From: Patescibacteria group bacterium | Lineage (GTDB): Bacteria; Patescibacteriota; Minisyncoccia; UBA6257; 2-01-FULL-56-20 | Assembly: GCA_038063055.1 (NCBI GenBank) | Contig: JBBTVY010000001.1 | Coordinates: 1 to 52,106 of the forward strand | DNA length: 52,106 bases | Direction of reading: 5' to 3' | In this document: one piece after another, positions 1-52,106 of the stretch | Numbering within the stretch: the stretch's first letter is position 1 | Layout of the letters: every line of letters starts with the position of its first letter | Program-made: the position numbers and the translations under genes | The notes under the pieces: model-generated | What the model saw: the letters and a program-made list of their open reading frames with translations, nothing else | Told to the model about the DNA's origin: nothing | The model's database searches: none

Positions 1-186
1 AAAAGACTGTTTCCTGGAGCGGTGGCAGTCCCGGCAAAGAAGCTGGCCCAATCGGCTAGGATCCGGCGCGAAAGGCAGTTCGGCAATGGGGCCCTGGCAC
101 TTAGAACAAGACCAACCGCCGGCGCAACCGTCGGCGTCGCCTGCTTTGTGCATAGTCCGGTTAAATCCCTGGTTATCAAAAGCCAT
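1..186 (-). CDS. CxxC-x17-CxxC-type zinc-ribbon protein (3' end runs off the window)
   Basis: Not in the ORF track. Hand translation from the ATG at 186: MAFDNQGFNRTMHKAGDADGCAGGWSCSKCQGPIAELPFAPDPSRLGQLLCRDCHRSRKQSF. CxxC...LPFxP...LCRDC is the family signature. Confidence 0.8.
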   Translation of the reverse strand, partial: MAFDNQGFNRTMHKAGDADGCAGGWSCSKCQGPIAELPFAPDPSRLGQLLCRDCHRSRKQSF

Positions 187-289
187 TTTGTTTCTTTTTT
201 TTGTTTTTCGCCCTTTTTTCTATCTTCGGGCGAAATACTCTCCTTTCGGAGCGAAACTGCGCCTCGATGCTGTAAGTTTATTTAATCAA

Positions 290-1018
290 TTACTGCGAAA
301 TTGCCTTTAAGGCATTTTCAATAATCGGCTTTAGAGGGGTAACTCGCGGATCCGTGCCGGCGTATTCAAAGGGTTGAGCGCCGCTTATCTTTTGCCCGTT
401 AACGAAAGTTGTCGGAGTTGAATTTATTCCCAAAGAAGCGCCTTCGGAGGTGTCTTTTTTAATCAAATCTGCGTACTTCCCGCTGTCATAGCAGGAAGTA
501 AAACTGCTAACGTCAAGCTTTAGGTCTTTGGCAATCTGAATAAAGAGGTCTTTTTTAAGATTGCCGTTATTTTCTCTTCCGTCTTTAAGTTCTGCTTCAT
601 AAATGGCATCGTGATAGGCCCAGAAATTTCCCTGGTCTTTGGCGCATTCGGCCGCCTGTGCGGCAAGTTCGGACTCAGCTCCCAAAAACTGGAAATTTCT
701 GAAAACCATCTTCGCCTTTCCGGACTCTATGTAATTTTGGCGTATCGACTGCTCGGTTGTGTCAAAAAACCTTGCGCAGAAAGGGCATTGATAATCGCCG
801 TATTCTATTATAGCCACCTGTGCCTTGGGGTCGCCGAGAATGACGTCGCGCGACGTTTCTTTTTTAAGGGAGTCGTTGGTCAGACCCTGATCGTTACCGG
901 TGTTTCCCGGTCCGTTTTTGGAAGTTCCAACAAGATAAATTATCGAACCGGAAATTAAAATTGCCGCCACGATTATGCTGGTCGGCAACAGGTAATCTTT
1001 GTTTTTCTCTGTCTCCAC
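290..1018 (-). CDS. DsbA/BdbD-family thiol-disulfide oxidoreductase with N-terminal membrane anchor
   Basis: EYGDYQCPFC active site, GINSTPTTFVNG cis-Pro motif, N-terminal hydrophobic helix. Confidence 0.9.
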   Translation of the reverse strand: METEKNKDYLLPTSIIVAAILISGSIIYLVGTSKNGPGNTGNDQGLTNDSLKKETSRDVILGDPKAQVAIIEYGDYQCPFCARFFDTTEQSIRQNYIESGKAKMVFRNFQFLGAESELAAQAAECAKDQGNFWAYHDAIYEAELKDGRENNGNLKKDLFIQIAKDLKLDVSSFTSCYDSGKYADLIKKDTSEGASLGINSTPTTFVNGQKISGAQPFEYAGTDPRVTPLKPIIENALKAISQ

Positions 1019-1055
1019 GATGTTAATGGCAGTTTAATATGAAAATCCTGCTCTG

Positions 1056-1706
1056 TCAAGCTTCTTCCACAAGCACGGCATAATCCCTCTTAAAAAACTC
1101 GAGCTCGGCAAGCTTGAAAATCGCGTATGTTATGAACGGAGCCGCAAAAACGTCTATGGAATAATGGACGTGTGCCAAAAGAACGGCAATTCCGAATATC
1201 GCCGACACCGTCAAAAAAAAGTAGCGCCAAAATTTTTCCCGCCAAAAAATCAAAGCCAGCAAAAAAGTCAGGCCGGTATGCCCGGAGAAAAAGAAACCGT
1301 CTTGCATATTTAAAAGCAGATAAATCTTGTCGATTATGCTGTCTCCCAGCGTTATCTGGTTCGGATAAATACCCAAATGAGTCAAGGTGACAAAAAACGA
1401 CCTTATTATTATGAAAAGCGAAATGACCTTAAGGGAAAAAAGAATGTATCGCGGCTTCAAGACCAGAAGTATCGTTCCAAAAATGGTCACCAAAAACGCG
1501 CCGTCGACCACTACTCTGGTGAGGTCAACAGTGGGCAAATTGTCCAAAAAAAGATCGCCGACAATGTTGGTGGCGCTTTTAGCGGAATAACTTCCGGCGA
1601 AATACTGCACTATTAAAGCGACAATTGAAAACAAAATCCCAACGTAAAGAGATTTTTTCCTTTGGGTTGTCCAAAACCCTATATGCTCGCGAAAAACATT
1701 AATCAT
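1056..1706 (-). CDS. PAP2-superfamily membrane protein, sphingomyelin-synthase-like (PAP2_C)
   Basis: Multiple TM helices. FFSGHT and HVHYSIDV match the SMS/PAP2 D3 and D4 catalytic motifs. Confidence 0.75.
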   Translation of the reverse strand: MINVFREHIGFWTTQRKKSLYVGILFSIVALIVQYFAGSYSAKSATNIVGDLFLDNLPTVDLTRVVVDGAFLVTIFGTILLVLKPRYILFSLKVISLFIIIRSFFVTLTHLGIYPNQITLGDSIIDKIYLLLNMQDGFFFSGHTGLTFLLALIFWREKFWRYFFLTVSAIFGIAVLLAHVHYSIDVFAAPFITYAIFKLAELEFFKRDYAVLVEEA

Positions 1707-1753
1707 TTATGCCGATAATTTACCATAATACAACAACTAACGCGTTTCGGCAA

Positions 1754-1930
1754 AATTGGCATGCCAGGTGGCGCCTACCTGCCGGCAGGCAGGAAAACTC
1801 CACCATTTTCTGCTTTCGTTAAGAAAGAAAGTTAGAGAATGATACTTTAGTAGCAATCGCCGCGCGAGCAACGGAGTTAATAACAAAAAGAGGCAGTAGT
1901 CGAATTTCCACTACCTGGTATGATTCAATT
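1754..1930 (+). ncRNA. Candidate 6S-RNA-like rod-shaped RNA
   Basis: Folded by hand. AATTG/CAATT and CATGCCAGGTGG/CTACCTGGTATG close the rod, GGAAA..CTGCTTT pairs with GAGGCAG..TTTCC, there is an A-rich central bubble, and the apical stem is ACTTTAGTAGC..TCGC-CGC-GCGA..GCAACGGAGT. G-U pairs favour the + strand. About 177 nt. Confidence 0.4.
1774..1793. repeat. 20-bp REP-like palindrome CCTACCTGCCGGCAGGCAGG
   Basis: Self-complementary except one pair. It interrupts the 5' arm of the candidate ncRNA stem. Confidence 0.7.
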
Positions 1931-1936
1931 GATGAA

Positions 1937-2038
1937 TCCCGTTAGAAAATTAAACCGGACATCAAAACAAGAAAAAGTGACATTGAGTACTGCCAAACGC
2001 CTGAGGCCGACAAGCGTATTTTATAATTTTCTAACGGG
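1937..2038. mobile_element. MITE-like element, CCCGTTAGAA/TTCTAACGGG family, copy 1
   Basis: Perfect 17-bp IR (1936-1952 and 2024-2040). ATGAA direct repeats at 1932-1936 and 2039-2043; the second is the DedA start codon. Confidence 0.8.
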
Positions 2039-2743
2039 ATGAAAATCCTGTATTTTCTCATTCTTTTTGCTGTTGTTTTTTTGCTGATGGCCACGATCAT
2101 ACATTTTGATTTGTACCGCGCCGGTAATATAGGGATTCCAAAATCCATTTCTTTTTCCAGCGCCTTTCAATGGGTTATAACGGGAGGATACATTTTGATG
2201 TTGGTCGGAATGTTCATGTTCGGGCCGATAATAATATCCGCCGCGGCTTTTGCGGCCGCCCTGGGATATTTCAATATATTGACGGTCTTCGCCATCGCGG
2301 TTTTTGGAGAATTGGCGATTGACCTCGTTTTGTACGCCATCGGTCATTTCAGCCGTATCGCCGTTGTCGAAAGGTACGGCCACTATCTCGGGCTTTCGGC
2401 CGCGAAAATAGAAAATCTGGAAAAACTCATTCAAACTCATTCAACCAAAACTCTTCTGGCCATAAAACTTGCCCCAATACTGCCTGTTCCGGGGCTTATG
2501 CTCATCGGCTCTATGCATATGTCCGTCAAAAAATTCACGCTTATAAATTTTGCGATTGCGCTAGTCAGAGCCGCCATTTTTATGTCCCTCGGATATTATT
2601 TCGGACAAATATACGATTCCATATCCGGCTACGCTGAGAATGTAGGATACGCGCTGGTTGCAGGAATAATTATGGCTGTCGCGGTTTATTATTCCTATAA
2701 AAAAATAACTGAAAAAATATCCGAGAAACTGGAAAATGGTTAA
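2039..2743 (+). CDS. DedA/VTT-family membrane protein
   Basis: GELAIDLVLYAIG and KLAPILP DedA-like motifs, multiple TM helices. Confidence 0.85.
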   Translation: MKILYFLILFAVVFLLMATIIHFDLYRAGNIGIPKSISFSSAFQWVITGGYILMLVGMFMFGPIIISAAAFAAALGYFNILTVFAIAVFGELAIDLVLYAIGHFSRIAVVERYGHYLGLSAAKIENLEKLIQTHSTKTLLAIKLAPILPVPGLMLIGSMHMSVKKFTLINFAIALVRAAIFMSLGYYFGQIYDSISGYAENVGYALVAGIIMAVAVYYSYKKITEKISEKLENG

Positions 2744-2752
2744 AATTTTAAA

Positions 2753-3937
2753 ATGCGCATAGCTATTTTTTCAGACACTTTTTATCCGGAACTTTCCGGA
2801 GTTTCCGATTCCATAATTTCTTTAGCTAAAGAGCTTGCAAAATGTGGGCATGAAATACGTTTTTACGCGCCCCGCTATTCGAAAAGAAACTATGAAAAAG
2901 CCGGACTGGCGCCCGAAGAAATAACGCTTGGCAAAAATATAAGCATAGTAAGATTATTTTCTGTTCCCTACCCCACCGGCACCGGACAAGGCAGATTGGT
3001 AATTCCGTCGCCTTTTATTCTTTGGAACGTAAAAAAATTCAATCCGGATGTCATCCACACCCAACTCTTCTTCGGAGCCGGACTTGAAGCGCTCTGGTCG
3101 GCGAAAATACTCAAAAAACCGCTCATAGGGACGAATCACACGGCCATAAAGGAATTTATTAAGTACAGCCCGCTGAGGGGCAAATGGGCGTCCAATATGA
3201 TACTCCGTTACGTGAACTGGTACTATGACAAATGTGACCTGATAACCGCCCCTTCGCGCTCGGTTGTTGACGAAATGAAATTCTACGGATTCACCAAAGA
3301 GTCGCACGTCATTTCGAATCCAGTGGATACCCAGACGTTTGTTCCTTTGCCAAACAAAAACTGGCTAAGGAAAAAATTCGGCTTTGGAGATTACACGATA
3401 ATCCACGCGGGTCGACTTTCCGGGGAAAGAAAAATAGAAGTCATAATAAATGCTGTTTCGATTGTCAAAAAAGAATTCCCGAAAACGGAACTGGCTATCG
3501 CGGGGCGCGGCTCGGCAGAAAAGGAATTGAAATCTTTGGCTGCCATGCTCGGAATACAATCTTCGGTCAAATTCATTGGATTTCTGGACAAATCCACGCT
3601 GGCCGAGGCCTATAATGCCTCCGAAATCTTTATCATAACAAGCACTTCCGACACCCAAAGCATGGTTATGATGCAAGCCATGGCCGCCGGTCTGCCGGTG
3701 ATAGGGGTCAAAGCGAGGGCGTTGCCGGAATACATAAACAACAAAAACGGCATACTTGTCGAACCCGACGACTCAGAAGCTCTCGCTAAAAAAATAATTT
3801 TTCTTTTTAAAAATCCGAGAAAAAGAAAAATTCTCGGTGACGGCGCCAGAAAGTTCGCGTTTAATTTCAGTTCTGAAAGTATAGCCAAAGCTTGGGAAAA
3901 AATTTACGAAAGGGCGGCAAGTAAGGCGGCACGATGA
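2753..3937 (+). CDS. GT4 glycosyltransferase, diacylglycerol glucosyltransferase-like
   Basis: MRIAIFSDTFYPELSGV N-terminus, DVIHTQ, GRLSGERK, DTQSMVMMQAMAAGLPVI. Confidence 0.85.
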   Translation: MRIAIFSDTFYPELSGVSDSIISLAKELAKCGHEIRFYAPRYSKRNYEKAGLAPEEITLGKNISIVRLFSVPYPTGTGQGRLVIPSPFILWNVKKFNPDVIHTQLFFGAGLEALWSAKILKKPLIGTNHTAIKEFIKYSPLRGKWASNMILRYVNWYYDKCDLITAPSRSVVDEMKFYGFTKESHVISNPVDTQTFVPLPNKNWLRKKFGFGDYTIIHAGRLSGERKIEVIINAVSIVKKEFPKTELAIAGRGSAEKELKSLAAMLGIQSSVKFIGFLDKSTLAEAYNASEIFIITSTSDTQSMVMMQAMAAGLPVIGVKARALPEYINNKNGILVEPDDSEALAKKIIFLFKNPRKRKILGDGARKFAFNFSSESIAKAWEKIYERAASKAAR

Positions 3938-4740
3938 AAGAGCATTTCTTATTTGAGAGAGGTATTTATTATAGAACGAACGATTTTCGGTCTAATCGTC
4001 AAACGCTCGTTTTTATTCATGGGTTAACCGGCAGTTCATCAGCTTGGTTGGAGTACGAAAAAAGATTCCAGGCAGACTTTAATATTCTTACATTTGACTT
4101 GCGGGGTCATGGTAAATCCAATAAGCCAAAGCGCTATCAGGACTATGAAATACGGGACTTCGTCCAGGATATAGATGAGCTGGTTAAACATCTCCGTATC
4201 GAAAAATTCACCATGATCAGTCATTCCTTCGGAGTGGTAATAGCATTGGAGTTTTTAATCCAGAATCAGGCCAAAGTAGAGTCAGTGATATTTTTAGCTC
4301 CCATCTTCAACGTCAAAAAAGTTAGGTGGGCACGGATTGTTCACATATTACTCGGCTGGGCTGCAAGTATCATGAGCCGGGCTCCATTTTCAGGTAACGC
4401 CGGCAAGCACATTGATTATTCAAAGTATCAAAATACTGGTGACTGGAATTTAAGAAGAATGGCGGCTGATGTCCCCAATACCAGCTTTCATGTTTATGTG
4501 TACTGCCTAGACCATATCTATAGGTTTGAAGGCGAACATTGCCTTAGCCAAATATCCATTCCAACCCTCATTGTTCATGGCAAAAAAGACACCCTTATGC
4601 CAGTTAAAAATGTTATCGAGGAGGTCAAAAAAATAAAAAAGCATAAGCTCATTCTCTTGGATAATGCCAACCATATTATCGTGTTAAATAATATTTCCGA
4701 GGTCTCAAAAGCTATCGAAGATTTTGTTGCTACGGTCTAA
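3934..4740 (+). CDS. Alpha/beta-fold hydrolase
   Basis: FIHGLTG oxyanion motif, DLRGHG, SHSFG nucleophile elbow, HGKKD and NH catalytic residues. ATGA overlap with the upstream gene. Confidence 0.9.
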   Translation: MKEHFLFERGIYYRTNDFRSNRQTLVFIHGLTGSSSAWLEYEKRFQADFNILTFDLRGHGKSNKPKRYQDYEIRDFVQDIDELVKHLRIEKFTMISHSFGVVIALEFLIQNQAKVESVIFLAPIFNVKKVRWARIVHILLGWAASIMSRAPFSGNAGKHIDYSKYQNTGDWNLRRMAADVPNTSFHVYVYCLDHIYRFEGEHCLSQISIPTLIVHGKKDTLMPVKNVIEEVKKIKKHKLILLDNANHIIVLNNISEVSKAIEDFVATV

Positions 4741-4809
4741 CTTTCAAAAATAACGGACAAGGAGTTATAATGCGACTAATCGAAAGAAGTATCTAATTCC
4801 AAAGGGAAA

Positions 4810-5598
4810 ATGAATCGCACAACTGATAAAATCAAGTTAAGCTTCGTAATACCGGCATATAACGAGGAAAAAATGCTGCCGGCCTGCCTTGAATCGGTTT
4901 TTGAAGAAATAAAGAAAAACGACTGGGCTTCGTTCGAAGTTATTGTCGTAAACAACGCCTCCACTGACGGAACCAGAAAAACGGCGGAAAGATACGCCGG
5001 GACTATTGTAGTCAATGAACCAAAAAAAGGATTAGCCCGCGCCAGACAGGCGGGATTCCTGAAATCCACCGGCGATTTGATAGCCAACGTAGACGCGGAC
5101 ACGATTCTTCCCGACGGCTGGATTAAAAAAGTAATGAAAGAATTTTCAAAAAATTCCGAATTGATTTGTCTTAGCGGCCCGTACTTTTATTATGATGTCC
5201 CCGCCTTAACAAGATTTATGACAAGGGTGTTTTATGGTTTCGGATTTATGGCCTACATAATAAATAAACATATTCTTAAAATAAGTTCCATGGTCCAAGG
5301 AGGAAATTTTATAGTAAAACGTTCCGCGCTTGAAAAAATCGGCGGTTTTGACACTTCAATCGAATTTTATGGAGAAGATACCGATGTCGCTAGGCGTCTT
5401 AACGGCTTCGGCGACGTAAAATTTACTTTTTCTTTGCCAATTTACGCTTCCGGCAGACGACTGTACGGCGAAGGAGTTTTCAGGGCTGGAATGCGATACG
5501 CCGCCAATTTCTTCTGGGTAAGTTATTTCAAGAAACCGCTTACCAAAAAGTATTCAGACTTCAGGCAAAAAACCAACGGTCCCGGCTCCGATTTTTAA
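4810..5598 (+). CDS. GT2 glycosyltransferase
   Basis: VIPAYNEE, NNASTDGT, DAD, GEDTD. Confidence 0.9.
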   Translation: MNRTTDKIKLSFVIPAYNEEKMLPACLESVFEEIKKNDWASFEVIVVNNASTDGTRKTAERYAGTIVVNEPKKGLARARQAGFLKSTGDLIANVDADTILPDGWIKKVMKEFSKNSELICLSGPYFYYDVPALTRFMTRVFYGFGFMAYIINKHILKISSMVQGGNFIVKRSALEKIGGFDTSIEFYGEDTDVARRLNGFGDVKFTFSLPIYASGRRLYGEGVFRAGMRYAANFFWVSYFKKPLTKKYSDFRQKTNGPGSDF

Positions 5599-5616
5599 TT
5601 TTCGTCAAAAAATATA

Positions 5617-6939
5617 ATGAGAATAATTTTTTTGATAGTCGGCGATTTTCTTGTTCTGTATCTCAGTCTTTTTGCCGCGCTCGTTGTCCGATATGGAGGT
5701 AATTTCTACGAAAGATTTGTTTCCGAACACTTCGTTCCGTTCAGCATAATTTTCGTTATCTGGTTAATTGTTTTTTACGTTTCCGGTTTATACGATTCCA
5801 GGCGCTTGAGAAACAATATGGATTTCCTGAAAACGCTCTGGCTCGCAATCGGGGTTAATGCCGTTATGGCAATGCTCTTCTTTTATCTCATCCCCTATTT
5901 CGTGATTACTCCAAAAACTAATCTTTTTGTGTTCATAATTATATTTGCGGCGTTAGAAATAACTTGGCGCCGTTCTTTCAATAAATTTACCGCGCAATTC
6001 CAGGCTAAAACAAAACTGGCGATAGTCGGTTCGGGCCAGGCCGTCGAAGAAATTTCAGCATTTGTGAAAGAAAATTCCCAGCTCGGTTACGAACTCGCGC
6101 TCTGGCTAAAAAATAAAGAAGATTTTTCTCCGCTTAAAGAAATTATCGATTGGGAAAAGCTTGTCATAAAAAATAAAATCGATTTGATTGTCATACCGCG
6201 CTATTTCAAAAATGAGCCGGAGGCCGCGAAAATTTTTTACCGTCTTCTTACGCTCGGCGTTAACGTTGTCGATTTGCCGACCTTTTATGAAATTATTTTC
6301 CAGAAAATCCCTCTGGAGGAAGTCAACGAAGAATGGTTTCTCGACGAAATAGTTGAAAAGGAAAAATTTTACGACAATCTCAAAAGAGGCATAGAGTTGA
6401 TTGTCGCGTTTGTCCTGGGCGTTCTTCTCCTGCCCGTTGAAATACTGATTACTTTTATTGTGAAAATCTCCTCGCCAGGACCTGCTATTTACAAACAAAC
6501 CCGGGTCGGCCGGAACAGGAAAGAATTCACAATATACAAATTCAGGACCATGAAAATGAACGAAGCCCATGAATGGCCGGAAGAGAACGACAAAAGAATA
6601 ACCGCCGTTGGAGGGTTTTTGAGAAAAACCCACCTCGACGAACTCCCGCAGCTCCTGAATATAATTAAAGGAGACGTTTCTTTTGTGGGGCCAAGGCCTG
6701 ATTTCCTTGATTTTTACGACAATCTCGAAAAAACCATTCCATACTATTCGATTAGAACGCTGGTCCGTCCCGGAGTTACCGGCTGGGCGCAAACCAAATA
6801 CCCCATTACTGCATCTATCGAACAAACCAAAGAACGTTTGGCTTATGACCTCTACTATATAAAAAACCGTTCGGTCGCCCTTGATATTGCAATCATCGCT
6901 AAAACGGTTAAAGTGCTTCTGACAGCGCAGGGGCGCTGA
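5617..6939 (+). CDS. Polyprenyl-phosphate sugar phosphotransferase (priming bacterial sugar transferase)
   Basis: N-terminal TMs, then KFRTM, LDELPQLLN, GDVSFVGPRP, PGVTGWAQ, YDLYYI. Confidence 0.92.
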   Translation: MRIIFLIVGDFLVLYLSLFAALVVRYGGNFYERFVSEHFVPFSIIFVIWLIVFYVSGLYDSRRLRNNMDFLKTLWLAIGVNAVMAMLFFYLIPYFVITPKTNLFVFIIIFAALEITWRRSFNKFTAQFQAKTKLAIVGSGQAVEEISAFVKENSQLGYELALWLKNKEDFSPLKEIIDWEKLVIKNKIDLIVIPRYFKNEPEAAKIFYRLLTLGVNVVDLPTFYEIIFQKIPLEEVNEEWFLDEIVEKEKFYDNLKRGIELIVAFVLGVLLLPVEILITFIVKISSPGPAIYKQTRVGRNRKEFTIYKFRTMKMNEAHEWPEENDKRITAVGGFLRKTHLDELPQLLNIIKGDVSFVGPRPDFLDFYDNLEKTIPYYSIRTLVRPGVTGWAQTKYPITASIEQTKERLAYDLYYIKNRSVALDIAIIAKTVKVLLTAQGR

Positions 6940-6949
6940 AAAAAATGAA

Positions 6950-7067
6950 TCCCGTTAGAAGCAATAATTTCATGATTTTCAAAATATACCCCATATTTCC
7001 GATAAAAGTCGCTTTTAATAAAACCGCTGATTTACGATTGTCTTAAAGACAATCTGCTTCTAACGGG
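6950..7067. mobile_element. MITE-like element, CCCGTTAGAA/TTCTAACGGG family, copy 2
   Basis: 15-bp IR (6949-6963 and 7055-7069). ATGAA direct repeats at 6945-6949 and 7068-7072; the second is the epimerase start. Internal hairpin GATTGTCT-TAA-AGACAATC. Confidence 0.8.
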
Positions 7068-8048
7068 ATGAAAATTCTATTGACGGGAAGCGCCGGCTAT
7101 ATAGCCGGAGTTCTTCTAAAAAAGCTTCTTCGGGAACCGAATGTGAACGAAATAGTCGGCATAGACTTCCTGCCTCAGCCCGCGGAAATAAAAAGCGGGA
7201 AACTTTTTTGGATAAAACACAATCTGGCGGAACACGGCTGGGAAGAAACGGCGCGCAAGCAGGGACCGTTCGACGTTGTTGTTCATCTTGCTTTCAAGAT
7301 AAGAAGTCCTTATGGAAAAGTGGAAGAAACTGGAAAAGAAAACTTTTTGGAATGTAAAAACGTTTTTGATTTCGCATTCGAAAACAAAATTCCGAAACTT
7401 ATATATTCAAGCAGCGTGGCGGCTTACGGCGCCTCCGAAGAAAATATCGGCGTTTTTCTCAAAGAAAGCTCGCCGTTGAAAGAAAATAAATCCTCTTATG
7501 GCGCCCAGAAAAAGGCCGTCGAGGAGCTTCTTTCGACAATGATTTCAAGTAACCGTCCGGAAACAGAGGTTATCATTTTGCGGCTGGGCAGTGTCACCGG
7601 ACCTGCCGGACAGAACCTCAAAAGTAAATCAATCAGTCTAATATCTTTCATCAGAAAAATTTTGCCATTCGTTATCGAAGCCGACCCGGCCTGGGCGCGC
7701 CAGTTCGTCCACGAAGAAGACGTAGCTGATGCCATAGTCAAGTTAATGAATTCGCCCTTTAAAAAGAGCGGAAATGAAATTTACAACGTGGCCCCGCCAG
7801 AATTCCTTACCGCCCGCGATATGGCAAAGCTTCTCGGGAAAACGGTTATAAAGGTTCCAAAATTCCTCATACGGCCTCTTTTCTGGCTTGCCTGGAATCT
7901 GACGCTCGGCAGAATTCCGACCCATCCGGATTCTTCCGCCGGCTTGATTTATCCGATAAATGTCGACGGCTCAAAAATAAAATCGATAGGATTTGATTAT
8001 CGCTTTTCGCCCGCAGACGCTCTGCTCGCGAAAAAAAGTACGCCTTGA
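7068..8048 (+). CDS. NAD-dependent epimerase/dehydratase (extended SDR)
   Basis: TGSAGYIA, SSVAAYG, YGAQK. Confidence 0.9.
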   Translation: MKILLTGSAGYIAGVLLKKLLREPNVNEIVGIDFLPQPAEIKSGKLFWIKHNLAEHGWEETARKQGPFDVVVHLAFKIRSPYGKVEETGKENFLECKNVFDFAFENKIPKLIYSSSVAAYGASEENIGVFLKESSPLKENKSSYGAQKKAVEELLSTMISSNRPETEVIILRLGSVTGPAGQNLKSKSISLISFIRKILPFVIEADPAWARQFVHEEDVADAIVKLMNSPFKKSGNEIYNVAPPEFLTARDMAKLLGKTVIKVPKFLIRPLFWLAWNLTLGRIPTHPDSSAGLIYPINVDGSKIKSIGFDYRFSPADALLAKKSTP

Positions 8049-8081
8049 ATTAATAGACGTCGTGCTTGTAAAATTAACTTA

Positions 8082-9047
8082 ATGAAAATAGTTGTTACTG
8101 GAGGAGCCGGTTTTATCGGCAGTCATGTGGTGGACCGTCTTTTAAACGACGGATACGAGGTTGTTTCTCTCGACGATTTTACGTTGGGTACTCGCAAACA
8201 TTTTGCGCACCATTTGGGAAAAGAGAAATTTAAATTTATCGAGTTGGATGTAGCTGAAAACAAAAAACTTGCGGAAACATTTTTGGAGTTCAAGCCAGAT
8301 TGCGTTTTTCATTTTGCGGCAAATTCCGACATACAGTCCGGCTCAATTGATTCAAGCATCGATTTACACAAAACTTTCATGACAACGGTCTCCGTCTTGG
8401 AAGCCATGAAATCTTCTGGCTGTAAAAACATTGTCTTTGCGTCAAGCTCCGTGGTCTATGGCGAGAGAGATTCCCAAAATCCGATATCAGAAACAAGCGG
8501 GCCATTTCTGCCGATTTCAAATTACGGAGCGGCTAAATTGGCTTCGGAGGGATTCATAAGCGCTTACTCGAATACTTATGACTTCAAGGCCTGGATATTC
8601 AGATTTGCCAATATCTGCGGTCCGCGAAGCACGCACGGTGTTTTCGTTAATTTTTTAAGGTTCTTGAGAAATGACGCCAAAAAAATAGAAGTTGCGAGAG
8701 ACGGCAAGCAGGCAAAGCCATACGTTTATGTTTTGGATATAGTGGAAGCGATCATGCTGGGCTGGCACAATGGCGGCTCGGAACAAATAAACATATACAA
8801 CATAGGCAATACGCCGCTGGTCTCCGTAAATGAGATACTCGATGCCATCTTGAAAGAAAAAGGAATAACTTCCATAGAAAGACAATATACCAATGCTCCT
8901 GCATGGGCCGGGGACGTTATAACTTACGCATTCGACGACTCGAAAATAAGGGCTATTGGCTATAAGCCGAAATACGATTCAAAAGAAGCCGTTTTACTGA
9001 CGACCAAAGAATTGGTTCATAATCCGGAGGCGGCGATAGCAATATAG
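8082..9047 (+). CDS. NAD-dependent epimerase/dehydratase (GalE-like)
   Basis: TGGAGFIG, SSSVVYG, YGAAK. Confidence 0.9.
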   Translation: MKIVVTGGAGFIGSHVVDRLLNDGYEVVSLDDFTLGTRKHFAHHLGKEKFKFIELDVAENKKLAETFLEFKPDCVFHFAANSDIQSGSIDSSIDLHKTFMTTVSVLEAMKSSGCKNIVFASSSVVYGERDSQNPISETSGPFLPISNYGAAKLASEGFISAYSNTYDFKAWIFRFANICGPRSTHGVFVNFLRFLRNDAKKIEVARDGKQAKPYVYVLDIVEAIMLGWHNGGSEQINIYNIGNTPLVSVNEILDAILKEKGITSIERQYTNAPAWAGDVITYAFDDSKIRAIGYKPKYDSKEAVLLTTKELVHNPEAAIAI

Positions 9048-9075
9048 CGCGCAGGGATAAAACCATCCGCTCGAT

Positions 9076-9570
9076 TCAGGGTTTCTTCGGCAATCTTTCT
9101 TCGAGAAACTTCCTTAAAAGCCAGGAACTTGATTGCACTTTACCTCCCTGGCCTATATTGAATATCATCTTGCAGCCTATAGACCGGCAAATTTCCACTT
9201 CAGGGATATTATCTTTGCTCCTATCGCCGCCATTGGCGAAAATATGCGGTTTTATTTCCAAAAGTTCGGCGCAAACGCTCATATCGGACGGATTTTTCGG
9301 ATGCTTCGTCAAAAAAACCCCGTCAACGCCATCAATCGCCTTGATGACTTCCCTGCGTTCGTCCTGGGGCATAAAAATAAATCCTTTCTTTTTTCTCAGC
9401 CAGTTATCATTGTTAAGGATAACAACAAGCTTGTCGCCAAATCTCTTCGCGTTTTGAAAAAGACGAATGTGGCCGACGTGAATCGGGTCAAAGCCGCCGC
9501 TAACGGCAACAATCACTTTCCCGTTTTTCTTTTTAGCCCGAATCTTTTGTTTTGTTTTGTTTTTTGGCAT
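9076..9570 (-). CDS. Cytidylyl/adenylyltransferase (TagD / RfaE domain II-like)
   Basis: SGGFDPIHVGH (HxGH), NGGDR, KVQSSS. Confidence 0.85.
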   Translation of the reverse strand: MPKNKTKQKIRAKKKNGKVIVAVSGGFDPIHVGHIRLFQNAKRFGDKLVVILNNDNWLRKKKGFIFMPQDERREVIKAIDGVDGVFLTKHPKNPSDMSVCAELLEIKPHIFANGGDRSKDNIPEVEICRSIGCKMIFNIGQGGKVQSSSWLLRKFLEERLPKKP

Positions 9571-9694
9571 GGCGTTTAGGCAAAAAAAGTGCTATTTATA
9601 ATAAGAAAGTATAATCGAATATGCCCAAATATATCAACCCCCACACCATAACAAGAATAGAAGTATAAAAATGCAATGGGGCACAACATTTTTT

Positions 9695-9796
9695 CATTTG
9701 GTTGCCTACTCCGCCGAAGCAACCGTTTCGGCTGCGAAGGCCGGGCGCTCGCCGCAAATCCCGCCTTGGCGGGACTTGCGGACTCGCTGCCAAATG
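9695..9796. repeat. Composite cluster of nested GC-rich palindromes in a divergent intergenic region
   Basis: Outer CATTTGG..CCAAATG. Inside are GCCGAAGC..TTTCGGC and CCGCAA..TTGCGG, the latter enclosing TCCCGCC-TT-GGCGGGA (9759-9774). Confidence 0.7.
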
Positions 9797-9826
9797 TAAA
9801 CTCAAAAAATCCGTAAAGAAAAGTAT

Positions 9827-11335
9827 ATGGGATTTATAAAAACAAGAATTAAAAACGGATTCTCGTTTGGTGCGGGGATTAAGAATCTGCTTTTTGAAAA
9901 CCTGACCGATAAGCAGACTTTCGCCAAAAACGCTTTCTGGCTCGCGGTCAGCAATATCGGAGGTCGGCTAATCCGCGCCGCCATAATAATTTACGCGGCG
10001 CGCGTCCTCGGAGCGGCCGGATGGGGTGTTTTTTCCTATGGCATTACCTTGGTCGCTTTTCTCACGATATTCGTGGACTTTGGCATCGACTCGATTCTCA
10101 CGAAGGAAAGCGCCAAAGCAAAGGGAGATTTTCTCAGGCAAAGCCGGATAATTTCCACCTCTTTATTCATTAAATTATTCCTGCTGGTCATAGGATTTTT
10201 TGTAGTCGTGTTTATAGCTCCCGAATTCGCCATTTTGCCGGGCGTCAAACAGCTTCTTAATCTGATGGCCGCAATCCTCGTGTTCGACACGCTCCGCAAT
10301 TTCGGCTTTTCCCTGATAAGGTCTCGCGAAAAAATGGAGTTCGAGGCCGGGTTATACCTTTTCACCAACCTGGCAATAGTCGCATTCGGATTTGCGGCGC
10401 TTTATATCAAGCCAACGGCCATGTCGTTTACCCTGGCCTATGCCGTCGGAACCGCGTTCGGTCTGATGGCTACCCTTTACGTTCTTCGGAAAGACGCAAG
10501 CTCGGCCCTCTCCAACTTTTCTTGGCCGTTGGTTAAAGAAATTATGTCTTCCGCCTGGCCGTTCGGCGTTTCGGGCGCGCTCAGTCTTCTGATGTTAAAT
10601 ACGGACATCATAATAATCGGATGGTTTCGTTCGGCGGAAGAAGTAGGTTTTTATTCCGCTTCCGTCAGAATCGTGCAACTCCTTTACATTTTCGGCGGCG
10701 TTGTTGCCTCGAGTTCGTTGCCGATATTTTCACGTTTTGTGAAAGAAGAACGGGAACGCCTGAAGGCGGCTCTGAAAAAAATACTGAAGCTGGTGTTCGC
10801 GTTTTCACTGCCGGTGTCTTTCTGCGGCATAGCGGCCGGCGGCGCCATGATAGATTTCATTTTCGGCGAAGAATACATTCCGGCAATATTGTCTTTCCGC
10901 ATCCTTCTTTTAACACTCGCGTTAAGTTTTTCCGCGTTCGTACTGAGCAACGCGGTTTTCGTCTACGACAGGCAAAAAAACCTGATAGTTTACTCCGCCA
11001 TCGGAGGATTTTTGAACGTGGGATTGGACCTTATTCTTATTCCAAAATTCGGTATAAACGGTTCGGCGCTCGCCACAATCTTTTCGCAAATAGCCGCCGA
11101 TTTGTATCTTTGGTTTATAGCCCGGCGGATAATCGGGTTTGATTTGAATCTCGGGATAGGAAAAATATTCTGGACAGCTCTTGGTTCGTCGATTTTTCTT
11201 TACGTACTCATTAAATATGGCATTCACATATTAGTGGCTATTCCGGCAGCCGGAGTTTTTTATCTTCTGGCGCTTTATCTCCTGAAAGAATCTCTTTTCA
11301 AAGAAATAAAATCTATCCTGCAAGCCTCCTCTTAA
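9827..11335 (+). CDS. Wzx-type polysaccharide flippase
   Basis: About 14 TMs. KNAFWL, ARVLG..WGVFSY, TDIIIIGWF, VGFYSA. Confidence 0.92.
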   Translation: MGFIKTRIKNGFSFGAGIKNLLFENLTDKQTFAKNAFWLAVSNIGGRLIRAAIIIYAARVLGAAGWGVFSYGITLVAFLTIFVDFGIDSILTKESAKAKGDFLRQSRIISTSLFIKLFLLVIGFFVVVFIAPEFAILPGVKQLLNLMAAILVFDTLRNFGFSLIRSREKMEFEAGLYLFTNLAIVAFGFAALYIKPTAMSFTLAYAVGTAFGLMATLYVLRKDASSALSNFSWPLVKEIMSSAWPFGVSGALSLLMLNTDIIIIGWFRSAEEVGFYSASVRIVQLLYIFGGVVASSSLPIFSRFVKEERERLKAALKKILKLVFAFSLPVSFCGIAAGGAMIDFIFGEEYIPAILSFRILLLTLALSFSAFVLSNAVFVYDRQKNLIVYSAIGGFLNVGLDLILIPKFGINGSALATIFSQIAADLYLWFIARRIIGFDLNLGIGKIFWTALGSSIFLYVLIKYGIHILVAIPAAGVFYLLALYLLKESLFKEIKSILQASS

Positions 11336-12206
11336 CCCTGGCCAAAGTCGGATGTATTGCTTTTCTGATTGTTTCTGGAATGAACGCGTAAAGATACTGC
11401 AGATAATTCAGAGCAAGCGCCGCTAAATAATTGGGATATTTTCCCTTATAGCGCCTCATTATCGTAAGCGACGCCTTGAGATGGGGTCTCGCTTTTTTTA
11501 TCGAAGTATTGTCGTTCGCCAGAAGATAATATGAAAAATATTCCGGGAAATTGTACAGCTTTCCAACAAGCCCCATTTTGAGCCAGAAATCGCGGTCTCC
11601 GGAATATCTTGTCGATTCGTCATACCAGCCGACCTTCTCGCCGGCGCTCCTGCGGAACATAGTAGTGCTGTTGGCGAGCGGATTTCCGAAAAGCATTTTT
11701 TTTCTGATGGCTTCGTCGGTTTCCGGCTTGAGATACCTGTAAACTTCTTTGCCGTTGCCATCAACAACAATCATCCCTCCGCCGCAGCCGGCGTAGTCGG
11801 GATTTTTGTCCAAAAAATTTACTTGCTTCGAAAGTTTGTCTGCGTCGCACCACGGGTCGTCGTCATCGAGCATGGCTACGTATTCCCCTTTCGCCAGTCG
11901 CAAGCCTCGGTTGTAGTTTTTAGAAATTCCCTGATTAACATCACTTCTCGTGTAAACGATTCGCGGCTTGCCCTGCCCGTCCCGAGCCGCGTCGAGGGAA
12001 GCTTTGTCGAAGGGTTCTTTCTTAAGCCACTTTGCGACAACTTCCGGCGTGTTATCCGTCGAGCCGTCATCGGCGATTATAAGTTCCCAGTCCTCTTGCG
12101 GTGAGCCGGGTCGAACCGTGAATGTCTGCTTTAGCACGCTCTCTATGGCGGAATCAATTAATCCCGCGCGGTTGTATGTGGCCATCAATATGGATACTTT
12201 TGGCAT
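11313..12206 (-). CDS. GT2 glycosyltransferase carrying three in-frame 24-nt insertions
   Basis: SILMATYNR, DDGSTD, LDDDD. Removing the inserts restores LKQTFKDWELII and WLKKEPRIVY. Confidence 0.92.
   Translation of the reverse strand: MPKVSILMATYNRAGLIDSAIESVLKQTFTVRPGSPQEDWELIIADDGSTDNTPEVVAKWLKKEPFDKASLDAARDGQGKPRIVYTRSDVNQGISKNYNRGLRLAKGEYVAMLDDDDPWCDADKLSKQVNFLDKNPDYAGCGGGMIVVDGNGKEVYRYLKPETDEAIRKKMLFGNPLANSTTMFRRSAGEKVGWYDESTRYSGDRDFWLKMGLVGKLYNFPEYFSYYLLANDNTSIKKARPHLKASLTIMRRYKGKYPNYLAALALNYLQYLYAFIPETIRKAIHPTLARVKRRLAG
11967..12014. mobile_element. Two nested 24-nt palindromic elements inserted in frame
   Basis: Outer CTTGCCCTG|AGCTTTGTCGAAGGG is split by inner CCCGTCCCGAGCCGCGTCGAGGGA (11976-11999). 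Together they add 16 aa. Confidence 0.8.
12095..12118. mobile_element. 24-nt palindromic element inserted in frame
   Basis: CTTGCGGTGAGCCGGGTCGAACCG, same consensus as the nested pair. Adds 8 aa. Confidence 0.8.
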
Positions 12207-12232
12207 GAATAGAGAATAATGAATTATGAATA
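12205..12232. repeat. Heptamer tandem array (ATGAATA-type, 4 units)
   Basis: atgaata gagaata atgaatt atgaata, abutting the GT2 start codon. Confidence 0.6.
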
Positions 12233-12287
12233 ATGTGACAAGGAAATTTCTTTGAGAAAGGCTACACCGCGCGTGCAGCCGCTTTTT

Positions 12288-12812
12288 TTAAATAATTTCC
12301 CTTGCCTCTTCCAAAGATTCTACTATGAAATCGGGGCTGCAATTTTTCAATTCCTCGCCATTATGTTCGTTTTTTAAAAATATTGTTTTGCAGCCGACTG
12401 TTTTTCCGGGCTTGGCGTCTTTGTCGCTATCCCCCAAGAAAAACGATTCTGAAAAATCTATTTCGAAATCTTTTTCCGCTTTTAAAAGCATGCCTGGTTT
12501 CGGTTTTCGGCAATCGCAATTATCTTCGTTTCGGTGCGGACAATAGTAAATTGCGTCCAATTTCATATCAAGCAATTCGTTCATCTTGTTGTTGATTGAA
12601 ATTACTTCTTCTTCGCTAACCATGCCCCTCGAAATCTGGGGTTGATTTGTAACAACAATGACAAAATATCCTTTGTTTTTAGCTTCGTCTATTAATCCTC
12701 TTATGCCAGGAAAAAGCTTGAATTCTTCCCAGCGCGTCAAATACTGGCCGCGCGGCAAGGCTTCGCAAATTACGCCGTCCCTATCGAGAAATAATGCTTT
12801 TTTGTTCTTCAT
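12288..12812 (-). CDS. gmhB: D,D-heptose 1,7-bisphosphate phosphatase (HAD IIIA)
   Basis: LFLDRDGV, VTNQP, CPH..CDCRKPKPGM, GDSDKD. Start taken at MKNKK. Confidence 0.9.
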   Translation of the reverse strand: MKNKKALFLDRDGVICEALPRGQYLTRWEEFKLFPGIRGLIDEAKNKGYFVIVVTNQPQISRGMVSEEEVISINNKMNELLDMKLDAIYYCPHRNEDNCDCRKPKPGMLLKAEKDFEIDFSESFFLGDSDKDAKPGKTVGCKTIFLKNEHNGEELKNCSPDFIVESLEEAREII

Positions 12813-13530
12813 ACCATTTTTGGGCATACTCATATTTTTCCGGAGTTCCTATGTCTAAAATTTTTTCGTCTGTTGGAAATCCGTATACCGCCTCTCCGTT
12901 TTTTACCAATCCGGGGAAAATATCTATATCCAGCCTTGATTTGCCCTCCGGAATGAATTCAATTATTTTTTTTGAAAGTACATAAATACCGGCGTTTAAA
13001 AATGTGTTTTTGGCAAAATTTTTAAAATCGTGCGGCCGTTGATGCCAACCTACTATTTTTAAAGTTTTAAAGTCAATCTCGGCCAAATCTCCGTTTTGCG
13101 GTTCGTCGGAACGTTTCAAAACAACAGTAGCCAAAGCTTTTCTGTTTTTGTGCAGCTCGATTAAAGGCCTGATATCCAAAGAAAAAACCTGGTCGCCATA
13201 TATAAGAACAAAATCTTCCGTCAGCAAATTCTCCGCTTTTTTTATGGCGCCGGCGGTTTCCAGGAGTTTTTTTGATTCATCGCTGTATTCTATGGAAACG
13301 CCAAGTTTTTCTCCATTGCCGAAATAATCGGTAATTTTCTCCGGGAAATAATGGATATTAAAAACGAAGTTTTTAAAACCCTGCGATCTCAAAAGATTTA
13401 TGATGTTTTCTAATAGAGGTTTTCCGCCGATAGGAAGCATTACTTTAGGCAAATTTTTTCCCAAATTTCCCAATCTAGTCCCCAATCCAGCAGTCAAAAT
13501 AAAAACCTTGTAATTTGATAAATCAACCAT
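12781..13530 (-). CDS. hddC: Heptose-1-phosphate guanylyltransferase (nucleotidyltransferase)
   Basis: LTAGLGTRL..PKVM, LETAGA, DIGTPE. Context between gmhA and gmhB. Confidence 0.75.
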   Translation of the reverse strand: MVDLSNYKVFILTAGLGTRLGNLGKNLPKVMLPIGGKPLLENIINLLRSQGFKNFVFNIHYFPEKITDYFGNGEKLGVSIEYSDESKKLLETAGAIKKAENLLTEDFVLIYGDQVFSLDIRPLIELHKNRKALATVVLKRSDEPQNGDLAEIDFKTLKIVGWHQRPHDFKNFAKNTFLNAGIYVLSKKIIEFIPEGKSRLDIDIFPGLVKNGEAVYGFPTDEKILDIGTPEKYEYAQKWYEEQKSIISR

Positions 13531-13534
13531 TACC

Positions 13535-14134
13535 TTACTTCCCTTTTTCCACCAGATGGTCGAAATAGTTCTTGAAATACTTCGTCATCAGGTGCATTAC
13601 CGTGTCGTGGGTGCTCTCGACAATTTCATATTCGCCCTTCGGAGTCGGAACCAGTATTTTCACGTCGGCGAGCTGGTTTAGTTTTCCACCGTCGAATCCG
13701 GAAAGACCGATGACGGGAACTTTGTGTTTTTTTGCGACTTCAACCGCCTTAATAATGTTCGCCGAGTTACCCGAGCTTGAAATTGCTATGACCACGTCGG
13801 AATCTTCCAAAACGTTATCGAGCGGTCCGGCAAAAACCATATCGTAACCGATGTCATTCGCCCAGGCCGTAAGTTCTTCTTCCGTCGCGGGAATGCGGCT
13901 GACCCTGAAACGCTTGCTGTGTTCGCTAAGGTGATGGCTGAAAACGGTTTTATTGAAATCAGTTACCCAATGCCCCGCGATCGCCCATGAACCGCCGTTG
14001 CCGAAAATATAGATGCGGCCGTCGCGCTCGTAAGCGCCCTGCAAAATATTCAACGCCTTGGCAATCTCATCATGAGGCAGATTTTCTATAGCCGTTATCG
14101 ATTTTTGCGAGAATTCGTTTATAAAGTCCCTCAT
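13535..14134 (-). CDS. gmhA: Sedoheptulose-7-phosphate isomerase (SIS)
   Basis: GNGGS, TAWANDIGY, AISSSGNS, VESTH. Confidence 0.9.
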   Translation of the reverse strand: MRDFINEFSQKSITAIENLPHDEIAKALNILQGAYERDGRIYIFGNGGSWAIAGHWVTDFNKTVFSHHLSEHSKRFRVSRIPATEEELTAWANDIGYDMVFAGPLDNVLEDSDVVIAISSSGNSANIIKAVEVAKKHKVPVIGLSGFDGGKLNQLADVKILVPTPKGEYEIVESTHDTVMHLMTKYFKNYFDHLVEKGK

Positions 14135-15159
14135 TATATTGAAACTTTATTTTTGAACTCGTCGCCGTTAAAAAGTATTTCAACGCCGGATTGGACGAAT
14201 TTTACGGGAATTTCCTGAAATTCTGACAGATTTTTGTCTTTTGCGATTTCTTTAACTGCTTCACGGATGGCAGATTTTTTATCTTCAGGAGCAAGAAACA
14301 TTATGCAGCCGCCGCCGCCGGCTCCCAAAACCTTGCCGCCCCAGGCTCCGGCGTTCATTCCCGCGTTGTAAAACTCGTCTATAGTAGAGTTGGAAACATT
14401 GGAGGCCAAACTTTTTTTCTTGAGCCAGCCCTCGTGGAGCATCCCTCCAAGCTCTTCAAAATCTCCTGAAAGAAGCTTTTTTTTGAATTCGTCCACGGAA
14501 CCGGCCATTTCCTTGAGCGTATCGAATTTCTTGTCTATGTTTGCTTTCTGTTCGGTCAAAACGCTTGAAGCCGCTCTGGTCAATCCCATAAAGAAAAGAA
14601 GAAGATTATTTTCGAGACCGAGTCGCTTTTTGTAATCCCAAAGAACCGGCTCGACGTTCACGCTCTCGTCGGGATTGAACTGGATGACGTTCAATCCACC
14701 CAAAGCCGATGCGTACTGGTCCTGCTTGCCAATTGGTTCGCCGATAAGCTCTATTTCGAGACGCGACGCCGCTTCGGCCGCTTCGTGTTTGTCGATTTTT
14801 TTCCCGACAAAAGCATTTAGTCCTTTCATTAAAGCCACCGAGAAACTCGAAGAAGAACCGAGTCCGGTTTTTGCCGGCAAGCTGGCGAAAGAACCTATTT
14901 CTATTCCCTTTCCTATCCCCATGTCCAAAAGCGCCGCCTTTATGCGTGTGTGCTGAAGGTCGTCCGGCTTGTCCACTGTTTCCGAAATGGAATAACGCGC
15001 CGACACCTTCGGAATAAGAGGCGTTCTATTTATGGCGACGTAAACGAATTTGTCTATCGCCGTAGAAATCACGCGACCCGGGTGCCTGCGGTAAAAATCC
15101 GGCAGGTCGGTCCCGCCGCCCAAAAAACTTATGCGAAGTGGTGCGCGAACTACTATCAT
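14134..15159 (-). CDS. hddA: D-glycero-alpha-D-manno-heptose-7-phosphate kinase (GHMP)
   Basis: APLRISFLGGGTD, GLGSSS, GKQDQY, GAGGGG. Confidence 0.9.
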   Translation of the reverse strand: MIVVRAPLRISFLGGGTDLPDFYRRHPGRVISTAIDKFVYVAINRTPLIPKVSARYSISETVDKPDDLQHTRIKAALLDMGIGKGIEIGSFASLPAKTGLGSSSSFSVALMKGLNAFVGKKIDKHEAAEAASRLEIELIGEPIGKQDQYASALGGLNVIQFNPDESVNVEPVLWDYKKRLGLENNLLLFFMGLTRAASSVLTEQKANIDKKFDTLKEMAGSVDEFKKKLLSGDFEELGGMLHEGWLKKKSLASNVSNSTIDEFYNAGMNAGAWGGKVLGAGGGGCIMFLAPEDKKSAIREAVKEIAKDKNLSEFQEIPVKFVQSGVEILFNGDEFKNKVSI

Positions 15160-15168
15160 AGTAAGAAA

Positions 15169-15197
15169 ATACTAAAACAATTTGACGATAGTGTCAA
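15169..15197 (-). promoter_or_regulatory. Sigma70 promoter of the hddA-gmhA-hddC-gmhB operon
   Basis: TTGACA (15197-15192), 17 bp, TAGTAT (15174-15169), about 10 bp before the ATG. The -35 lies within the palindrome TTTGAC..GTCAAA. Confidence 0.6.
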
Positions 15198-15348
15198 AAG
15201 TAGAAATTGGCCGGAATGTTATTTTTTTAACTGCTTTTGGACAATAAATTTTTCTTGTACCACATGAGAAATGTCTTTTAGCCACGCTTCCAATATATGC
15301 CAAATTGCGGTAGGATGCTGCAAAGAAAGATTATCTGGCACCCTCCAA

Positions 15349-16809
15349 ATGTTCGGTAAAATAAAAAGTTTATTCTTGGAAAACAGAACTTTGCGTCAAA
15401 CTGTTTTCAAAAACGCTTTTTGGCTGAGCGTCGGAAATTTCGGGAGTCGTTTCATTCACGCCGCCATTATTATTTACGCCGCCCGCATCCTTGGGGCAAG
15501 TGAATATGGCGTCTTCTCGTACGCTTTAGGCCTAGCTTCTTTCTTTGTCATTTTTTCGGATATCGGCATTTCCCAACTTCTAACTCGAGAAGTTGCAAAA
15601 CATCCGGATAAAGCACGGGCTTATATTTCCACCTCGTTTGCCATTAAAATTTTCTTCCTCGCCAGCGTTATCATTCTAATGCTGCTCATAGCGCCGCACT
15701 TTTCCAAAATACCGGAAGCCAAAACGCTTATTCCTATCATAGCTATGCTTTTGATTTTTGACGGATTGAGAAATTTCGGTTTTGCCATAACACGAGCCCA
15801 AAATCGAATGGAACTTGAGACGCTTTTTACCGTTTTAACCGATATTTCCATCACTACTATTAGTTTTTTTGTGCTCTTTGCAAATCCTTCCGCCGAACGA
15901 CTTGCTTGGGGCTATGCGGCGGGAAGCGGACTAGGGCTAGTGATGCTCGGTTTAGCGCTAAGAAATTGGTTCAAGAATTTAGCGGCTGATTTTGATAAAA
16001 AATTAGTGATTCCGATTATTTCTTCGGCCTGGCCGCTTGCCATTGTCGGTTTATTTAGTATTTTTACGATTGACATCGACACTATCATTATCGGCTGGTT
16101 TCTCAATGCTTCGGATTTGGGACTATACGGCGTCGCTCAGCGGCCGGTACAATTAATCTATGCGCTCCCCGCTCTTCTTGCAACCAGCCTCTTCCCCATT
16201 TTAAGCAAATTAATTCACAGCAAAGAAGTTGAACGAGTGCGCGCAATCAATGAACGTTCCTTTGCTATTTCTTTCGGCCTTGCCATTCCTTTGACGTTCG
16301 GCGGGATTGTTTTGGGAAAACAAATAATCTACGCACTTTTCGGAGCGGAATATCTCGGCGCCGTTCTTACATTCCAGCTTCTTCTATTCACTGTTATTCT
16401 GGTTTCCCCGGAAATACTTTTGGGGAACTTATTCTTTGCCTATGGATTTCGCAAAATATTTATTGTTGCTGCGGCGCTGGGGGCGGTAACAAACGTAGTT
16501 TTTGACTTTTTGTTTATTCCCCGTTACGGCATCGCCGGTTCCGTAGTTGCCACCATCCTCGCTCATATCGCCATCTTATGCTGTTATTGGTTTAAAATGC
16601 GGCAAATTCACAGTTTTAAAATTATTTTCCGCCTCTCGCGAATTATTCCGGCTTCACTTTTGATGATAGTGCTCACTTCCATTCTCAGCCGGTGGGGAAT
16701 TAATGTTTTTTTGAATATCGGCATCTCGGCAACAACATACTTTTTCTTTCTTTATCTTTTTAAAGAACCACTGATTTCGGAAGTGAAAAAAGTTTGGAAA
16801 GCCGCCTAG
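15349..16809 (+). CDS. Wzx-type polysaccharide flippase (paralog of 9827)
   Basis: KNAFWL, ARILGASEYGVFSY, many TMs. Start taken at MFGKIK. Confidence 0.92.
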   Translation: MFGKIKSLFLENRTLRQTVFKNAFWLSVGNFGSRFIHAAIIIYAARILGASEYGVFSYALGLASFFVIFSDIGISQLLTREVAKHPDKARAYISTSFAIKIFFLASVIILMLLIAPHFSKIPEAKTLIPIIAMLLIFDGLRNFGFAITRAQNRMELETLFTVLTDISITTISFFVLFANPSAERLAWGYAAGSGLGLVMLGLALRNWFKNLAADFDKKLVIPIISSAWPLAIVGLFSIFTIDIDTIIIGWFLNASDLGLYGVAQRPVQLIYALPALLATSLFPILSKLIHSKEVERVRAINERSFAISFGLAIPLTFGGIVLGKQIIYALFGAEYLGAVLTFQLLLFTVILVSPEILLGNLFFAYGFRKIFIVAAALGAVTNVVFDFLFIPRYGIAGSVVATILAHIAILCCYWFKMRQIHSFKIIFRLSRIIPASLLMIVLTSILSRWGINVFLNIGISATTYFFFLYLFKEPLISEVKKVWKAA

Positions 16810-16823
16810 CGCCGTTTTCGCCA

Positions 16824-17906
16824 TTACTTTCTCTTTCCGCCAGTCAGAATTTTTTGGAAAATTTCCGAAAACCTTTTCTCCCAAGTGTGGTCGCGAATAG
16901 TCCTCTTGTGCCCCGCTTTCGCAATGCGCCCTCTCTCTTCATCGTGGTCCAAATAATATTTTATCTTTTCCGCCAATTCTTTTTTGGTGTTGAATACCAC
17001 AATTTCTTTGTCGTATTCATAGTAATTGTACAAATCCTCGGCAGCTTGAGTTATTAAAAATCCGCCACAGGCTGGAATCTCAAAATTACGGCCTTTTATT
17101 TGGGGCTTAGCGACGGGAAAATTAAAATTGATTACGTTCCTTAAAATAATTGATGGCGGAAAAAAATGGAAAGTGTTGTTAATCCCGCGGCGCATAAATA
17201 CTTTGGCTATTGTTTTAACAATGGTTTTAATGTCTTTGGCCGACGTGCTTACTTCGGCAAAATTCAAGTTTACTTTGCTGTTCGCAAAAATTTCCACCAT
17301 TTTTTCCTGACTTGCGCGGCCATTGGGCCAACCCTGACCCCAACAATCGACGGGAATGCCCTCCCGGGAAAGAAAATCAGCCATTTCTCGCCGATTGCCG
17401 TGCGGCCGTCCCACAAAGGTAACTCCGTACTTTTCTCCTGGAACTGGGTGATAAATTGCCGGATTGGCAGCCCAAGCGGATTTAATGACGTTGCGATAAC
17501 CGATTTTTCCATATTTTGGCAAGGCTTCTCGGTCAGTAGTAACCACCCAGTCAAAAAACGGCGCCCAATATCTGGAAAAATTTTCAAAACGCCATTGGTC
17601 ATCGGAAAACCAATTGACAGTAATAGTGTTGGTTTGGGTGGTAATGGCTTTAATGGTTTGCGGAGTAATTTCGTTGGTAAATAAATTGCAGAACACAATA
17701 TCCGGTTTTTCTTCTTTAACCATCATGAACAATTTATTGTTCATTTCTTTTTTGCCGACTTGCATCATCATTTCATCCACCGCAAAGTAAATGGCGTTCG
17801 CGCCGTACATTCTTGAAATGGAATCCCAAAAATTGACATGTTCGTAGGAATAACCTCGCCGGACATCGGCGTAATCATATTTAAATGCCGCGTATAGAAT
17901 TTTCAT
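16824..17906 (-). CDS. CgeB-like glycosyltransferase (Glyco_trans_1_2)
   Basis: WFSDDQWRF, KGRNFEIPACGGFL, HTWEKR. Paralog of 34290. Confidence 0.85.
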   Translation of the reverse strand: MKILYAAFKYDYADVRRGYSYEHVNFWDSISRMYGANAIYFAVDEMMMQVGKKEMNNKLFMMVKEEKPDIVFCNLFTNEITPQTIKAITTQTNTITVNWFSDDQWRFENFSRYWAPFFDWVVTTDREALPKYGKIGYRNVIKSAWAANPAIYHPVPGEKYGVTFVGRPHGNRREMADFLSREGIPVDCWGQGWPNGRASQEKMVEIFANSKVNLNFAEVSTSAKDIKTIVKTIAKVFMRRGINNTFHFFPPSIILRNVINFNFPVAKPQIKGRNFEIPACGGFLITQAAEDLYNYYEYDKEIVVFNTKKELAEKIKYYLDHDEERGRIAKAGHKRTIRDHTWEKRFSEIFQKILTGGKRK

Positions 17907-17918
17907 CTATTCTTTGTC

Positions 17919-18908
17919 TTATTGATTAAACACACTGAATACCTCAAAATACTTTTCTGAAACGCGGGGCCAATTAAGGTTGCTGAGACATTTTTCTCTG
18001 GCGTTTCTGGACATTTCCGAACGCAAAATATTGTCCGACATCAGCTTATGAATCAAAGTAATGAATTTTTTGAGTTCGCCGCTTTGGGGTTTTACCAAAA
18101 ATCCCTCTTTTCCGTCGCTAATCAACTCGCTATTGCCGCAACTATCCGATAAAACACATGGCAGGCCGGAAGCCATTGCTTCCACAATTACTGCCGCGCA
18201 GGGTTCATCTATGCTGGGAAAGAGAAATATATCAGAAGAGGCCATAATTTTGGAAACTTCTTCATGACTTGCAAATGGCATCCAATAAAAGTTTTTCAAA
18301 TCTTTGGCAGACGAGATAAAATCTTGCTTATCTTTTCGTCCCACTAGAACAAAACTGGCCTCGGGAACATTTTCGGCCAGTTTTATGAATACGTCCGGTC
18401 TTTTTCTTTTAAACATAGCCCCGACGAAAAGAATAACCGGCCTATTCAAGGGTAAGCCGAAGGTTGTACCCAGAAAATTCCTATCTCTCTTATGGGGATT
18501 AAAAAACTCTGTATCGACTCCATTCAATATCTTGAAAATCGGCTTCGACGGAAAATGTTTTTTTACCGATTGGGCAACGCAGTCAGAAACCGCGATAACA
18601 AACGCGGCACGCCGGAATAATATCTTTCTAACCGGCCAAGTTTTGCCTACCCTCAAAACCGTGTGCCAAGCAATGACATATCTTGTTCGCGCAGGCTTAA
18701 ACGGCAGGTACAATATCTCCTCCAAGACACCTATCCCCAGCATGTAATCCGGCTTAACCTTGCGCAAAACCAGAACTTTCTGCCAAAAAGTTTTGAGCTC
18801 CATAAAATCCACACGGCCGGACAAGCAGCGGAAAATATTATGATTAACGGTATCTATGGCATCAATTGGCTTGCCGAGCGGCGTTTTTAAAGACAAAATA
18901 CTGATCAT
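17919..18908 (-). CDS. GT4 glycosyltransferase
   Basis: NGVD, DIFLFPS..EP..VEAMASGLP. Start taken at MISILS, giving an ATGA overlap. Confidence 0.88.
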   Translation of the reverse strand: MISILSLKTPLGKPIDAIDTVNHNIFRCLSGRVDFMELKTFWQKVLVLRKVKPDYMLGIGVLEEILYLPFKPARTRYVIAWHTVLRVGKTWPVRKILFRRAAFVIAVSDCVAQSVKKHFPSKPIFKILNGVDTEFFNPHKRDRNFLGTTFGLPLNRPVILFVGAMFKRKRPDVFIKLAENVPEASFVLVGRKDKQDFISSAKDLKNFYWMPFASHEEVSKIMASSDIFLFPSIDEPCAAVIVEAMASGLPCVLSDSCGNSELISDGKEGFLVKPQSGELKKFITLIHKLMSDNILRSEMSRNAREKCLSNLNWPRVSEKYFEVFSVFNQ

Positions 18909-19855
18909 TTTTTTCTGGCTTTTATGGTCAATTGGTCTCCCCATCTCAACTGCTGAAAAATCGGGTCGGCAATAATATCCGCGGCGATTCCAAAAGGTAA
19001 GAAATATTTTTCATACTTTCTGCCGTCGCCGAAAATCCAATACGACAACCCGGCAACAAGGCCGCGAAACGTGTCGGAATAAAACACTTTTTTCACCTCA
19101 AACCCGCAGCTTTCCAATTTGATTTTAAGGCTTTTCTCGTTCCAAAAAAACAGGTGTCGCGGAATATCGAAACCGCCCCAATTTCTCTTGAAAACTTTCG
19201 CGGCCAGACTGGAAAAATTAGGCAGAACAATAATAATTTCGCCCCCGGGTTTCAATAATTTACGCGCTTCAGCCAGCATCTTGTCTGGATTTGGGAGGTG
19301 TTCAAATACATGATTAAAATTTATCACGTTGAAAAAATTTCTTGGTAGTTCATTGTGCTCCAAATCACCCGAATAAATTTTGCCAACATTGGCGCGAGTC
19401 GTTATATCAACCGCTAATCGACTTATATCTAAACCGTAAGTATCCCATCCCAACTCCTTTAAATAACCCAAATATTTTCCGGCGCCGCAGCCAACATCCA
19501 AAACTTTTCCTTGCCGAACATAAATTGGATAGAAACTCATTCGCAGGAAAAATGAGTAAAAAATCTTATGATATAAGTGCGGACGGCCGTATTTTAAAAA
19601 ACCCGCCAAACAACACTTCTTAATAAATTTTTTCGCTCCTTCTAGCAAATTTAATTTCTCAGCCGGCTTTAGCTGATAAGCGTGATAATCAGCCGCATAA
19701 TATTTCTCTTCAATTTCTTTAAAATCCGGCTGAGGGTCGAGGAAACCGGCTCCGCAGGTTTCGCACCTGAAAACCGAGAATGACTTGTTGTTATTTATTT
19801 TGGAAGAAAACAAAAAAAGAACCTGAAGAGAACCGCAGGCTTTGCAATTTATCAT
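18905..19855 (-). CDS. Class I SAM-dependent methyltransferase with N-terminal Cys zinc motif
   Basis: CKAC..CETC, VLDVGCGAG, HVFEHL, PRHLFF. Confidence 0.9.
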   Translation of the reverse strand: MINCKACGSLQVLFLFSSKINNNKSFSVFRCETCGAGFLDPQPDFKEIEEKYYAADYHAYQLKPAEKLNLLEGAKKFIKKCCLAGFLKYGRPHLYHKIFYSFFLRMSFYPIYVRQGKVLDVGCGAGKYLGYLKELGWDTYGLDISRLAVDITTRANVGKIYSGDLEHNELPRNFFNVINFNHVFEHLPNPDKMLAEARKLLKPGGEIIIVLPNFSSLAAKVFKRNWGGFDIPRHLFFWNEKSLKIKLESCGFEVKKVFYSDTFRGLVAGLSYWIFGDGRKYEKYFLPFGIAADIIADPIFQQLRWGDQLTIKARKK

Positions 19856-20781
19856 TTGGTTTTGTTTTTTAACACTTTATAATACCGGATCAAAAAAATC
19901 AAAACGCGGTACAGTTTTCTATAAACAGTCGGCGACCCCGAAAGACTCATTAAAAAATAGACGAGTGATCGGATATTTTTGTGTAAAATAAAAGATGTCC
20001 AAAATAATTTTCGAGACGCGGCAGTATCGAAAGACGCCGTAAGGGTTCCTTCCCAAAAATAGAGATAGGACAACGCCGGCGGACCGTAACTTCTGTAAAA
20101 TTCAAAATTTCTTGCTTTAAATCTAGAAAAGTTTTTCAAAAGTTTTTGAGAATCAGTGGATAAATTGCGGGAACCATCCAGATATATATCGGAGTGGAAG
20201 TTATAAACATAAAGCGGCTTATTCAAAAAAATAATATTGCAGACTGCGGCCGCGCGAAAACCAAAATCGCTGTCCTCAGAATTTTCCAACAGTTCGTCGT
20301 AAAATATTTTTCTTTGGGTGAAAACGGATTTTTTCAAAGCAATTCCTCCGCCGAGGCCAATCATCCATTTAGGCCTCGCCTCGCTTTTAAAATACGACTC
20401 TTGGCCGAATTCATCCCTCAAAATAAACCCGGGGATAATAATTTCGACAGCTGGCTGTTCTGAAAAAACTTTCTTCGCTTCCGACAAGTATTCCGGCCGC
20501 AACTCGTCATCGCTGTCCAAAAACACGATTATTTCTCCGCGCGCTTTGTTGACGCCATGATTTCTGGCCGCAGACACTCCCGCATTATCTTGGTGGAAAT
20601 ATCTGATGTTATTTTGCCGGGCTTCAAAATCGCTGACTGCATTTTTCGTGTCGTCCGAAGAACCGTCATCCACGACAACTACTTCAAAATCTTTCTCGGT
20701 TTGGGAAAGAGCGCTGGGCAATGATTTTTCGCGCAGCGCCCGGGCTCGGTTATAAGCGGGTATGATTATGGTTGCAAACAT
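19852..20781 (-). CDS. GT2 glycosyltransferase
   Basis: IIPAYNR, DDGSSD, FLDSDD. Confidence 0.9.
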   Translation of the reverse strand: MFATIIIPAYNRARALREKSLPSALSQTEKDFEVVVVDDGSSDDTKNAVSDFEARQNNIRYFHQDNAGVSAARNHGVNKARGEIIVFLDSDDELRPEYLSEAKKVFSEQPAVEIIIPGFILRDEFGQESYFKSEARPKWMIGLGGGIALKKSVFTQRKIFYDELLENSEDSDFGFRAAAVCNIIFLNKPLYVYNFHSDIYLDGSRNLSTDSQKLLKNFSRFKARNFEFYRSYGPPALSYLYFWEGTLTASFDTAASRKLFWTSFILHKNIRSLVYFLMSLSGSPTVYRKLYRVLIFLIRYYKVLKNKTK

Positions 20782-20787
20782 GGCTTT

Positions 20788-21651
20788 TTATAATTTCATT
20801 TTTGATATTTTCGTTTTTCGCCTGAACTTATCCAGAAAAAATCTCCTGAGCTTATAGGCGGGAAAGAAAATTTTCCGTAAAAACGGCCAAAGGGCATCTA
20901 AGTATTCAAGATAATTCTTGATATAAGCCCGGAAGAAAAACGGGTAGTCGCGGCGATATTTGCGGATTAAAGCCAAACTGAATTTTATGACTTCCGCGCG
21001 CTTCAAGTGGCCGATATTGGTGTCTCCAACAATGGATTCGATGGAGTATTCGGGCAGATTATACATCTTGCCGATTTTTCCAAGACGCATCCACAAATCA
21101 TAATCCTCGGCTTGTTTCAGTTTCTCGTCGTACCCGCCGACTAAAAGAACGGCGGACCTGCGATAAACCACGGCCGGGTGAAGAAACGGGCAACCAAAGA
21201 GCATGGCCTTTCGAATTTCCATATCAGTGCGCGGCTTTAAACTGCTGATTTGCAAGCCCCTACTTTTTAAAATAGCGGTATTGCCGGTGCCGACAATAAC
21301 GTATTCCGGATTACTTTCCAAAAATTCCACTTGTTTTCTCAATTTTGCGGGGTCAATCCAGGCGTCATCATCGTCGATGCGCGCGATATACTTCCCCTTT
21401 GCCTCTTTGAGGCCGCGATTGAGAGTTTTTTGGATTTTCAAATTAACTTCGTTTTTGAAATATTTAATCCGCGGGTCTTTCTTTTGGTATTTTAAAACAA
21501 TCTCTTCGGTTTTATCGGCTGAACAGTCGTTCACAATGATAAATTCAAAATTTCCGTATGTTTGATTCAAAACGCTTTCAATGGACCGCGGCAGCAAATC
21601 CGCGCGGCTGTATGTTGGCATTATTATTGAGACGAACGGTGTTTTATTCAT
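20788..21651 (-). CDS. GT2 glycosyltransferase
   Basis: SIIMPTY, ARIDDDD, AEDYDLW. Start taken at MNKTP. Confidence 0.9.
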   Translation of the reverse strand: MNKTPFVSIIMPTYSRADLLPRSIESVLNQTYGNFEFIIVNDCSADKTEEIVLKYQKKDPRIKYFKNEVNLKIQKTLNRGLKEAKGKYIARIDDDDAWIDPAKLRKQVEFLESNPEYVIVGTGNTAILKSRGLQISSLKPRTDMEIRKAMLFGCPFLHPAVVYRRSAVLLVGGYDEKLKQAEDYDLWMRLGKIGKMYNLPEYSIESIVGDTNIGHLKRAEVIKFSLALIRKYRRDYPFFFRAYIKNYLEYLDALWPFLRKIFFPAYKLRRFFLDKFRRKTKISKMKL

Positions 21652-22387
21652 ATGTGTGCGGCGTTTTTTCGCCGACAAGCACGACTATTGACGCCTTCCC
21701 CGCTTCCATGGGCTTCACGCTGAAATCAAGTTCAATCGGCTGAGTGGAAACGTTGATTTTATCGGTTAAATTTTTATGAAGTTTTTTCCGCAACTTGAAT
21801 ATATCCAATTTCTTCGCGATATTGATAATTTTCTTTATCCGGGACATTTTTCCCTTTAGCATGCCCTGGCCGAACACTCCTTTTACCGAAAAAAAACGGC
21901 TGGTTAGCGAGATGAACTCCCTTTGGTCCAATTCTTTAATATGGTCTTTTTGCGTTCCGGCAATTTCTTGTATTTCCCAAACCTCCCGGTCCGGAGTGCA
22001 AATTATCAATAACCCGCCCGGCTTCAGGATGCGCTTCAACTCTTTAAAAAAACCAACTTGGTCTTCTTCGGAAAAATGCTCAATCGTGTGAAAGCTTATC
22101 AAGGCATCGAAATAATCGTCTGCAAATTCCGTGCGCCGCGCGTCTCCCAAAATAAACCTTAGGTTGACTCTTCCGAATTTTTCCCGCGCCCGTTCAATAA
22201 GCGGTTCGTCAGAATCAAGTCCAAAAACATCGGCCTGCGGAAACGCTCGCGCGATCTGCGCCGTTCCAGCGCCGTCTCCGCTTGCAATATCTATCACCTT
22301 GCCGATTTTGCCCTGCTTGGCGAGCAATTCTGCCGCAAATAAATACAACTTCTCCCGCTCTTTTAATCCTTCCCAATTGATAGGCAT
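21644..22387 (-). CDS. Class I SAM-dependent methyltransferase
   Basis: VIDIASGDG, SFHTIEH, LKPGG. Confidence 0.88.
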   Translation of the reverse strand: MPINWEGLKEREKLYLFAAELLAKQGKIGKVIDIASGDGAGTAQIARAFPQADVFGLDSDEPLIERAREKFGRVNLRFILGDARRTEFADDYFDALISFHTIEHFSEEDQVGFFKELKRILKPGGLLIICTPDREVWEIQEIAGTQKDHIKELDQREFISLTSRFFSVKGVFGQGMLKGKMSRIKKIINIAKKLDIFKLRKKLHKNLTDKINVSTQPIELDFSVKPMEAGKASIVVLVGEKTPHTYE

Positions 22388-22388
22388 A

Positions 22389-23297
22389 TTAATTAAACTT
22401 ATTTTCCGTTTTGACTGTTTGAACAGACATCCAGCCGGCCGGGTAACGGTCGGCGTCTCGCGGCTTCCGATTGAACCATCGCTCGGGAGCGAAAACTATT
22501 TTCTCGGGATTTTCGCAAAGCCAAGCTCCCCACCAACCAAAGGTACTATTGGCAATAATATGGTGTTCGCACCGGCTCATTAGATATAAATCTTCATAAT
22601 TTCTTTCCGGACCGTTAAAATCCATAAAAATCATCTGGTAAGAAAATTTAAAATTTTCCTTTGCCCAAGAGATGTCATCGGAGAAAACAAAGAAAGTCGG
22701 GTTTGAAACCATTGCCGCGACTCGGCTGATTGCGGCTTTATAGTACGCCAGCCCGACGGTCGCATAAATTTGCCGCGCCTTCTTGTCGGCCAGATAATCG
22801 GCTCGCCTGATATGAACGGAAACCGAGTTGGCCGCTTCTATCATTTTTTGCGCCTCCAAACTTGGTTTGCTTAACGGTTCTTTCAGACGATATTCGCGGC
22901 GGATAATTGATTCCGCATCTTTAAAATATTTCTCGTTTTGCCAGTATCCTTCCATATAAGCGTCGCCTCGATGATTCAAGACAGAAAAATCAAATTTATC
23001 TTTCGGTTCCCTAAGATAATTTGGATTTTCTCCAAGAATTCCGTAATTTCCTAAACGCCGAACAACCTTTCCCAAAATACCGGGATGGATTTTGCCCTTC
23101 ACTGCTTCAATTTCAACCGGCAATGCCGCGGGGGCCGTAATCAGAAAACGATTAAGACCGTAGGCGTGGAGCGCATAATCATCAAATCCCGTAAGGTCAA
23201 GTTTGAATTCCGCGCCGCAAACATTCGCCAACCGCCGGCCGGCCGCGTACTGAAAAAGTTGATTGCCCAAACCGCCAATTATTTTCGCTATAACCAT
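22389..23297 (-). CDS. GT11 alpha-1,2-fucosyl/colitosyltransferase
   Basis: GGLGNQLFQY, GYWQNEKYF, HIRRADY, ANSTFGWWGAWL. Confidence 0.92.
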   Translation of the reverse strand: MVIAKIIGGLGNQLFQYAAGRRLANVCGAEFKLDLTGFDDYALHAYGLNRFLITAPAALPVEIEAVKGKIHPGILGKVVRRLGNYGILGENPNYLREPKDKFDFSVLNHRGDAYMEGYWQNEKYFKDAESIIRREYRLKEPLSKPSLEAQKMIEAANSVSVHIRRADYLADKKARQIYATVGLAYYKAAISRVAAMVSNPTFFVFSDDISWAKENFKFSYQMIFMDFNGPERNYEDLYLMSRCEHHIIANSTFGWWGAWLCENPEKIVFAPERWFNRKPRDADRYPAGWMSVQTVKTENKFN

Positions 23298-23504
23298 TTC
23301 TTGTAAAGACGCCTAAGCTTATCATAATATTCAGCCCCGATAATCTTTTTTAAGGATGTTCTTAAATTTGTTTTTAAGCTCCCTTTTTGCGTGTGAAATG
23401 CAACATTTGGAGGAATGAAACCGATTTCTTTGGAATCTATATTCAGGTCTTTGAGCCACGCAGCGAAACAACTTCCCGGCACAGAACGATATTGTGAGTT
23501 TGAA
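23288..23504 (-). pseudogene. Probable C-terminal remnant of a lost gene
   Basis: The open frame ends ...SLKKIIGAEYYDKLRRLYKKWL, and its stop overlaps the GT11 start as in an operon. No credible N-terminus; it abuts the LamG gene stop. Confidence 0.45.
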
Positions 23505-25016
23505 CTACCAGTTGTTCGTAATGTCTAATGTGGTTGTGGTTATTGCTATACCTACTTTTCTAATAACCGTTCCCGGCGTTGTGCTTATTATCCCCGATGA
23601 ATTACCGAGATAGTATTGTTTTCCAGTGATGAGATTTGTAGAAATATTTTGAGCAAGCCCACCAATAATTACATCGCCAACACTATTGGCTGATGTAGTG
23701 GTAGCGGCAAATCCTATAAATCCATCCGAGTAACCATTATTGGCCGCACTTGCCATATAAACCTGTCCAGCAACTCTGTTACCGCCAGAAATCATCGTCT
23801 GTCCCACACCACTGTTGTACAAATAAGTGACTTCTTGAGCTGAAAGAGCCTTGCTCCAAATCCCAAACTCGTCTAAAGATGCAGTAAGTTTGTATAGTGA
23901 GGTTCCTTGCTGTGCGCCAATAACACCAGGAACAGCATTTGATGTAGGAACTGACCCTGTAGCAGTATTAGTCAAAGATCCATCTTTATAGTAAGAAACC
24001 GTAGTACCAGAGAGTGTTACTACAATATGATGCCAATTACCGTCGTTAATAGTCCCTGTCTGCTGAGTCCATACACCTCCGCTCATAAAAGCAATCTGTC
24101 CAGGGGCTGTTCCAGGCCCTAAAAAAGTTCCGATACCATAGCCCGGTGCGCCTCCTGACTCGTGGCTAAAAACAAACTGAAGTGCAGCAGAAGATGTTTT
24201 AATCCAAAAAGCAATAGATAAATTACCAGTTATATTCAGATTAGAACCGCTACCTATGTCTATGTCTTGCGAACCAGCGAAATTGGCCCCTTTATTCACT
24301 TTCCCGTTTGCAAAATCATAAGTCAATGAGCCAGCATCCGTCCCATTATTAGAATCAAAGAAGTCGGTCGAATCGCCGTCCATTTTCCAATAGGAAATGA
24401 GACCAGTCGTAAGTGTATGATTTGTATCAACTTGAAATGATAACGAACTTCCATCGCTCACATACACTGCTCTGCCCGCATTTACATCTTCTCCAAAAGT
24501 AAATGGAGCGGTTAAACTGCTCGGATTTAATGATGCTGGCGCGGAACTTTGCCATACCGAACCGTTTGACGTAAGCACATTACCATTTGCTCCCGGAGCT
24601 ATTGTCGTAAATGAATTGGTTGAGGAGGCAACGACCACGCCGTTAGTATACGTCGAAGCTCCCGTGCCGCCGGAATTAACTCCAATCGGAGTTCCTGCTG
24701 TAATATATCCGGAAGCTGAGAAGTTGGTGCCTGATGCATTCGTAAATGCCAAAGAAGTAACGCTCAAAGAAGTTCCCGTAGCGTTAGTGAATGTAAGTCC
24801 CTGCAAAGAACTTTTCACGTTAACTGCAAAAAGTGCCGTAGAGTTGTTGTATGTAAAGTCAGAAAATCCTGTAATAGTGCCTGCGTCTGACCATACTGCA
24901 ATAAATGTCGATGTACTATTCCCCCAAACAGGGGCTGCAAATGAATTCGACGCCCCAGAAAACAGCGACACAGCTATAACGGCAACCACAAATAAAAACC
25001 TTGTTTTATTAGTCAT
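23505..25016 (-). CDS. Secreted LamG/concanavalin A-like lectin domain protein with fibre-like segments
   Basis: Signal peptide; GLISYWKMD, SIAFWIKT, DGNWHHIV, LDEFGIWSKALS; S/T/G/N-rich. Confidence 0.85.
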   Translation of the reverse strand: MTNKTRFLFVVAVIAVSLFSGASNSFAAPVWGNSTSTFIAVWSDAGTITGFSDFTYNNSTALFAVNVKSSLQGLTFTNATGTSLSVTSLAFTNASGTNFSASGYITAGTPIGVNSGGTGASTYTNGVVVASSTNSFTTIAPGANGNVLTSNGSVWQSSAPASLNPSSLTAPFTFGEDVNAGRAVYVSDGSSLSFQVDTNHTLTTGLISYWKMDGDSTDFFDSNNGTDAGSLTYDFANGKVNKGANFAGSQDIDIGSGSNLNITGNLSIAFWIKTSSAALQFVFSHESGGAPGYGIGTFLGPGTAPGQIAFMSGGVWTQQTGTINDGNWHHIVVTLSGTTVSYYKDGSLTNTATGSVPTSNAVPGVIGAQQGTSLYKLTASLDEFGIWSKALSAQEVTYLYNSGVGQTMISGGNRVAGQVYMASAANNGYSDGFIGFAATTTSANSVGDVIIGGLAQNISTNLITGKQYYLGNSSGIISTTPGTVIRKVGIAITTTTLDITNNW

Positions 25017-25119
25017 AACCGAACATTAACACGGTCTTCGTGATCGGGCAATTGAAACTGTAGAAAACCTCGCCCGAAATCACGGATGTCATATTTCCAT
25101 TGTATTCCTACAAGAATGA

Positions 25120-26709
25120 CTAGGGGCGTGCCGGAATCCAGAGAATATGCTTAATTTTTCCCCCATATAAATGCGCGTAGCCTAATTCGAGTACCGCCTG
25201 CTGCCTATATAATTTATCAATCATCAGCTGGCGGGTCAACTGACTTTCTTCGCCCAGAGTAACAATTGCGCTGAAACGGCGGCTCGCAACATCCCGGTTA
25301 AGGGAAAAGTAAATGTCTCTTTTCAAATTTCCGAATGCGCCGTTTTCAGAAATAGCTTCGAAACTACTCGCTTCAAGGAGCGATTTATGGCCTGTGGATG
25401 CGAGTATGGCATCAAGGCGCTCGGTTAAAATATCTCCGGGAAATTTTCGCAGGGCAACAATAAGGGCGCTGGCCGCTTGTTTATCTTCCGGACTTGGCCC
25501 GGTTAAAATCCTAATTCCCGAAAAAACCGTCAGTTGAATCACGAGGTAAACAATGGCAAAGGCAACAATTAATGAATCCGCTTTGAGGCAATTGAAGCCG
25601 AACTTTTCAATAAGCGCCTCTATCGAAAAAGGAATTAAAAGAATACTAGCATATAAAAGCGGTATGAAAGAAGTTATACCGGCGCCTTCGTTTTGACCAA
25701 GCTTGACGAACAACAATAGATTTGCTAACCACCAAATCCCGGTTATAAAAATTTCCGAGCCAATCTTGGTACGACGCCTGGTAAAATTAAACCATATTGC
25801 GAATCCGGCTGCCGCCACAATCCCTCCGTACTGAAGCATTAAAACCTTCATTAAATCCCAGAGATGTGCGAAGCTTGCAATGTCCCGGCCATAAATTTGA
25901 TTACTAAACAGAAATACGTTATCAAAAAAATAGGGGGTTTCTGATATAATCCAAAGAGCAAAACCGGAGCCAGCCAAAAAAATTCCAGCTTCGGCCAATA
26001 GATTCCAGTGGAAAGATCGTGTTTTCAAAAATCTTAATAGAACTGCTCCTCCAACTACACAGACAGCTGCCAAGCCCGCTTGTTTCGTAAAAAAGGCGGC
26101 TAAAGCCGCAAAAACGGCAATAAGCAAAAAACATATTTTCTTTCTGCTTTGTTCTTCTTTAATGTATTTAATGGAAAATAAAACGTTCAAAAGAGACAAA
26201 AACAGCATAAGGCTGTCTGTTCTGCCAAAAAGCAAAAAAACCGTCGCGGGAATAAATGCCATTAATCCACCCAACACCACTAAAGAAGTATTTTTATGCG
26301 GCAACCGTTTAAGTATCAAGACCGCCATCAACCAGGTGCCCAAGGCTCCCAAAAGGGCAACGGAACGATTCGCCAAAAGCGGACTGCCCAGAAATCCCGT
26401 GACAGCGGAAGATAGTATATAAAAAAACGGCGGGTAAACTGCGAAAATGTACGGGGATTTATCGGGCGGACCGTAAAGCGCTTCGCCGGAATGAATCCTT
26501 TGGGTAAAAATTACATTTTCGTTTTCGGACAGTTCCCACGCGCTCGGATAAGACATCAAATTCAGCTCGTAGCGAATTAAAAAAAACAGAAGAATTAATC
26601 CGGCGGCCCCAAGAATAAAAAAAACATATTTTGCCTCAATCCGCTTCAACAAAAAATACAAAAACAGGGCTGCGCCAAAAATCAATAAAAATTTAATTAT
26701 AAAAATCAT
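25120..26709 (-). CDS. Multi-pass GT-C-fold glycosyltransferase-like membrane protein
   Basis: YPPFF, GRTDSL, FTKQ motifs, more than 10 TMs. Downstream of a DPM1-like gene. Confidence 0.65.
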   Translation of the reverse strand: MIFIIKFLLIFGAALFLYFLLKRIEAKYVFFILGAAGLILLFFLIRYELNLMSYPSAWELSENENVIFTQRIHSGEALYGPPDKSPYIFAVYPPFFYILSSAVTGFLGSPLLANRSVALLGALGTWLMAVLILKRLPHKNTSLVVLGGLMAFIPATVFLLFGRTDSLMLFLSLLNVLFSIKYIKEEQSRKKICFLLIAVFAALAAFFTKQAGLAAVCVVGGAVLLRFLKTRSFHWNLLAEAGIFLAGSGFALWIISETPYFFDNVFLFSNQIYGRDIASFAHLWDLMKVLMLQYGGIVAAAGFAIWFNFTRRRTKIGSEIFITGIWWLANLLLFVKLGQNEGAGITSFIPLLYASILLIPFSIEALIEKFGFNCLKADSLIVAFAIVYLVIQLTVFSGIRILTGPSPEDKQAASALIVALRKFPGDILTERLDAILASTGHKSLLEASSFEAISENGAFGNLKRDIYFSLNRDVASRRFSAIVTLGEESQLTRQLMIDKLYRQQAVLELGYAHLYGGKIKHILWIPARP

Positions 26710-28040
26710 AGCTGTTTTTTCCGCTGTTCTATGAAAAAATCGACCAGATCTTTGCCTATTTTAATGGAATTGCCGGTTCCTCGATCAAGCGGATAAATAT
26801 GCGAGGCGCTGCCAATATAAAGATTGGAAATTTCTTTGAAATTTTTGGGCGGCATGTTGTTCTTATAATCCTTGAAAAACGACGGTGCGGCCCCGACACT
26901 GCGATGGAGTGAGCTAGCCTCGATTTCATTGGATCGCAGATCAGGAAAAATTTTTTTTAGATGTTTCAAAAACTCTTCGGTAATTTCTTCATCGGATAAC
27001 TGCCAAAGCCGCTCTTTGTCCCGCTCCAAGTAACGGCTCAAATATACAAGGTGACGTCCGCCAAACCGCTCGGTTCCGCTTAAATGACTGAATTCTATAA
27101 TAACCGTGAAAGGGATATTTTTATCGCCTACATTTATCCAAAAATACGGCGATAGACTGCGTTTTGCAAAAAAAGCCAAACAAACAACGTCTACCATCTT
27201 ATAAAGGCCGAGTCGTTTCTTCGCGCTATCAGGAAAATTAGCCGCGACCGCAAGCAAATTCGGCAACGGAATATAGGAAAAAACCGGTTCGTCGACTCCG
27301 ACTTCAAAATTTTTCTTCGCCGTCTTTATTCCGACGATTCGGCTATCTTGATAAATAATTTCCTTAACTGGATTTTCAAGCCAAACTTCCCCGTTCCGCC
27401 TCAACTTTGCATCAATACTTTCAAAGAGATATTTATAGGTATTTGTTATAAACCCGAATGTCGGTCCGAAGTTAAACGAATGTTTTGAAGCCATATGCTG
27501 GTTTAATCTTGTGACAATCCAATCTGCAGAGAGTGAATATTTATCATTCTGGAATTTCATGTCCAAAAGCGGATCCCAAAGAATGTCGTACAATCTTGGC
27601 GAGAATGTCTTTTTTAGCCAGTCAATCGCCAGCATACCTTCGCCGTCACCTGTTTTTTTAAACGTAAGTTTTAAAAACGCTTTTATAAAATCTATTTTAT
27701 CTCTGAGAGTAAAAAAATTGGAAAGTAAAATGGAAACAGGGTTGTCGATTGAATGAAGCTGTCCTCCGGACCAAAGAGCATTTTTCACCGAACGCCAGCG
27801 GATCTGCGGTACAATCCTGTTTTCGTCGAAAAAATCGCTGATATTTTTTTCATCGCTCCAATAAACAAAATGATAATATTTTTCGATCTCAAAATCGCCG
27901 AGTTTTTTGACTTTGGCCAATCCGCCGAGCGAGCCACTTGATTCAATAATTATTACTTGATATCCATTCTTAATAAGTTCGCAAGCGGCGGCGAGTCCCA
28001 TTACCCCTCCGCTGATGACATATGCTGATTTTTTTTTCAT
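26706..28040 (-). CDS. FAD-dependent oxidoreductase (HemY/amine-oxidase-like, glycan-locus type)
   Basis: ISGGVMGLAAA dinucleotide motif, LGGLA, EKYYH, IYPLDRG. Confidence 0.85.
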   Translation of the reverse strand: MKKKSAYVISGGVMGLAAACELIKNGYQVIIIESSGSLGGLAKVKKLGDFEIEKYYHFVYWSDEKNISDFFDENRIVPQIRWRSVKNALWSGGQLHSIDNPVSILLSNFFTLRDKIDFIKAFLKLTFKKTGDGEGMLAIDWLKKTFSPRLYDILWDPLLDMKFQNDKYSLSADWIVTRLNQHMASKHSFNFGPTFGFITNTYKYLFESIDAKLRRNGEVWLENPVKEIIYQDSRIVGIKTAKKNFEVGVDEPVFSYIPLPNLLAVAANFPDSAKKRLGLYKMVDVVCLAFFAKRSLSPYFWINVGDKNIPFTVIIEFSHLSGTERFGGRHLVYLSRYLERDKERLWQLSDEEITEEFLKHLKKIFPDLRSNEIEASSLHRSVGAAPSFFKDYKNNMPPKNFKEISNLYIGSASHIYPLDRGTGNSIKIGKDLVDFFIEQRKKQL

Positions 28041-28043
28041 AAT

Positions 28044-28973
28044 TCAAGCCCTAAATCGTTTTTGCCAGGCTACCGTCTTTATGATTCCTGAATTCAGTGG
28101 CGTGGTTATGCGACAGCCCAGTTTAACGATTTTTTTAATGTCCGCTCTCCAGACTTGGCCATCGGATGATCTTAATCGGCCAGTGAAACTTATTTGCGGC
28201 CTCAATCCCATAGCAGAACCAACCGTCTTGGCAATTTCTAGCGTTGAATAAAGTTTGCCCGAACCCAAATTGTAAACACTGCCGTCATAATTTCCTCGCT
28301 CGGCCACCCGAATTATGTTTTTGATTTGATCGTCAATAAAAACTAAATCGCGCGCTTGCTTGCCGTCTCCGATGATCTCCAAATCTTCAGGATTTTTAGA
28401 AAGCTTTTCTATGAAATCAAAAATGATTTGCCGTTTATGGCCTGGTCCATAAGTTGAAAAAAGACGCAAAGAAAGGGCGGGTATCCCGTACTGTCTGGCG
28501 TATACGGAAACGTATCGTTCTCCGGTTAGTTTAGATACTCCGTATGGCGAAATCGGTAACGGCACCGAGATATCTTCCGATAGTTTCTTATCCCGACAGT
28601 TTCCGTACACTGCCACCGAAGAAGCGAAAACAAATCGCGGCCGGGATTTTAATCCTCTTAGTATTTCAAGAATTTTAAGAGTAGAAACGGCGTTTGTTTT
28701 GAAATCAATAATTGGTTTTTGAACAGAACAGTACGGATCGGCATTGCCGGCAAAATGAAAAATATAATCAAAATGGCTGTTCTTAAGAAACTTTAAAAAC
28801 TTACTTGAACGGACATCGGCACGGATAAAACGGGTTTTCTTCGGCAACTGTCCTTGCCAATTATTTCTCCCAACAACCACTACCTGATTTATTTTTGCTA
28901 ACTCTTTTACAAGATTACTGCCTATAAAACCAGTCCCGCCAGTCACCAAGACTTTTCTATTCCCTGAGACCAT
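28044..28973 (-). CDS. NAD-dependent epimerase/dehydratase
   Basis: TGGTGFIG, SSVAVYG, YGVSK. Confidence 0.9.
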   Translation of the reverse strand: MVSGNRKVLVTGGTGFIGSNLVKELAKINQVVVVGRNNWQGQLPKKTRFIRADVRSSKFLKFLKNSHFDYIFHFAGNADPYCSVQKPIIDFKTNAVSTLKILEILRGLKSRPRFVFASSVAVYGNCRDKKLSEDISVPLPISPYGVSKLTGERYVSVYARQYGIPALSLRLFSTYGPGHKRQIIFDFIEKLSKNPEDLEIIGDGKQARDLVFIDDQIKNIIRVAERGNYDGSVYNLGSGKLYSTLEIAKTVGSAMGLRPQISFTGRLRSSDGQVWRADIKKIVKLGCRITTPLNSGIIKTVAWQKRFRA

Positions 28974-28983
28974 AATTACAATC

Positions 28984-29709
28984 CTAATTTAACGGAACCG
29001 CTGAGTCAAACCAAGAACGTTTAATTTTGTGAAGCGCGGCCAAACATTTAAATCCGGCTCCAAAAAGATGGGCAACTTTTGACTGACCATGAATCCGTGA
29101 GGTGAAAGTGACCGGGATTTCTTTTACTTTGCCGCCACTTGCCTTGTAAGCCAAAAAACTTTCCTGAATGAAAAAATCTGGGTGACCAAAAAAAGTTATC
29201 TGCCCTTTAATTTTTTTAAAAACATCTCTACGAATCCCCCGGAGGGCAAAACTTGGATCTTTTATTGAAATTCCCAGATACCAGCCCGAGATCAAATTAA
29301 TAATCCTGCTGCCAACACGCTTAAGCCAAAAAACATTGCTCGAACCTCCTTTTATATAGCGAGAACCAAGCACAAAATGGACCCCTGACTCAAGTTCAAA
29401 AATGATTTGCTTTATAGCCGAAAGACCGACTAAAAAATCCGCTTCCATTGTAATGATGAAATTTCCATTTGCCTTGCTCATCCCCTGAAAATAAGCCGAC
29501 CCGAGACCTTGCTTTGCTGGACGCTTAATCAAGCGGATTGCCGGATTTTTCCTCGCTTCGGCGGAAATTAATTCGCCGGTCCCGTCAGGGCTGGAATCAT
29601 CAACAAAAATAATTTCATAATCTTTCAGACCGAGTTTTTGTATCTCTGAAAGTAGAGGTTTTATATTGTCTTTCTCATTATACGTTGGGATGATAAGCGA
29701 GATTAGCAT
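28984..29709 (-). CDS. DPM1-like polyprenol-phosphate glycosyltransferase (GT2)
   Basis: IIPTYNEKDNI, DDSSPDGT, GLGSAY, GSRY, EIPVTF..R..GQSK. Confidence 0.88.
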   Translation of the reverse strand: MLISLIIPTYNEKDNIKPLLSEIQKLGLKDYEIIFVDDSSPDGTGELISAEARKNPAIRLIKRPAKQGLGSAYFQGMSKANGNFIITMEADFLVGLSAIKQIIFELESGVHFVLGSRYIKGGSSNVFWLKRVGSRIINLISGWYLGISIKDPSFALRGIRRDVFKKIKGQITFFGHPDFFIQESFLAYKASGGKVKEIPVTFTSRIHGQSKVAHLFGAGFKCLAALHKIKRSWFDSAVPLN

Positions 29710-29871
29710 GTTTCCTATTCTAACTCAATCTGCATTCTCTCACCAACAGGCATTATCATAATCATGATAAATTGCTGTCTTTCTACTATTAGGTAAATAT
29801 TTCTTGTAATGTCGGCCATCCTACTTTTTATAGTCTGGCGTTAGTATATAATGTTGTGTATCGTAATCTAT

Positions 29872-31209
29872 ATGCAACGTTTATCAAAAATCCTAATTGT
29901 CCTGGCAGCGGCGGCGCTGCCTTTTAAATACGGTCCAATCTATGCATGGCCATTCGTATTCCTCATCCTTGCCGCCGCCGCGTTTAAATTAGTCTCGATA
30001 ACCGCAAACAAGACGGAAAACGAGCCGAGGGAATTTTTTTTTGGGACTAAAGTACTATCTTTTTTCTTTCTTTTTCTGGCTATCGGCTCAGTAAATAATT
30101 GGCTAATATACGGCATAAGTTATACCACTCTGAAAGCGATTATTATAGATTTCTTGCTCTTGGGAATCTACGCAATCGGTTTTCTCTTGGTTTTATCTTA
30201 TGGCGCCGATCCAAAATTTCGAAAAAGCGTTCTTGCTGGGTTTCTGGCGCCATTAGTTTTTACGCCATTTGTGTTTATGCCAGATTTGGCGAAGAAACTC
30301 AATTTTGTGTCAGGGACAAATATGTTTGAGGGTCTCCAGAAAGGAGAGCCAACCTCCTTCGCCAGCATTGTGCTTATACCATTCATAATACTTACTGTAT
30401 CCTTTATGAGAGAGACTGACTGGAAACGAAAATTATTCTATCTTTTTGGTATTACTCTTACTTCTTCGCTTATCCTTTGGAGCGGCGTGCGAATCTCCTG
30501 GTTTGCGGCCTGTTTCTCGGCGTTACTTATCCTTATTTTTGAACTCAAGCGCAAAAAAACTTATCGATTAAAGTTCGCTGCCACAACATTTTCCTTGCTC
30601 GCCGCAGCCGCTCTTGTTTCTTTTATTGTCCTTTCCCATGACGCTCAAATATCAATCTTGAATCGGGTTTTTCCCCAAGTTACCGAATACACTTATAGTG
30701 AAGAAATTATCAAAAGCACTTCTCTCCCAAAGGCTCTTAATAAAATTATCCAAAATCCTAAACCTTACCTGCTATACCAACATCGCGACTCCATCTGGCC
30801 GCAAGCAACAAGATTGCTTGTGCAAAATCCCTTCGGTCTCGGTCTTAATTACCATGTTTCCTCTCGCGCCATCTTGCAGGACGGCCAAATTACCAAGGCT
30901 CATAATCTTTTCCTTGAAGTCGGTCTTCAGGGCGGTATTGGCGCCCTTATTATTTACTCATTTTTTATTTGGAAGCTTGTTTCTTGCATAATGAACGCGC
31001 GGAAAAAAAACGAAGAATGGCTTATTCTTAGCGTTGCATTCTCGAGTTTGTTTATTATTGCCTTTGTAAACGGCGTTTTTTTAATAAACGATATTTTTAT
31101 CGCCGCATTAATATTATCATTAGAACAGATTATCCCTGTTTCGGGTAATGGCGGAGGACAAAGAAATCTTCCTAAAGTTTTTTTAGATACCAATCAATCT
31201 TCCGTCTGA
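29872..31209 (+). CDS. O-antigen ligase/polymerase-family membrane protein
   Basis: Multiple TMs; WSGVRISW, R..IW, NPFGLG, AHNLFLE. Confidence 0.85.
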   Translation: MQRLSKILIVLAAAALPFKYGPIYAWPFVFLILAAAAFKLVSITANKTENEPREFFFGTKVLSFFFLFLAIGSVNNWLIYGISYTTLKAIIIDFLLLGIYAIGFLLVLSYGADPKFRKSVLAGFLAPLVFTPFVFMPDLAKKLNFVSGTNMFEGLQKGEPTSFASIVLIPFIILTVSFMRETDWKRKLFYLFGITLTSSLILWSGVRISWFAACFSALLILIFELKRKKTYRLKFAATTFSLLAAAALVSFIVLSHDAQISILNRVFPQVTEYTYSEEIIKSTSLPKALNKIIQNPKPYLLYQHRDSIWPQATRLLVQNPFGLGLNYHVSSRAILQDGQITKAHNLFLEVGLQGGIGALIIYSFFIWKLVSCIMNARKKNEEWLILSVAFSSLFIIAFVNGVFLINDIFIAALILSLEQIIPVSGNGGGQRNLPKVFLDTNQSSV

Positions 31210-31850
31210 TGTGGCTTGTTCAAAGTGGCGTACAAATATCCGCACTTGTCGCCGGTATATTCCGTTTTTACATCAAATCCCTGCGCCTTGAGTTTTTCTT
31301 CAATCGGCTCCGGTAAACGATGAAATTCCATTGCTATATTTTTGAATTTCCGTAAATCTTTCGTGTTTCTGAAAATTTTGAATTCTCCTCCTTCAATATC
31401 CATCTTCAGAAAATCCGCGCCGGAAACGTCGTCAAGGGAAGAAACATATTTCTGATTCACTTCAGCTTCAACTCTGTTGGCAAGCAAATTAAGCCGACTG
31501 AAAAGGACCCTCCTTTCGTCGGCTTCATAACCAATCGCCGTCGCGCCCTTCTTCAAGGCATAAACGAGGTATTCTCCGATGCCCGAGCCGATATCCAAAA
31601 CGGCGTCGCCCGATTTCAATTTATAGCATTTGTTATATCTATCCTCGATAAAAATTTCCTGAAATGAACCGAAGCCCTGTTCTCCGGCGTTTTTCCTGCC
31701 GTCCTGCATCAGGAAAAAAGAAATACCGTTCCGCAGGCGGAATAAGATTACTTTGTGCGGCTTGAGCAATTTGAATCTGTCCAAAACCCACAAAGGCCAG
31801 TCTTTAAAAACCAACACGCCCCGAATCAGAAGATTCAATTTTCTCATCAT
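31194..31850 (-). CDS. FkbM-family methyltransferase
   Basis: EIFIED.Y, VLDIGSGIG, LKMDIEGGE, MEFH. Confidence 0.85.
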   Translation of the reverse strand: MMRKLNLLIRGVLVFKDWPLWVLDRFKLLKPHKVILFRLRNGISFFLMQDGRKNAGEQGFGSFQEIFIEDRYNKCYKLKSGDAVLDIGSGIGEYLVYALKKGATAIGYEADERRVLFSRLNLLANRVEAEVNQKYVSSLDDVSGADFLKMDIEGGEFKIFRNTKDLRKFKNIAMEFHRLPEPIEEKLKAQGFDVKTEYTGDKCGYLYATLNKPHQTED

Positions 31851-31856
31851 TACGGC

Positions 31857-32918
31857 TTAAAACTTGAAATCCTTTTTATACCACTCGGCGTAATCTCGAA
31901 CCGATTTTTCGGTCGTAAACCTGGGCCTCCAGCCTGTTTTTTTGAGTTTGGAAACGTCGGAAACGGCGTGCCGCGTGTCGGTTCGCCTAAAGCCTCCGAT
32001 AACTATGGGCGAAGTTGAACCGGTTATTTTCTTGACCGTCTTCGCGAAATCGAGAATGCCGTACGCCCTGCCGCCCCCGACATTGAAAATTTCGAAATTT
32101 GTTTTTTTGTTTTTCAGAACGAGAAGGTTGGCCGAAACCACATCCTCAATATTGACGAAATCGCGCGTCTGCTTGCCGTCTTCATAAACTGTAATCGGCT
32201 TTTTCGCCAGCGCCTGCGTTACGAATATGCGCAATGCTCCGGAATAAAGATTGCGCGGCGATTGTCTCGGTCCCTGAACGATTGAGTAACGAATAAGTGT
32301 AGTTGGTATATCGTAAGTCTTGCCGAAACGGAGCGCCAGTCGTTCAATGGCTTCTTTCGAAAGGCCGTAGGAATTGGTCGGCGTCAGCTGTTGGTCTTCT
32401 CGAAAAGGACAGAACTTCGCCGGCTGGCCATGGCGGCAAAGAATGTCGAATTTTTTTGATTTGAATTGTTTTTCCGTGCGCAATTCCGGAAAAAAGAACT
32501 TTTTATCATGTTTGCACCGATACATCCCGTCGCCGTAAGTGAACTGCGTGCTCGCGAGGATTACTTTTTTAACAGGCAATTTTTTTTCGACAATCAGTTC
32601 GTAAAGAATGGCTGAACTTACCGTGTTGGTATGGAAAAATTTGCTGAAATCCGGCCTCTGGTCCTGATAAGCCGCGAGATGGTAAACGTACGAAACTCCT
32701 TTTAATGCCTTGAGCCAATCCTCTTTTTTTCGAACGTCGCCCCTGATTAACTTGAACCCCTTATTTAAAACGTAATTGGGCCAGCGCCCGTCGTGAACCG
32801 GCGGCTCAAGATTGTCCAAAATGACGATTAAATATCCTTTTTTTGAAAGCGCGTCGGCCGTGTGCGAACCAATGAAACCTGCACCGCCAGTAATGAGAAT
32901 TTTTTCCTTTTTGGCCAT
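31857..32918 (-). CDS. NAD-dependent epimerase/dehydratase
   Basis: TGGAGFIG, YGLSK, RDFVNIED. Cys-containing insert after the catalytic S/T. Confidence 0.9.
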   Translation of the reverse strand: MAKKEKILITGGAGFIGSHTADALSKKGYLIVILDNLEPPVHDGRWPNYVLNKGFKLIRGDVRKKEDWLKALKGVSYVYHLAAYQDQRPDFSKFFHTNTVSSAILYELIVEKKLPVKKVILASTQFTYGDGMYRCKHDKKFFFPELRTEKQFKSKKFDILCRHGQPAKFCPFREDQQLTPTNSYGLSKEAIERLALRFGKTYDIPTTLIRYSIVQGPRQSPRNLYSGALRIFVTQALAKKPITVYEDGKQTRDFVNIEDVVSANLLVLKNKKTNFEIFNVGGGRAYGILDFAKTVKKITGSTSPIVIGGFRRTDTRHAVSDVSKLKKTGWRPRFTTEKSVRDYAEWYKKDFKF

Positions 32919-32919
32919 A

Positions 32920-33879
32920 TTATTCCGTATAGAATAGCATCTTGTGTTTCAGTTGCCAAAAGAATTTTACTAAGCCTGAAATCAATTTACCTGGGATAAC
33001 TTTCACGAACAAGATTATGAACGGATAAAATGCAATCCTCCAGCTACCTTTGAGCGCGTCTTTTAAAACAACGATGGCTTCTTTTTTCTCTTCGAGCAAA
33101 AGATGGGCTACGGCAAGTTTGGTTTTCAAAAGTCGAAAAATTTTATCTTCGCCGTATTTTTTCCTTTCGTCCCCGGACATTCTCGAAAAAAGCGCTTCAA
33201 AACTTCTCAGATTCATTTTTTTCATCTTTACCTGATTATGGAAACCAGACAGGCTTTTTTTGCTTATTCGATTGTAATGAAGCGGTTTGTCAACAAATCC
33301 GAATTTAACGCCGCGATAAGCCAGACGCCGCCAAAGGTCCCAGTCTTCCGCGTCACGGAAATCAGGGTTAAATCCGTTTTCGAAAGCAAAAACTTCCCGC
33401 CGTATCATTACCGAGCCTGGATTTATGAACTGGTGCCGCAGAAGGTCGCGGAAAATGTCTCCGTCCGGCATAGGCCGGTCGTATTCGTACATTTTTTCAG
33501 GCGCGTCGTCATAAAAACTCAAAACGCGGCAGTAAGCGACCCCATAATCATGATTGATTTCGAGGAAATTCACTTCCTCTTCTACTTTCTCCAAGGCGTC
33601 GATATCGTCCGTGTCAAGAAACGTTATGTAATCTCCATGCGACAATTCGAATGCTTTGTTTCTGGCTCTTGAAATCCCCCCGTTGGGTTGTTCGAAATAA
33701 ACGACTCTTTTGTCGCTCAAATAAGGCTTTACCGCTTCCGCCGTGCCATCGACGGAGCCGTCGTTAATAATTATTACTTCTATGCTGGGATAGGTTTGGC
33801 CAAGGGCGGAATCCACAGCCACTTTCACGTATTTTTCCGCGTTATATGCCGGGATTATGATTGAAACAAGAGATTTCAT
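32920..33879 (-). CDS. GT2 glycosyltransferase
   Basis: SIIIPAYN, NDGSVD, FLDTDD, AEDWDLW. Confidence 0.9.
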   Translation of the reverse strand: MKSLVSIIIPAYNAEKYVKVAVDSALGQTYPSIEVIIINDGSVDGTAEAVKPYLSDKRVVYFEQPNGGISRARNKAFELSHGDYITFLDTDDIDALEKVEEEVNFLEINHDYGVAYCRVLSFYDDAPEKMYEYDRPMPDGDIFRDLLRHQFINPGSVMIRREVFAFENGFNPDFRDAEDWDLWRRLAYRGVKFGFVDKPLHYNRISKKSLSGFHNQVKMKKMNLRSFEALFSRMSGDERKKYGEDKIFRLLKTKLAVAHLLLEEKKEAIVVLKDALKGSWRIAFYPFIILFVKVIPGKLISGLVKFFWQLKHKMLFYTE

Positions 33880-33882
33880 GTT

Positions 33883-33924
33883 GTGTACAGACTACAGCTT
33901 ACTGACTACAGCTGACAGTCGTAG
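33883..33924. repeat. Heptamer array, left flank of the four-helix-bundle gene
   Basis: gtgtaca gactaca gcttact gactaca gctgaca gtcgtag. Confidence 0.8.
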
Positions 33925-34278
33925 CTAGAGAAGCTTTTTTATTAACGAGTTAATTTTCGATGCCAATATATTAGCCGACTTATAAAGATAATCAAATTCC
34001 TCCTGATTAATAAAGTTTTGGTCAATTGTGATATACAATGCCGTTACGACTTCCTCCAACGAGGTTATACTTATCCGCAGGAATCTAACGAATTCCTTAT
34101 CCGATTTTCTATCAGCACCTTCAGCTATATTCAAAGTCACTGAAACAGCAGCTCGACGAATTTGCGAAGTTAGTCCGAATTGTTCTTCTTTCGGAAACTT
34201 GCTGGACAAAATATAAATCTCACTGGTAAATTTTCTGGCGAGTTTCCATGTTTCTAAATTTTCAAACCTGAAATACAT
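33925..34278 (-). CDS. Four helix bundle protein (23S rRNA IVP / Avd-like family)
   Basis: FENLETW, FPKEEQFGLTSQIRRAAVSVTLNIAEG, SLEEV. Confidence 0.93.
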   Translation of the reverse strand: MYFRFENLETWKLARKFTSEIYILSSKFPKEEQFGLTSQIRRAAVSVTLNIAEGADRKSDKEFVRFLRISITSLEEVVTALYITIDQNFINQEEFDYLYKSANILASKINSLIKKLL

Positions 34279-34313
34279 GTTAGCAGTAGTCAGTAGTCTG
34301 TAAGCCGTAGTCC
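34279..34313. repeat. Heptamer array, right flank of the four-helix-bundle gene (inverted relative to the left)
   Basis: gttagca gtagtca gtagtct gtaagcc gtagtcc. GTAGTC is the reverse complement of GACTAC. It encodes the last residues and stop of the upstream GT. Confidence 0.8.
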
Positions 34314-35453
34314 AATCCTTTCAAATATCTCTCTGAACCTTTTTTCATAAGTGTGGTCTTTTATGGTCCGTTCGTAGCCGGCAAGCGCGATTTTTTTACG
34401 TTCGTCTTCATTGGCTAGATAATATTTCACCATTTCTGGAATTTCCTTTTCATCGCGGTAAACCGCTATTTCTTTCCCGATTTCGTAATAACGTTCCAAT
34501 CCCTTGGCATATCCAGCCAGAAGAAAGCCGCCACAAGCCGGTATCTCGAATACACGACCCTTTATTTGTGAAATTTTCCGGCCGACGAACCACGAACGGA
34601 AATTCCTCGGGAAGCGCCAGAAATCAGGAACTATTTTTTCGACACTCCTCCTGAAAAAAATTTTGCCTAACGATTTGAGCGAATAATCCATATTCGGCTG
34701 GTTGAGTCCAAGATTTATTTTGCTCTGCCCGAAAAGTTTTATCATTTCCTCTTCGGAAATTCTTCCTCCGCCCCCGCCTGCTAGCGCCTTTGGCGCAAGC
34801 CAATGGCGGGCAGGCCAGCCGGCTCCGAACACGGAAACGCTGATTCCTGACTTTCTTAGCGCATCGACGACTCTCTGTCGCGCCTTGTTCCACGAACCGA
34901 CCAAGCTTACATCGGCTGACGGACTACTGACTACTGCTGACTGCTTACTGCTTGCTGTAGTCTGCCCATCTGTAGTCTGTAGTCCGTAAGCCGTCGGCTT
35001 GTATAATGCCGTATTCGCCGCCCAGCAGGATTTTATGACGTTTTTTAGTCCGAGTTTCCGGTACCACTCGAGTGGCTCGTCATAAACCGTTACGACCCAG
35101 TCGAAATACGGCGTCCAATGGTGGGAATAGCTCCAGAATCTCCAGGTATCGTCCGGAAACCAGGCCAGTGTTTTCGTCTGCGTCTCGCGCCTTATTTTCG
35201 AAAGCGTTTCTTTGCTTACTTCATCGGTCAGCATAAACACGAAAAGCAAATCCGGCTGCCATGATTTTACGGCTTCAAAAAGTTCTTCATTGAATTTCTT
35301 TTTGCCAACTTCGAGAATCCTGTCGAATGGAAAATATTTAATTTCAACGCCCGGCAAATCTTTCAAGCTCAAATAAAAATTATTATGCTCGAAACTTAGC
35401 CCGTAGCTTTTCTTGTAAAAAGAATATTGTATTCCGGTATAAAGTATTTTCAT
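34290..35453 (-). CDS. CgeB-like glycosyltransferase with two in-frame repeat insertions
   Basis: WFPDDTWRF, KGRVFEIPACGGFL, HTYEKR. Has 14-aa and about 21-aa extra segments relative to paralog 16824. Confidence 0.85.
   Translation of the reverse strand: MKILYTGIQYSFYKKSYGLSFEHNNFYLSLKDLPGVEIKYFPFDRILEVGKKKFNEELFEAVKSWQPDLLFVFMLTDEVSKETLSKIRRETQTKTLAWFPDDTWRFWSYSHHWTPYFDWVVTVYDEPLEWYRKLGLKNVIKSCWAANTALYKPTAYGLQTTDGQTTASSKQSAVVSSPSADVSLVGSWNKARQRVVDALRKSGISVSVFGAGWPARHWLAPKALAGGGGGRISEEEMIKLFGQSKINLGLNQPNMDYSLKSLGKIFFRRSVEKIVPDFWRFPRNFRSWFVGRKISQIKGRVFEIPACGGFLLAGYAKGLERYYEIGKEIAVYRDEKEIPEMVKYYLANEDERKKIALAGYERTIKDHTYEKRFREIFERIGLRLTDY
34773..34814. mobile_element. 42-bp palindromic in-frame insertion
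   Basis: CCCGCC..GCGCC-TTT-GGCGC..GGCGGG-CAGG, encoding PARHWLAPKALAGG. Confidence 0.7.
34915..34999. repeat. Head-to-head heptamer arrays inside a coding region
   Basis: gctgacg gactact gactact gctgact gcttact gcttgct, then gtagtct gcccatct gtagtct gtagtcc gtaagcc gtcggct. Confidence 0.8.
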
Positions 35454-35455
35454 GA

Positions 35456-36655
35456 TTACTTGTTTCCTAAAGCTATTTCTATAAACCCTCTGGCGTAAGC
35501 ATCCCAGCTTACGTTTTCCTTGACGAATCTTTGCCCGTTTGACGTTATCTTCCCATAAAAACTGCTATCTTTCATCAAAATTTCCACTTTTTCTGCAAGT
35601 TGATTTGGATTTAAGGGTTCAAAGAAGAGGGCGTTTTCGCCGTCTTTGAGAACTTCGGCGTCGCTTGAACCGCTGCAAACGACAAGCGGCAAGCCGGCGC
35701 TCATGGCTTCAAACGGCGCTATTCCCCAAATCTTAATGTGTGTCGCATATATATAAACATCGCTTTGCCGGTAAACATCCATAAAATCTTTCTCGGCAAC
35801 ACCCTCAAACCTGGCGTCTATATAATTTTTGATGCCGGAATTTTCTATAAAGCTTTCGAATTCCTCGCGGTAAATTTTGTCCGCCCAAAAATCCTGACAG
35901 ACAAGCAATGTGCGCGCGTCATATCCTTTTTTCCGCAAAATTGCAGTAGCGCTGATGACATCTTCGAATCTTCTGTAGCGCCCAAGAGAGCCGACGCTTA
36001 AAAGGGCGATTTTTTTGGAGTCCGGCTTGCTTTTTACGGGCCTGTAAAAAGATTCGAAATCAACCCCGCCCCTTAAAATTCTGGTATTCAATCCCAATTC
36101 TTTTTCCGCAATCTCTTTATTTCTGTTGTCAATCACAACAGCGATATCCGCTTTTTTGAAAAATCTCCTTTCTATTTTTTCCTGAACAGCGTAAAAAATT
36201 TTGCTTGAAATATTTCTGATAAACCCCTTTTTGGGATTAAAATCGAACGGCGAATCGTGCATTGTCCAAATAAATTTTGCTTTTGGATTCCTCTTTTTAT
36301 ACAGCGCTCCCACTCTGTAGGAAAAATCCGTATGACAATTGACGATATCAAAGTCGTTTTCCATCGCATCGGCTATTCTCCTGGCGTTCAGCGCCGCCAA
36401 TTTGTATAGCCTCAAGCTTCCCAATATCTTTCCGAATGTGGTCTTTGAGCCGAATACTGAAGAAAAGGGAATGTCGCCTTTGATTTCCCTGATATCAAGG
36501 CCCCTGGAAAGAACAGGGAAACAATTCGGATTATAATCCGCGGTGAATATTACAACCGCATTGCCCTGCTTTTTGAGCGATTGGGCGAAAGAAAACAAAA
36601 GCCGGGAAGCGCCAGCTTCGGTCGCAAGATTAAATAATACGATAGCTATTTTCAT
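35456..36655 (-). CDS. GT4 glycosyltransferase
   Basis: GGVD, WGIAPFEAMSAGLP, GT-B layout. Confidence 0.88.
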   Translation of the reverse strand: MKIAIVLFNLATEAGASRLLFSFAQSLKKQGNAVVIFTADYNPNCFPVLSRGLDIREIKGDIPFSSVFGSKTTFGKILGSLRLYKLAALNARRIADAMENDFDIVNCHTDFSYRVGALYKKRNPKAKFIWTMHDSPFDFNPKKGFIRNISSKIFYAVQEKIERRFFKKADIAVVIDNRNKEIAEKELGLNTRILRGGVDFESFYRPVKSKPDSKKIALLSVGSLGRYRRFEDVISATAILRKKGYDARTLLVCQDFWADKIYREEFESFIENSGIKNYIDARFEGVAEKDFMDVYRQSDVYIYATHIKIWGIAPFEAMSAGLPLVVCSGSSDAEVLKDGENALFFEPLNPNQLAEKVEILMKDSSFYGKITSNGQRFVKENVSWDAYARGFIEIALGNK

Positions 36656-36774
36656 TTAAGAGCGCACATTGGCCTCCTCGGCTAATGCGCCTTAGTATAG
36701 CTTGCCGGGCGGAAAAAAGTGAAGGATTTCAATCGGGTAAATTATTTGCGGCCCGGCTTAAACTCAAAATACAA

Positions 36775-37530
36775 TTAATTTTTGTATATGCCTATATAAA
36801 TGCCGTTGGATGCGGGGAACGGATAACCGTAGCGCGAATCCTTCACCTCCTCATATTTTGCTTCGCGCCATTCGTTGTCCTTGGATAAGCGCTTCATAAA
36901 ATACACAGGAATGCCCAATTTATCCTCGGCTACTAACTTATCCAAATTGGGGTTATAGCCCATCGGCATAGACATATATAATATTCCGCCCGGCGCAAGA
37001 AGTTTCTTTTGCACTTCAACCGCTCTTGGGATTTTAGTGGGGTCCTTTTCTTCCGGAAAGTCATATCCTATGTGTTCCATCGTTCCCATGCTGACAATTC
37101 TTTTATAGAGCTTATTTGGGGCGAATCCGATTATATCTTCATTCCTCACGCCAGGGCCCATTTCATATTTGTCGACTATATCATGACCTATGGGATAATA
37201 CTGCCTGAGAACATTTCCTATTTCGAGCACGCTACTTGGGTCAACGTCTTTTACCAAATCAATGACGATGGGTACCTCGGCGGACCGTTCATTGCGCCAT
37301 GTAAAATTTTTCTTGCTGTAGAGATAATTATATTTCTTTCCCTGGAATGTGAATGAAGGAATCCGCCGCGCGCGGAAATTGCTGTGAATGTGATGCATAA
37401 GTGTCCAATAGGGACGTTGGAAAAAATAAAGTTTTATTTTGTAAAAAACAGTTGATAAGAACCCTTTGACTCCTTTTCTGTTATAGGCGTTCCTTATTCT
37501 TTGATAAAAATTTGTGGTTGTTTTAGCCAT
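36775..37530 (-). CDS. Hypothetical protein, SAM-methyltransferase-like
   Basis: NERSAEVP, VLEIGNV, SMGTMEHIG, LAPGG. Confidence 0.6.
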   Translation of the reverse strand: MAKTTTNFYQRIRNAYNRKGVKGFLSTVFYKIKLYFFQRPYWTLMHHIHSNFRARRIPSFTFQGKKYNYLYSKKNFTWRNERSAEVPIVIDLVKDVDPSSVLEIGNVLRQYYPIGHDIVDKYEMGPGVRNEDIIGFAPNKLYKRIVSMGTMEHIGYDFPEEKDPTKIPRAVEVQKKLLAPGGILYMSMPMGYNPNLDKLVAEDKLGIPVYFMKRLSKDNEWREAKYEEVKDSRYGYPFPASNGIYIGIYKN

Positions 37531-37534
37531 TTGG

Positions 37535-38599
37535 CTATTTTAACACACCATTAACAAAATTTTCAAACTTTCCTGCCGTAGGACTCTTTTTTAGAAAAGC
37601 AGAAATTGCCGTCCGGAATTTGCTTATTTCTTCTGGCCCGAGGTTCCTCAAAAAGGCATTCAGCTCCGAATACCCTCCGAATTTCCTGAAATCTATGAAA
37701 CAATCTTTCGGAACGAGCTTATCTATGTCCGGCGCTCCGTAATAAACCGGAATGGTGCCTGCCGCCATGCAATCAAATATCTTTTCGCTTACCCATCCCG
37801 ACGTAATGTCATTCTCGAAAGCCAGTCCGAATTTGTATTCGCTCATTGTTTTGAGCTTGTCCGGAACTTTGCCGCGCCAGACACGCTTCACGTATTTGTC
37901 GTAATGGAAATAAAAGGGATGCTTTGGCGGCTTGTCCCAACCGAAACCGTAAAAATCAAAACCTTCCACGCCACTGAAAAACTTTATGGCTTTGAGACGC
38001 TCTCCGTAAAGTTCATTGGTAAATTTGTGCGGACGGATATTGGAATTTATCATTGTAAGATATTTGTTTTTCGGAACGCTGAAATACGGGCTAGTGATAT
38101 CCTTGGTGCGATGTTCAAAATAATTGAAATATTCCCATTTGGGATGGTTTACGCGAGCTATGACGAATATTCTGTGATAAAAACCTGATTTTGCTATTGC
38201 ATCCAAATGCGAATACACGAAAGGCATGGACACTGGTGGCTCTACCTGCAAAAGAACTCTGCGTCCAAAAAAAGAAAAATTTTTCATAAAAAAACGCCTG
38301 CGCTTCATGAAAAAACCGCCCCTGTCTTTGAAATGAACGATTGAATAATAAATCCTCCAGAAAAGCGTTTCGCCCGGATGATTCATTGCCAAAAGTATGT
38401 CGTCCGACTTGGCCAATTCTCTGCTCCACTGAAAATATGACTTTACGGAAACGCCGCGTTTGGCGCACTCTTCATAAAAAGAGTTCCAAAAAAGAGCGTT
38501 CGGGCTTCCGCCGTCATATGGCCTAAAAGAGATTCCTTCCCCTTCAAAATATTCGTTTGGAAACATATCCGGGCCAGCCGGCATTATATATACAGTCAT
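37535..38599 (-). CDS. GT10 alpha-1,3/4-fucosyltransferase-family protein
   Basis: YKFGLAFEN..GWVSEKIFDCMAAGTIPVYYG GT10 motif. Confidence 0.88.
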   Translation of the reverse strand: MTVYIMPAGPDMFPNEYFEGEGISFRPYDGGSPNALFWNSFYEECAKRGVSVKSYFQWSRELAKSDDILLAMNHPGETLFWRIYYSIVHFKDRGGFFMKRRRFFMKNFSFFGRRVLLQVEPPVSMPFVYSHLDAIAKSGFYHRIFVIARVNHPKWEYFNYFEHRTKDITSPYFSVPKNKYLTMINSNIRPHKFTNELYGERLKAIKFFSGVEGFDFYGFGWDKPPKHPFYFHYDKYVKRVWRGKVPDKLKTMSEYKFGLAFENDITSGWVSEKIFDCMAAGTIPVYYGAPDIDKLVPKDCFIDFRKFGGYSELNAFLRNLGPEEISKFRTAISAFLKKSPTAGKFENFVNGVLK

Positions 38600-38620
38600 A
38601 AGGGATAGTATACAGTCCGA

Positions 38621-39976
38621 TTACTCATTTTTGAATTCCTTCAGCCGTTTTTCGAGACGCGCCGCGAGTTCCTTTTTTTCACCGTAAAGATTATTTTTTT
38701 CTTCCGGGTCATCCAGGGGAAAAAGAAGTTTCTGCGAATCGCTTATCAACTTGTGCTTTTCGGCCACTAGGCATCTGCCTATCAGCTTTATTCCGGAAAG
38801 GTCGGCTTCGTGGTCGGATATTTCGGCAATGACGTCCCTTTCTTTTCCGTCAAAAAGGTTGCCTCCCCTGAAAGATTGCGGACGCCTCGCTCCGGCGAAG
38901 CAGAGAATTGTCGGCGCAATATCCATAGAACTTCTCGGAATTTCTTCCGTTCTCGGTTTGCCGATTAATTTTTCCGGTCCGACGGCAATCAGCGGAACTT
39001 TTATGTTTTCATTGAAAAATTTTTGCATATGCTGAAATCCCCCATGGTCGTTAAATTCCTCGCCATGGTCGGCCGTTATGAAAACAACCGATTCTTCGTT
39101 CAAAACCCCTTTTGAGGAAAGATATCCGAATAAATCTTTGAGCGCTTCGTCTATGTGCCTGATTCCGTCGTCGTAAAGTCCGAGATAAAGCGGCAAAAAT
39201 AAACGGCTGACGCGCGGATATTCGCTCCAGAAATCAAAAAGATAATCGGCAAAATAAGATTTAATTTTTGATAAAAAACCGCGTCCGCGGCGCAGAAAAA
39301 GCCCGTAAGGCGCGTGGGCGTCCATGTAGTGGACCCACAAAAAAATGGGGTCTTTTATTTCGCCGTCCTGTTCCGCCAATTCCGACAACTCTTTCTTCAC
39401 CGCATTGTTCATTTCAAAAGCGGTGAAATATGCCTGAATCGGACGTCTCAAATCAACAAAGATTCTTCTTACTGTAGAAGCTATCCTTTCAAAAAAAAGG
39501 AAAATTTGTTCCAAGAATCTTGCGTACCTTGCAAGTACCCGGCGGATAATGCCTATCCTTTTTATAAGGCGCGATTGCCACGTGCCGCTCTTCATTCCCG
39601 GGCTGACGGCTGTAGAAAAATAATTAAGATGGCTGAATTTGTCCCAGCCGCGCCCATAGCCGAAATACTCCGAAAGATAGGCGTTTGAATGGAATCCCAT
39701 AGTTATGTATCCCGCGCCCTGCAGCGCCTCCTGGAGCAGAGTTCTTTGTTCGGTGATGCGCGTATAGCCGCCGAAATCCAGAGGGTAGGTGGAAGCCATT
39801 ATCCCTGCAAAACTCTGCGGAGTTGCGGCGCCGACCGAAAAACTATTCTTGAAAACAACTCCCCTTTTCGCGATTGAATCAATAAACGGGCTGGTGTTTT
39901 TTTTATAGCCGTAAACACCGAGATGGTCGGCGCGCAAAGCATCCAAAGTTATTAATATGATATTCGGCTTCTTCAT
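38621..39976 (-). CDS. Sulfatase-like alkaline-phosphatase-superfamily protein with Thr at the nucleophile position
   Basis: KPNIILITLDALRADH, ATPQSF in place of CxPSR, WVHYMDAHAPY, TADHGEEF. No signal peptide. Confidence 0.85.
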   Translation of the reverse strand: MKKPNIILITLDALRADHLGVYGYKKNTSPFIDSIAKRGVVFKNSFSVGAATPQSFAGIMASTYPLDFGGYTRITEQRTLLQEALQGAGYITMGFHSNAYLSEYFGYGRGWDKFSHLNYFSTAVSPGMKSGTWQSRLIKRIGIIRRVLARYARFLEQIFLFFERIASTVRRIFVDLRRPIQAYFTAFEMNNAVKKELSELAEQDGEIKDPIFLWVHYMDAHAPYGLFLRRGRGFLSKIKSYFADYLFDFWSEYPRVSRLFLPLYLGLYDDGIRHIDEALKDLFGYLSSKGVLNEESVVFITADHGEEFNDHGGFQHMQKFFNENIKVPLIAVGPEKLIGKPRTEEIPRSSMDIAPTILCFAGARRPQSFRGGNLFDGKERDVIAEISDHEADLSGIKLIGRCLVAEKHKLISDSQKLLFPLDDPEEKNNLYGEKKELAARLEKRLKEFKNE

Positions 39977-41217
39977 TAAATATTTTTTATCCTGCCTACG
40001 CCTATTATCTCTCCTCCCTGCTTGATTACAAATTTATTCAGGAATGTTTCTTCGGTATCCAAAAGAAGCAGAGCCGAAAGATTAAGTTTCAATCCGATTA
40101 TTTTGTTTGTCTCCACGGGGATGCTTCCTTGGTGTTCGGCTTTTGAAGAACCGCATTCAATTGTTATTTTCTCCGCAGGATTGAAATTTCTGAAAAGAAA
40201 AATTTCACTGTCTGCTTCCTTAATGGAACGCGGGGCATTTTTCTCGGGAGCAAGAATTGTCCCGCGCGATATTTCCGAACCGGCCTTAAGCGCGATCCCG
40301 GCGTTCTCGCCCTCCTTTACGGATTCCGTGTCATTGCCGGAAACGGAAAGCAAATTCAATACTGAAAATATTTTCCCTGACGGCAAAGCTACAACCGATT
40401 CTCCTTTTTTAAGCTCCCCGCTTTTGACGTTTATGGCCGCCAAAGATTCTCCGTTTCTCGGATAAATCCCGTTAGAAGCAGGGTGCCCCGAGGTGCCCGT
40501 AGCACTCTCCTGCTGTAGAGGGCGGCTTCTAACGGGATAAACATCCTGAACGATGGCGCGCATCGGAAGCGGGACGGATTTCATTTTTGCTATCGTGTCT
40601 TCAACTCTTTCAAAAATACTCATTCCTTTGAACCAGGGCATCTTCTCGGAAACTTTCGCGACATTCTCCCCTTCGCGGGCGGAAAGCGGAATGTAATAAA
40701 CGTCCTCCGGCTTGAACTTTCCCGCGAGAATTGTTTCCATTTTTTCCTTTATCTTCAGAAACTCGGACTCGTTGTAATCGAACGCGTCCATTTTATTGAC
40801 GCCGACTATCAGCTTTTTCATTCCCAAAAATTCGGCGAGCATAAGATGTCCGATGCTCATTTCGTCTATGCCTTCTTTCGCTGAAACCATAAGAATGGCC
40901 ATATCGGCCCTGGAAGCTCCGGATATCATCTGGTGCACCAATTCCGAATGCCCCGGCACGTCTATGAATATGTATAGAGCGCCTTTCTTTCCATTAACGA
41001 AAACAGATGCGGTATCGTAAGTCATTTCCTGCTCGCGCTCTTCTTTGAAGCTGTCTAAAAGATGCGCCCACTCAAAGGGCCTGCCCGCCTCGGCGTCTAT
41101 TTCTTTTGTGGTCTCCACTTTGTCGCGCGGGACCGAATTGGTGTCAAAAAGAAGCTTGCCGAGAAACGTGGATTTGCCGTGGTCTTTATGCCCGAGAACT
41201 ACGATTGATGGAGTCAT
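39976..41217 (-). CDS. cysN: Sulfate adenylyltransferase subunit 1 (GTPase), no APS kinase domain, with a 25-aa in-frame insertion
   Basis: GHKDHGKST, LLDSFKEEREQ, DVPGH, NKMD. Lies downstream of cysD. Confidence 0.88.
   Translation of the reverse strand: MTPSIVVLGHKDHGKSTFLGKLLFDTNSVPRDKVETTKEIDAEAGRPFEWAHLLDSFKEEREQEMTYDTASVFVNGKKGALYIFIDVPGHSELVHQMISGASRADMAILMVSAKEGIDEMSIGHLMLAEFLGMKKLIVGVNKMDAFDYNESEFLKIKEKMETILAGKFKPEDVYYIPLSAREGENVAKVSEKMPWFKGMSIFERVEDTIAKMKSVPLPMRAIVQDVYPVRSRPLQQESATGTSGHPASNGIYPRNGESLAAINVKSGELKKGESVVALPSGKIFSVLNLLSVSGNDTESVKEGENAGIALKAGSEISRGTILAPEKNAPRSIKEADSEIFLFRNFNPAEKITIECGSSKAEHQGSIPVETNKIIGLKLNLSALLLLDTEETFLNKFVIKQGGEIIGVGRIKNI
40467..40536. mobile_element. 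MITE-like element, CCCGTTAGAA/TTCTAACGGG family, copy 3 (in frame in cysN)
   Basis: 14-bp IR (40466-40479 and 40525-40538). ATAAA direct repeats at 40462 and 40537 are 75 bp apart; removal restores QDVYPRNG. Confidence 0.82.
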
Positions 41218-41219
41218 GC

Positions 41220-41280
41220 CAATTTCGCCTGCGAGGGCAAGGTTGTTATTTTAACCGCAGCCCGAGCAGCTGCGAAATTG
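41220..41280. repeat. 61-bp imperfect hairpin between the cysN start and the GIY-YIG cassette
   Basis: CAATTTCGC/GCGAAATTG, CTGC/GCAG, GGGC/GCCC, GGTT/AACC. Confidence 0.65.
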
Positions 41281-41283
41281 AGC

Positions 41284-41543
41284 ACCGAGCACATAAATTT
41301 ATTCCAAACTGAATTCCAGTCGTTCCTTAAGGCGACGAACTGCTTGGCCTCTCTGCTTAAGCATTCTTTCGCGATTTCTTGCATCACGTTCATTTTTGTA
41401 TGCTTCATAATAAATTAGATTTGGTTTTTTATCTTTGTGTTCCTTAAAACGCCTTTTGAGATCATTGGTATAGCCGATATAGGTCGTTCCGTTATCTTCG
41501 CGCTTTAGGACATAGACGTAATACATAAATTTATGTGCTCGGT
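41284..41543. mobile_element. GIY-YIG cassette bounded by perfect 19-bp terminal inverted repeats
   Basis: ACCGAGCACATAAATTTAT (41284-41302) and ATAAATTTATGTGCTCGGT (41525-41543). Confidence 0.75.
41299..41526 (-). CDS. Minimal GIY-YIG nuclease family protein (75 aa)
   Basis: YYVYVL..YIGYT.DLKRR..EH, YYEAY, ARNRERMLK. Confidence 0.92.
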   Translation of the reverse strand: MYYVYVLKREDNGTTYIGYTNDLKRRFKEHKDKKPNLIYYEAYKNERDARNRERMLKQRGQAVRRLKERLEFSLE

Positions 41544-41597
41544 AAGGTTTTTCTAATAAATTTTATTCGTCGTCTCTAAAATTTATTGAAAAGACCT

Positions 41598-42383
41598 TTA
41601 CATATACCCCAGCGCGCGGAGTTGCTGCATGACATATTCTTTTTCTTTGTCCTGCGCCCTGCCTCCGCGTTCCGAGTCGGTTGCTTTTTCAATCTCAGCG
41701 ATTATTTCGTCCAATGTTTTCGCTTCGGATTTCATCGCTACGGTGCATTTCGTGCATCCGAGCGAGCGGAATCTTTCGCCGTTCTTGGAAAAGTAAAGCG
41801 GATTTACGGGAAGATTTTCCGCCTTGAGATATTTCCAGACATCAATTTCCTGCCAGTGAAGAAGCGGGTGGACGCGGACGTGGTCGCTTTCCGGAAAATC
41901 GGAAAGGTAATCCCAGATTTCCGGCGCCTGGTTTTTATAGTCCCATTTGTATTCCTTGTCGCGCGGAGAGAAATATCTTTCTTTGGCGCGGATGCCATGC
42001 TCGTCCCTGCGAATGGAAACTATAAGCGCGTCTATTTTCCTCTCGTCCATCACTTTGCGGAGCGCGTCGGTCTTGTTTCCCCCGCAGCAGTCCACTCCCG
42101 AAATTTTGTCCTGCTTCACAATGCTTTTCTCGACAACCATCTCGAATCCCCATTCCTTTGAAACTTTTTCGCGGAGCGCGTAGGTCTCCTGAAAATCTAT
42201 TCCGTTGTCTATATGTATGACGGGAAAAGGAATTTGTCCGAGGAACGCTTTTCTCGCAAGTCCGAGCGTGACCGTGGAATCCTTGCCCATGCTCCATAGC
42301 ATCGCGACATTTTTGAAACGCGCTTTCGCTTCCCTGATTACCGATATGCTTTTTTCTTCAAGTTCTTTAAGGTGTTTGTCCAT
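41598..42383 (-). CDS. cysD: Sulfate adenylyltransferase subunit 2
   Basis: WSMGKDS, RRDEHGIRAKERYFSPR, RVHPLLHW, RSLGC, ERGGRAQD, LRALGYM. Start taken at MDKHL. Confidence 0.93.
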   Translation of the reverse strand: MDKHLKELEEKSISVIREAKARFKNVAMLWSMGKDSTVTLGLARKAFLGQIPFPVIHIDNGIDFQETYALREKVSKEWGFEMVVEKSIVKQDKISGVDCCGGNKTDALRKVMDERKIDALIVSIRRDEHGIRAKERYFSPRDKEYKWDYKNQAPEIWDYLSDFPESDHVRVHPLLHWQEIDVWKYLKAENLPVNPLYFSKNGERFRSLGCTKCTVAMKSEAKTLDEIIAEIEKATDSERGGRAQDKEKEYVMQQLRALGYM

Positions 42384-42390
42384 GGTTTTG

Positions 42391-42464
42391 TGGCTAATGG
42401 CTAATCGCTTATTGCTAATAACTGGCTTAAACAATTTGCCATATGCTATTTGCTATTCGCTTTT
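42391..42464. repeat. Heptamer tandem arrays (TGGCTAA / TGCTATT type)
   Basis: tggctaa tggctaa tcgctta ttgctaa ... tgccata tgctatt tgctatt cgctttt. Confidence 0.7.
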
Positions 42465-42661
42465 TTGAGATAACCGAGCGCTTCCAATTGCGCCCTTACG
42501 CTTTCTGCTCCCGAGAACGAACTCTTGTCTTCGTGGCCTGCCAATATCTCGCGCAGGACGAAAGTGACAAAAGAAGACGTGGATGCGAATCCACTGTCTT
42601 TTATGAGCTTCTGGACTTTTTTGTTAAGCGGGTCTGGTATGGAAACGGTTGTGTATTTCAT
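42446..42661 (-). CDS. Ribbon-helix-helix (CopG-like) protein with an LxxLGY tail
   Basis: YTTVSIP beta strand, helix, GFASTSSFVTFVLRE, then VRAQLEALGYL. Confidence 0.85.
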   Translation of the reverse strand: MKYTTVSIPDPLNKKVQKLIKDSGFASTSSFVTFVLREILAGHEDKSSFSGAESVRAQLEALGYLKKANSK

Positions 42662-42672
42662 AGTTATAGGCA

Positions 42673-42700
42673 ATTATACTCGTCTGGCCAAACCTGTCAA
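42673..42700 (-). promoter_or_regulatory. Consensus sigma70 promoter of the RHH-cysD-cysN operon
   Basis: TTGACA (42700-42695), 16 bp, TATAAT (42678-42673). Confidence 0.7.
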
Positions 42701-42714
42701 ATATCCCAGATTAT

Positions 42715-42742
42715 TTGACTTTTTAATAAATATAAGTATAAT
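42715..42742 (+). promoter_or_regulatory. Sigma70 promoter of the HD-like gene
   Basis: TTGACT (42715-42720), 16 bp, TATAAT (42737-42742). Confidence 0.65.
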
Positions 42743-42822
42743 TTAGCGCAGCAACGTTCCCCATGTTTTTTAAGGGAAGCGCAGCAAAATTGAATATCTC
42801 GTAACGATACCAAGGAGAAATT

Positions 42823-43530
42823 ATGGGAACGAAACGGATTTGGAACAGACTTCCTGCATTAACCGCCATTGTCCGCGCAAGTCATAAAGAAGTCGGGCTT
42901 GTTGGTGCGCATGACTTTGTGCACGCGGCACGTGTCGGAGAAATTGCCTGGCAAATCGCCGCAAGTACTTGGGAACCCGAAGGATTGGCATTACTAGCTG
43001 GCGCCGCCGGCTTGTGCCACAACGCTGACAGAATTCTGCAAAAGAAACTCGGTATTGGCCGGAATAAAGCGCCGAAAAACGAGGTGGCTGAACTGGTTCG
43101 CAATCAGCTCGGACGCGGCTTTATGTTCACTGCTACCGAAATGGAAACTGTCATTGATGCCGTCCTCAAACACGACGGGCACAACTCACCCGACGATTCC
43201 AATGTGCTCATCGCTCTGATGGACGCCGACCGCGTAGTAAACCTGGACATCGACACGTTCATGCGCGCCGGCCAGTTCTACCATGACCTCCATGTTGTGG
43301 ACTACAAGCATTTCCTGGACGACCCGGAAGCAACCTACCGCAGTCCGAAGAGCGTCCTCAAGGACCTATCTTACTGCCTGGAATGGGCCGACCCGGACAC
43401 TCCGGTTTGCGTGAGAACACATCTCGGCAAAAAGCTCGCTAGAGAACGGGCAACTACTTTCAGGATGTTCTTCCGGATGCTCAGCAGCCAGTTTGAGCAG
43501 GAAGGCATCAGTCCCTACCCGTTCGAATAG
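42823..43530 (+). CDS. HD-domain-like metal-dependent phosphohydrolase (HN variant)
   Basis: HDFVHAARV, AGLCHNADR, LKHD, LMDADR. AGGAG RBS upstream. Confidence 0.7.
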   Translation: MGTKRIWNRLPALTAIVRASHKEVGLVGAHDFVHAARVGEIAWQIAASTWEPEGLALLAGAAGLCHNADRILQKKLGIGRNKAPKNEVAELVRNQLGRGFMFTATEMETVIDAVLKHDGHNSPDDSNVLIALMDADRVVNLDIDTFMRAGQFYHDLHVVDYKHFLDDPEATYRSPKSVLKDLSYCLEWADPDTPVCVRTHLGKKLARERATTFRMFFRMLSSQFEQEGISPYPFE

Positions 43531-43558
43531 TTCCGGCGCAACGCCGGCAAAAGATCGA

Positions 43559-43602
43559 GAGGGAGGGCATAGCTCAATGCTGTGTACCTCCCCTTTTATT
43601 TT
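43559..43602 (+). terminator. Rho-independent terminator
   Basis: GGGAGG-GCATAGC-TCAAT-GCTGTGT-A-CCTCCC followed by TTTTATTTT. Confidence 0.7.
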
Positions 43603-43626
43603 TATATAACTTCTGATTGGAGAAAA

Positions 43627-44013
43627 TTAAACTATCTGGATTCTCTTGGTGTCTTTTTCGTATCCGTCCGATTCGCGCGAAAGATTAGTGAAGTCCAAAA
43701 ACAAAGTGTCTTCCAGCGCAACCAGCGCGTGGGCGACCCTCGGCTGCACAATCGTCAAATCTCCGGGATTCAAGACAACTTTTTCAACTTGCGCATCCGG
43801 AATATCAAGGTCTTTCGTATACCATTCCGCTTTTCCGCTTATTATGAACGTATATTGGATTGATTGTTCGTGGTAATGGTTCGCGCGCTTGGCTCCCTTT
43901 TTGGAAGTTATAAGGCCGATGTGCCCTATCTCCTTCCCTTCAATGATGTCCCATATTTCTCCCCTTTCATCTCCGAAAACGGGTTTCAAATGCAAAATTT
44001 TTGATCTTTCCAT
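43627..44013 (-). CDS. Cupin (RmlC/WxcM-like sugar epimerase/isomerase)
   Basis: DERG, RANHYH, PRVAHA. Confidence 0.8.
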   Translation of the reverse strand: MERSKILHLKPVFGDERGEIWDIIEGKEIGHIGLITSKKGAKRANHYHEQSIQYTFIISGKAEWYTKDLDIPDAQVEKVVLNPGDLTIVQPRVAHALVALEDTLFLDFTNLSRESDGYEKDTKRIQIV

Positions 44014-44018
44014 TTTTA

Positions 44019-45248
44019 TTAAATGATTTTGGGCTTTGGTATCGGAATTATGAATTTACCTCCGCGATTTTTGAATTCGGATAAATTGTTCATTATCTCC
44101 TCCGCAAAATTCCAGGCGAGAATCAAAGCATAATCGGGCTGGTCTTGAAGAAGTTTATCATCGTGATAAATTGGGATGTGAGTTCCTGGGGTGTAAAGCC
44201 CCACTTTCATCTGAGCTTTTTCTGTTATGTAATCCAGATATTCTGTGGTAATGCCGCAATAATTAAGAAGGGTGTTGCCTTTGGCTGGGGCGCTAACGCC
44301 GACTATACGTTTGCCGTCTTTTTTTAAATCGCCGAGAAGTTTCAATAAGCTGTCTTTTTGTTCCTGAACCTCCGAAGCGAATTTCCCAAGCCGGTCCATG
44401 GCGAATATGCCGCTATTTTCTTCTTTTTTAACTATACTAGCCACTGTTTCTGAAACCGGATATTTTCCTTGCCTAGCGACATAAATTCTGATGGTCCCAC
44501 CGTGAATTTTTCTTTCTTCAACGTTTATAACTTCCATTCCGAATTTTTTGAAAAAAGGAATTAGTGGCTTAACCGACAAATAGCTAAGATGCTCATGGTA
44601 AATCGTGTCATATTCTGTGCTGTTTATAAGATTAAGAAAATGCGGGGCTTCTATAACCATCGCCCCGTTTTCTGTCAGCAACGTTGATACCCCGTCCATT
44701 ATGTCATCCAAATCATTAACGTGCGCGAATACATTAGTCGCCGTTATTACCGAAACGTTGCCGTACTTGCGCAATATTTCTTTTGCAAGGTTGTGTGAAA
44801 AAAAATCAGCTATTGTAGTAATCCCGTTTGAATTGGCGATGTCAGCCATTACCCTCGCCGGATCAACTCCCAGAATTCTAACTCCCTGCTCCTTGAAACC
44901 AGCCAAAAGAACGCCGACATTGCTGCCCATGTCAATAACCAAAGAATCCGGTTTCAGCTTGAAATACTCTGAAACTGTTTTGGCCAATTCAAAAAAATGT
45001 TCCTTGCCGGTTCTGGTTATAGAGGACTCGTATGGATAATTTTTACAAAAGAGCAAATCTGGCGGAACTACATAGCCGAGTTGAGCTTGACCGCAATCCG
45101 CGCACAAATAAACATCAAGCGGAAATTTAAGCTCTTCTTTTGCAAGGTCGTCTTTCGAAAGGAATGCATCTGATGGCGGATGAATGCCCAAGTCCAAAAA
45201 TTTTTTAAGGTTTTTGCTTTTGCAAAGACGGCAATAATTTATTTCCAT
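44019..45248 (-). CDS. NDP-hexose C-methyltransferase
   Basis: CRLC..CADC zinc motif, YDTIYHEHLSY, IHGGTIR, APAKGNTLLN, LAWNFAEEI, KFIIPIP. Confidence 0.92.
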   Translation of the reverse strand: MEINYCRLCKSKNLKKFLDLGIHPPSDAFLSKDDLAKEELKFPLDVYLCADCGQAQLGYVVPPDLLFCKNYPYESSITRTGKEHFFELAKTVSEYFKLKPDSLVIDMGSNVGVLLAGFKEQGVRILGVDPARVMADIANSNGITTIADFFSHNLAKEILRKYGNVSVITATNVFAHVNDLDDIMDGVSTLLTENGAMVIEAPHFLNLINSTEYDTIYHEHLSYLSVKPLIPFFKKFGMEVINVEERKIHGGTIRIYVARQGKYPVSETVASIVKKEENSGIFAMDRLGKFASEVQEQKDSLLKLLGDLKKDGKRIVGVSAPAKGNTLLNYCGITTEYLDYITEKAQMKVGLYTPGTHIPIYHDDKLLQDQPDYALILAWNFAEEIMNNLSEFKNRGGKFIIPIPKPKII

Positions 45249-45291
45249 TTTAATTTGATATAAAAAATAATGAGGGAAATTCGTAGAAAAA

Positions 45292-46233
45292 TCAAATTTT
45301 CCTGGTTATTAAAATGTCTCCGCCGTTCCCTTTTTCCACATTGTACTTTTCGGCGAGCTCGGCTGGTTTCATTGGCACGAGCTTTTTTGCGTCTTCGTCT
45401 ATGTCGAATATTTGGAGTCCCAAACCGGCGAAGACGTCCAGATAGCCGCGCGGGCTTGAGCCGGTTGCCGCTACGAGTATCGGGCTGAATTTTGAAAATA
45501 TTTTAATGTCCCGGTTTGCTCTGATTAAATCAAGCATGCCGGCCTGGGCAAGCGCTTCAGCGCCGTTAATTTCTATCTTAATCACATCAACTTTTTTGCC
45601 CTTAAAATAATCGTCCAATTTTATCATTTCAATTTCCGTCTTTTCGGAAAATCCAGTGGTGTCTTTTCCTTTTATATACGGCAAAGCAAGCCTTTCCGGA
45701 TCGCTATCCGGATCAAAAAAGGAACTCCTCCCCCACTGCCCTTTGCCGCGGATAAAGAATGAATGGCTTCCGGCGCGGTCGGAGGCGGCTTTTGGAACAA
45801 CGATTATATTGTTCGCATTGTTCGTTTTTATGTTTTTTTCCAGCAACTCAAGATTTCTTGGATCCGGCTCAAAGGCGTAAACTTTTCCGGCCGTTCCCAC
45901 TTTCCTTGAAGCCAGAAGCGTAAACCATCCGATTGACGCGCCTATATCCACAAATATATTTCCTTCTTTCACCGACGATTCTATAAGATCTGTTTCAAAA
46001 GGCCTCGTTCCTCCGAAAGTTGATACAAGCGAGCCGAACGGGTCCAGATAAATCCTAATGCCTCTCCAAACGGTGTGTTCCGGAGTTTTTCCCCTGAGAA
46101 ATTCCTCGATGGCGAAATTTAAATTTTTAAGAAACGGGAGGCGGGATAATCCCCGCCCGCCGAATACGCGCTTTTTTAAAAAGAGATAAATGGAAATTAG
46201 AAAACTTTTAAGTCCCGCCCTGTTGTTGTCCAT
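45292..46233 (-). CDS. FkbM-family methyltransferase
   Basis: FVDIGASIG, YAFEPDP, KLDDYF, IKIEINGAE. Confidence 0.88.
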   Translation of the reverse strand: MDNNRAGLKSFLISIYLFLKKRVFGGRGLSRLPFLKNLNFAIEEFLRGKTPEHTVWRGIRIYLDPFGSLVSTFGGTRPFETDLIESSVKEGNIFVDIGASIGWFTLLASRKVGTAGKVYAFEPDPRNLELLEKNIKTNNANNIIVVPKAASDRAGSHSFFIRGKGQWGRSSFFDPDSDPERLALPYIKGKDTTGFSEKTEIEMIKLDDYFKGKKVDVIKIEINGAEALAQAGMLDLIRANRDIKIFSKFSPILVAATGSSPRGYLDVFAGLGLQIFDIDEDAKKLVPMKPAELAEKYNVEKGNGGDILITRKI

Positions 46234-46316
46234 GGAATTTACTAAGTTATCATTACGAAGTTAAAAGGTTAATTGGCTTTCTTTAAGCGAAAGACCTGTG
46301 CTATCATATCAATATT

Positions 46317-47402
46317 ATGCGTAGAATACCACTTTGCGAGCCGGACATAAAAGCGCTTGATATCCAATATGTCACTAGGGCAATAAAAAACCGGGAAATA
46401 TCTTCGGGCGCCAGCTGGGTAAAAAATTTCGAAAAATCCTTCGCTGGCAAGTTCGGCATGAAATACGCTTCGGCGGTCAACTCGGGCGGCTCGGCTCTTT
46501 TTTTGGCGCTAAAAGCAATCGGGATAAAAAACGGCGACGAAGTTATTGTTCCGACATTTACCATGTTCGCGACCGCTACTGTTATAACCAATTGCGGAGC
46601 CAAGCCGGTTTTTGTCGACTGCGTGAAAAACAATCCCAATATAGACCCGAAAAAATTGGGGAGTAAGATAACCAAACGCACCAAAGCGATATTGATAGCC
46701 CATCTTTACGGGATACCGTGCGAGATGAAAGAGATAATGAAAATTGCCGACAAGCGCAGAATTCCGGTCATAGAAGACGTCGCCGAAGCTCATGGAGCCA
46801 GAATCAACGGCAAGCTGTGCGGAACATTCGGCAAGGCCAGTTGTTTCTCTTTCTACGCCAGCAAAACCATGACTTCAGGCGAAGGAGGCATAGTTATGAC
46901 AAATGATCCGAAAATAAACGAGATGGTAAACCGGCTCAAGCAATACGACATAAATCCGAAGAAACCTTACGTCCACGAAATTGTTTCCTGGAATATGAAA
47001 ATGTCGGGCATGGAAGCGGCGCTCGGCCTTGCCCAGCTTGAACGTCTTAATGAACTGATTAAAAAGAGAAATAAGGTAGCCCGGAATTACAGAAAATCCC
47101 TAAATGCAATAAATGGCATAGAATTTTTTTCTGTTCCAAAAACAGCGAAAATTTCCAACTGGCTTTACACTATCTTGGCTAAAAACAGGGACGGGTTAAC
47201 CAAATTTCTTTCGGAAAACGGAATTGAAACAAAAAGAGTGTTTGTTCCAATGCATAAATTGAAGCCCTATCTTCAAAAAGGAGATTATAAAAACGCAGAG
47301 GATTTGTCGGAACGCGGCATTTCTTTGCCGTCTTCAACTCTTCTTAAAGAAAAAGGCCAGAATTACGTGGTCTTCAAGATAAAAGAATTTTACGGCGTTT
47401 AA
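46317..47402 (+). CDS. DegT/DnrJ/EryC1/StrS PLP aminotransferase (perosamine-synthase-like)
   Basis: AHLYG, EDVAEAHG, SFYASKTMTSGEGG with the catalytic Lys. Confidence 0.9.
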   Translation: MRRIPLCEPDIKALDIQYVTRAIKNREISSGASWVKNFEKSFAGKFGMKYASAVNSGGSALFLALKAIGIKNGDEVIVPTFTMFATATVITNCGAKPVFVDCVKNNPNIDPKKLGSKITKRTKAILIAHLYGIPCEMKEIMKIADKRRIPVIEDVAEAHGARINGKLCGTFGKASCFSFYASKTMTSGEGGIVMTNDPKINEMVNRLKQYDINPKKPYVHEIVSWNMKMSGMEAALGLAQLERLNELIKKRNKVARNYRKSLNAINGIEFFSVPKTAKISNWLYTILAKNRDGLTKFLSENGIETKRVFVPMHKLKPYLQKGDYKNAEDLSERGISLPSSTLLKEKGQNYVVFKIKEFYGV

Positions 47403-47403
47403 T

Positions 47404-47874
47404 TTATTTGAACCCCGCTTCTTTCAGGAATCTTTTTACGTACGGGTGCCACGATGGCTCTATTTTTGAGAACCATTTTGCTTCCGAATTTTGGCTGTCC
47501 AAATTAAATTTTTTATTTCCGGAAATGTTCATTTTGAAAACAAATGCTATGTTGTGCGCGGTCGCTCCGGGAAAATAGCCAGGGGAATGAAACAGCTCGT
47601 CAAACACGAGAAATTTTGCCGTTTTTCCCCTAAGGCCGGTTTCCTGCTTAAGAACCCTGAAAGCAGCATCCTTCAGCAATTCGTTTTTTAAAATGCGCCC
47701 CCCTGGAATCCACCATTTGTTTTTTTCGGGCTGGTTGGTCCTTTTGGCCAGCAGAAATTTTTTGCCGTTGGTTATGACAACGTCAACGCAAACAATCGGA
47801 AAAACTCGGCGGATTTCCCGGTAAATTTTATCTGGGATTTTTTTACGTTTACGAATGACTTTGTAAGTTCCCAT
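47404..47874 (-). CDS. Nudix hydrolase, GDP-mannose mannosyl hydrolase-like
   Basis: PIVCVD, WWIPGGRILKNE..AFRVLKQETG, HPYVK. Follows fcl. Confidence 0.82.
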   Translation of the reverse strand: MGTYKVIRKRKKIPDKIYREIRRVFPIVCVDVVITNGKKFLLAKRTNQPEKNKWWIPGGRILKNELLKDAAFRVLKQETGLRGKTAKFLVFDELFHSPGYFPGATAHNIAFVFKMNISGNKKFNLDSQNSEAKWFSKIEPSWHPYVKRFLKEAGFK

Positions 47875-48802
47875 AGTTCGCGTTATACCAGTCAATCGTG
47901 TTTTTAAGGCCGGTTTCAAAATCGGTCATAGATTTGAATCCGAATTCTTTTTCTGCTCGAGTGACATCCAGGCCGCGGCGCGGCTGGCCGTCGGGCTTGG
48001 TGGAATCCCAGCGTAGCTCTCCCGTGAAACCGGCGAGTTTTTTTATTGTTTCGGCAAGGTCTTTTATGAATATTTCCTTTCCTGAACCGATATTTATCGG
48101 TTCCGGCTTGTCGTAATTTTCGGCGGCAAGAACAATGCCTTCGGCCGCGTCTTCAACATAAAGGAAATCTCTGGAGGCGCTTCCCGTGCCCCAAACCTCC
48201 ACATACGGCTTATTTTCCCTGACAGCGTCGCAGAATTTCTTGACCAGCGCCGCTATGACGTGCGAATTGGCGGTGTCAAAACTGTCGCCCGGGCCGTAGA
48301 GATTTATCATCAGAAGGTGCACGCCGTTGAAGCCGTACTGCTGGCGATAGGCCTGCGTGCCGACTAGCATCATCTTTTTAGCAAGGCCGTAAGGCGCGTT
48401 TGTTTCTTCCGGATATCCGTTCCAAAGGTCGTCTTCCTTGAAAGGAACCGGTGAGAATTTGGGATACTCGCAAACCGTGCCCACACCCACGAATTTTTTG
48501 ACTCCGGCGCGGTACGAAGAATCGATAAGATTCAAAGCCATTGCAGCGTTGTCGTAAAAGGCCTCCGCTGGATGCTCTTTATTGAAACCGATTCCGCCGA
48601 CAGTTCCGGCGACATGGATGACAACATCAATTCCATTGGTCAACCGGTCGCAAACCTCGCGGTCGCGTAGGTCGCTTGTTTCTTTGTTTGGAGCGGCTAT
48701 GTTCGTCTCCAGAACTCCGCGAGTAACGAGTTTTTTATAAACTTGTTTTCCGAGAAACCCGGCCGCGCCGGTCAATAAAATTTTTTTGTCCTTGAGGTCC
48801 AT
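47849..48802 (-). CDS. fcl: GDP-L-fucose synthase (or GDP-colitose synthase)
   Basis: VGGIG.N, CEYPK, PEETNAPYGLAK, NLYGPGD, WGTGSASRDFLY, KPDGQPR. Confidence 0.9.
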   Translation of the reverse strand: MDLKDKKILLTGAAGFLGKQVYKKLVTRGVLETNIAAPNKETSDLRDREVCDRLTNGIDVVIHVAGTVGGIGFNKEHPAEAFYDNAAMALNLIDSSYRAGVKKFVGVGTVCEYPKFSPVPFKEDDLWNGYPEETNAPYGLAKKMMLVGTQAYRQQYGFNGVHLLMINLYGPGDSFDTANSHVIAALVKKFCDAVRENKPYVEVWGTGSASRDFLYVEDAAEGIVLAAENYDKPEPINIGSGKEIFIKDLAETIKKLAGFTGELRWDSTKPDGQPRRGLDVTRAEKEFGFKSMTDFETGLKNTIDWYNANYGNLQSHS

Positions 48803-49978
48803 TTATATTGAAGTAAAAACTTTTATTATTTTTTGTATTTCCCGTGCGGTCAGTTCGGGATTATTTCCGAAATAAATCCCCTGTTCGTGAATGATGTCTG
48901 CCACGGGAAGCCAAACTTTCTTTTGGGAATATTTGCGGAAGAACGGCTGCTTAAGTATATCGCCTCCGACTATCGGCCTGACTTCTATTGAATTTTTGCA
49001 CTTTTCCACGAGTTTGTCCCTTATCTTTTTGGAACGGCAGACGACCGGCACGGCGAAATTGGAAACAAAATCCATATGCCCGAAGCGGAGAGGATAATAA
49101 AGGTCGGCGCGCTTGTAAATCGCCTTACTGATTTTTTTGAAGTTTTCGCTTCTCTTTCTGATTATCTCCGGCAGAAATTTTAGCTGGAGTTTTCCCAAAA
49201 ATCCCTGCATCTCGGTCGGCCGCAAATTATAGCCGAGGTCATAAAAAGTGTACTGGGCATAAAAATCGGATGTCTTTTTGAACCGCCCGCGGATGTTTTT
49301 CTTTTCTTCCGGCTTGAGATTCCTGTCCCAGCCGTGCGCCCTGACTATTCCGAGCATCTGGGCAAGTTCTTTGTCGTCGGTGCAGACGGCGCCGCCTTCG
49401 ATGGTTGACATATGGTGACCGACATAGAAAGAAAACGTACTGGCTAAACCGAAATTACCGAGCTTTTTTCCTTTATAGACACTGCCGAGTGCCTCGCAGT
49501 TGTCTTCGAGCAGTATTATTTTTTTTCTCCGGCAAAGTTTCGCAATCTCGCCTATGTCGCTCGAAAATCCGAGAAGGTTTGTTATAAAAAAAGACGTTAA
49601 TTTTTCCTTTTTAATAACTTCACCGAGTGTTCTCGTTGAAACGTTAAGAGTTTCCAGTTCTACATCCACCGGCACCGGAATCAGACCTAACTGAATCAGC
49701 GGCATGACGTTCGTTGACCAGGTAACGGCCGAGAATCCAACTTTGTCTCCCTTTTTTATTCTTCCCAAATTCAAAAGCGATTGAATTATGGCAAGGTTCG
49801 CTGAACTTCCGCTGTTGAAAAAAAGGCATCTTTTTCTTCCCTGATAGCGCGAGAAAGAATTTTCAAAGCTCTGGCATTCAGAGCTGAAGCTGAGCCGTTT
49901 GGCTTTTTTGACGAATTTAGCCAGTTTGTCTTTCGTTTCCTTCTCGCGGTAGAAAGTTGATTTGATGAGTTTTATCAT
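48803..49978 (-). CDS. DegT-family GDP-4-keto-6-deoxymannose 3-dehydratase (ColD-like)
   Basis: NSGSSANL, LLEDNCEALG, SFYVGHHMSTIEGG with His in place of Lys, RAHGW, GYNLRP. Sits between gmd and fcl. Confidence 0.8.
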   Translation of the reverse strand: MIKLIKSTFYREKETKDKLAKFVKKAKRLSFSSECQSFENSFSRYQGRKRCLFFNSGSSANLAIIQSLLNLGRIKKGDKVGFSAVTWSTNVMPLIQLGLIPVPVDVELETLNVSTRTLGEVIKKEKLTSFFITNLLGFSSDIGEIAKLCRRKKIILLEDNCEALGSVYKGKKLGNFGLASTFSFYVGHHMSTIEGGAVCTDDKELAQMLGIVRAHGWDRNLKPEEKKNIRGRFKKTSDFYAQYTFYDLGYNLRPTEMQGFLGKLQLKFLPEIIRKRSENFKKISKAIYKRADLYYPLRFGHMDFVSNFAVPVVCRSKKIRDKLVEKCKNSIEVRPIVGGDILKQPFFRKYSQKKVWLPVADIIHEQGIYFGNNPELTAREIQKIIKVFTSI

Positions 49979-49994
49979 GCACGAAACATTCCGT

Positions 49995-51020
49995 CTATTT
50001 TAGGGGTGGATTCAGACCGTGATGCTTCAATTCGGAGTCCATCATCATTTTTATCAGTTCTTCAAATTTTACTTTTGGTTCCCAGCCAAGAACTTTTTTG
50101 GCCTTGCTGGCGTCGGCCACCAGATTTTCCACCTCCGTCGGACGGAAGTAACGTGGGTCTATGCCAACATATCCTTCCCAGTCGTTTATTCCGACATAAC
50201 GGAAAGCGGTATCCAATAAATCCCTTACTGAATGGCTTTCTCCGGTGCCGATGACGTAATCGTCCGGCTTCGGCTGCTGCATCATCAGCCAGGCGGCTTC
50301 CATGTATTCAGGGGCGTATCCCCAGTCGCGGCGGGCATCCAGATTCCCCAAATAAATTTTCTTATCGAGTCCCGCAAGAATTCTGGCGACCGCGCGCGTT
50401 ATTTTGCGTGTCACGAAAGTTTCTCCCCTCCTCGGACTTTCATGGTTAAAAAGAATGCCGTTAACGCCGAAGATTCCGTAGGCTTCGCGGTAATTTTTGG
50501 TGCTGTAAAAACCGAATACTTTAGCCACGCCGTACGGGCTCTTCGGCTGGAATTGCGTCAATTCGTTTTGCGGGGCCGGCGCCGCGCCGAACATTTCGCT
50601 GGAACTTGCCTGATAGAATTTTACTTTTTTATCTGTCTGCTCTTCATAATCTTTTATGGCTTCAAGCATCCTTAGGGTTCCGAGGCCGGTTATATTCGCC
50701 GTATATTCCGGTATGTCAAAACTTACCCTTACGTGCGACTGCGCCCCGAGATTATAAATTTCGTCCGGCTGAATTTTATAAATGAGTTTGCGGATTGTGT
50801 TAGCGTCCGCCAAATCGCCGTAGTGCAAAATCAGCCGCAAATTTTTTTCGTGAGGATCCTGAAAGATATGTTCTATGCGACCCGTGTTGAAAGTCGACGC
50901 CCGACGGATCACTCCATGAACCTCATAATCCTTATTCAAAAGAATTTCCGCGAGATAGCTGCCATCCTGCCCGGTAATCCCGGTTATCAGCGCTACTTTT
51001 CTTTTTTTGTCGTCAGCCAT
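49995..51020 (-). CDS. gmd: GDP-mannose 4,6-dehydratase
   Basis: [46 protein letters not shown]. Confidence 0.97.
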
Positions 51021-51653
51021 TTATTTATTGTTTGAAACCTGAGGCGCCGCTTTGAGAGTATCTTCAATCAATTGTTTCGTGCGTAAATCGTCTGGCCACT
51101 GGCTCAAAGCCTGGTCGGCCACAACCTTAAACGCTTCAATGTCCCCCTTCAACCTGTAAACATCCATAAGTCCGTAAAGGCTCTGCGGGCGTTTCGGCCC
51201 AAGGGTTTGTTCCTGTTTAAAGTATTTCTCGGCTGCCTGCAAATATTTCGGGTCGCCAGTTTTGACGAAAGCGAATTCACTCATCATCCCGAGGATATAA
51301 ATGTCCTGCGCGAAACTCATGCCCCTTCCCCTTTCAAGTATGGGTTTATAATATCTTTCCACGTAATTCACCAATTCGTCCACGCCTTTCGGGTCAGAAA
51401 TGTTCTGCAGGCTATTGGCGATTGTATTAGCCATACTCCTCACCAATTCCCCCTGGCCTATCGGCGAAGGATAATCAAGGGGCACCGAAAATCCTTTTTC
51501 AAAATCTTCTATTGTCTTAACTTTTCCCGAAAGCTGCATCGTATCTATGAAAAGCTTGGATTTCTGCATAGGCAAATACGAGCCGTAATAAGCCACCAAA
51601 ACTATGAAGATGGTCGCCGAAACGGCTATTACTTTTTTAATTTCTTGATTCAT
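51021..51653 (-). CDS. Membrane-anchored helical/TPR-like hypothetical protein
   Basis: N-terminal TM, AEKYFK..LGPKRPQ TPR-like helices. ATGA overlap with the upstream ligase-like gene. Confidence 0.6.
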   Translation of the reverse strand: MNQEIKKVIAVSATIFIVLVAYYGSYLPMQKSKLFIDTMQLSGKVKTIEDFEKGFSVPLDYPSPIGQGELVRSMANTIANSLQNISDPKGVDELVNYVERYYKPILERGRGMSFAQDIYILGMMSEFAFVKTGDPKYLQAAEKYFKQEQTLGPKRPQSLYGLMDVYRLKGDIEAFKVVADQALSQWPDDLRTKQLIEDTLKAAPQVSNNK

Positions 51654-52105
51654 GTTCCTTTTAATTCATGCTCCGAAGAAGAAGAATAGTAAAACTTGTA
51701 GCAGGCGAAAGCCATAAACAAAAACAGGTTTATGTAAATCGGTAAAACATTGAAAAGCGCCAGGCCCTGAATAAGGTAACTAACCGGCAACGAGGCCATG
51801 AGCGCCTTTAGAAGCGGATTTTCGTTCTTAAATCTCCTGAAAAATTCCCAAAAAAACACGCCAAATATTGCTATATGAGCCGTGAAACCGACAATTCCTG
51901 TTTCGACCAGATAATCTATAAAAACGCTGTGCGCGTAATCAAACCATGTTTCAGAATTTTTTCCGGGAATGTAGTGGCGGGGGTCGAAATATTTGTCGAA
52001 AACCGCGGAGAAATTTTCCGGCCCCCATCCAAACGCCGGCCTCTCCAAAAAACCCTGCCAAGCCGAATTCCACGTCCAGAGCCTTGTCTGGAAGGTCCGG
52101 TCGGA
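51650..52105 (-). CDS. O-antigen ligase-family protein (5' part beyond the window)
   Basis: Frame open to the window edge: TRLWTW..AWQGFLERPAFGWGPENF, FDYAHS..DYLVETGIVG. Confidence 0.85.
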   Translation of the reverse strand, partial: SDRTFQTRLWTWNSAWQGFLERPAFGWGPENFSAVFDKYFDPRHYIPGKNSETWFDYAHSVFIDYLVETGIVGFTAHIAIFGVFFWEFFRRFKNENPLLKALMASLPVSYLIQGLALFNVLPIYINLFLFMAFACYKFYYSSSSEHELKGT

Positions 52106-52106
52106 T

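What the first reader, a model, noticed from the sequence alone, without database searches (positions are those of the whole stretch)
11967..12118. A 24-nt element with covarying arms inserted three times in frame in one GT2, once inside itself
Seen: three 24-mers fit CYYG-[4-nt arm]-GAGC-NNN-GTCGA-[arm reverse complement]: CTTG CCCT GAGC TTT GTCGA AGGG, CCCG TCCC GAGC CGC GTCGA GGGA, and CTTG CGGT GAGC CGG GTCGA ACCG. The arms differ in every copy but always pair. Each is exactly 8 codons and all have the same orientation. The second sits inside the first. Precise removal restores canonical GT2 sequence (QTFKDWELII; KKEPRIVY) with no clear target duplication. Established analogies are Rickettsia palindromic elements in proteins and REP/RAYT hairpins. 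Inference: a structure-defined micro-element spread by a non-DDE mechanism that adds peptide loops to enzymes.
Basis: partly seen in the sequence, partly recalled or inferred. Interest (0 to 1): 0.87.

Follow-up and report, generated by a model that had tools for sequence, protein, structure and literature searches.

The report
24-base hairpin insertion element in genes
A tiny 24-base DNA element has copied itself about sixty times into this very small bacterial genome, often in frame inside ordinary enzymes where it adds eight amino acids, and the same element turns up in many unrelated bacterial phyla with no known enzyme that moves it.

Summary
Three 24-nt units sit in a GT2 glycosyltransferase gene (window 11313-12206, minus strand). 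They lie at 12095-12118, 11976-11999 and 11967-12014, the last split by the second. Each fits CYTG, a 4-nt arm, GAGC-N3-GTCGA and the complementary arm.

All 8 orthologues examined lack both inserts exactly (-8 and -16 aa). The genome (0.69 Mb) has 32 exact cores against about 4 expected. Fifteen of the 32 have 4/4 paired arms. A covariance model finds 52 copies at E<=0.01.

A whole-genome comparison with a congener shows clean 24- or 48-nt gaps and no target duplication. Both lineages have gains, and inner copies are added to shared outer copies.

The family is not CPR-specific. One arm subfamily occurs in at least 119 contigs, whose record titles name about 16 phylum-level groups. It is often nested at the loop centre of another copy or at the apex of REP-like palindromes.

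No linked transposase was found, and Y1/RAYT was not found in this genome. The best reading is a non-autonomous micro-element mobilised in trans and translated as loop insertions. The closest described kind is the cyanobacterial small dispersed repeats. The mobiliser is unknown.

The parts
11313..12206 (-). Host gene: family-2 glycosyltransferase, 297 aa, carrying 24 extra residues compared with the 273-aa orthologues of the congeners G001 and G002
   Evidence: ORF. Pfam PF00535, E 3.9e-30. Same-genus orthologue matches of 819, 819, 855 and 846 nt against 891 nt here; the two longer ones carry a different insert at a third site. Alignments A1 and A3.
12095..12118 (+). Element copy A, uninterrupted, 24 nt: leader 12095-12098, arm 12099-12102, loop GAGC-N3-GTCGA 12103-12114, arm' 12115-12118. 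It is read antisense as residues 30-37 of GT2.
   Evidence: Covariance model 33.8 bits, E 1.5e-6. Exact 24-nt gap in G001. 8-aa gap in 8 of 8 orthologues. Lies in the coil between helix 14-25 and strand 40-46 of the model.
11967..12014 (+). 48-nt composite. The outer copy (11967-11975 plus 12000-12014) is interrupted between the G and the A of its GAGC by the inner copy. It is read antisense as residues 65-80.
   Evidence: Recovered by in-silico excision. 16-aa gap in 8 of 8 orthologues. 48-nt gap in G001. A homologue (P0014) has an 8-aa insert of the outer type alone at the same site.
11976..11999 (+). Inner copy, 24 nt, nested in the outer copy. Its 20 nt after the leader recur identically at two other places of the genome (C4:40233 region and C5:49081 region).
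   Evidence: Covariance model 30.3 bits, E 1.7e-5.

Best explanation
The three units are copies of a non-autonomous 24-nt insertion element. Its form is a 4-nt leader (mostly CCTG, CTTG or TTTA), a 4-bp stem of free but complementary sequence, and a conserved 12-nt loop GAGC-(RNA)-GTCGA, often followed by a T.

Shown: it enters DNA as a discrete 24-nt unit without target-site duplication. It enters protein-coding genes in either orientation and in any frame, and surviving genic copies keep the reading frame and are stop-free. It accumulates by nesting, with new copies landing in earlier ones. Gains have occurred in both of two congeneric lineages. The family spans many phyla.

In GT2, one insertion hit the helix-1 to strand-2 loop. 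At the helix-2 to strand-3 loop there were either two successive insertions or one insertion of a 48-nt composite. All sit on the side of the Rossmann-like domain away from the DxD site, which explains why they are tolerated.

Inferred: the element moves as DNA and is recognised by a trans-acting protein through its conserved loop presented on a short stem. That would explain why the arms covary while the loop is fixed. It prefers single-stranded or extruded hairpin tips as targets, such as the loop centre of its own copies and the apex of REP-like palindromes. The enzyme is unidentified. A Y1 HUH nuclease (RAYT/IS200 type) supplied transiently is the leading candidate but is only weakly supported. 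A host hairpin-processing or repair activity is the alternative.

The confidence given (0.8) is for the statement as a whole with the enzyme left open. I put about 0.9 on 'discrete insertional DNA element translated in genes' and about 0.4 on the hairpin-tip, trans-mobilised mechanism.
For: Family and covariation: 32 exact cores, 15 with 4/4 paired arms. 52 relaxed hits against 7-17 in controls. 52 covariance-model hits at E<=0.01 and 72 at E<=1 in 0.69 Mb. In contigs of other phyla, 20 of 48 non-seed cores have 4/4 arms, with 12 different arm sequences.

Insertion: 8 of 8 GT2 orthologues lack both inserts. The protein-level comparison with the whole genome of G001 shows 17 G000 loci whose element is missing in G001. 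Of the 17 site entries then aligned at DNA level, 8 show clean 24-nt gaps and 2 show 48-nt gaps, with no duplicated flank. Copies scored as 23 nt are also 24-nt insertions (C20:1749, C3:26637). At least 3 G001 copies are absent from G000.

Nesting order: the inner copy at C16:14499 is absent in G001 while its outer copy is present. A single copy upstream of infA in G001 is a triple nest in G000.

DNA-level rather than protein-level unit: all three antisense frames and two sense frames are used, and they give unrelated peptides.

Loops: the AF2 model places residues 30-37 in coil and 65-80 between helix 53-61 and strand 82-87. Block pLDDT dips to 64 at residues 31-40 and 71-80, inside an otherwise 81-97 N-terminal domain.

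Hairpin-tip targets: I read 11 of 17 nests in G000 as lying at loop offsets 13-15, from the contexts printed. In other phyla, 15 of 123 copies lie in another copy's loop. Nine of 123 lie at the apex of a flanking palindrome of 6 bp or more, against 34 of 4760 random positions. Several of these palindromes start with GTAG, as REPs do.

Breadth: 28 of 40 relatives and 47 of 150 genomes of the phylum have hits. At least 119 contigs named for about 16 phylum-level groups hold one subfamily, some on contigs of 0.7-1.9 Mb. The two leader bases left unspecified in that pattern are CC or CT in 112 of 126 copies.

Y1 link: odds ratio 2.4, p 0.014, uncorrected.
Against: No mobilising gene was found. PF01797 was not found in G000, which is 90% complete. 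It was also not found in the high-copy genomes G001, G004, G028, G029 and G019. The Y1 association is modest and is not corrected for phylogeny or genome size.

Among 2771 ORFs in 119 loci around copies from other phyla, no nuclease or transposase family recurs. The largest cluster covers 6 loci and is a histidine kinase. No longer parent element with the same termini was seen.

The isolated 24-mer does not fold better than shuffles as DNA; z ranges from -0.33 to +1.26 in 8 folds.

There is no orientation bias relative to local GC skew (27 against 36), which a strictly lagging-strand mechanism would predict.

About 80% of copies are not in a recognisable hairpin. A second nest type sits at offset 9, not at the apex (5 cases in G000, all of the same arm combination), and may move as a 48-nt unit.

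No filled/empty polymorphism was seen, but only assembled contigs of one study could be laid.
Confidence: 0.8

Rival explanations
1. The 8-aa segments are functional protein modules kept by selection on the protein, and the DNA similarity follows from that.
For: Genic copies are in frame and stop-free. The inserted peptides are hydrophilic and loop-like.
Against: The same DNA unit is read in at least five different frame and orientation combinations that give unrelated peptides. It also occurs in intergenic DNA and inside other copies. 8 of 8 orthologues, and the homologues of the commonest lengths (273-275 aa), lack the GT2 inserts. Arm complementarity has no meaning at protein level.
Confidence: 0.02
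2. The units spread at RNA level: by retro-insertion through an RNA hairpin and a reverse transcriptase, or as tiny introns removed from mRNA so that length and frame do not matter.
For: Structure-defined recognition with G-U-type arm pairs in some copies. A weak Rfam match to the reverse-transcriptase-associated RT-7 RNA over the composite (E 0.14, 15.3 bits against a gathering score of 116.8).
Against: Every genic insertion that aligned cleanly is 24 or 48 nt, even when the loop is one base shorter. The non-genic nest upstream of infA added 47 nt. This points to selection on the reading frame, hence translation rather than splicing. Wobble pairs occur on either strand. The RT-7 match is far below threshold. 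No RNA run was available.
Confidence: 0.07
3. Copies spread only by gene conversion or short-homology recombination between existing copies, or by slippage. True de novo insertion would then be rare or ancient.
For: The same composites recur: the same inner type in the same outer type at the same offset, at C4:40219 and C5:49063, and at C16:14489 and C13:457. Head-to-tail tandem copies exist at C17:12922, C5:4323, C2:36320 and G093:C4.
Against: Insertions into unrelated unique sequence, with empty orthologous sites that show no resemblance to the element, need a non-homologous step. Examples are GT2, C3:15426, C18:17074 and C20:1749. Tandem neighbours often differ in loop sequence.
Confidence: 0.08
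4. The units are an assembly or binning artefact.
For: The genome is assembled from a metagenome. Short repeats can be misassembled.
Against: Contigs of four runs (two samples, one study, possibly the source) carry the filled GT2 allele with 0 differences over 1401 nt. The family is seen in hundreds of independent assemblies, including contigs of 0.7-1.9 Mb.
Confidence: 0.01

Closest known systems
Small dispersed repeats (SDR4-6) of Nostocaceae; Elhai et al. 2008, Genome Res 18:1484
   Same: Very small dispersed units (a citing paper describes SDR5 as 21 nt) whose function and mobiliser are unknown. Precise insertion into a palindromic target: SDR5 sits between the 3rd and 4th base of HIP1, as stated in passages of PMC4390886, PMC5861425 and PMC13756078. 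From my recollection of the original paper, which is not held: hairpin potential with compensatory changes, and nested copies.
   Different: No sequence relation that I could test. The SDRs are reported from a few heterocystous cyanobacteria only, whereas this family spans many phyla. Here most copies in the small genome are inside genes and are translated. The conserved part is the loop and the variable part is the stem.
REP / REPIN elements with RAYT (TnpA-REP, Y1 HUH)
   Same: A short hairpin preceded by a conserved 5' tetranucleotide. High copy number. Presumed single-strand recognition. Copies of the present element sit at the apex of GTAG-headed REP-like palindromes.
   Different: REPs are extragenic and come with a RAYT gene flanked by them (REPIN paper PMC3116915, passages only). 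Here the copies are mostly intragenic. PF01797 was not found in the genome, and Y1 genes in relatives are not next to copies. The stem is 4 bp and the loop 12 nt, not a long imperfect palindrome.
Rickettsia palindromic elements (RPE)
   Different: RPEs are roughly 100-150 bp and confined to Rickettsia (recalled). This unit is 24 nt and occurs in many phyla.
IS200/IS605 ends and their miniature derivatives; IS elements that target REP loops (IS1397)
   Same: No target duplication. Hairpin-based recognition. A tetranucleotide next to the hairpin. IS1397 inserts into palindromic units (only the reference titles were seen).
   Different: Those elements need two different hairpin ends and a fixed target tetranucleotide. 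Here there is one hairpin, only loose flank preferences (T after the copy in 34 of 62, C at -3 in 34 of 62), and no strand bias with GC skew.
GC clusters of yeast mitochondrial DNA
   Same: A mobile DNA family in a compact genome (PMC4478555; only the search listing and the start of the abstract were seen). That they are small palindromic GC-rich units is my recollection.
   Different: A different host and a different sequence. They are larger and lie mostly in AT-rich spacers (recalled).

Membership tests
Very small mobile repeats (SDR kind) | Unit of about 21-27 nt, dispersed in many copies | tested here: met
   24-nt unit. 52 covariance-model hits at E<=0.01 in 0.69 Mb.
Very small mobile repeats (SDR kind) | Presence/absence at orthologous sites as a precise unit | tested here: met
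   Clean 24- or 48-nt gaps in G001 at 10 of the 17 site entries aligned. At least 3 reciprocal cases.
Very small mobile repeats (SDR kind) | Copies nested within copies; hairpin kept by compensatory change | tested here: met
   4 exact 48-nt nests plus imperfect and triple nests. 15 of 32 unselected cores have 4/4 arms. An orthologous copy shows changes on both arms that keep the pairing. That these features define SDRs is recalled; the original paper is not held.
Very small mobile repeats (SDR kind) | Sequence relation to a described SDR family | not testable with these tools
   Elhai 2008 is not held, so no SDR sequence was available from a tool.
REP/REPIN-RAYT | RAYT (Y1_Tnp, PF01797) gene in the genome, flanked by the repeats | tested here: not met
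   0 matches in G000, 90% complete. 10 of 40 relatives have one, but not next to the copies listed, which prints only part of its matches (183 unlisted), and one of the ten (G014) has no element at all.
REP/REPIN-RAYT | Extragenic location | tested here: not met
   42 of 66 listed entries lie in ORFs of 450 nt or more. 17 loci are confirmed inside orthologous proteins.
MITE of a DDE transposon | Terminal inverted repeats and a target-site duplication | tested here: not met
   No duplicated flank at any clean empty site. The ends (leader and arm') are not inverted repeats of each other.
IS200/IS605-type miniature element | Two subterminal hairpins, a fixed target tetra- or pentanucleotide on the left flank, and strand bias with replication | tested here: not met
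   One hairpin only. Left flanks are variable. Orientation against GC skew is 27:36.
Rickettsia palindromic elements | Palindromic unit of about 100-150 bp, in Rickettsia | tested here: not met
   The unit is 24 nt. The host is a Patescibacteria-type genome, going by the names that sources give to the closest homologues. The RPE definition is recalled.
Rfam RNA families | Match at or above the gathering score | tested here: not met
   Only RT-7, at 15.3 bits against 116.8.

The most novel reading that the evidence does not exclude
This would be a pan-bacterial class of mobile DNA and the smallest known: a 24-nt unit with one 4-bp stem and a fixed 12-nt loop. It carries no gene and leaves no target duplication. 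It inserts at the tips of DNA hairpins, including its own loop and REP apices. It is propagated by a widely distributed but unrecognised activity: either a universal host hairpin-processing or repair enzyme, or a transient HUH nuclease. It persists even in 0.6-0.8-Mb genomes in which a Y1 transposase was not found. As a by-product it continually adds 8-residue loops to housekeeping proteins across many phyla.
Probability: 0.35. Interest if true: 0.9.

Novelty: new variant of a known kind. Interest (0 to 1): 0.8.

Why it matters
If the element is what it appears to be, it bears on four things.

(1) Mobile DNA can be far smaller than MITEs and REPINs and still spread across phyla. That asks for a mobilising activity nobody has assigned.

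(2) It is a steady source of in-frame 8-aa insertions in enzymes. It may explain part of the unexplained extra loops and odd low-complexity peptides in proteins predicted from environmental genomes. This matters for gene calling, homology search and structure prediction on metagenomes.

(3) Its preference for hairpin tips makes the exposure of single-stranded or cruciform DNA in vivo directly testable.

(4) Filled and empty sites give a clean presence/absence marker for strain-level phylogeny in uncultured lineages.

Tried and rejected
- Empty alleles in reads: only Logan contigs of 4 runs (2 samples, 1 study, possibly the source) were available. All show the filled allele. Rare variants are dropped in contigs, so this says nothing about polymorphism. 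No RNA holder was listed.
- Rfam: the only match is a sub-threshold RT-7 hit, taken as chance.
- Folding single copies as DNA: no better than shuffles.
- Pair counts on alignment A2 (100% paired): circular, because A2 was chosen for pairing. Not used as evidence.
- Replication-strand bias: none (27 against 36).
- Search for a long parent element with the same two halves up to 6 kb apart: only pairs of separate copies or chance pairs.
- Recurrent neighbour genes in 119 loci from other phyla: none relevant.
- Y1_Tnp as the partner: not found in G000; weak association only.
- Gene neighbourhoods of copy clusters in G000: ordinary housekeeping genes.
- The search for related loci on metagenome contigs with the GT2 alignment: the machine gave no answer, twice. 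The DNA of homologues such as P0014 could therefore not be checked.
Elhai 2008 is not held.
- Literature searches found no description of this element: CPR/Patescibacteria with repeat terms, four DNA words of the element, and six peptide words. The library lacks most subscription journals, so this does not prove that nothing is in print. Supplements were not consulted.

Full report
**The observation**

The window holds a family-2 glycosyltransferase gene at 11313..12206 on the minus strand (297 aa; PF00535, E 3.9e-30). On the plus strand, antisense to it, lie three units of 24 nt:
- Copy A at 12095-12118.
- An inner copy at 11976-11999.
- An outer copy at 11967-11975 plus 12000-12014, interrupted after its ninth base by the inner copy.

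Each unit consists of a 4-nt leader, a 4-nt arm, GAGC, three free bases, GTCGA, and the exact complement of the arm. The three arm pairs differ from one another.

**Is it more than chance?**

In the window the uninterrupted core occurs twice against 0.23 expected; 2 of 100 shuffles reached 2. That is weak on its own.

The genome that holds the window is 687,839 bp in 22 contigs and 90% complete. It has 32 exact cores, where base composition predicts about 3.7 (my arithmetic). The arms were not part of that search. Even so, 15 of the 32 have four Watson-Crick pairs and 9 more have three; chance gives 0.4% for four.

Other counts agree:
- A relaxed scan gave 52 hits against 7, 12, 14, 15 and 17 in five Markov controls.
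- A variant with a 2-nt spacer is about as common: 28 copies, against 1-8 for other spacings.
- A covariance model was built from 22 uninterrupted copies. It finds 72 places at E<=1 and 52 at E<=0.01.
- Three of the weak hits lie in protein segments conserved in a congener. I take them as false.

The pair count on the training alignment is circular and is not used.

**Are they insertions?**

Orthologues of the GT2 were taken from eight other genomes, four of them of the same genus, at 68-84% identity. All eight have gaps of exactly 8 and 16 residues at the two places. Among 468 homologues with E<=1e-40, the commonest lengths among the 120 listed are 273-275 aa, and only the window's own protein carries these segments.

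I then fetched the whole genome of the congener G001 (589,600 bp). It is about 74% identical over 375 kb of alignment.

The comparison gave these results:
- At protein level, 17 loci of G000 have an element that is missing in G001.
- Seventeen site entries were then aligned at DNA level. Eight show clean gaps of exactly 24 nt and two show 48 nt, never with a duplicated flank. The rest aligned too poorly to measure.
- Two copies that the model scored as 23 nt (2-nt spacer) are also 24-nt insertions. The extra base is a T after the unit. A T follows the unit in 34 of 62 copies.
- At least three G001 copies are absent from G000.
- Some copies are shared. One shared copy differs by a change on both arms that keeps the pair.

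**Nesting gives a relative order of events**

The inner copy at C16:14499 is missing in G001 while its outer copy is present. Upstream of infA, G001 has one copy where G000 has three, one inside the other. That nest added 47 nt, in a place where no reading frame needs keeping.

In G000 I read 17 nests from the contexts printed:
- Eleven have the newcomer at offsets 13-15, the middle of the 12-nt loop.
- Five have it at offset 9. All five share one arm combination, the one in GT2, so this 48-nt composite may spread as a unit.
- One has it at offset 10.

**Is it a DNA-level or a protein-level unit?**

Genic copies are read in all three antisense frames and in two sense frames, and the resulting peptides are unrelated. 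Of the 17 loci checked against G001, 15 are antisense to the gene.

The sequence itself explains much of this bias. The antisense strand has no forced stop in any frame. On the sense strand, an arm ending in T followed by GA gives TGA in one frame. There is no bias relative to local GC skew (27 against 36).

Every genic insertion that aligned cleanly is a multiple of three. This argues that the units are translated, not removed from the RNA.

**Where the copies land in proteins**

In an AlphaFold2 model of the GT2 (27-sequence alignment, mean pLDDT 69, pTM 0.62), the placements are:
- Residues 30-37 lie in the coil between helix 14-25 and strand 40-46.
- Residues 65-80 lie between helix 53-61 and strand 82-87.
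- Block pLDDT falls to 64 at residues 31-40 and at 71-80, inside a domain that otherwise scores 81-97.

Other homologues carry unrelated inserts at the same two loops and at a third loop. One (P0014) has an 8-aa insert of the outer type at exactly the same site.

Elsewhere in G000, copies lie in these genes:
- Inside the Pterin_4a domain of a 124-aa protein.
- At three places in an alpha/beta hydrolase (DUF1749).
- In the N-terminal part of an SNase-like nuclease.
- In the 5' region of infA.

**Distribution**

The model finds copies at E<=0.01 in 28 of 40 relatives of the same order. Counts range from 1 to 30, and twelve genomes have none. At E<=0.001 it finds copies in 47 of 150 sampled genomes of the phylum. 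The names that sources give to the closest GT2 homologues point to Liptonbacteria/Paceibacterota in the Patescibacteria.

The family is not confined to that phylum. An exact pattern for one arm subfamily (19 specified bases) is expected about 4 times by chance in 596 Gb (my arithmetic).

Going by the record titles, the matching contigs come from:
- Omnitrophota
- Planctomycetota (several orders)
- Verrucomicrobiota
- Lentisphaerae
- Bacteroidota
- Ignavibacteriota
- Fibrobacterota
- Zixiibacteriota
- Acidobacteriota
- Chloroflexota (Anaerolineae)
- Methylomirabilis
- Binatia
- Deltaproteobacteria
- Gammaproteobacteria
- Turneriella
- many Patescibacteria
- one Methanoregula bin

Some matches lie on contigs of 0.7-1.9 Mb, which excludes mis-binned CPR DNA. 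Further points from the same loci:
- The two leader bases left free in the pattern are CC or CT in 112 of 126 copies.
- The spacer usually ends in A.
- Twenty of 48 other exact cores in those loci have 4/4 arms, with 12 different arm sequences.
- Ten viral contigs also hold the pattern.

**Targets**

In those loci, 15 of 123 copies sit in the loop of another copy. Nine of 123 sit at the apex of a flanking perfect palindrome of 6 bp or more, against 34 of 4760 random positions. Several of these palindromes begin with GTAG, as REP sequences do.

Together with the loop-centre nests in G000, this suggests that hairpin tips are preferred targets. About 80% of copies show no such context, however. 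Flank preferences are otherwise loose: C at -3 in 34 of 62 and T at +1 in 34 of 62.

**Mobiliser**

No mobiliser was found.
- PF01797 (Y1 transposases, including RAYTs) has no match in G000.
- It occurs in 10 of 40 relatives, with no relation to copy number and not beside the copies that one search lists; one search prints only part of its matches.
- In the phylum sample, 29 of 47 genomes with the element have it, against 41 of 103 without (odds ratio 2.4, p 0.014). This is not corrected for relatedness or genome size.
- Among 2771 ORFs around copies in 119 loci from other phyla, the largest shared cluster covers 6 loci and is a histidine kinase. No nuclease recurs.
- No longer element with the same two halves was seen.
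- Single copies do not fold better than shuffles.
- Rfam gives only a far sub-threshold RT-7 match.

**Mechanism, with its status**

Shown:
- Unit insertion of 24 nt without target duplication.
- Repeated gains in two lineages.
- Nesting.
- Translation-compatible survivors inside genes.
- Covarying arms and a fixed loop.
- Wide taxonomic spread.

Inferred: a trans-acting protein recognises the fixed loop held on a short stem, on single-stranded DNA. It joins the unit into exposed single strands, hairpin tips above all. I put about 0.9 on 'discrete insertional DNA element' and about 0.4 on this particular mechanism. Within that mechanism, I give about one third to a Y1 HUH enzyme supplied transiently and the rest to an unrecognised or host activity.

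**Comparison with known kinds**

The nearest described kind is the 'very small mobile repeated elements' of Nostocaceae (Elhai et al. 2008). I could read only passages in citing papers. The original is not held, so nested copies and compensatory changes in SDRs are from recollection.

The present family fails tested defining features of four other kinds:
- REP/REPIN-RAYT: the copies are not extragenic, and no RAYT was found.
- DDE-type MITEs: no terminal inverted repeats and no target duplication.
- IS200/IS605 derivatives: one hairpin only, no fixed target, no strand bias.
- Rickettsia palindromic elements: wrong size and wrong host.

Searches of the paper library found nothing that describes it. 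That library lacks most subscription journals.

**Limits**

- The comparison genome is a different species, so rates cannot be given.
- Only assembled contigs from one study could be laid on the window. All are filled.
- No RNA data were available.
- Covariance-model E-values are rough.
- The DNA of the homologue with the same-site insert could not be fetched.

Noticed in passing
G000 contigs C2:17444, C3:50200, C10:13929, C12:4311 (degenerate at C13:23961, C4:45277, C5:43959): A second short repeat: a perfect 20-nt palindrome (GCCTGCCTGC followed by its complement) at four or more loci. It may be another hairpin micro-element family. One degenerate copy abuts an element copy at C15:7222.
   Followed up: partly
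G000 C2:4620/4778, C5:15557/15667, C8:5622/5730, C8:6537/6647, C8:18308/18424: A repeat of about 18 nt (core TCCCGTTAGAGA, 12 copies) occurs in inverted pairs 100-160 nt apart. It looks like the ends of a small inverted-repeat element or of a repeated small gene with its terminator.
   Followed up: no
G000 C2:29205, C3:31542, C5:5419: Short tandem arrays of a 7-nt unit (AATTCCA) at three unrelated loci.
   Followed up: no
L004:1876-1911 and the matching place in L005 (GT2 orthologues of G004 and G003): A different in-frame insert, 36 nt in G004 and 30 nt in G003, at a third loop of the same GT2. It does not fit the 24-nt motif. Homologues P0023 and P0047 carry about 30 extra residues there. 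The loop collects several kinds of small inserts.
   Followed up: partly
Genomes of the phylum, e.g. G180, G095, G084, G144, G043: Many tiny Patescibacteria genomes carry 4-8 copies of a 210-280-aa protein that matches only positions 38-119 of the Y1_Tnp profile. This is an unusual multi-copy HUH-like family that deserves its own look.
   Followed up: no
window 20209-20772, 20857-21639, 33274-33867 (minus strand): Three further GT2-like paralogues lie in the same window (E 1.4e-7, 9.9e-58 and 1.5e-13 to the query). No copy of the element was found in them.
   Followed up: partly
G093:C4:77248-77392; G025:C53:14699-14746; L115, L154, L156: Head-to-tail tandem arrays of the 24-nt unit, up to six in a row, in other genomes. 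Whether they arise by slippage or by insertion next to an existing copy is open.
   Followed up: no

Follow-up and report, generated by a model that had tools for sequence, protein, structure and literature searches.

Insertions in three genes of the locus

The window analysed here, a stretch of 52,106 nucleotides, comes from a Patescibacteria genome (hereafter G000) that is a metagenome assembly, 90% complete. Three genes on its minus strand carry short insertions: a GT2 glycosyltransferase gene (11313-12206), a CgeB-like glycosyltransferase gene (PF13524; 34290-35453) and a CysN-like GTPase gene (39976-41217). The initial annotation had counted six in-frame events in them, three in GT2, two in the CgeB-like gene and one in CysN. 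Comparison with homologs established five in-frame insertion sites, and the count rises to six events only when the composite GT2 insert is split in two.

In the CysN-like gene, a 25-aa insert is missing from all seven aligned homologs (48-93% identity). These were taken from a large protein set and the scan of one contig, because the query used found no CysN orthologs among 150 genomes of the order. Both events claimed for the CgeB-like gene are there, close homologs lacking them: a 14-aa insert (34773-34814) absent from 9/9 aligned sequences, and an insert of about 20 aa (hairpin at 34913-34993), within a length-variable linker. Two inserts were found in GT2. The 8-aa one is missing from 17/17 aligned orthologs, and the 16-aa one from 15 of the 17, the remaining two having other inserts at that place. 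The third GT2 event was not found; possibly the two tandem TCGAC-type units of the longer insert had been counted separately.

That all insertions preserve the frame, as had been remarked, is true, yet expected for intact genes. Among the family-A pairs listed (see below), the sum of insert length and duplication is a multiple of 3 in some only. Frame preservation looks like survivorship, or purifying selection, rather than design.

A repeat search restricted to the window gave no long families, and an Rfam search of the window gave no matches, rRNA included; the repeat families to which the inserts belong are visible only genome-wide. Of the four families initially proposed, the ones that proved dispersed are family A, a heptamer hairpin and a TCGAC..GCTC mini-repeat, while the 14-aa CgeB insert is single-copy. 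What the region holds is probably a set of survivors from several unrelated kinds of tiny selfish DNA, which happened to land or grow in frame in tolerant loops. For annotation, this would mean that short GC-rich or palindromic segments in CPR enzymes are relics of selfish DNA and not functional motifs.

Family A has terminal inverted repeats and a preference for start codons

The CysN insert is a family-A MITE of 71 nt (40467-40537, minus strand), with terminal inverted repeats (TIRs) TCCCGTTAGAAGC and GCTTCTAACGGGA, translated as PVRS...SNG and folding into a hairpin (z -5.1). It lies between two copies of TAAA (on the plus strand, 40463-40466 and 40538-40541), a 4-bp target-site duplication. 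At the syntenic locus of a relative, L002, the exact empty site was found with a single TTTA (coding strand), which bears out the one event claimed for this gene. The reverse case also exists: at the epimerase/GT2 junction, L002 has a family-A copy that the window lacks. Two more copies are present on the plus strand of the window, outside the 11967-41543 segment, one at the epimerase start codon (6950-7068, ATGAA...TGAA, hairpin z -6.3) and one at the start codon of ORF 2039-2743 (1937-2039, hairpin z -4.5).

In G000, the TIRs TCCCGTTAGA / TCTAACGGGA terminate both ends of the element at 13 loci. At eleven of these, a start codon is rebuilt for an ORF of 111 aa or more; one precedes a 37-aa ORF only, and one is internal. 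Most copies other than that of CysN are flanked by TGAA/TTCA, and several start-codon copies have imperfect duplications. Across the order, exact-TIR pairs of MITE size were detected in 44/151 genomes, for none with a reversed-pattern control.

Such regularity could mean that the start-codon copies are host regulatory modules, for example hairpins coupling an upstream stop to a downstream start, whose mobility is ancient. The strong stems, the start codon rebuilt at 11/13 loci, and a 10-nt TIR kept across the order around variable interiors would all suit this explanation. However, close relatives differ in the presence or absence of copies, one copy sits inside CysN, and 15 genomes have copies whose nuclease gene is intact, so that we consider it unlikely.

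A full-length element encoding only a GIY-YIG nuclease

A longer element with the same TIRs, of 275-280 nt (about 277), was found in 15/151 genomes of the order. In all 15 full-length elements tested, the sole ORF is a GIY-YIG nuclease (58-100% identity) of about 92-94 aa, without any other domain (Pfam GIY-YIG E 3e-14). This ORF lacks its own ATG and reads MNPVR...SLTG* from the host ATG. Aligned with the full-length element, the MITEs of G000 read as deletion derivatives of it, and one of them (C8:18308-18435) retains about 36 N-terminal nuclease codons; no full-length copy was found in G000. Among the features by which MITEs are recognised, family A shows TIRs, a duplication with its empty site, and a longer element with the same TIRs; the one it lacks is a parent encoding a recognised transposase, the parental ORF being the GIY-YIG nuclease alone.

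MITE-sized copies are present in 13/15 genomes with a full-length element and in 31/136 without, an odds ratio of 22; the genomes are related, not independent, and the statistics therefore overstate the association. Six genomes have 8 or more MITE-sized copies but no full-length one.

These observations suggest the following scheme. Family A would be a TIR-bounded element that generates a 4-bp target duplication and usually inserts at ATGAA start codons. Translation of the nuclease would begin at the host ATG (M-N-P-V-R...) and run through the right TIR (...S-L-T-G), the stop codon being the TGA within the duplicated TGAA. At this far end, the TGA would overlap the host ATG, rebuilt with the last A of the element. 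MITEs of 65-125 nt would derive from the full-length element by internal deletion, and the CysN copy may be an off-target landing at TTTA, where length plus duplication (75 nt) left the PVR...SNG frame open.

The combination of TIRs and a 4-bp duplication is the textbook mark of DDE transposition, known GIY-YIG homing proceeds without target duplication, and no GIY-YIG enzyme is known to transpose. Family A might be moved by a conventional transposase located elsewhere, on an unassembled IS, phage or plasmid, the GIY-YIG ORF being a passenger or an addiction module. Besides that signature, this reading can draw on the fragmented and incomplete state of metagenome assemblies, which may miss repeated transposase genes, and on Y1 and DDE transposase matches in two genomes (G041 and G012). 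Our search covered four families (DDE_Tnp_1, rve, Y1 and TnpB). No match to the first three was obtained in G000, G146 or G080, and none to TnpB in the 5 genomes searched; G146, with 18 MITE-sized pairs and 2 full-length elements, and G080, with 19 pairs, gave no match to any of the four. Together with the nuclease ORF standing alone in 15/15 full-length elements, and with the odds ratio linking these to MITEs, this makes a conventional transposase distinctly improbable.

We infer that mobility is driven by the GIY-YIG nuclease itself. Tentatively, with a confidence falling just short of the halfway mark, we propose to regard family A as a new type of transposable element in prokaryotes, an autonomous one that has a GIY-YIG nuclease of about 92 residues as its sole protein, targets ATGAA start codons, borrows the start codon of the host and rebuilds it, and gives rise to MITEs that occasionally become translated loops (CysN, GT2). 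If the GIY-YIG protein does move family A, a nuclease family would be added to the few enzymes of bacterial transposition, and family A, at about 277 nt, would be among the smallest autonomous elements known. It would also explain a widespread leader hairpin before genes of ultra-small bacteria, as well as the numerous odd segments of the PVR...SNG and ...SLTG types in predicted proteins.

Family A resembles the Correia/NEMIS and ERIC MITEs, for which a review (PMC10969869) describes TIRs, target duplication, a hairpin, co-transcription with neighbours and occasional in-frame fusions. Family A compares with them in these traits. Unlike those MITEs, as described there, it has a GIY-YIG nuclease parent instead of one with a DDE transposase, and its target is the start codon.

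The GIY-YIG cassette of the window is related to family A but distinct

The initial annotation had pointed to a 75-aa GIY-YIG gene with terminal inverted repeats as a candidate trans-acting gene. Gene and repeats are real: the ORF (41299-41526; Pfam E 1e-11) lies on the minus strand between perfect 19-nt inverted repeats, in a cassette (41284-41543) whose conserved sequence spans the entire cysD-cysN spacer up to the cysN ATG. GIY-YIG is the single domain of the protein. Within G000, it is the nearest relative of the family-A nuclease (44% identity). It was ruled out as the family-A parent, because its inverted repeats are different and no full-length family-A copy was found in G000. The cassette is related to family A, but distinct from it.

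No inverted repeats were found around the other six small GIY-YIG genes of G000. tRNA genes abut 5/8 small GIY-YIG genes in this genome. Among PDB structures, UPF0213 BH0048 (E 6e-9) and Slx1 came out as the best relatives. A homing endonuclease of the I-TevI or Seg type was also considered and rejected: the 75-94 aa fit the catalytic domain alone, with no separate DNA-binding domain, and the model used as a test of GIY-YIG homing, TIGR01453, scored 20 bits for a cut-off of 56.

The closest comparison is with Ssn and its NTS/SRM repeats, whose IS-like architecture was remarked by the authors (Chenal et al. 2025, PMC11893778). Both systems combine a single-domain GIY-YIG gene, inverted or hairpin repeats on both sides, and many dispersed gene-less copies. 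They differ in that the nearest solved relative here is UPF0213, and not a protein named Ssn, and in that target duplications, start-codon hijacking and an ATG-less ORF, which are features of family A, do not appear in the portion of that article consulted. The SRM pattern, as given there, is not enriched in G000: it matched once, compared with 0-6 times in 10 Markov controls, and none of the 8 small GIY-YIG genes has a match within 500 nt.

A heptamer-armed cassette and the two CgeB inserts

The second candidate gene, a four-helix-bundle gene with repeat flanks, was recognised as such (33925-34278; PF05635 E 9e-36, TIGR02436 E 1.8e-34). It belongs to a heptamer-armed cassette on the minus strand (33886-34309), located between a GT2 gene and the CgeB-like gene, whose inverted repeat arms pair (z -3.4); the final codons of the CgeB-like gene are made of cassette arm sequence. 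Heptamer arms flank 4/4 genes of this type (IVP genes) in G000. The cassette is missing in both syntenic relatives, L002 and L003, the latter having an IVP cassette of its own and a look-alike solo hairpin.

The first CgeB insert is a gene-less hairpin of GACTACA-type heptamers (34913-34993, minus strand, z -5.0). Its left arm is that of the IVP cassette, the non-repeat prefix CGGCTTAC included. It is probably a copy, without the gene, of the inverted heptamer arms in the adjacent 23S-IVS-type cassette. The second insert of the gene, 42 nt long (minus strand), is a GC-rich orphan: it has a weak hairpin (z -1.5), no TIR and no target duplication, and no further copy was found anywhere in the genome.

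A report on the Coxiella S23p IVS (PMC4990558) describes a PF05635 four-helix-bundle ORF, adjoining tandem heptamers and a long stem of terminal inverted repeats. ORF-bearing 23S rRNA IVSs, as portrayed there, share with our cassette the PF05635 ORF, the heptamers and the stem-forming terminal inverted repeats, and by this analogy the heptamer arms probably form an RNA stem. Unlike the rRNA elements of that description, the cassette stands between protein-coding genes, and its gene-less version lies inside coding sequence. An Avd-like role (in a DGR), as first suggested for the four-helix-bundle gene, finds no support, because no reverse transcriptase (RVT_1) match was obtained in G000; Avd models scored below their cut-offs on this gene.

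The Rickettsia palindromic elements (Ogata et al. 2000, 2002; see PMC10969869) are small palindromic repeats present in frame in unrelated metabolic genes and translated. The CysN insert and the first CgeB insert fit that picture of in-frame translated palindromes without an evident transposase. The elements analysed here are set apart from those described by phylum and sequence, by GT2 units that are not palindromic (z +1.1 for the second insert), and by one family that has TIRs and a 4-bp duplication, prefers start codons and derives from a parent coding for a nuclease.

GT2 inserts are mini-repeats dispersed in the genome

Both GT2 inserts are on the minus strand. The first is a GC-rich unit of 24 nt, of the GGTTCGACCCGGCTCACC type (12095-12118); the second consists of two tandem TCGAC..GCTC units, 48 nt in total (11964-12011). 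Neither has a TIR or a target duplication, and the second has no hairpin. The TCGAC..GCTC motif matches 71 times in G000, versus 14-26 in simulated sequences, in many unrelated ORFs. A 22-nt core of the second insert is identical at three loci of G000, in three unrelated genes on three contigs, and is present in just 2 of 150 other genomes. These inserts are GC-rich mini-repeats that have probably spread within G000. Small dispersed repeats of comparable unit scale, about 20-30 nt, are reportedly scattered within Nostocaceae genomes with no obvious transposase, and are said to have been described by Elhai and co-workers in 2008; they differ from the present ones in sequence and phylum. A loose resemblance between the GT2 unit, GGTTCGAC..GCTCACCA, and a tRNA 3'-end fragment was also noticed.

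Of the 71 mini-repeats, no more than 4, which share one locus, have a GIY-YIG gene within 1 kb, and none has an IVP gene that close. The GT2 inserts and the second CgeB insert could be tied to neither the GIY-YIG nor the four-helix-bundle gene, because spatial association, TIRs and target duplications are all missing and the second GT2 insert does not fold. The proposal that nuclease cassettes and their non-autonomous ends make up a mobile-DNA family is consequently retained for one or two families, namely family A and, given its likeness to the neighbouring cassette arms, the first CgeB insert, and dropped for the other three inserts.

No junction evidence of transposition was found for the GT2 units or the heptamer hairpin. 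The hairpin and the GC-rich inserts might have formed in place by slippage, gene conversion or templated repair. The junctions of the GT2 inserts and of the second CgeB insert, devoid of target duplication, point in this direction, as do the position of the first CgeB insert some 600 nt from look-alike arms, the other short inserts that orthologs have in the same CgeB linker, and the genome-wide scatter of 50 heptamer arrays with differing units. Against it stand the identical 22-mer in unrelated genes and the non-repeat prefix common to hairpin arms and cassette. On balance we find formation in place somewhat unlikely, though with an appreciable chance of being correct for these inserts, and we keep to dispersed selfish DNA of several kinds.

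The glycan locus is no special target for insertions

In its most far-reaching claim, the initial annotation placed all these elements in a single under-described class that would diversify surface-glycan enzymes adaptively, with the 75-aa GIY-YIG gene and the four-helix-bundle gene of the window acting on them in trans. The attraction of this claim is that the six events and both candidate genes are gathered within some 30 kb occupied by glycan and sulfation genes, that the GIY-YIG gene of the window is the closest in G000 to the family-A nuclease, and that independent inserts recur across the GT2 ortholog family. But the inverted repeats of that gene differ, the mini-repeats are not close to GIY-YIG or IVP genes, the same units occur in many non-glycan ORFs, and a reverse transcriptase for the Avd role was not found. 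The glycan locus holds no excess of any of the three families. With the share of genome bases (about 4.7%), and not gene classes, as the yardstick, the locus contains 2/71 mini-repeat matches, 3/50 heptamer arrays and 1/13 family-A loci. The glycan locus is no special target for insertions, and the elements fall into several unrelated kinds, not one class; these results remove the idea of a targeted diversification of surface-glycan genes, and we hold the trans-driven scheme as a whole to be very improbable.

The correlation between copy numbers and candidate genes that was expected across genomes does exist, but it is unspecific: GIY-YIG, IVP and family-A counts are all intercorrelated (rho 0.41-0.47), and the association therefore partly reflects a general load of selfish DNA.

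In-frame inserts in the glycan gene run

G000, the genome in which the window forms contig C1, comprises 688 kb in 22 contigs (90% complete), and close homologs are named Candidatus Liptonbacteria or Patescibacteria in databases. A minus-strand gene run (window 9-41 kb) contains sugar-nucleotide, glycosyltransferase, sulfatase and cysD/cysN-like genes. The in-frame inserts reported by the initial annotation in three of these genes were largely recovered: alignments with paralogs and close homologs revealed five insertion sites, and a third event in the GT2 gene was not found in its paralog and ortholog alignments. The 48-nt GT2 insert consists of two tandem units, so it may have been counted twice. 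The CysN-like GTPase is 413 aa long, versus 388-389 aa in its five closest homologs, and carries a clean 25-aa block absent from 7/7 aligned sequences. In the CgeB-like transferase, a 14-aa block is absent from 9/9 aligned sequences, and some 20 further residues fall in a linker of variable length among homologs. The GT2 protein (11313-12206; 297 aa versus mostly 273-275 aa) has an 8-aa block missing from 17/17 aligned orthologs, and a 16-aa block missing from 15/17. Identical insert-bearing proteins were present in the protein collection on several independent contigs, so the inserts are not assembly accidents.

GT2 orthologs also have inserts of other types in other loops of the protein, again in frame. 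When orthologs P0263, P0287, P0246, P0251, P0283 and P0344 were aligned, at least four further insert types, all in frame, were seen in a single surface loop in other lineages (IASS...PRND, PARLASESVAGR and SPVR...SNGV types, plus one more). DNA of such kinds gathers in tolerant loops. Palindromic DNA inserted in frame is known in Rickettsia (review, PMC10969869).

Family-A elements and their nuclease-encoding form

The CysN insert is a 71-nt family-A element with ends TCCCGTTAGAAGC...GCTTCTAACGGGA, and TTTA is duplicated on either side of it (coding strand). The syntenic locus L002 of a relative (CysN identity 88%) lacks the insert and reads ...GATGTTTATCCGAG..., forming with the window a filled/empty pair with an exact 4-bp duplication. 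Reciprocally, L002 has a 120-nt family-A copy at its epimerase/GT2 junction, a position unoccupied in the window. At 11 of the 13 family-A loci of G000, the last base of the element and the duplicated TGAA together rebuild a start codon (10 ATG, 1 GTG), each time opening an ORF of 111 aa or more; of the remaining two, one precedes only a 37-aa ORF and the other is the internal CysN copy. Adding the duplication to the element length gives a multiple of 3 for only some of the G000 pairs listed, and frame preservation therefore reflects selection on survivors. These elements fold into strong hairpins (z -4.5 to -6.3; none of 200 shuffles folded equally well). Of 151 genomes sampled from the order, 44 contain exact-TIR pairs of MITE size, the short internally deleted form, with up to 23 per genome; a control search with the reversed pattern gave 0. 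One GT2 ortholog insert starts with SPVR and finishes with SNGV, the peptide encoded by family-A TIRs.

A search of the 151 genomes for family-A TIRs spaced 270-330 nt apart matched 16, of which G137 (320 nt, containing an N) was excluded. In the other 15 the full-length element measures 275-280 nt, and in every case its product, a GIY-YIG domain (Pfam E 3e-14), shares 58-100% identity with the protein from the congener G146. Their flanks read ATGAA| in 10/15 and |TGAA in 13/15. Six full-length elements were translated in the frame of the host ATG. In this frame, the nuclease ORF lacks an ATG and relies on the host start codon, reading ATG AA|T CCC GTT AGA (M-N-P-V-R); the C-terminus ...S-L-T-G lies within the right TIR, and the stop is the TGA of the duplicated TGAA, overlapping the rebuilt host ATG. 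Some other full-length elements seem to have their own ATG, in a different frame.

Against the full-length element, the G000 MITEs align as internally deleted versions, and C8:18308-18435 retains about 36 N-terminal codons of the nuclease. Where a full-length copy is present, 13/15 genomes contain MITE-sized copies (mean 7.7), versus 31/136 where it is absent (mean 1.0), an association whose Fisher statistic (odds ratio 22, p 2e-6) is overstated because related genomes are not independent. No full-length copy was detected in G000, nor in six genomes with at least eight copies. DDE_Tnp_1, rve and Y1 transposases were absent from G000, G146 and G080, and TnpB from these three, G026 and G131; G041 and G012 gave some matches among the three transposase families. 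The palindrome GAAGCGCTTC occurs twice, about 160 nt apart, in the nuclease ORF of full-length elements (e.g. L012:1501-1777, in G146), and MITEs look like deletions between the two sites that leave a sub-terminal hairpin.

The unifying interpretation initially proposed, that small nuclease or Avd-like cassettes and their non-autonomous ends form a class of mobile DNA, holds in spirit for family A, which has a GIY-YIG parent with the same TIRs, and partly for the heptamer hairpin. The parent is not the 75-aa GIY-YIG gene of the window (41299-41526), as had been suggested: its perfect 19-nt IRs are unlike the family-A TIRs and, being the best G000 match to the family-A nuclease at 44% identity, it belongs to a sister element. 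In the Ssn/SRM system (PMC11893778), dispersed hairpin repeats flank GIY-YIG genes; the SRM motif of that system is not enriched in G000. Our literature searches returned no description of a GIY-YIG element having TIRs, target duplication or the start-codon habit; the supplements of the Ssn paper may bear on this point.

Heptamer hairpins and IVP cassettes

Inverted arrays of ~7-nt units, different for each gene, bracket all four PF05635 four-helix-bundle (IVP) genes of G000. The IVP cassette of the window (33886-34309) is absent from L002 and from L003, another syntenic locus, and in its whole-cassette fold the arms pair (z -3.4). CgeB insert 1 folds into a hairpin (z -5.0) whose left arm matches the arm of this cassette, including the non-repeat prefix CGGCTTAC. 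The same pairing is seen independently in L003, which contains an IVP cassette and a solo hairpin with arms resembling those of the cassette. CgeB insert 2 (42 nt) folds only marginally and has no second copy in G000. In total, G000 contains 50 heptamer arrays, and about 22 of these lie within ORFs. The Coxiella 23S rRNA IVS, which houses an ORF of this type, is described as having heptamers in tandem and a stem formed by its ends, and as being excised by RNase III (PMC4990558); a counterpart of the cassette anatomy is therefore already published for rRNA.

At 34290-34309, the cassette arm encodes the last codons and stop of the CgeB-like gene, indicating that the insertion replaced the original C-terminal end. 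On the minus strand of L025 (G134:C14, ORF 2..2560), a PF05635 ORF continues stop-free through the repeat arm, and its open frame, >850 aa, goes on as a long protein of pilin-like/beta-propeller-like character; several further IVP matches lie within open frames of 260-715 aa.

GC-rich units and distribution of elements

A TCGAC-N-GCTC core is common to GT2 inserts 1 and 2 and is matched 71 times in G000 versus 14-26 times in ten second-order Markov simulations. These cores lie in many unrelated ORFs and in several frames, with stereotyped peptides. The 22-nt core of insert 2 has three identical loci and one near-copy in G000 and is found in only 2/150 other genomes, which suggests that it spread recently within the G000 lineage. 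It recurs base for base and in frame in two unrelated G000 ORFs (C5:49081-49102 and C4:40227-40248), one of which we take to resemble MnmA by sequence. No target duplication was found at the GT2 junctions, insert 2 showed no fold, and as a group the units do not lie near GIY-YIG or IVP genes in G000. A single class for all inserts, as first envisaged, is wrong. The proposed role in diversifying glycan genes also failed: with the locus share of G000 bases (~4.7%) as expectation, no excess was found there for core matches (2/71), heptamer arrays (3/50) or family-A loci (1/13).

The window's GIY-YIG cassette and other small GIY-YIG genes

The window's GIY-YIG cassette, absent from L002, shares its IRs with a paralog on C9; the same IRs occur without a gene as a 106-nt pair on C4 and as two solo ends on C16. 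Conservation extends past the IRs, and each of the 3 copies stops right at a host ATG (...AAATTGGC|ATG), that of cysN in the window. The cysD-cysN spacer (window 41218-41597; L002 9826-10001; L003 9519-10001) has three occupants in three relatives: this cassette in the window, a 174-nt GC-rich palindromic stretch in L002 and a decayed IVP cassette with heptamer arms in L003. The L002 cysD ortholog (8753-9826) contains a whole 95-aa GIY-YIG domain, in frame and stop-free (insert ~9358-9644), with GC-rich inverted-repeat flanks; Pfam places GIY-YIG within PAPS_reduct, at residues 209-274.

Finally, tRNA genes directly adjoin 5/8 small GIY-YIG genes of G000 (among them C5:45257-45565, C4:30487-30822, C9:35405-35950 and C2:36556-36846), an element habit other than that of the IR-bracketed genes, and some of these have duplicated tRNA fragments.

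Follow-up and report, generated by a model that had tools for sequence, protein, structure and literature searches.

Tandem arrays with a unit of only seven nucleotides surround a small gene in a Patescibacteria genome and reappear, with no gene between them, inside the neighbouring glycosyltransferase gene. The question raised by this locus is what connects such arrays with the protein encoded between them. It was addressed in the window, a contiguous stretch of 52,106 nucleotides, and in related and unrelated genomes. The reading to which we incline, if only somewhat, is that a cassette of the 23S rRNA IVS type stands here in a protein-coding operon together with gene-less derivatives, that its arms may be cut by RNase III, and that its protein may spread the arrays.

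The cassette occupies positions 33883-34313. Its gene lies on the minus strand at 33925-34278, codes for a 117-aa four-helix-bundle protein identified by profile matches (PF05635 / TIGR02436), and is adjoined at both its stop and its start by inverted heptamer arrays. The downstream arm (33883-33924, minus strand), which reads CTACGAC TGTCAGC TGTAGTC AGTAAGC TGTAGTC on the gene strand, fills the gap between the stop of this gene and the start, at 33879, of the downstream host gene GT2 (PF00535, 32920-33879, minus strand). The upstream arm (34279-34313, minus strand), with the units GGACTAC GGCTTAC AGACTAC TGACTAC TGCTAAC on the gene strand, codes for the last residues, RLTDY, and the stop of the other host glycosyltransferase, termed GT (PF13524, 34290-35453, minus strand), the C-terminus of which is thereby rewritten; the TGA (34290-34292) lies within the array, 11 nt from the ATG of the four-helix-bundle gene. 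In the window, Tandem Repeats Finder called the arms as period-7/14 arrays at 33886-33918 and 34284-34302, and the segments 33886-33917 and 34278-34309 are 78% complementary along 32 nt. When the whole cassette was folded, the arms were paired in both the MFE and the centroid structures (z -2.6). The first-pass annotation, made from the letters of the window, had described both the inverted brackets and the capture of the GT end by the array, and both descriptions hold.

Since the gene runs in the same direction as its neighbours, and since no promoter-like or terminator-like site for it was found in a scan of the cassette strand, the cassette is probably transcribed as part of the operon transcript. 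In neither the window nor the three other PF05635 loci of the genome did any Rfam family attain its gathering score, and no family was found by PADLOC. The cassette itself holds no transposase, reverse transcriptase or nuclease, the four-helix-bundle protein being its sole ORF.

This protein matches PF05635 at 122.7 bits (cut-off 33.8, E 9e-36) and TIGR02436 at 118.2 bits (cut-off 24), and PDB entry 2GSC matches the family profile with an E of 1.6e-33; the solved homologues, 2GSC and 2RLD, contain 5 chains per entry. It is basic and conserved, and no catalytic domain is recognisable in it. It shares with the DGR protein Avd (bAvd, PF22296 / NF033474) the character of a small basic four-helix bundle, and this weak homology, along with the presence of a cognate repeat in the adjacent gene some 600 nt away (and likewise in fmt of genome G003), would suit a DGR-like arrangement in which the protein acts as Avd and the array within the next gene is templated by the bracket arrays. 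Such an arrangement, already disfavoured, is judged highly improbable. With 19.1 bits, the protein falls short of the cut-off of 80 set for the Avd equivalog model NF033474, by which identity with Avd is rejected, and an RVT_1 profile search of the 90%-complete genome returned no reverse transcriptase; moreover, no arrays bracket the genuine bAvd-like gene of genome G115 (PF22296, 71.8 bits), and the repeats here are short tandem units rather than a template/variable repeat pair.

The gene-less counterpart lies at 34913-34999 on the minus strand, about 600 bp from the cassette, with arms at 34913-34941 and 34967-34993 composed of the units of the neighbouring cassette. As had been proposed at first sight, it is an "empty" copy, in which the two arm types follow each other in the same order without the ORF, and it forms an in-frame addition to a loop of GT, where it is translated as part of ...YGLQTTDGQTTASSKQSAVVSSPS... 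Arrays were called at 34922-34957 and 34969-34988 (Tandem Repeats Finder, period 7/14), and 34913-34939 pairs with 34967-34993 over 27 nt at 85% across a spacer of 27 nt. The RNA fold of the hairpin reaches -37.7 kcal/mol (z -6.0), and none of 200 shuffles was as good. Cassette segment 34279-34307 is 90% complementary to hairpin segment 34913-34941, and the arms common to both elements, in the manner of shared terminal repeats, agree at 90% along one stretch of 29 nt and at 91% along another of 23 nt. Alignment with the paralogue at 16848-17906 places residues 155-180 of GT opposite five codons, which confirms a loop longer by 21 aa. Orthologues of the same genus have a loop about 19-20 aa shorter, the compared stretch being 138 nt here and 81, 96 and 78 nt in G002, G004 and G001, respectively. 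Close orthologous GTs therefore exist without the long loop, and the counter-case fixed in advance, a loop with no four-helix-bundle gene nearby, did not appear. In the same loop, G000 and G003 have arrays of unlike units, and G002 has local CAGAC-like seeds.

Relatives also disclose the state of the cassette site before or after occupation. In two same-genus genomes, G004 and G001, the GT/GT2 junction is clean, the GT2 start abutting or overlapping the GT stop with neither arrays nor a four-helix-bundle gene, which indicates that arrays and gene are gained or lost as one; the def/fmt junction and the C15 site, in turn, are clean in this genome and filled in G003/G004. Elsewhere in this genome, at C5:33113-33269, a gene-less hairpin carries units as in G005, whose site bears the gene, and the loop of this hairpin resembles the 3' spacer, while three further sites that are filled in relatives hold gene-less hairpins with other units. 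Host genes at such sites have adopted array sequence as the codons of their ends. Examination of three filled/empty junctions revealed no recognisable target-site duplication. The first-pass proposal of an autonomous and a non-autonomous partner of a mobile or repeat-generating element hence survives in part: the empty sites, the same-unit hairpin at a site filled in a relative, the satellites and the co-occurrence described below speak for it, whereas the missing catalytic domain and the failure to find a transposition event, a transposase or recombinase, or a target duplication speak against an ordinary transposon pair. Variation in array length, which had also been anticipated, was not seen. 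Among Logan contigs from 4 runs (3 samples, 2 studies), those of two samples of one study had zero letters differing from the window, no joints and no change of length; the contigs of one run break at 34268-34422, and no RNA run was listed among those that contain the stretch.

The count of period-7 arrays throughout this genome was 27, 50 or 68, depending on which of three thresholds was applied; periods 4-12 gave 0-6 and shuffled sequence 0, so that at least three head-to-tail copies of 7 nt occur in excess over other periods. All four PF05635 genes of the genome are bracketed by arrays, each with a unit specific to the gene. Units of some four-helix-bundle gene are matched at 13 places, compared with 0-2 for column-permuted controls, and those of the window cassette recur in the genome only in the GT hairpin. 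The arrays are located mostly at gene boundaries within operons, and in-frame arrays also occur within housekeeping genes (ligase-like, Fmt, SMC-like and LeuRS-like); in Fmt the array substitutes for a loop of equal length and adds none. The arrays far outnumber the four-helix-bundle genes, and the unit types outnumber them as well, which tells against a simple element. Satellite arrays with cognate units occur close to 20 of 97 cassettes versus 10 of 291 controls.

The bracketing extends well beyond this genome. Within the order, the flanks of 24 of 30 loci form an inverted match of at least 16/21 with each other, as opposed to 36 of 870 permuted pairs. A stricter test used 120-nt flanks and the 99th percentile of the permuted null as threshold; 16 of 26 loci in the order and 34 of 77 from many phyla exceeded it (10 and 43 did not), and since similar units common to many loci inflate the permuted-pair null, these counts understate the flanks as printed. 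The medians of the inverted match were 30 (order) and 26 (many phyla) versus 14, and a period-7 array was present in a flank at 15/26 and 40/77 loci, respectively, while periods 5 and 6 gave zero. A Luteimonas four-helix-bundle gene, for instance, is bracketed by units of the GGGGCTG/GGATCTG/GGGACTG type. Bracketing is thus general in the family, and the opposite outcome named beforehand, arrays that are no family property, was not encountered. These comparisons suggest, at the level of sequence, that arrays and gene-less hairpins are tied to the PF05635 gene across many phyla, which would constitute a new link between the known IVS family and the heptamers; the association was not found in print in openly accessible texts, supplements aside.

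Only among carriers of PF05635 do period-7 arrays become frequent. They were absent from the sample in 12 of 18 gene-free genomes but in only 1 of 16 carriers, and across 20 genomes of the order the Spearman correlation between arrays and gene was 0.73. In 14 genomes from other families, selected beforehand, the array density per 100 kb was 0-1.7 in gene-free members and 2.5-70 in carriers (Mann-Whitney U=0, p 0.0014). The exceptions are G021, G024 and G030, in whose small samples 1-3 arrays were counted while no gene was found; G039, with 7 arrays and a broken gene only; and G016, with the gene and zero arrays in 60 kb. A Firmicutes family represented by only three genomes (3, 3 and 0 arrays) is in line with the pattern, although anecdotally, and in Flavobacterium, where 41 of 41 sampled genomes carry the gene, a contrast of presence and absence is impossible.

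It might be argued that arrays and gene are unrelated, the arrays being slippage-prone simple repeats or terminator-like hairpins and the gene a passenger with a preference for inserting into loops of hairpins that were already there. For heptanucleotide repeats an origin by polymerase slippage has been put forward (Mrazek 2007, cited in PMC4679880); the cassette sites of relatives can be held by gene-less hairpins, and the unlike loop units of G000 and G003 together with the seeds of G002 would fit growth of arrays in place. This explanation is nevertheless considered quite unlikely, given that the empty sites at three junctions are clean and free of arrays and that gene-free relatives of similar composition have nearly no arrays. 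In addition, the arms have a fixed polarity (the upstream arm contains 9.6% C and 27.6% G), and the gene is nearly always in the sense orientation: among 88 loci it runs in the direction of both neighbours at 79 and antisense to both at 3. Finally, similarity of the proteins predicts similarity of the units in unrelated genomic contexts: at least three 7-mers are shared in 31% of pairs above 65% identity versus 3-6% of those below 55%.

The same dependence of unit on protein would equally be expected of a host regulator, that is, a sequence-specific nucleic-acid-binding protein acting for example on mRNA processing, stability or termination, for which the arrays are operators, its own bracket serves autoregulation and the other arrays form a regulon. 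The basic character of the proteins, the co-occurrence of arrays with the gene, the concentration of arrays at operon gene boundaries and the universal presence of the gene in the sampled Flavobacterium genomes are compatible with this, as is one Flavobacterium locus that is vertically inherited under strong purifying selection (dN/dS 0.06-0.08). This stable inheritance suggests a benefit to the host and is atypical of a purely selfish mobile gene. On the other hand, operators would hardly be expected in frame within the housekeeping genes listed above or, in other bacteria, within 23S rRNA (PMC4990558). Gene and arrays are, moreover, jointly present or absent between same-genus genomes with the ends of host genes overwritten, unit families exceed four-helix-bundle genes in number, and units differ at orthologous loci although the proteins are 70-94% identical. 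Regulation is consequently regarded as a doubtful, though not negligible, explanation. The neighbouring gene at the Flavobacterium locus is likewise constant.

Several known systems resemble the cassette in one respect or another. RAYT transposase genes occur in low copy number; the short repeat that stands inverted on either side of them is also dispersed as gene-less REPIN hairpins, and to our knowledge repeats of the REPIN type are found only where a RAYT gene is found. The cassette shares with them the low-copy gene, the inverted flanks and the dispersed gene-less hairpins; it differs in having a four-helix bundle of no known catalysis in place of an HUH/Y1 transposase, and a tandem 7-nt array with a unit that changes from locus to locus. 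Rickettsia palindromic elements lie in frame in protein genes, where they are tolerated and translated as surface-loop inserts, but they are not known to consist of heptamer arrays or to be paired with a nearby version that bears a gene. In bacteria, tandem repeats of heptanucleotides have been recognised from the STRR onwards; they are the commonest long simple repeats and are oddly scattered over the phyla. Cyanobacterial STRR, the GGGAATC-type repeats of Xanthomonas/Nostoc and the TAACTGA repeat of Beggiatoaceae are similarly tandem 7-nt units, mostly intergenic and sporadic in distribution; as described, they have no associated gene, whereas the arrays here bracket PF05635 and co-occur with it. 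Xanthomonas genomes are recorded to contain 70-75 convergent (inverted) heptamer pairs in passages of PMC4692102 and PMC4679880, of which the latter states that no mechanism is evident and the former, where it treats these repeats, discusses only structures. The paper on the Beggiatoaceae repeat mentions none of S23, IVS or four-helix.

The closest parallel is the 23S rRNA IVS with its S23p ORF (Leptospira, Coxiella, Xanthomonas and Brucella), which also belongs to PF05635, is read in the sense direction in the host transcript and is flanked by inverted repeats able to form a stem, as is the ORF here. In the Coxiella IVS, according to PMC4990558, tandem GACAGAT heptamers in strain-variable number lie just upstream of the S23p start, and RNase III cuts at the first heptamer repeat; the same source remarks that these ORFs have been without an assigned function for three decades. 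Instead of lying inside the 23S rRNA gene (helix 9, 25 or 45), the present cassette stands between two glycosyltransferase genes, its arms supply host codons, and a gene-less copy is translated within one of them.

According to the IVS-type reading that we favour, the PF05635 ORF would form the loop of a stem of about 30 bp made from two inverted tandem-heptamer arrays. The arms would pair in the transcript and, by analogy with IVS stems, for which this has been shown experimentally, be cut by RNase III, the gene of which is present at C13:7865-8251; such cutting would allow operons and rRNA to tolerate insertions. Gene-less hairpins could be derived through ORF loss and through copying of arrays, both locally and to dispersed sites. 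The basic and probably pentameric protein would bind the repeat units, and the creation, homogenisation or spread of the arrays would depend on it, a route resembling that of RAYT and REPINs without a transposase, and we infer that it makes or spreads them. Complementarity of the arms is not obviously kept at the RNA level, given that their mismatches comprise 89 G:U and 112 A:C with no sense-strand wobble signature, and a constraint on RNA pairing alone is therefore unsupported.

A bolder version, offered tentatively and thought unlikely, is that PF05635 proteins are the agent of bacterial heptanucleotide repeats, a pentameric "ruler" that binds 7-nt units and directs, with host enzymes and no reverse transcriptase, their writing, homogenisation and copying into the DNA near its own gene and at other places. 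If so, the hairpins found where operon genes join, the IVSs of rRNA and the peptides inserted in frame into host proteins would be products of one activity, which would represent a relative of DGR homing that works independently of RT and, with it, a new class of element that generates repeats. In any case, two puzzles, the ORF family of the 23S IVS and the heptanucleotide repeats of bacteria, are tied together, and PF05635 becomes a testable candidate agent for the latter, with laboratory carriers such as Flavobacterium johnsoniae, Xanthomonas campestris (XCC0516), Bacteroides thetaiotaomicron and Nostoc PCC 7120. Meanwhile, by rewriting gene ends and giving enzymes extra translated loops, the arrays of very small genomes give rise to protein variation and also to errors of assembly.

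Some minor observations may be added. Between two minus-strand genes of the window, at 42391-42465, two adjacent heptamer arrays with other units are only weakly complementary (15/21, with no inverted pair at seed 8), and the upstream gene takes its C-terminal codons and stop from one of them. The polarity of gene-less hairpins relative to transcription is split 10 against 5, which is not significant. With regard to a copying of units from the target site, the unit adjoining host sequence at two junctions (n=2, of unlike geometry) recalls ancestral host bases, GGACTA at the end of GT and ATGAAG at the start of fmt.

Every gene between 31 and 38 kb of the window lies on the minus strand, including the four-helix-bundle (4HB) ORF (33925-34278, 117 aa), which matches PF05635 (E 9e-36) and TIGR02436 (118 bits). 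An identity as Avd, the DGR accessory protein, was rejected, the DGR Avd equivalog scoring 19 bits where the cut-off is 80, and no defence family matched. The upstream glycosyltransferase (GT, PF13524, 34290-35453, minus strand) ends, on the gene strand, in ...GGA CTA CGG CTT ACA GAC TAC TGA, where the array encodes its C-terminus RLTDY*. The GT stop is followed by CTACTGCTAAC, the 4HB ORF (ATG to TAG), the downstream arm CTACGAC TGTCAGC TGTAGTC AGTAAGC TGTAGTC, TGTACACAAC, and the ATG of a family-2 glycosyltransferase (GT2, PF00535, 32920-33879). That inverted heptamer arrays bracket this gene, as the first-pass annotation had proposed, is borne out: the two arms of the cassette (33883-34313) are inverted copies, 78% over 32 nt, for which Tandem Repeats Finder called period 7/14, and in the computed fold they pair as RNA in both MFE and centroid structures (z -2.6). 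Neither a promoter-like nor a terminator-like site was found for the 4HB gene on its own strand, nor any Rfam family in the window.

Within the GT, at 34913-34999, both cassette arm types recur, separated by 27 nt. In this gene-less hairpin the arms are 85% mutually complementary and 90-94% like the cassette arms, the predicted fold reaches -37.7 kcal/mol (z -6.0), and the GT reading frame is kept throughout. The earlier suggestion that this 'empty' hairpin adds loop length also held, since the stretch between conserved motifs measures 138 nt here versus 81, 96 and 78 nt in the same-genus genomes G002, G004 and G001, and the loop is 21 aa longer than in the paralogue. The GT orthologues of G002 and G004 are 81-84% identical. 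G004 and G001 have neither array nor 4HB gene at this junction, and their GT2 start directly adjoins or overlaps the GT stop; the spacer of G002 is 50 nt long, contains a few AAACCC-like units and likewise lacks the gene. By these comparisons the junction cassette is an insertion and the GT loop an addition. In the relative G003, the corresponding GT loop carries another in-frame array (CAGACAT/CAGAAAT, four units), identical to one in a LeuRS-like gene of that genome. Two G003 contigs (C15:1-260 and C17:1-330, loci L120 and L132) are chimeric, one joining a LeuRS-like N-terminus to a GT C-terminus and the other the reverse, and both joins cross an identical 28-nt heptamer array that is in frame in both genes; identical in-frame arrays can mislead assemblers. 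A second in-frame GT insert, PARHWLAPKALAGGG (about 34762-34822), has a high GC content and contains a small GCGCC-AAA-GGCGC hairpin. It is missing from G002, G004, G001, G038, G018 and G035, takes another form in G020, and has no second copy in the window's genome, while matches of 85-90% occur in short metagenome contigs.

The window's genome was also taken as the 'empty' partner for 4HB cassettes of relatives. Two sites were clean (def/fmt and one on C15). At C5:33113-33269, where G005 carries a cassette, there is a hairpin that lacks the gene but is built from the units of that cassette, and its 56-nt loop resembles the cassette's 3' spacer. Gene-less hairpins with other units occur at three further sites filled in relatives, and unrelated hairpins at one more. 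In G003, the fmt start codon comes from the downstream cassette arm, and an Fmt loop of equal length in both genomes is formed by AAATTCC (four units) in the window's genome and by GTATCAA/G in G003, so an array can take the place of existing sequence and not only lengthen it. A gene-less heptamer hairpin of the GTAGAAA type at C13:7116-7286 precedes the RNase III gene (C13:7865-8251) by about 600 nt and occupies a site where G005 has a 4HB cassette. A non-heptamer palindromic spacer element, caatcggt...accgattg, is intergenic at C3:32085-32150 and C3:15800-15870, and one copy occupies a site with a 4HB cassette in G005.

The heptamer bracket is a property of the PF05635 gene family. Inverted arrays bracket all four PF05635 genes of the window's genome (688 kb in 22 contigs, 90% complete), and the unit differs from gene to gene (GGAATTT, AGATTTA, TAGGGTA and GACTAC types). 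The family is present in 29 of 41 sampled relatives of the order, where 24/30 loci reached an inverted match of 16 of 21 or better between their own flanks, versus 36/870 permuted pairs. A wider scan used one genome per species, and the best 80 of 595 relatives, spanning Bacteroidota, Gamma- and Betaproteobacteria, Clostridia, Planctomycetota, Acidobacteriota, Elusimicrobiota, Omnitrophota, Desulfobacterota, Ignavibacteriota and several candidate-phyla-radiation groups, share the bracket design in their flanks. Under a strict test (120-nt flanks, ungapped score), 16/26 loci of the order and 34/77 from many phyla exceeded the 99th percentile of the permuted null, with median scores of 30 and 26 (null 14); by this strict count the bracket is unproven at 10/26 and 43/77, many of which have short or more distant arms. 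A period-7 array was present in a flank at 15/26 and 40/77 loci, a period-8 array at 3/26 and 12/77, and a period-5 or period-6 array at none of either set. The cassette stem has a median of 27.5 bp, about four units, and is separated by 9 nt from the start codon and from the stop codon alike; upstream arms are C-poor (9.6% C, 27.6% G) and downstream arms G-poor. The 4HB gene is co-directional with both neighbours at 79/88 loci and opposed to both at 3/88. An intact bAvd-like gene (PF22296) in G115 has no heptamer bracket.

Depending on the threshold, 27, 50 or 68 period-7 arrays were detected in the window's genome, against 0-6 for other periods and none in shuffles; they form intergenic hairpins, lie at gene ends, or run in frame in ligase-like, Fmt and SMC-like genes. 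Cognate copies of one 4HB gene's units occur at 13 places versus 0-2 for column-permuted controls. Two other 4HB genes have one cognate locus each, that of the window's gene being the GT hairpin, its sole match in the genome, and the same search gave no excess for the fourth. An additional cognate array lies within 1.5 kb of 20/97 cassettes versus 10/291 with another locus's arms; about 12 such satellites are 400-1400 nt away, mainly in the next spacer. Elsewhere in the window, an intergenic array pair at 42391-42465 (TGGCTAA / ATTTGCT, arms weakly complementary) supplies one adjoining gene's C-terminal codons and stop, and another array (ATGAATA) lies at 12205-12235.

Array density, counted in 20-100 kb per genome and expressed per 100 kb, follows gene presence. 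Among 20 genomes of the order, the 11 without PF05635 averaged 2.5 (none in 7) and the nine carriers 10.2 (Spearman 0.73). In 14 genomes of other families, picked on gene count and contiguity before arrays were inspected, the values were 0, 0, 0, 0, 0, 0 and 1.7 without the gene and 2.5-70 in carriers (Spearman 0.93; Mann-Whitney U=0, p 0.0014, such p-values overstating the association because related genomes are non-independent). Exceptions are G039 (7 arrays, only a broken PF05635 gene), G021, G024 and G030 (1-3 arrays, no gene by family profile, assemblies of 60-90 contigs) and G016 (one gene, 0 arrays in 60 kb). In three genomes of a Firmicutes family, an anecdotal set, gene counts of 2, 1 and 0 went with 3, 3 and 0 arrays. 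G137, with 7 PF05635 genes, has an extreme density of 42 arrays in 60 kb (C1:100001-160000, loci L216-L218), and its family-mate G115, which lacks the gene, 1 array in 60 kb.

Co-occurrence, cognate copies and an analogy with RAYT/REPIN systems suggest that the 4HB protein may make or spread the arrays. Its main rival is a host regulatory role, because purifying selection on 4HB is strong: one Flavobacterium locus has retained the gene at 70-94% identity with dN/dS of 0.06-0.08, and the units there change while the arms remain complementary. The 4HB proteins (median pI 9.3) are 19-44% identical to the window's and keep the invariant residues Q, S, N, E and E. Among pairs from unrelated contexts, three or more heptamers are shared in 3-6% of cases below 55% identity, 15% at 55-65% and 31% above 65% (13 pairs). 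Arm mismatches showed no sense-strand wobble excess (89 G:U versus 112 A:C).

The closest known system is the 23S rRNA intervening sequence (IVS) with its S23p ORF. Three GACAGAT heptamers, strain-variable in number, precede the ORF of the Coxiella IVS, with RNase III cleavage at the first of them, and earlier authors had guessed that the IVS is mobile and that its ORF helps it to move (PMC4990558). Xanthomonas genomes contain 70-75 convergent heptamer pairs, described without a gene (PMC4692102), and the paper on Beggiatoaceae heptamers finds no transfer mechanism evident and leaves PF05635 unmentioned (PMC4679880). The window is therefore read as an operon-borne cassette of the IVS type, accompanied by an adjacent gene-less derivative. 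The genome encodes RNase III, and no reverse transcriptase was found in its 90%-complete assembly. No published association of heptamer arrays with PF05635 was found in the literature searched, supplements and most subscription papers excepted.

A perfect 19-nt inverted repeat (41284-41543) encloses a 75-aa GIY-YIG ORF (41299-41526, minus strand; PF01541, E 1e-11) and overlaps its stop and start; the repeat recurs without an ORF as an inverted pair at C4:47731-47748 / 47818-47836. Together they represent another type of mini-gene that is bracketed by a hairpin and accompanied by an empty copy. At the site orthologous to the GIY-YIG ORF, G002 carries a truncated 4HB gene.

Follow-up and report, generated by a model that had tools for sequence, protein, structure and literature searches.

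A putative 75-aa GIY-YIG nuclease gene enclosed by the arms of a dispersed hairpin in Patescibacteria

Introduction

In the 52,106-nt stretch of Patescibacteria DNA analysed here (the window), a small open reading frame of the GIY-YIG type lies between a cysD-like and a cysN-like gene and is enclosed by perfect inverted repeats (IRs). This raises the question of whether the repeats are the ends of a minimal mobile element, and how such a gene could have come to lie inside a spacer of this operon. An earlier note on the same DNA had described the unit as a minimal selfish nuclease cassette and as a candidate mobiliser of short palindromic inserts. Here, we compare the locus with its counterparts in related genomes, in which the source genome (688 kb) carries the label G000.

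Results

The locus in the cysD-cysN spacer

The locus comprises the following features, given in window coordinates in the direction of transcription.

41598..42434, minus strand: upstream host gene, cysD-like, with a PAPS_reductase domain (ORF list, Pfam)
41544..41598, minus strand: hairpin H1, from the cysD stop codon to AAACCTT, abutting the 5' arm (pairing, RNA fold, covariation)
41525..41543, minus strand: 5' arm of hairpin H2, ACCGAGCACATAAATTTAT in coding orientation (arm pairing)
41523..41536, no strand: perfect palindrome ACATAAATTTATGT across the start codon (repeat finding and direct reading)
41299..41526, minus strand: 75-aa GIY-YIG nuclease ORF, stop included (ORF list, Pfam)
41284..41302, minus strand: 3' arm of hairpin H2, ATAAATTTATGTGCTCGGT in coding orientation, holding the TAA stop (arm pairing)
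41218..41283, minus strand: structured module H3, GCTCAAT...ATTGGC, abutting the 3' arm (covariation, RNA fold)
39976..41217, minus strand: downstream host gene, cysN-like GTPase (ORF list, Pfam)

The 19-nt inverted repeats at 41284-41302 and 41525-41543 are 100% complementary and lie 222 nt apart with the ORF between them, which separates the cysD-like (PAPS_reduct) from the cysN-like (EF-Tu-type GTPase) gene, both on the minus strand. Direct reading places the TAA stop (complement of 41299-41301) within the left arm and the A and T of the ATG start (complement of 41524-41526) within the right arm, and the palindrome is perfect over its 14 nt. No target duplication is visible at the 260-bp cassette, which in coding orientation is flanked by AAACCTT and GCTCAAT. 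The earlier note was accurate on the repeats, the ORF, the codon positions, the palindrome and the missing duplication. The cassette reached an IR score of 19 compared with a best score of 10 among 200 shuffles of the flanks, and the arm was matched with at most 3 mismatches twice in the window against an expectation of 0.02, a count that 0 of 100 shuffles reached. The conserved core of the 5' arm is its outer 13 nt, while its final two bases supply the A and T of the nuclease start codon. Together with positions 41291-41302, the palindrome region forms a 12-nt direct repeat; removal of the ORF between these repeats would therefore leave a perfect 28-nt solo palindrome.

The entire spacer from the cysD stop to the cysN start is predicted to fold as RNA into three abutting stems (z = -7.2). 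The arms of H1 comprise 22 nt with 86% complementarity, and the end of H3 coincides exactly with the cysN ATG. Pairing in H1 and H3 is kept by compensatory changes at 19 of the 36 predicted pairs, and the outer stem of H3 covaries among the three copies in G000 (CAATTTCGC/GCGAAATTG, CAATTTTAC/GTAAAATTG and CAATGTTGT/ACAACATTG). Rfam searches gave no family at E <= 1 in the window region save two chance-level matches, and no match at the gathering score at the relatives' loci L102 and L002. As to the host genes, the cysD-like protein has counterparts of 93-96% identity in two congeners, and the cysN-like gene contains a 25-aa in-frame mini-element insertion of its own at 40466-40538.

The encoded protein

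The ORF matches the Pfam family GIY-YIG (PF01541; E 9.9e-12, 45.4 bits, cut-off 22.6). This single domain spans residues 1-62 of the 75-aa protein, which has no extra DNA-binding domain. The catalytic-type residues Y5, Y16, G18, R26, H30 and E53 are present and invariant in 18 homologs, and the AlphaFold model (pLDDT 86.7) has the order strand-strand-helix-strand-helix. Domain match, residues and predicted fold place the protein in the GIY-YIG nuclease superfamily, related members of which are mostly 74-100 aa long. Among solved structures, the profile search ranked the UPF0213 proteins 1zg2 (E 4e-9) and 1ywl (8e-7) nearest, followed by Slx1 (7cq2, 1e-5) and I-TevI. A Foldseek search of the model against the PDB returned nothing at E <= 0.001 (best 4e-3), with GIY-YIG proteins at the top ranks, and NCBIfam gave nothing above cut-off for the nuclease. 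A transposase of known class (DDE, HUH, serine or tyrosine recombinase) is absent from the cassette, the sole ORF of which is the GIY-YIG domain.

Insertion sites in related genomes

All three congeners having both genes contain cysD-cysN spacers different from the cassette spacer. Furthermore, G000 harbours a paralog between infC and rpmI, where the spacer measures 378 nt (H1, the ORF-bearing hairpin and H3) compared to 4 nt in G001 and G002. The site is also filled in L158 and L189. The unit inserted here is the whole 378-nt three-hairpin block and thus extends beyond 260 bp. By genome comparison, the cassette is an insertion and not a fixed part of its surroundings. The two copies in G000 are only 73% identical and thus have not spread recently inside this genome.

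Among 39 close relatives, which are spread over more than 25 different gene junctions, 36 carry IRs above the best of 100 shuffles. The idea of a minimal nuclease-only cassette that behaves like inserted, selfish-looking DNA is borne out by these two observations. Of the 36 IR-bearing relatives, 20 have a 5' arm that extends to the ATG, and 32 have a 3' arm overlapping the stop or the ORF end. ORF and operon point the same way in 34 of the 39 relatives, and the orientation of the ORF relative to H3 and the downstream gene is the same in all 13 gene-bearing copies examined. Two relatives show other arrangements: L156 is IR-bounded outside the three-hairpin frame, and G268 has a separate hairpin on each side of the gene.

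A hairpin-only state at infC-rpmI was found in none of 30 relatives and 2 further loci, and the cassette's clade provided no case of a gene-bearing hairpin in one genome and a solo hairpin at the same site in another. Similarly, none of the contigs from public reads (4 runs, 2 studies) joins cysD to cysN without the element, and one spans the locus identically. Since contigs drop rare variants, this result only fails to show current mobility. Other junctions in the contigs belong to other copies of the family, with 3, 36, 68 or 232 nt between the arms.

The hairpin without the gene

The two IR arms are the two strands of a hairpin with a 13-bp stem (ACCGAGCACATAA/TTATGTGCTCGGT), the core of which (at most 1 mismatch) occurs in 138 of the 301 genomes of the order with up to 29-31 copies or termini per genome, compared to 0-3 per genome for the reversed-pattern control. 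Numbers per genome are patchy and burst-like, and in G000 the hairpin is present at 4 loci. Most copies are gene-less solo hairpins of 28-33 nt, which often form the central stem of a stop-to-start spacer with three hairpins. Perfect IRs do bound the ORF, but they are not termini peculiar to this element, being the stem of a widespread and mostly gene-less hairpin. The 'empty' ACCGAGCAC..GTGCTCGGT copies for which the earlier note had suggested a search do exist, with one imperfect copy in the source genome and dozens in relatives. Two palindrome scans of the window revealed no family of 24-nt GAGC-arm elements, which the IR, according to the note, weakly echoes.

The same arms bound units of ~260 (258-263), 143, 94-106 and ~30 nt, and the arm-pair spacings fall into three classes of about 15-20, 85-93 and 245-250 nt. 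The 143-nt copy is a deletion derivative that lacks, in frame, the sequence between two RRLKE repeats, and the 94-106-nt copies have a conserved interior of their own which is unrelated to the ORF. A GCTCA-like 3' flank is present in 37 of 69 copies; of the 25 gene-bearing ones, 18 have it. A preference of solo hairpins for the apex of other hairpins was considered and rejected, as their adjacent flanks pair at 3.96 of 10 positions compared to 4.15 in displaced controls (n=26).

A close homolog of the nuclease (E <= 1e-20) is encoded in 9 of the 301 genomes, spread over 6 families. Twelve genomes have at least 10 hairpin termini, and among them only G144 has a close homolog; G129, which is 99% complete and carries 25 termini, lacks any homolog at E <= 1e-3. 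Across the assemblies compared, the hairpin occurs far more often without the gene. This distribution does not fit the proposed role of the cassette as mobiliser of the short palindromic inserts. Decayed copies of the gene comprise two ORFs with in-frame stops (G264), one that lost its ATG (G299) and one with a frameshift (L154).

Selection, covariation and age

Comparison of 6 full copies from 5 genomes yielded pN values of 0.14-0.26 and pS values of 0.75-1.04 (saturated), a substitution pattern that demonstrates purifying selection on the predicted nuclease. The 13-nt stem core is identical in 6/6 full copies and 9/9 solo frames, while the inner stem covaries. Variant stems are compensated on both arms (ACCCAGCAC/GTGCTGGGT, ..CACTCAA/TTGAGTG.. 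and ACCCCGCCCT/AGGGCGGGGT), and each of them accompanies a different protein clade, with four stem types seen. Judged from these alignments, the stem varies together with the nuclease clade.

For the copy at infC-rpmI, the pair G000_C9 and L158 shows a pS of 0.43 in the ORF compared to 0.80 in infC and 0.66 in rpmI. H1 is 89% identical between the two and H3 is an unrelated module. Measured by this divergence, the copy is younger than the flanking host genes. The lower pS of the ORF in this one genome pair and the patchy occurrence in 9/301 genomes indicate a history independent of host DNA.

Sister clades

In relatives from sister clades, GIY-YIG ORFs are enclosed by arms of the ATCCCGTTAGA type. 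The ORF at L025 lies in the loop of helix P3 of the RNase P RNA (137 bits; the arm aligns to the 3' strand of P3). An ORF in P3 of rnpB is likewise found in G050 and G060, and G155 contains a P3 hairpin of the same stem family without an ORF. The scores of rnpB drop below threshold where P3 holds an ORF, an example of how RNA-gene models can be interrupted by ORFs of this kind and their arms. In the source genome, ATCCCGTTAGA-type arms bound 13 gene-less elements of 67-253 nt on host start codons, and one nested copy retains a truncated nuclease N-terminus. The ATCCCGTTAGA-type elements have ATGA/ATAA on both sides, unlike the ACCGAGCAC-type copies, which show no target duplication (AAACCTT and GCTCAAT differ in 3/3 G000 copies).

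Discussion

How might the gene have entered the hairpin? We consider the chances about even that the cassette belongs to a family of selfish Patescibacteria cassettes in which a homing-type nuclease gene lives in the loop of its cognate hairpin. The sole gene of the family, a putative nuclease of 75-76 aa, would occupy the apical loop of the dispersed hairpin, and the apparent terminal IRs would be the two strands of this hairpin, lengthened by a few compensating pairs up to the start and stop codons. The nuclease may recognise its cognate stem and the oriented flanks, like the related Ssn nucleases, and cut at or near gene-less copies, with repair copied from a gene-bearing copy. Such copying would amount to homing or gene conversion, for which the arms and the conserved H1 and H3 flanks could serve as homology, and the gene would thereby spread as a parasite of the hairpin family within and between genomes. 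In mRNA, the stem would bury the start codon and could hold expression low.

Several observations limit this reading, among them the identity of only 73% between the two G000 copies and the failure to find a site with a gene-bearing hairpin in one genome and a solo hairpin in another. The whole three-hairpin block was inserted at infC-rpmI, so the gene may travel with the block and not home into the loop. Homing into a symmetric stem alone is insufficient to explain the same orientation in 13/13 copies and would need flank homology or selection for co-transcription. Moreover, SsnA cuts a few nt 5' of its hairpin and tolerates loop extensions, so that an insertion would not obviously protect the site. 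The further claim that the 258-263-bp unit, no more than a 75-aa nuclease gene and the recognition hairpin around it, propagates itself by homing into hairpin apical loops is a tentative one, to which we give somewhat less than an even chance. Its targets would be three-hairpin stop-to-start spacers and, in sister clades, helix P3 of the RNase P RNA and start codons.

Many of the same data could be accommodated by an autonomous mini-transposon with MITE derivatives, whose own ends would be the IRs and whose nuclease, together with host repair, would excise units bounded by IRs and insert them. Non-autonomous forms with internal deletions, moved in trans, would then include the copies of 94-106 nt and the solo hairpins of 28-33 nt, and the system would be the GIY-YIG counterpart of REPIN/RAYT or of an IS and its MITEs. 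This is in line with the identical arms on units of ~260, 143, 94-106 and 30 nt, of which the 143-nt copy is demonstrably a deletion derivative, with the ATCCCGTTAGA-type arms around both sister-clade GIY-YIG ORFs and the 13 gene-less elements of the source genome, with L156, which is IR-bounded outside the three-hairpin frame, and with the patchy, burst-like hairpin numbers. Nevertheless, we regard it as unlikely, because the ACCGAGCAC-type copies are without target duplication, hairpin abundance does not track the gene (1/12 rich genomes; 25 termini and no homolog in G129) and the interior of the 94-106-nt class is conserved and unrelated to the ORF. In addition, the sister-clade 'IR' is a native RNase P helix. 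Strand transfer would also need other factors, since DNA hydrolysis by GIY-YIG enzymes involves no covalent intermediate.

It may also be speculated that the protein is a domesticated, Ssn-like host nuclease which cuts ssDNA at the dispersed hairpins, for example restricting or shaping transforming DNA or recombination, and that an older mobile phase left its gene inside one hairpin. The strong purifying selection on the ORF would suit such a role, as would the oriented hairpin flanks (GCTCA-like in 37/69 copies, 18/25 gene-bearing), which resemble the oriented NTS motif. A precedent is the published role of SsnA in Neisseria, for which the sections examined discuss the NTS-ssnA-NTS arrangement in terms of a domesticated IS-like unit (PMC11893778). 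However, the gene is present in only 9/301 genomes scattered in 6 families, is decayed in G264, G299 and L154, exists as two diverged copies within one 688-kb genome and occupies more than 25 different junctions, at one of which it is younger than the host flanks. A selfish element fits this rarity, decay, divergence, variety of sites and youth better than a host gene, and we judge domestication to be quite improbable. Least of all do we expect a static small gene with a stem acting at the RNA level, which would hide the start codon or mark a cysD-cysN processing site and involve neither DNA recognition nor mobility. While the three abutting stems (z = -7.2), the compensatory pairing of H1 and H3 (19/36 pairs) and the co-orientation of the ORF with the operon (34/39 relatives) would be expected of such a gene, structure alone would let the 13-bp core covary, whereas this core is invariant in 9/9 solo frames and 6/6 full copies. 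Moreover, insertion was demonstrated at two junctions, the sites are varied, and the flanks are older than both the ORF and H1.

The cassette is among the smallest protein-coding candidate mobile elements seen, and its hosts are ultra-small groundwater bacteria. If homing into hairpin loops is true, no smaller protein-coding mobile element would be known, and ~260 bp would be enough for self-propagation. Homing would then proceed without intron or intein towards targets that are secondary-structure elements of DNA or RNA, and selfish genes would have a new way of inhabiting minimal genomes, lodged in RNA genes and essential operons that they leave unbroken. Much of the way in which repeats and spacers are arranged in Patescibacteria would thereby be accounted for, with stop-to-start gaps, start codons and RNase P helices colonised and host genes left intact.

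Comparison with known systems

In the literature outside subscription journals, neither a GIY-YIG gene within a hairpin repeat nor bacterial GIY-YIG MITEs nor an ORF in P3 of rnpB was found described. Several known systems share single traits with the cassette. In REPIN/RAYT and IS200/IS605 systems, a small gene is likewise flanked by inverted copies of a dispersed hairpin repeat, and recognition of ssDNA hairpins is plausibly shared. These systems, however, use an HUH (Y1) tyrosine transposase with a covalent intermediate and measure ~700 bp or more, whereas the 260-bp cassette encodes a putative GIY-YIG hydrolase and the abundance of its repeat is unlinked to the gene. MITEs and mosaic repeats (Correia/CREE, ERIC, BOX, RPE) are short hairpin repeats co-transcribed in operons, some of them in-frame like the 25-aa insertion in cysN, but they are not known to have an autonomous partner of 260 bp that encodes only a nuclease. 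Insertion of Correia elements duplicates TA, in contrast to the ACCGAGCAC type, for which no duplication was seen.

Among GIY-YIG proteins, UPF0213/YhbQ and Slx1 are the nearest solved relatives by profile and stand at the top of the fold ranking with weak Foldseek matches, but none is described inside a hairpin repeat. Homing genes of this superfamily (I-TevI in group I intron loops, free-standing Seg of T4) are also selfish nuclease ORFs in the loop of a helix, with spread into conserved targets, patchy distribution, decayed copies, and start and stop packed against host structure. I-TevI has 245 aa. The cassette differs from them in having no intron, intein or separate DNA-binding domain. 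Instead of a unique coding site, it would target a hairpin repeat present in many copies or the helix of an RNA gene.

The closest parallel is offered by the Ssn nucleases, small single-domain GIY-YIG proteins that bind cognate hairpins in ssDNA (Chenal 2025, Nat Commun 16:2388, PMC11893778). According to the parts of that study examined, the family is defined by the CDD clade cd10448 (GIY-YIG_unchar_3), loop identity is dispensable for binding, and the stem halves may be apart or extended at the loop position; SsnA cleaves a few nt 5' of the hairpin, not in the loop, and tolerates loop extensions (PMC11893778). Of the genomes with more than 200 SRM, 81% encode an Ssn nuclease, and Patescibacteria, which have 0 mentions in the main text or the supplement files examined, lie outside the coverage of the study (PMC11893778).

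In both systems, as far as the examined parts of the study describe Ssn, the gene for a small single-domain GIY-YIG protein (SsnA 94 aa, cassette protein 75 aa and thus shorter than SsnA as characterised so far) is bracketed by an inverted-repeat sequence that is also dispersed as a hairpin repeat, conserved non-palindromic flanks orient the hairpin, and cognate nuclease/hairpin pairs differ by lineage. The IS-like layout was pointed out by Chenal et al. themselves (PMC11893778). By the same account, the Ssn gene lies between two complete hairpins, whereas the cassette gene lies inside one hairpin with arms 220 nt apart. The cassette stem is unrelated to ATTCCC-N8-GGGAAT, and its protein is without about 9-11 residues after the conserved His. 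In the order of the source genome, furthermore, hairpin number does not track the gene (1/12 hairpin-rich genomes). Insertion and turnover of the cassette are shown by genome comparison, and its nuclease activity is putative. Taken together, the cassette is best read as a candidate variant of the published Ssn nuclease/hairpin-repeat systems. With a distinct stem for each nuclease clade, the family would provide a panel of candidate sequence- and structure-specific DNA cutters, the property on which the biotechnological interest in Ssn rests.

Results

The 260-bp unit at 41284-41543 has the architecture that an earlier note had read from the sequence. Its 19-nt inverted repeats (IRs), separated by 222 nt, are fully complementary and enclose a 75-aa ORF with a Pfam GIY-YIG match; the TAA lies within the left arm, the right arm includes the A and T of the start codon, and the proposed 14-bp palindrome is perfect. 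The arm sequence occurs at 2 sites in the whole window compared to 0.02 expected, and the IR score of 19 compares to a best of 10 among 200 flank shuffles. The neighbours are indeed a PAPS-reductase-type cysD and an EF-Tu-type cysN-like GTPase gene, both in the orientation of the nuclease ORF (minus strand).

Features of the 260-bp unit
41284-41302, left arm, contains TAA
41525-41543, right arm, contains the AT of the ATG
41299..41526, minus strand, GIY-YIG ORF, 75 aa, Pfam E 9.9e-12
41523-41536, perfect palindrome ACATAAATTTATGT

Residues Y5, Y16, G18, R26, H30 and E53 represent the catalytic set of GIY-YIG enzymes and are invariant across 18 homologs; after H30, the 75-aa clade of the window lacks about 9-11 residues present in 84-86-aa relatives. 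The AlphaFold model is confident (pLDDT 86.7) and reads strand-strand-helix-strand-long helix. In profile comparisons the nearest solved proteins were the small UPF0213 proteins 1zg2 (4e-9) and 1ywl (8e-7), followed by Slx1 and I-TevI, and Foldseek placed these same proteins at the top, if weakly (best E 4e-3). An exhaustive profile search of representative clusters returned 4,652 at E <= 1e-3, 469 at 1e-10 and 2 at 1e-30; the best 150 of the 4,652 are mostly 74-100 aa long.

The IRs belong to a three-hairpin spacer

The 688-kb genome of the window (G000) contains six GIY-YIG matches. A paralog on contig 9 (73% identical) lies between infC and rpmI and is bounded by ACCGAGCACATAATG/CATTATGTGCTCGGT, whereas a 106-nt unit on contig 4, between genes for a membrane protein and an Hsp20-like protein, has identical 13-nt core bounds without a gene. 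Contig 16 holds an imperfect 30-nt solo hairpin of the core upstream of a response regulator. Read in coding orientation, the three perfect copies have a larger frame in common: H1 (AAGG...CCTT), which begins at the stop codon of the upstream gene, H2, which is the IR hairpin, and H3 (GCTCAAT...ATTGGC), which ends precisely at the downstream ATG. The hairpins abut without linker bases, and between these copies the outer stems of H1 and H3 differ by compensatory changes. The RNA fold of the 386-nt cysD-to-cysN spacer reproduces this layout (z = -7.2); the 260-nt unit alone, folded as ssDNA, gave z = -4.2. Nine solo-hairpin frames taken from three other genomes show no variation in any of the 13 H2 pairs, while H1 and H3 maintain their pairing by double changes at 19 of the 36 pairs predicted.

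One H3 type, GCTCA-NNNNN-GCAGCCAATCGGGCTGC...CCCTCTTGGG-NNNNN-TGGC followed by ATG, is conserved between genera, and its closing stem covaries. This type was found at other genes too, is matched by no Rfam family and may be a structured leader in its own right.

Occurrences of this H3 type
window 41218-41283
G000 C4:47664-47730
L158, a locus from the wider genome scan
L100 and L108, loci of the relative G144

IRs and insertion sites in relatives

A scan of species-representative genomes yielded 59 loci, of which almost every one carried a Patescibacteria or Parcubacteria-group label. Of the close relatives, defined by at least 60% identity, 39 could be assessed, and the IRs flanking 36 of them scored higher than every one of 100 shuffles. 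In 20 of these 36 the 5' arm extends to the ATG, and in 32 the 3' arm shares bases with the stop or the end of the ORF. Comparable IRs flank only 2 of 11 distant relatives (81-91 aa), and significant IRs of several stem types were present at 19 of 38 ORF matches among the first 60 relatives. Downstream, 34 of the 39 are followed after 36-149 nt by the start of a gene in the same orientation, and in 30 such a gene ends upstream. Instead of being fixed between cysD and cysN, the cassette occupies more than 25 different junctions (Pfam, 64 flanking ORFs), including rpsI>mreB, secE>nusG, nusG>rplK, pilB>pilC, parA>parB, infC>rpmI and argS>ileS-type.

At locus L159 (element at 1201-1428) a group-1 glycosyltransferase gene is broken in two by the nuclease-bearing three-hairpin block. 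The upstream ORF covers profile positions 12-102 and the downstream ORF 107-171, so that the block provides both a stop and a new start. Four loci (L158, L191, L192, L196) lie on contigs labelled as archaeal or gammaproteobacterial MAGs. These are probably mis-binned, since all four carry the Patescibacteria-type element and the L158 contig also has a bacterial infC-rpmI close to that of G000.

Evidence for insertion

Among 60 relatives searched, cysD was found in two, both congeners (G001, G002), and their cysD-cysN spacers (175 and about 480 nt) are unrelated to that of G000. The G002 spacer (L036 2277-2752) holds an apparently frameshifted four-helix-bundle-type ORF, which we take to resemble the proteins of 23S rRNA intervening sequences. 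In G001, cysD itself (L037/L038, G001:C1:28669-29736) is interrupted: the matches to residues 1-201 and 199-260 lie about 280 nt from each other in a single 432-aa open frame, suggesting a further in-frame insertion.

The infC-rpmI spacer measures 4 nt in both congeners, consists of 87 nt of heptamer-like repeats in G004, and in G003 and G018 carries, over the start codon of rpmI, a mini-element of the ATCCCGTTAGA type. The G000 spacer comprises 378 nt of H1, gene-bearing H2 and H3. These comparisons show that the nuclease cassette is an insertion, and the insert at infC-rpmI is thus the whole block or a series of insertions, beyond the 260 bp. In relatives, infC-rpmI spacers (L040, L049, L053, L054, L061) hold hairpins with tandem 7-8-nt repeat arms resembling ACGAATA-, TTCGGAT- and CATTTCT-, which marks the junction as a hot spot for several unrelated small elements. 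No orthologous pair of solo and gene-filled hairpins was found in the nuclease clade of the window, and no empty allele was seen in contigs assembled from public reads.

Both G000 and the L158 genome have this junction occupied. Their infC genes are 0.75 identical in nucleotides (pS 0.80) and rpmI has a pS of 0.66; the nuclease ORF has a pS of only 0.43, H1 identity is 89% and the H3 modules are unrelated. The element is thus younger than the divergence of its hosts, and its modules recombine.

Sister elements at start codons, in cysN and in RNase P RNA

In relatives, ATCCCGTTAGA-type arms flank GIY-YIG ORFs whose last codons and TGA lie within the right arm, overlapping the host ATG. G000 has 13 gene-less elements of 67-253 nt with such arms on start codons, with ATGA/ATAA on both sides. 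They read ATGA/element/GA..., the right arm restoring the host ATG; its other two frames give TAA or an ATGA stop/start overlap. The left ATG copy opens a mini-ORF, MNPVR.... Two copies are nested, one of which retains a truncated nuclease N-terminus.

Start-codon ATCCCGTTAGA elements
window 1936-2040; 6949-7069
G000 C2:4619-4790; C2:41053-41119; C4:40937-41062; C5:15556-15679
G000 C8:5621-5742; C8:6536-6659; C8:18216-18468
G000 C11:3408-3526; C13:19860-19969; C20:4964-5088

In-frame ATCCCGTTAGA-type mini-element
window 40466-40538, minus strand, inside the cysN-like ORF 39976-41217, ATAA on both sides

In cysN the mini-element, RPE-like in character, inserts 25 residues (YPVRSRPLQQESATGTSGHPASNGI) in frame into domain II of the GTPase; both congeners lack them.

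At L018, L025 and L027 (genomes G028, G060 and G050) the right arm runs straight into the RNase P RNA core. In the Rfam match of L025 (137 bits) the arm corresponds to the 3' strand of P3, which places the ORF within the P3 loop; in two of three cases this sister-clade ORF pushed the Rfam score below threshold. A P3 hairpin of the same stem family occurs without an ORF in G155 (L210). G144, the genome richest in the ACCGAGCACATAA hairpin, has an RNase P RNA-like gene (GGAAAGTCCGGAC core; L102, G144:C5:46400-47200, about 195-625, reverse strand) with look-alike stems CGAGCACATAA...TTATGTGCTCG at the P3 position and in two or three other peripheral helices. L102 did not reach the Rfam gathering score, and the rnpB of G000 (C3:47780-48191) has no such stems.

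Discussion

The IRs of the cassette are the stem of a hairpin that is far more abundant than the gene. With at most one mismatch, the 13-nt core is found in 138 of the 301 sampled genomes of the order, in up to 29 copies per genome compared to 0-3 for the reversed pattern, whereas a close nuclease homolog (E <= 1e-20) is present in only nine, from six families. Inverted core pairs fall into spacing classes of about 15-20, 85-93 and 245-250 nt; 40 fetched loci comprised solo hairpins (28-33 nt), 94-106-nt units, one 143-nt unit and gene-bearing units of 258-263 nt. The 143-nt copy arose by in-frame deletion between two repeats that encode RRLKE. The data show a nuclease-only cassette that is inserted, under selection and patchily distributed.

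As the most likely reading we propose, with evenly balanced confidence, a homing-type parasite of this hairpin: the nuclease would recognise the stem, and cleavage would provoke copying that moves the gene into other hairpin copies. Considerably less probable is a transposon accompanied by MITEs; the 94-106-nt class has a conserved interior of its own, a close homolog occurs in one of 12 genomes with at least 10 termini (G144 only), and G129 (99% complete, 25 termini) has no nuclease homolog at E <= 1e-3. A domesticated, Ssn-like host function seems unlikely, and a stem acting purely at the RNA level very improbable.

Six full copies from five genomes (258-263 bp, ATG at nt 17-19, stop within the 3' arm) have a pN of 0.14-0.26 and a saturated pS of 0.75-1.04, and yet the core is identical in all six. 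Their inner stem covaries (ATAAATTTAT, ATAATG/CATTAT, ATAATTC/GAATTAT). Other clades have compensated variants (ACCCAGCAC/GTGCTGGGT and ..CACTCAA/TTGAGTG..) or a different stem, ACCCCGCCCT/AGGGCGGGGT, inside the same H1/H3 frame. The 13 gene-bearing copies inspected all share the orientation of this frame.

Literature searches found no description of a layout like that of this cassette. CPR RNase P RNAs are described as diverged, with extended helices, and GIY-YIG is not mentioned in the parts consulted of Lui et al. 2021 (PMC8172020). Likewise, Patescibacteria are not mentioned in the consulted portions of the text and 10 supplement files of Chenal et al. 2025 (PMC11893778). According to the sections consulted there, the Ssn family (cd10448) consists of small GIY-YIG nucleases with a single domain; each recognises its cognate hairpin in ssDNA, binds it and cleaves a few nucleotides upstream. 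Loop identity is dispensable, and split stems and loop extensions are tolerated. Ssn genes are flanked by their own cognate hairpins, an IS-like layout on which the authors remarked without demonstrated mobility (PMC11893778).
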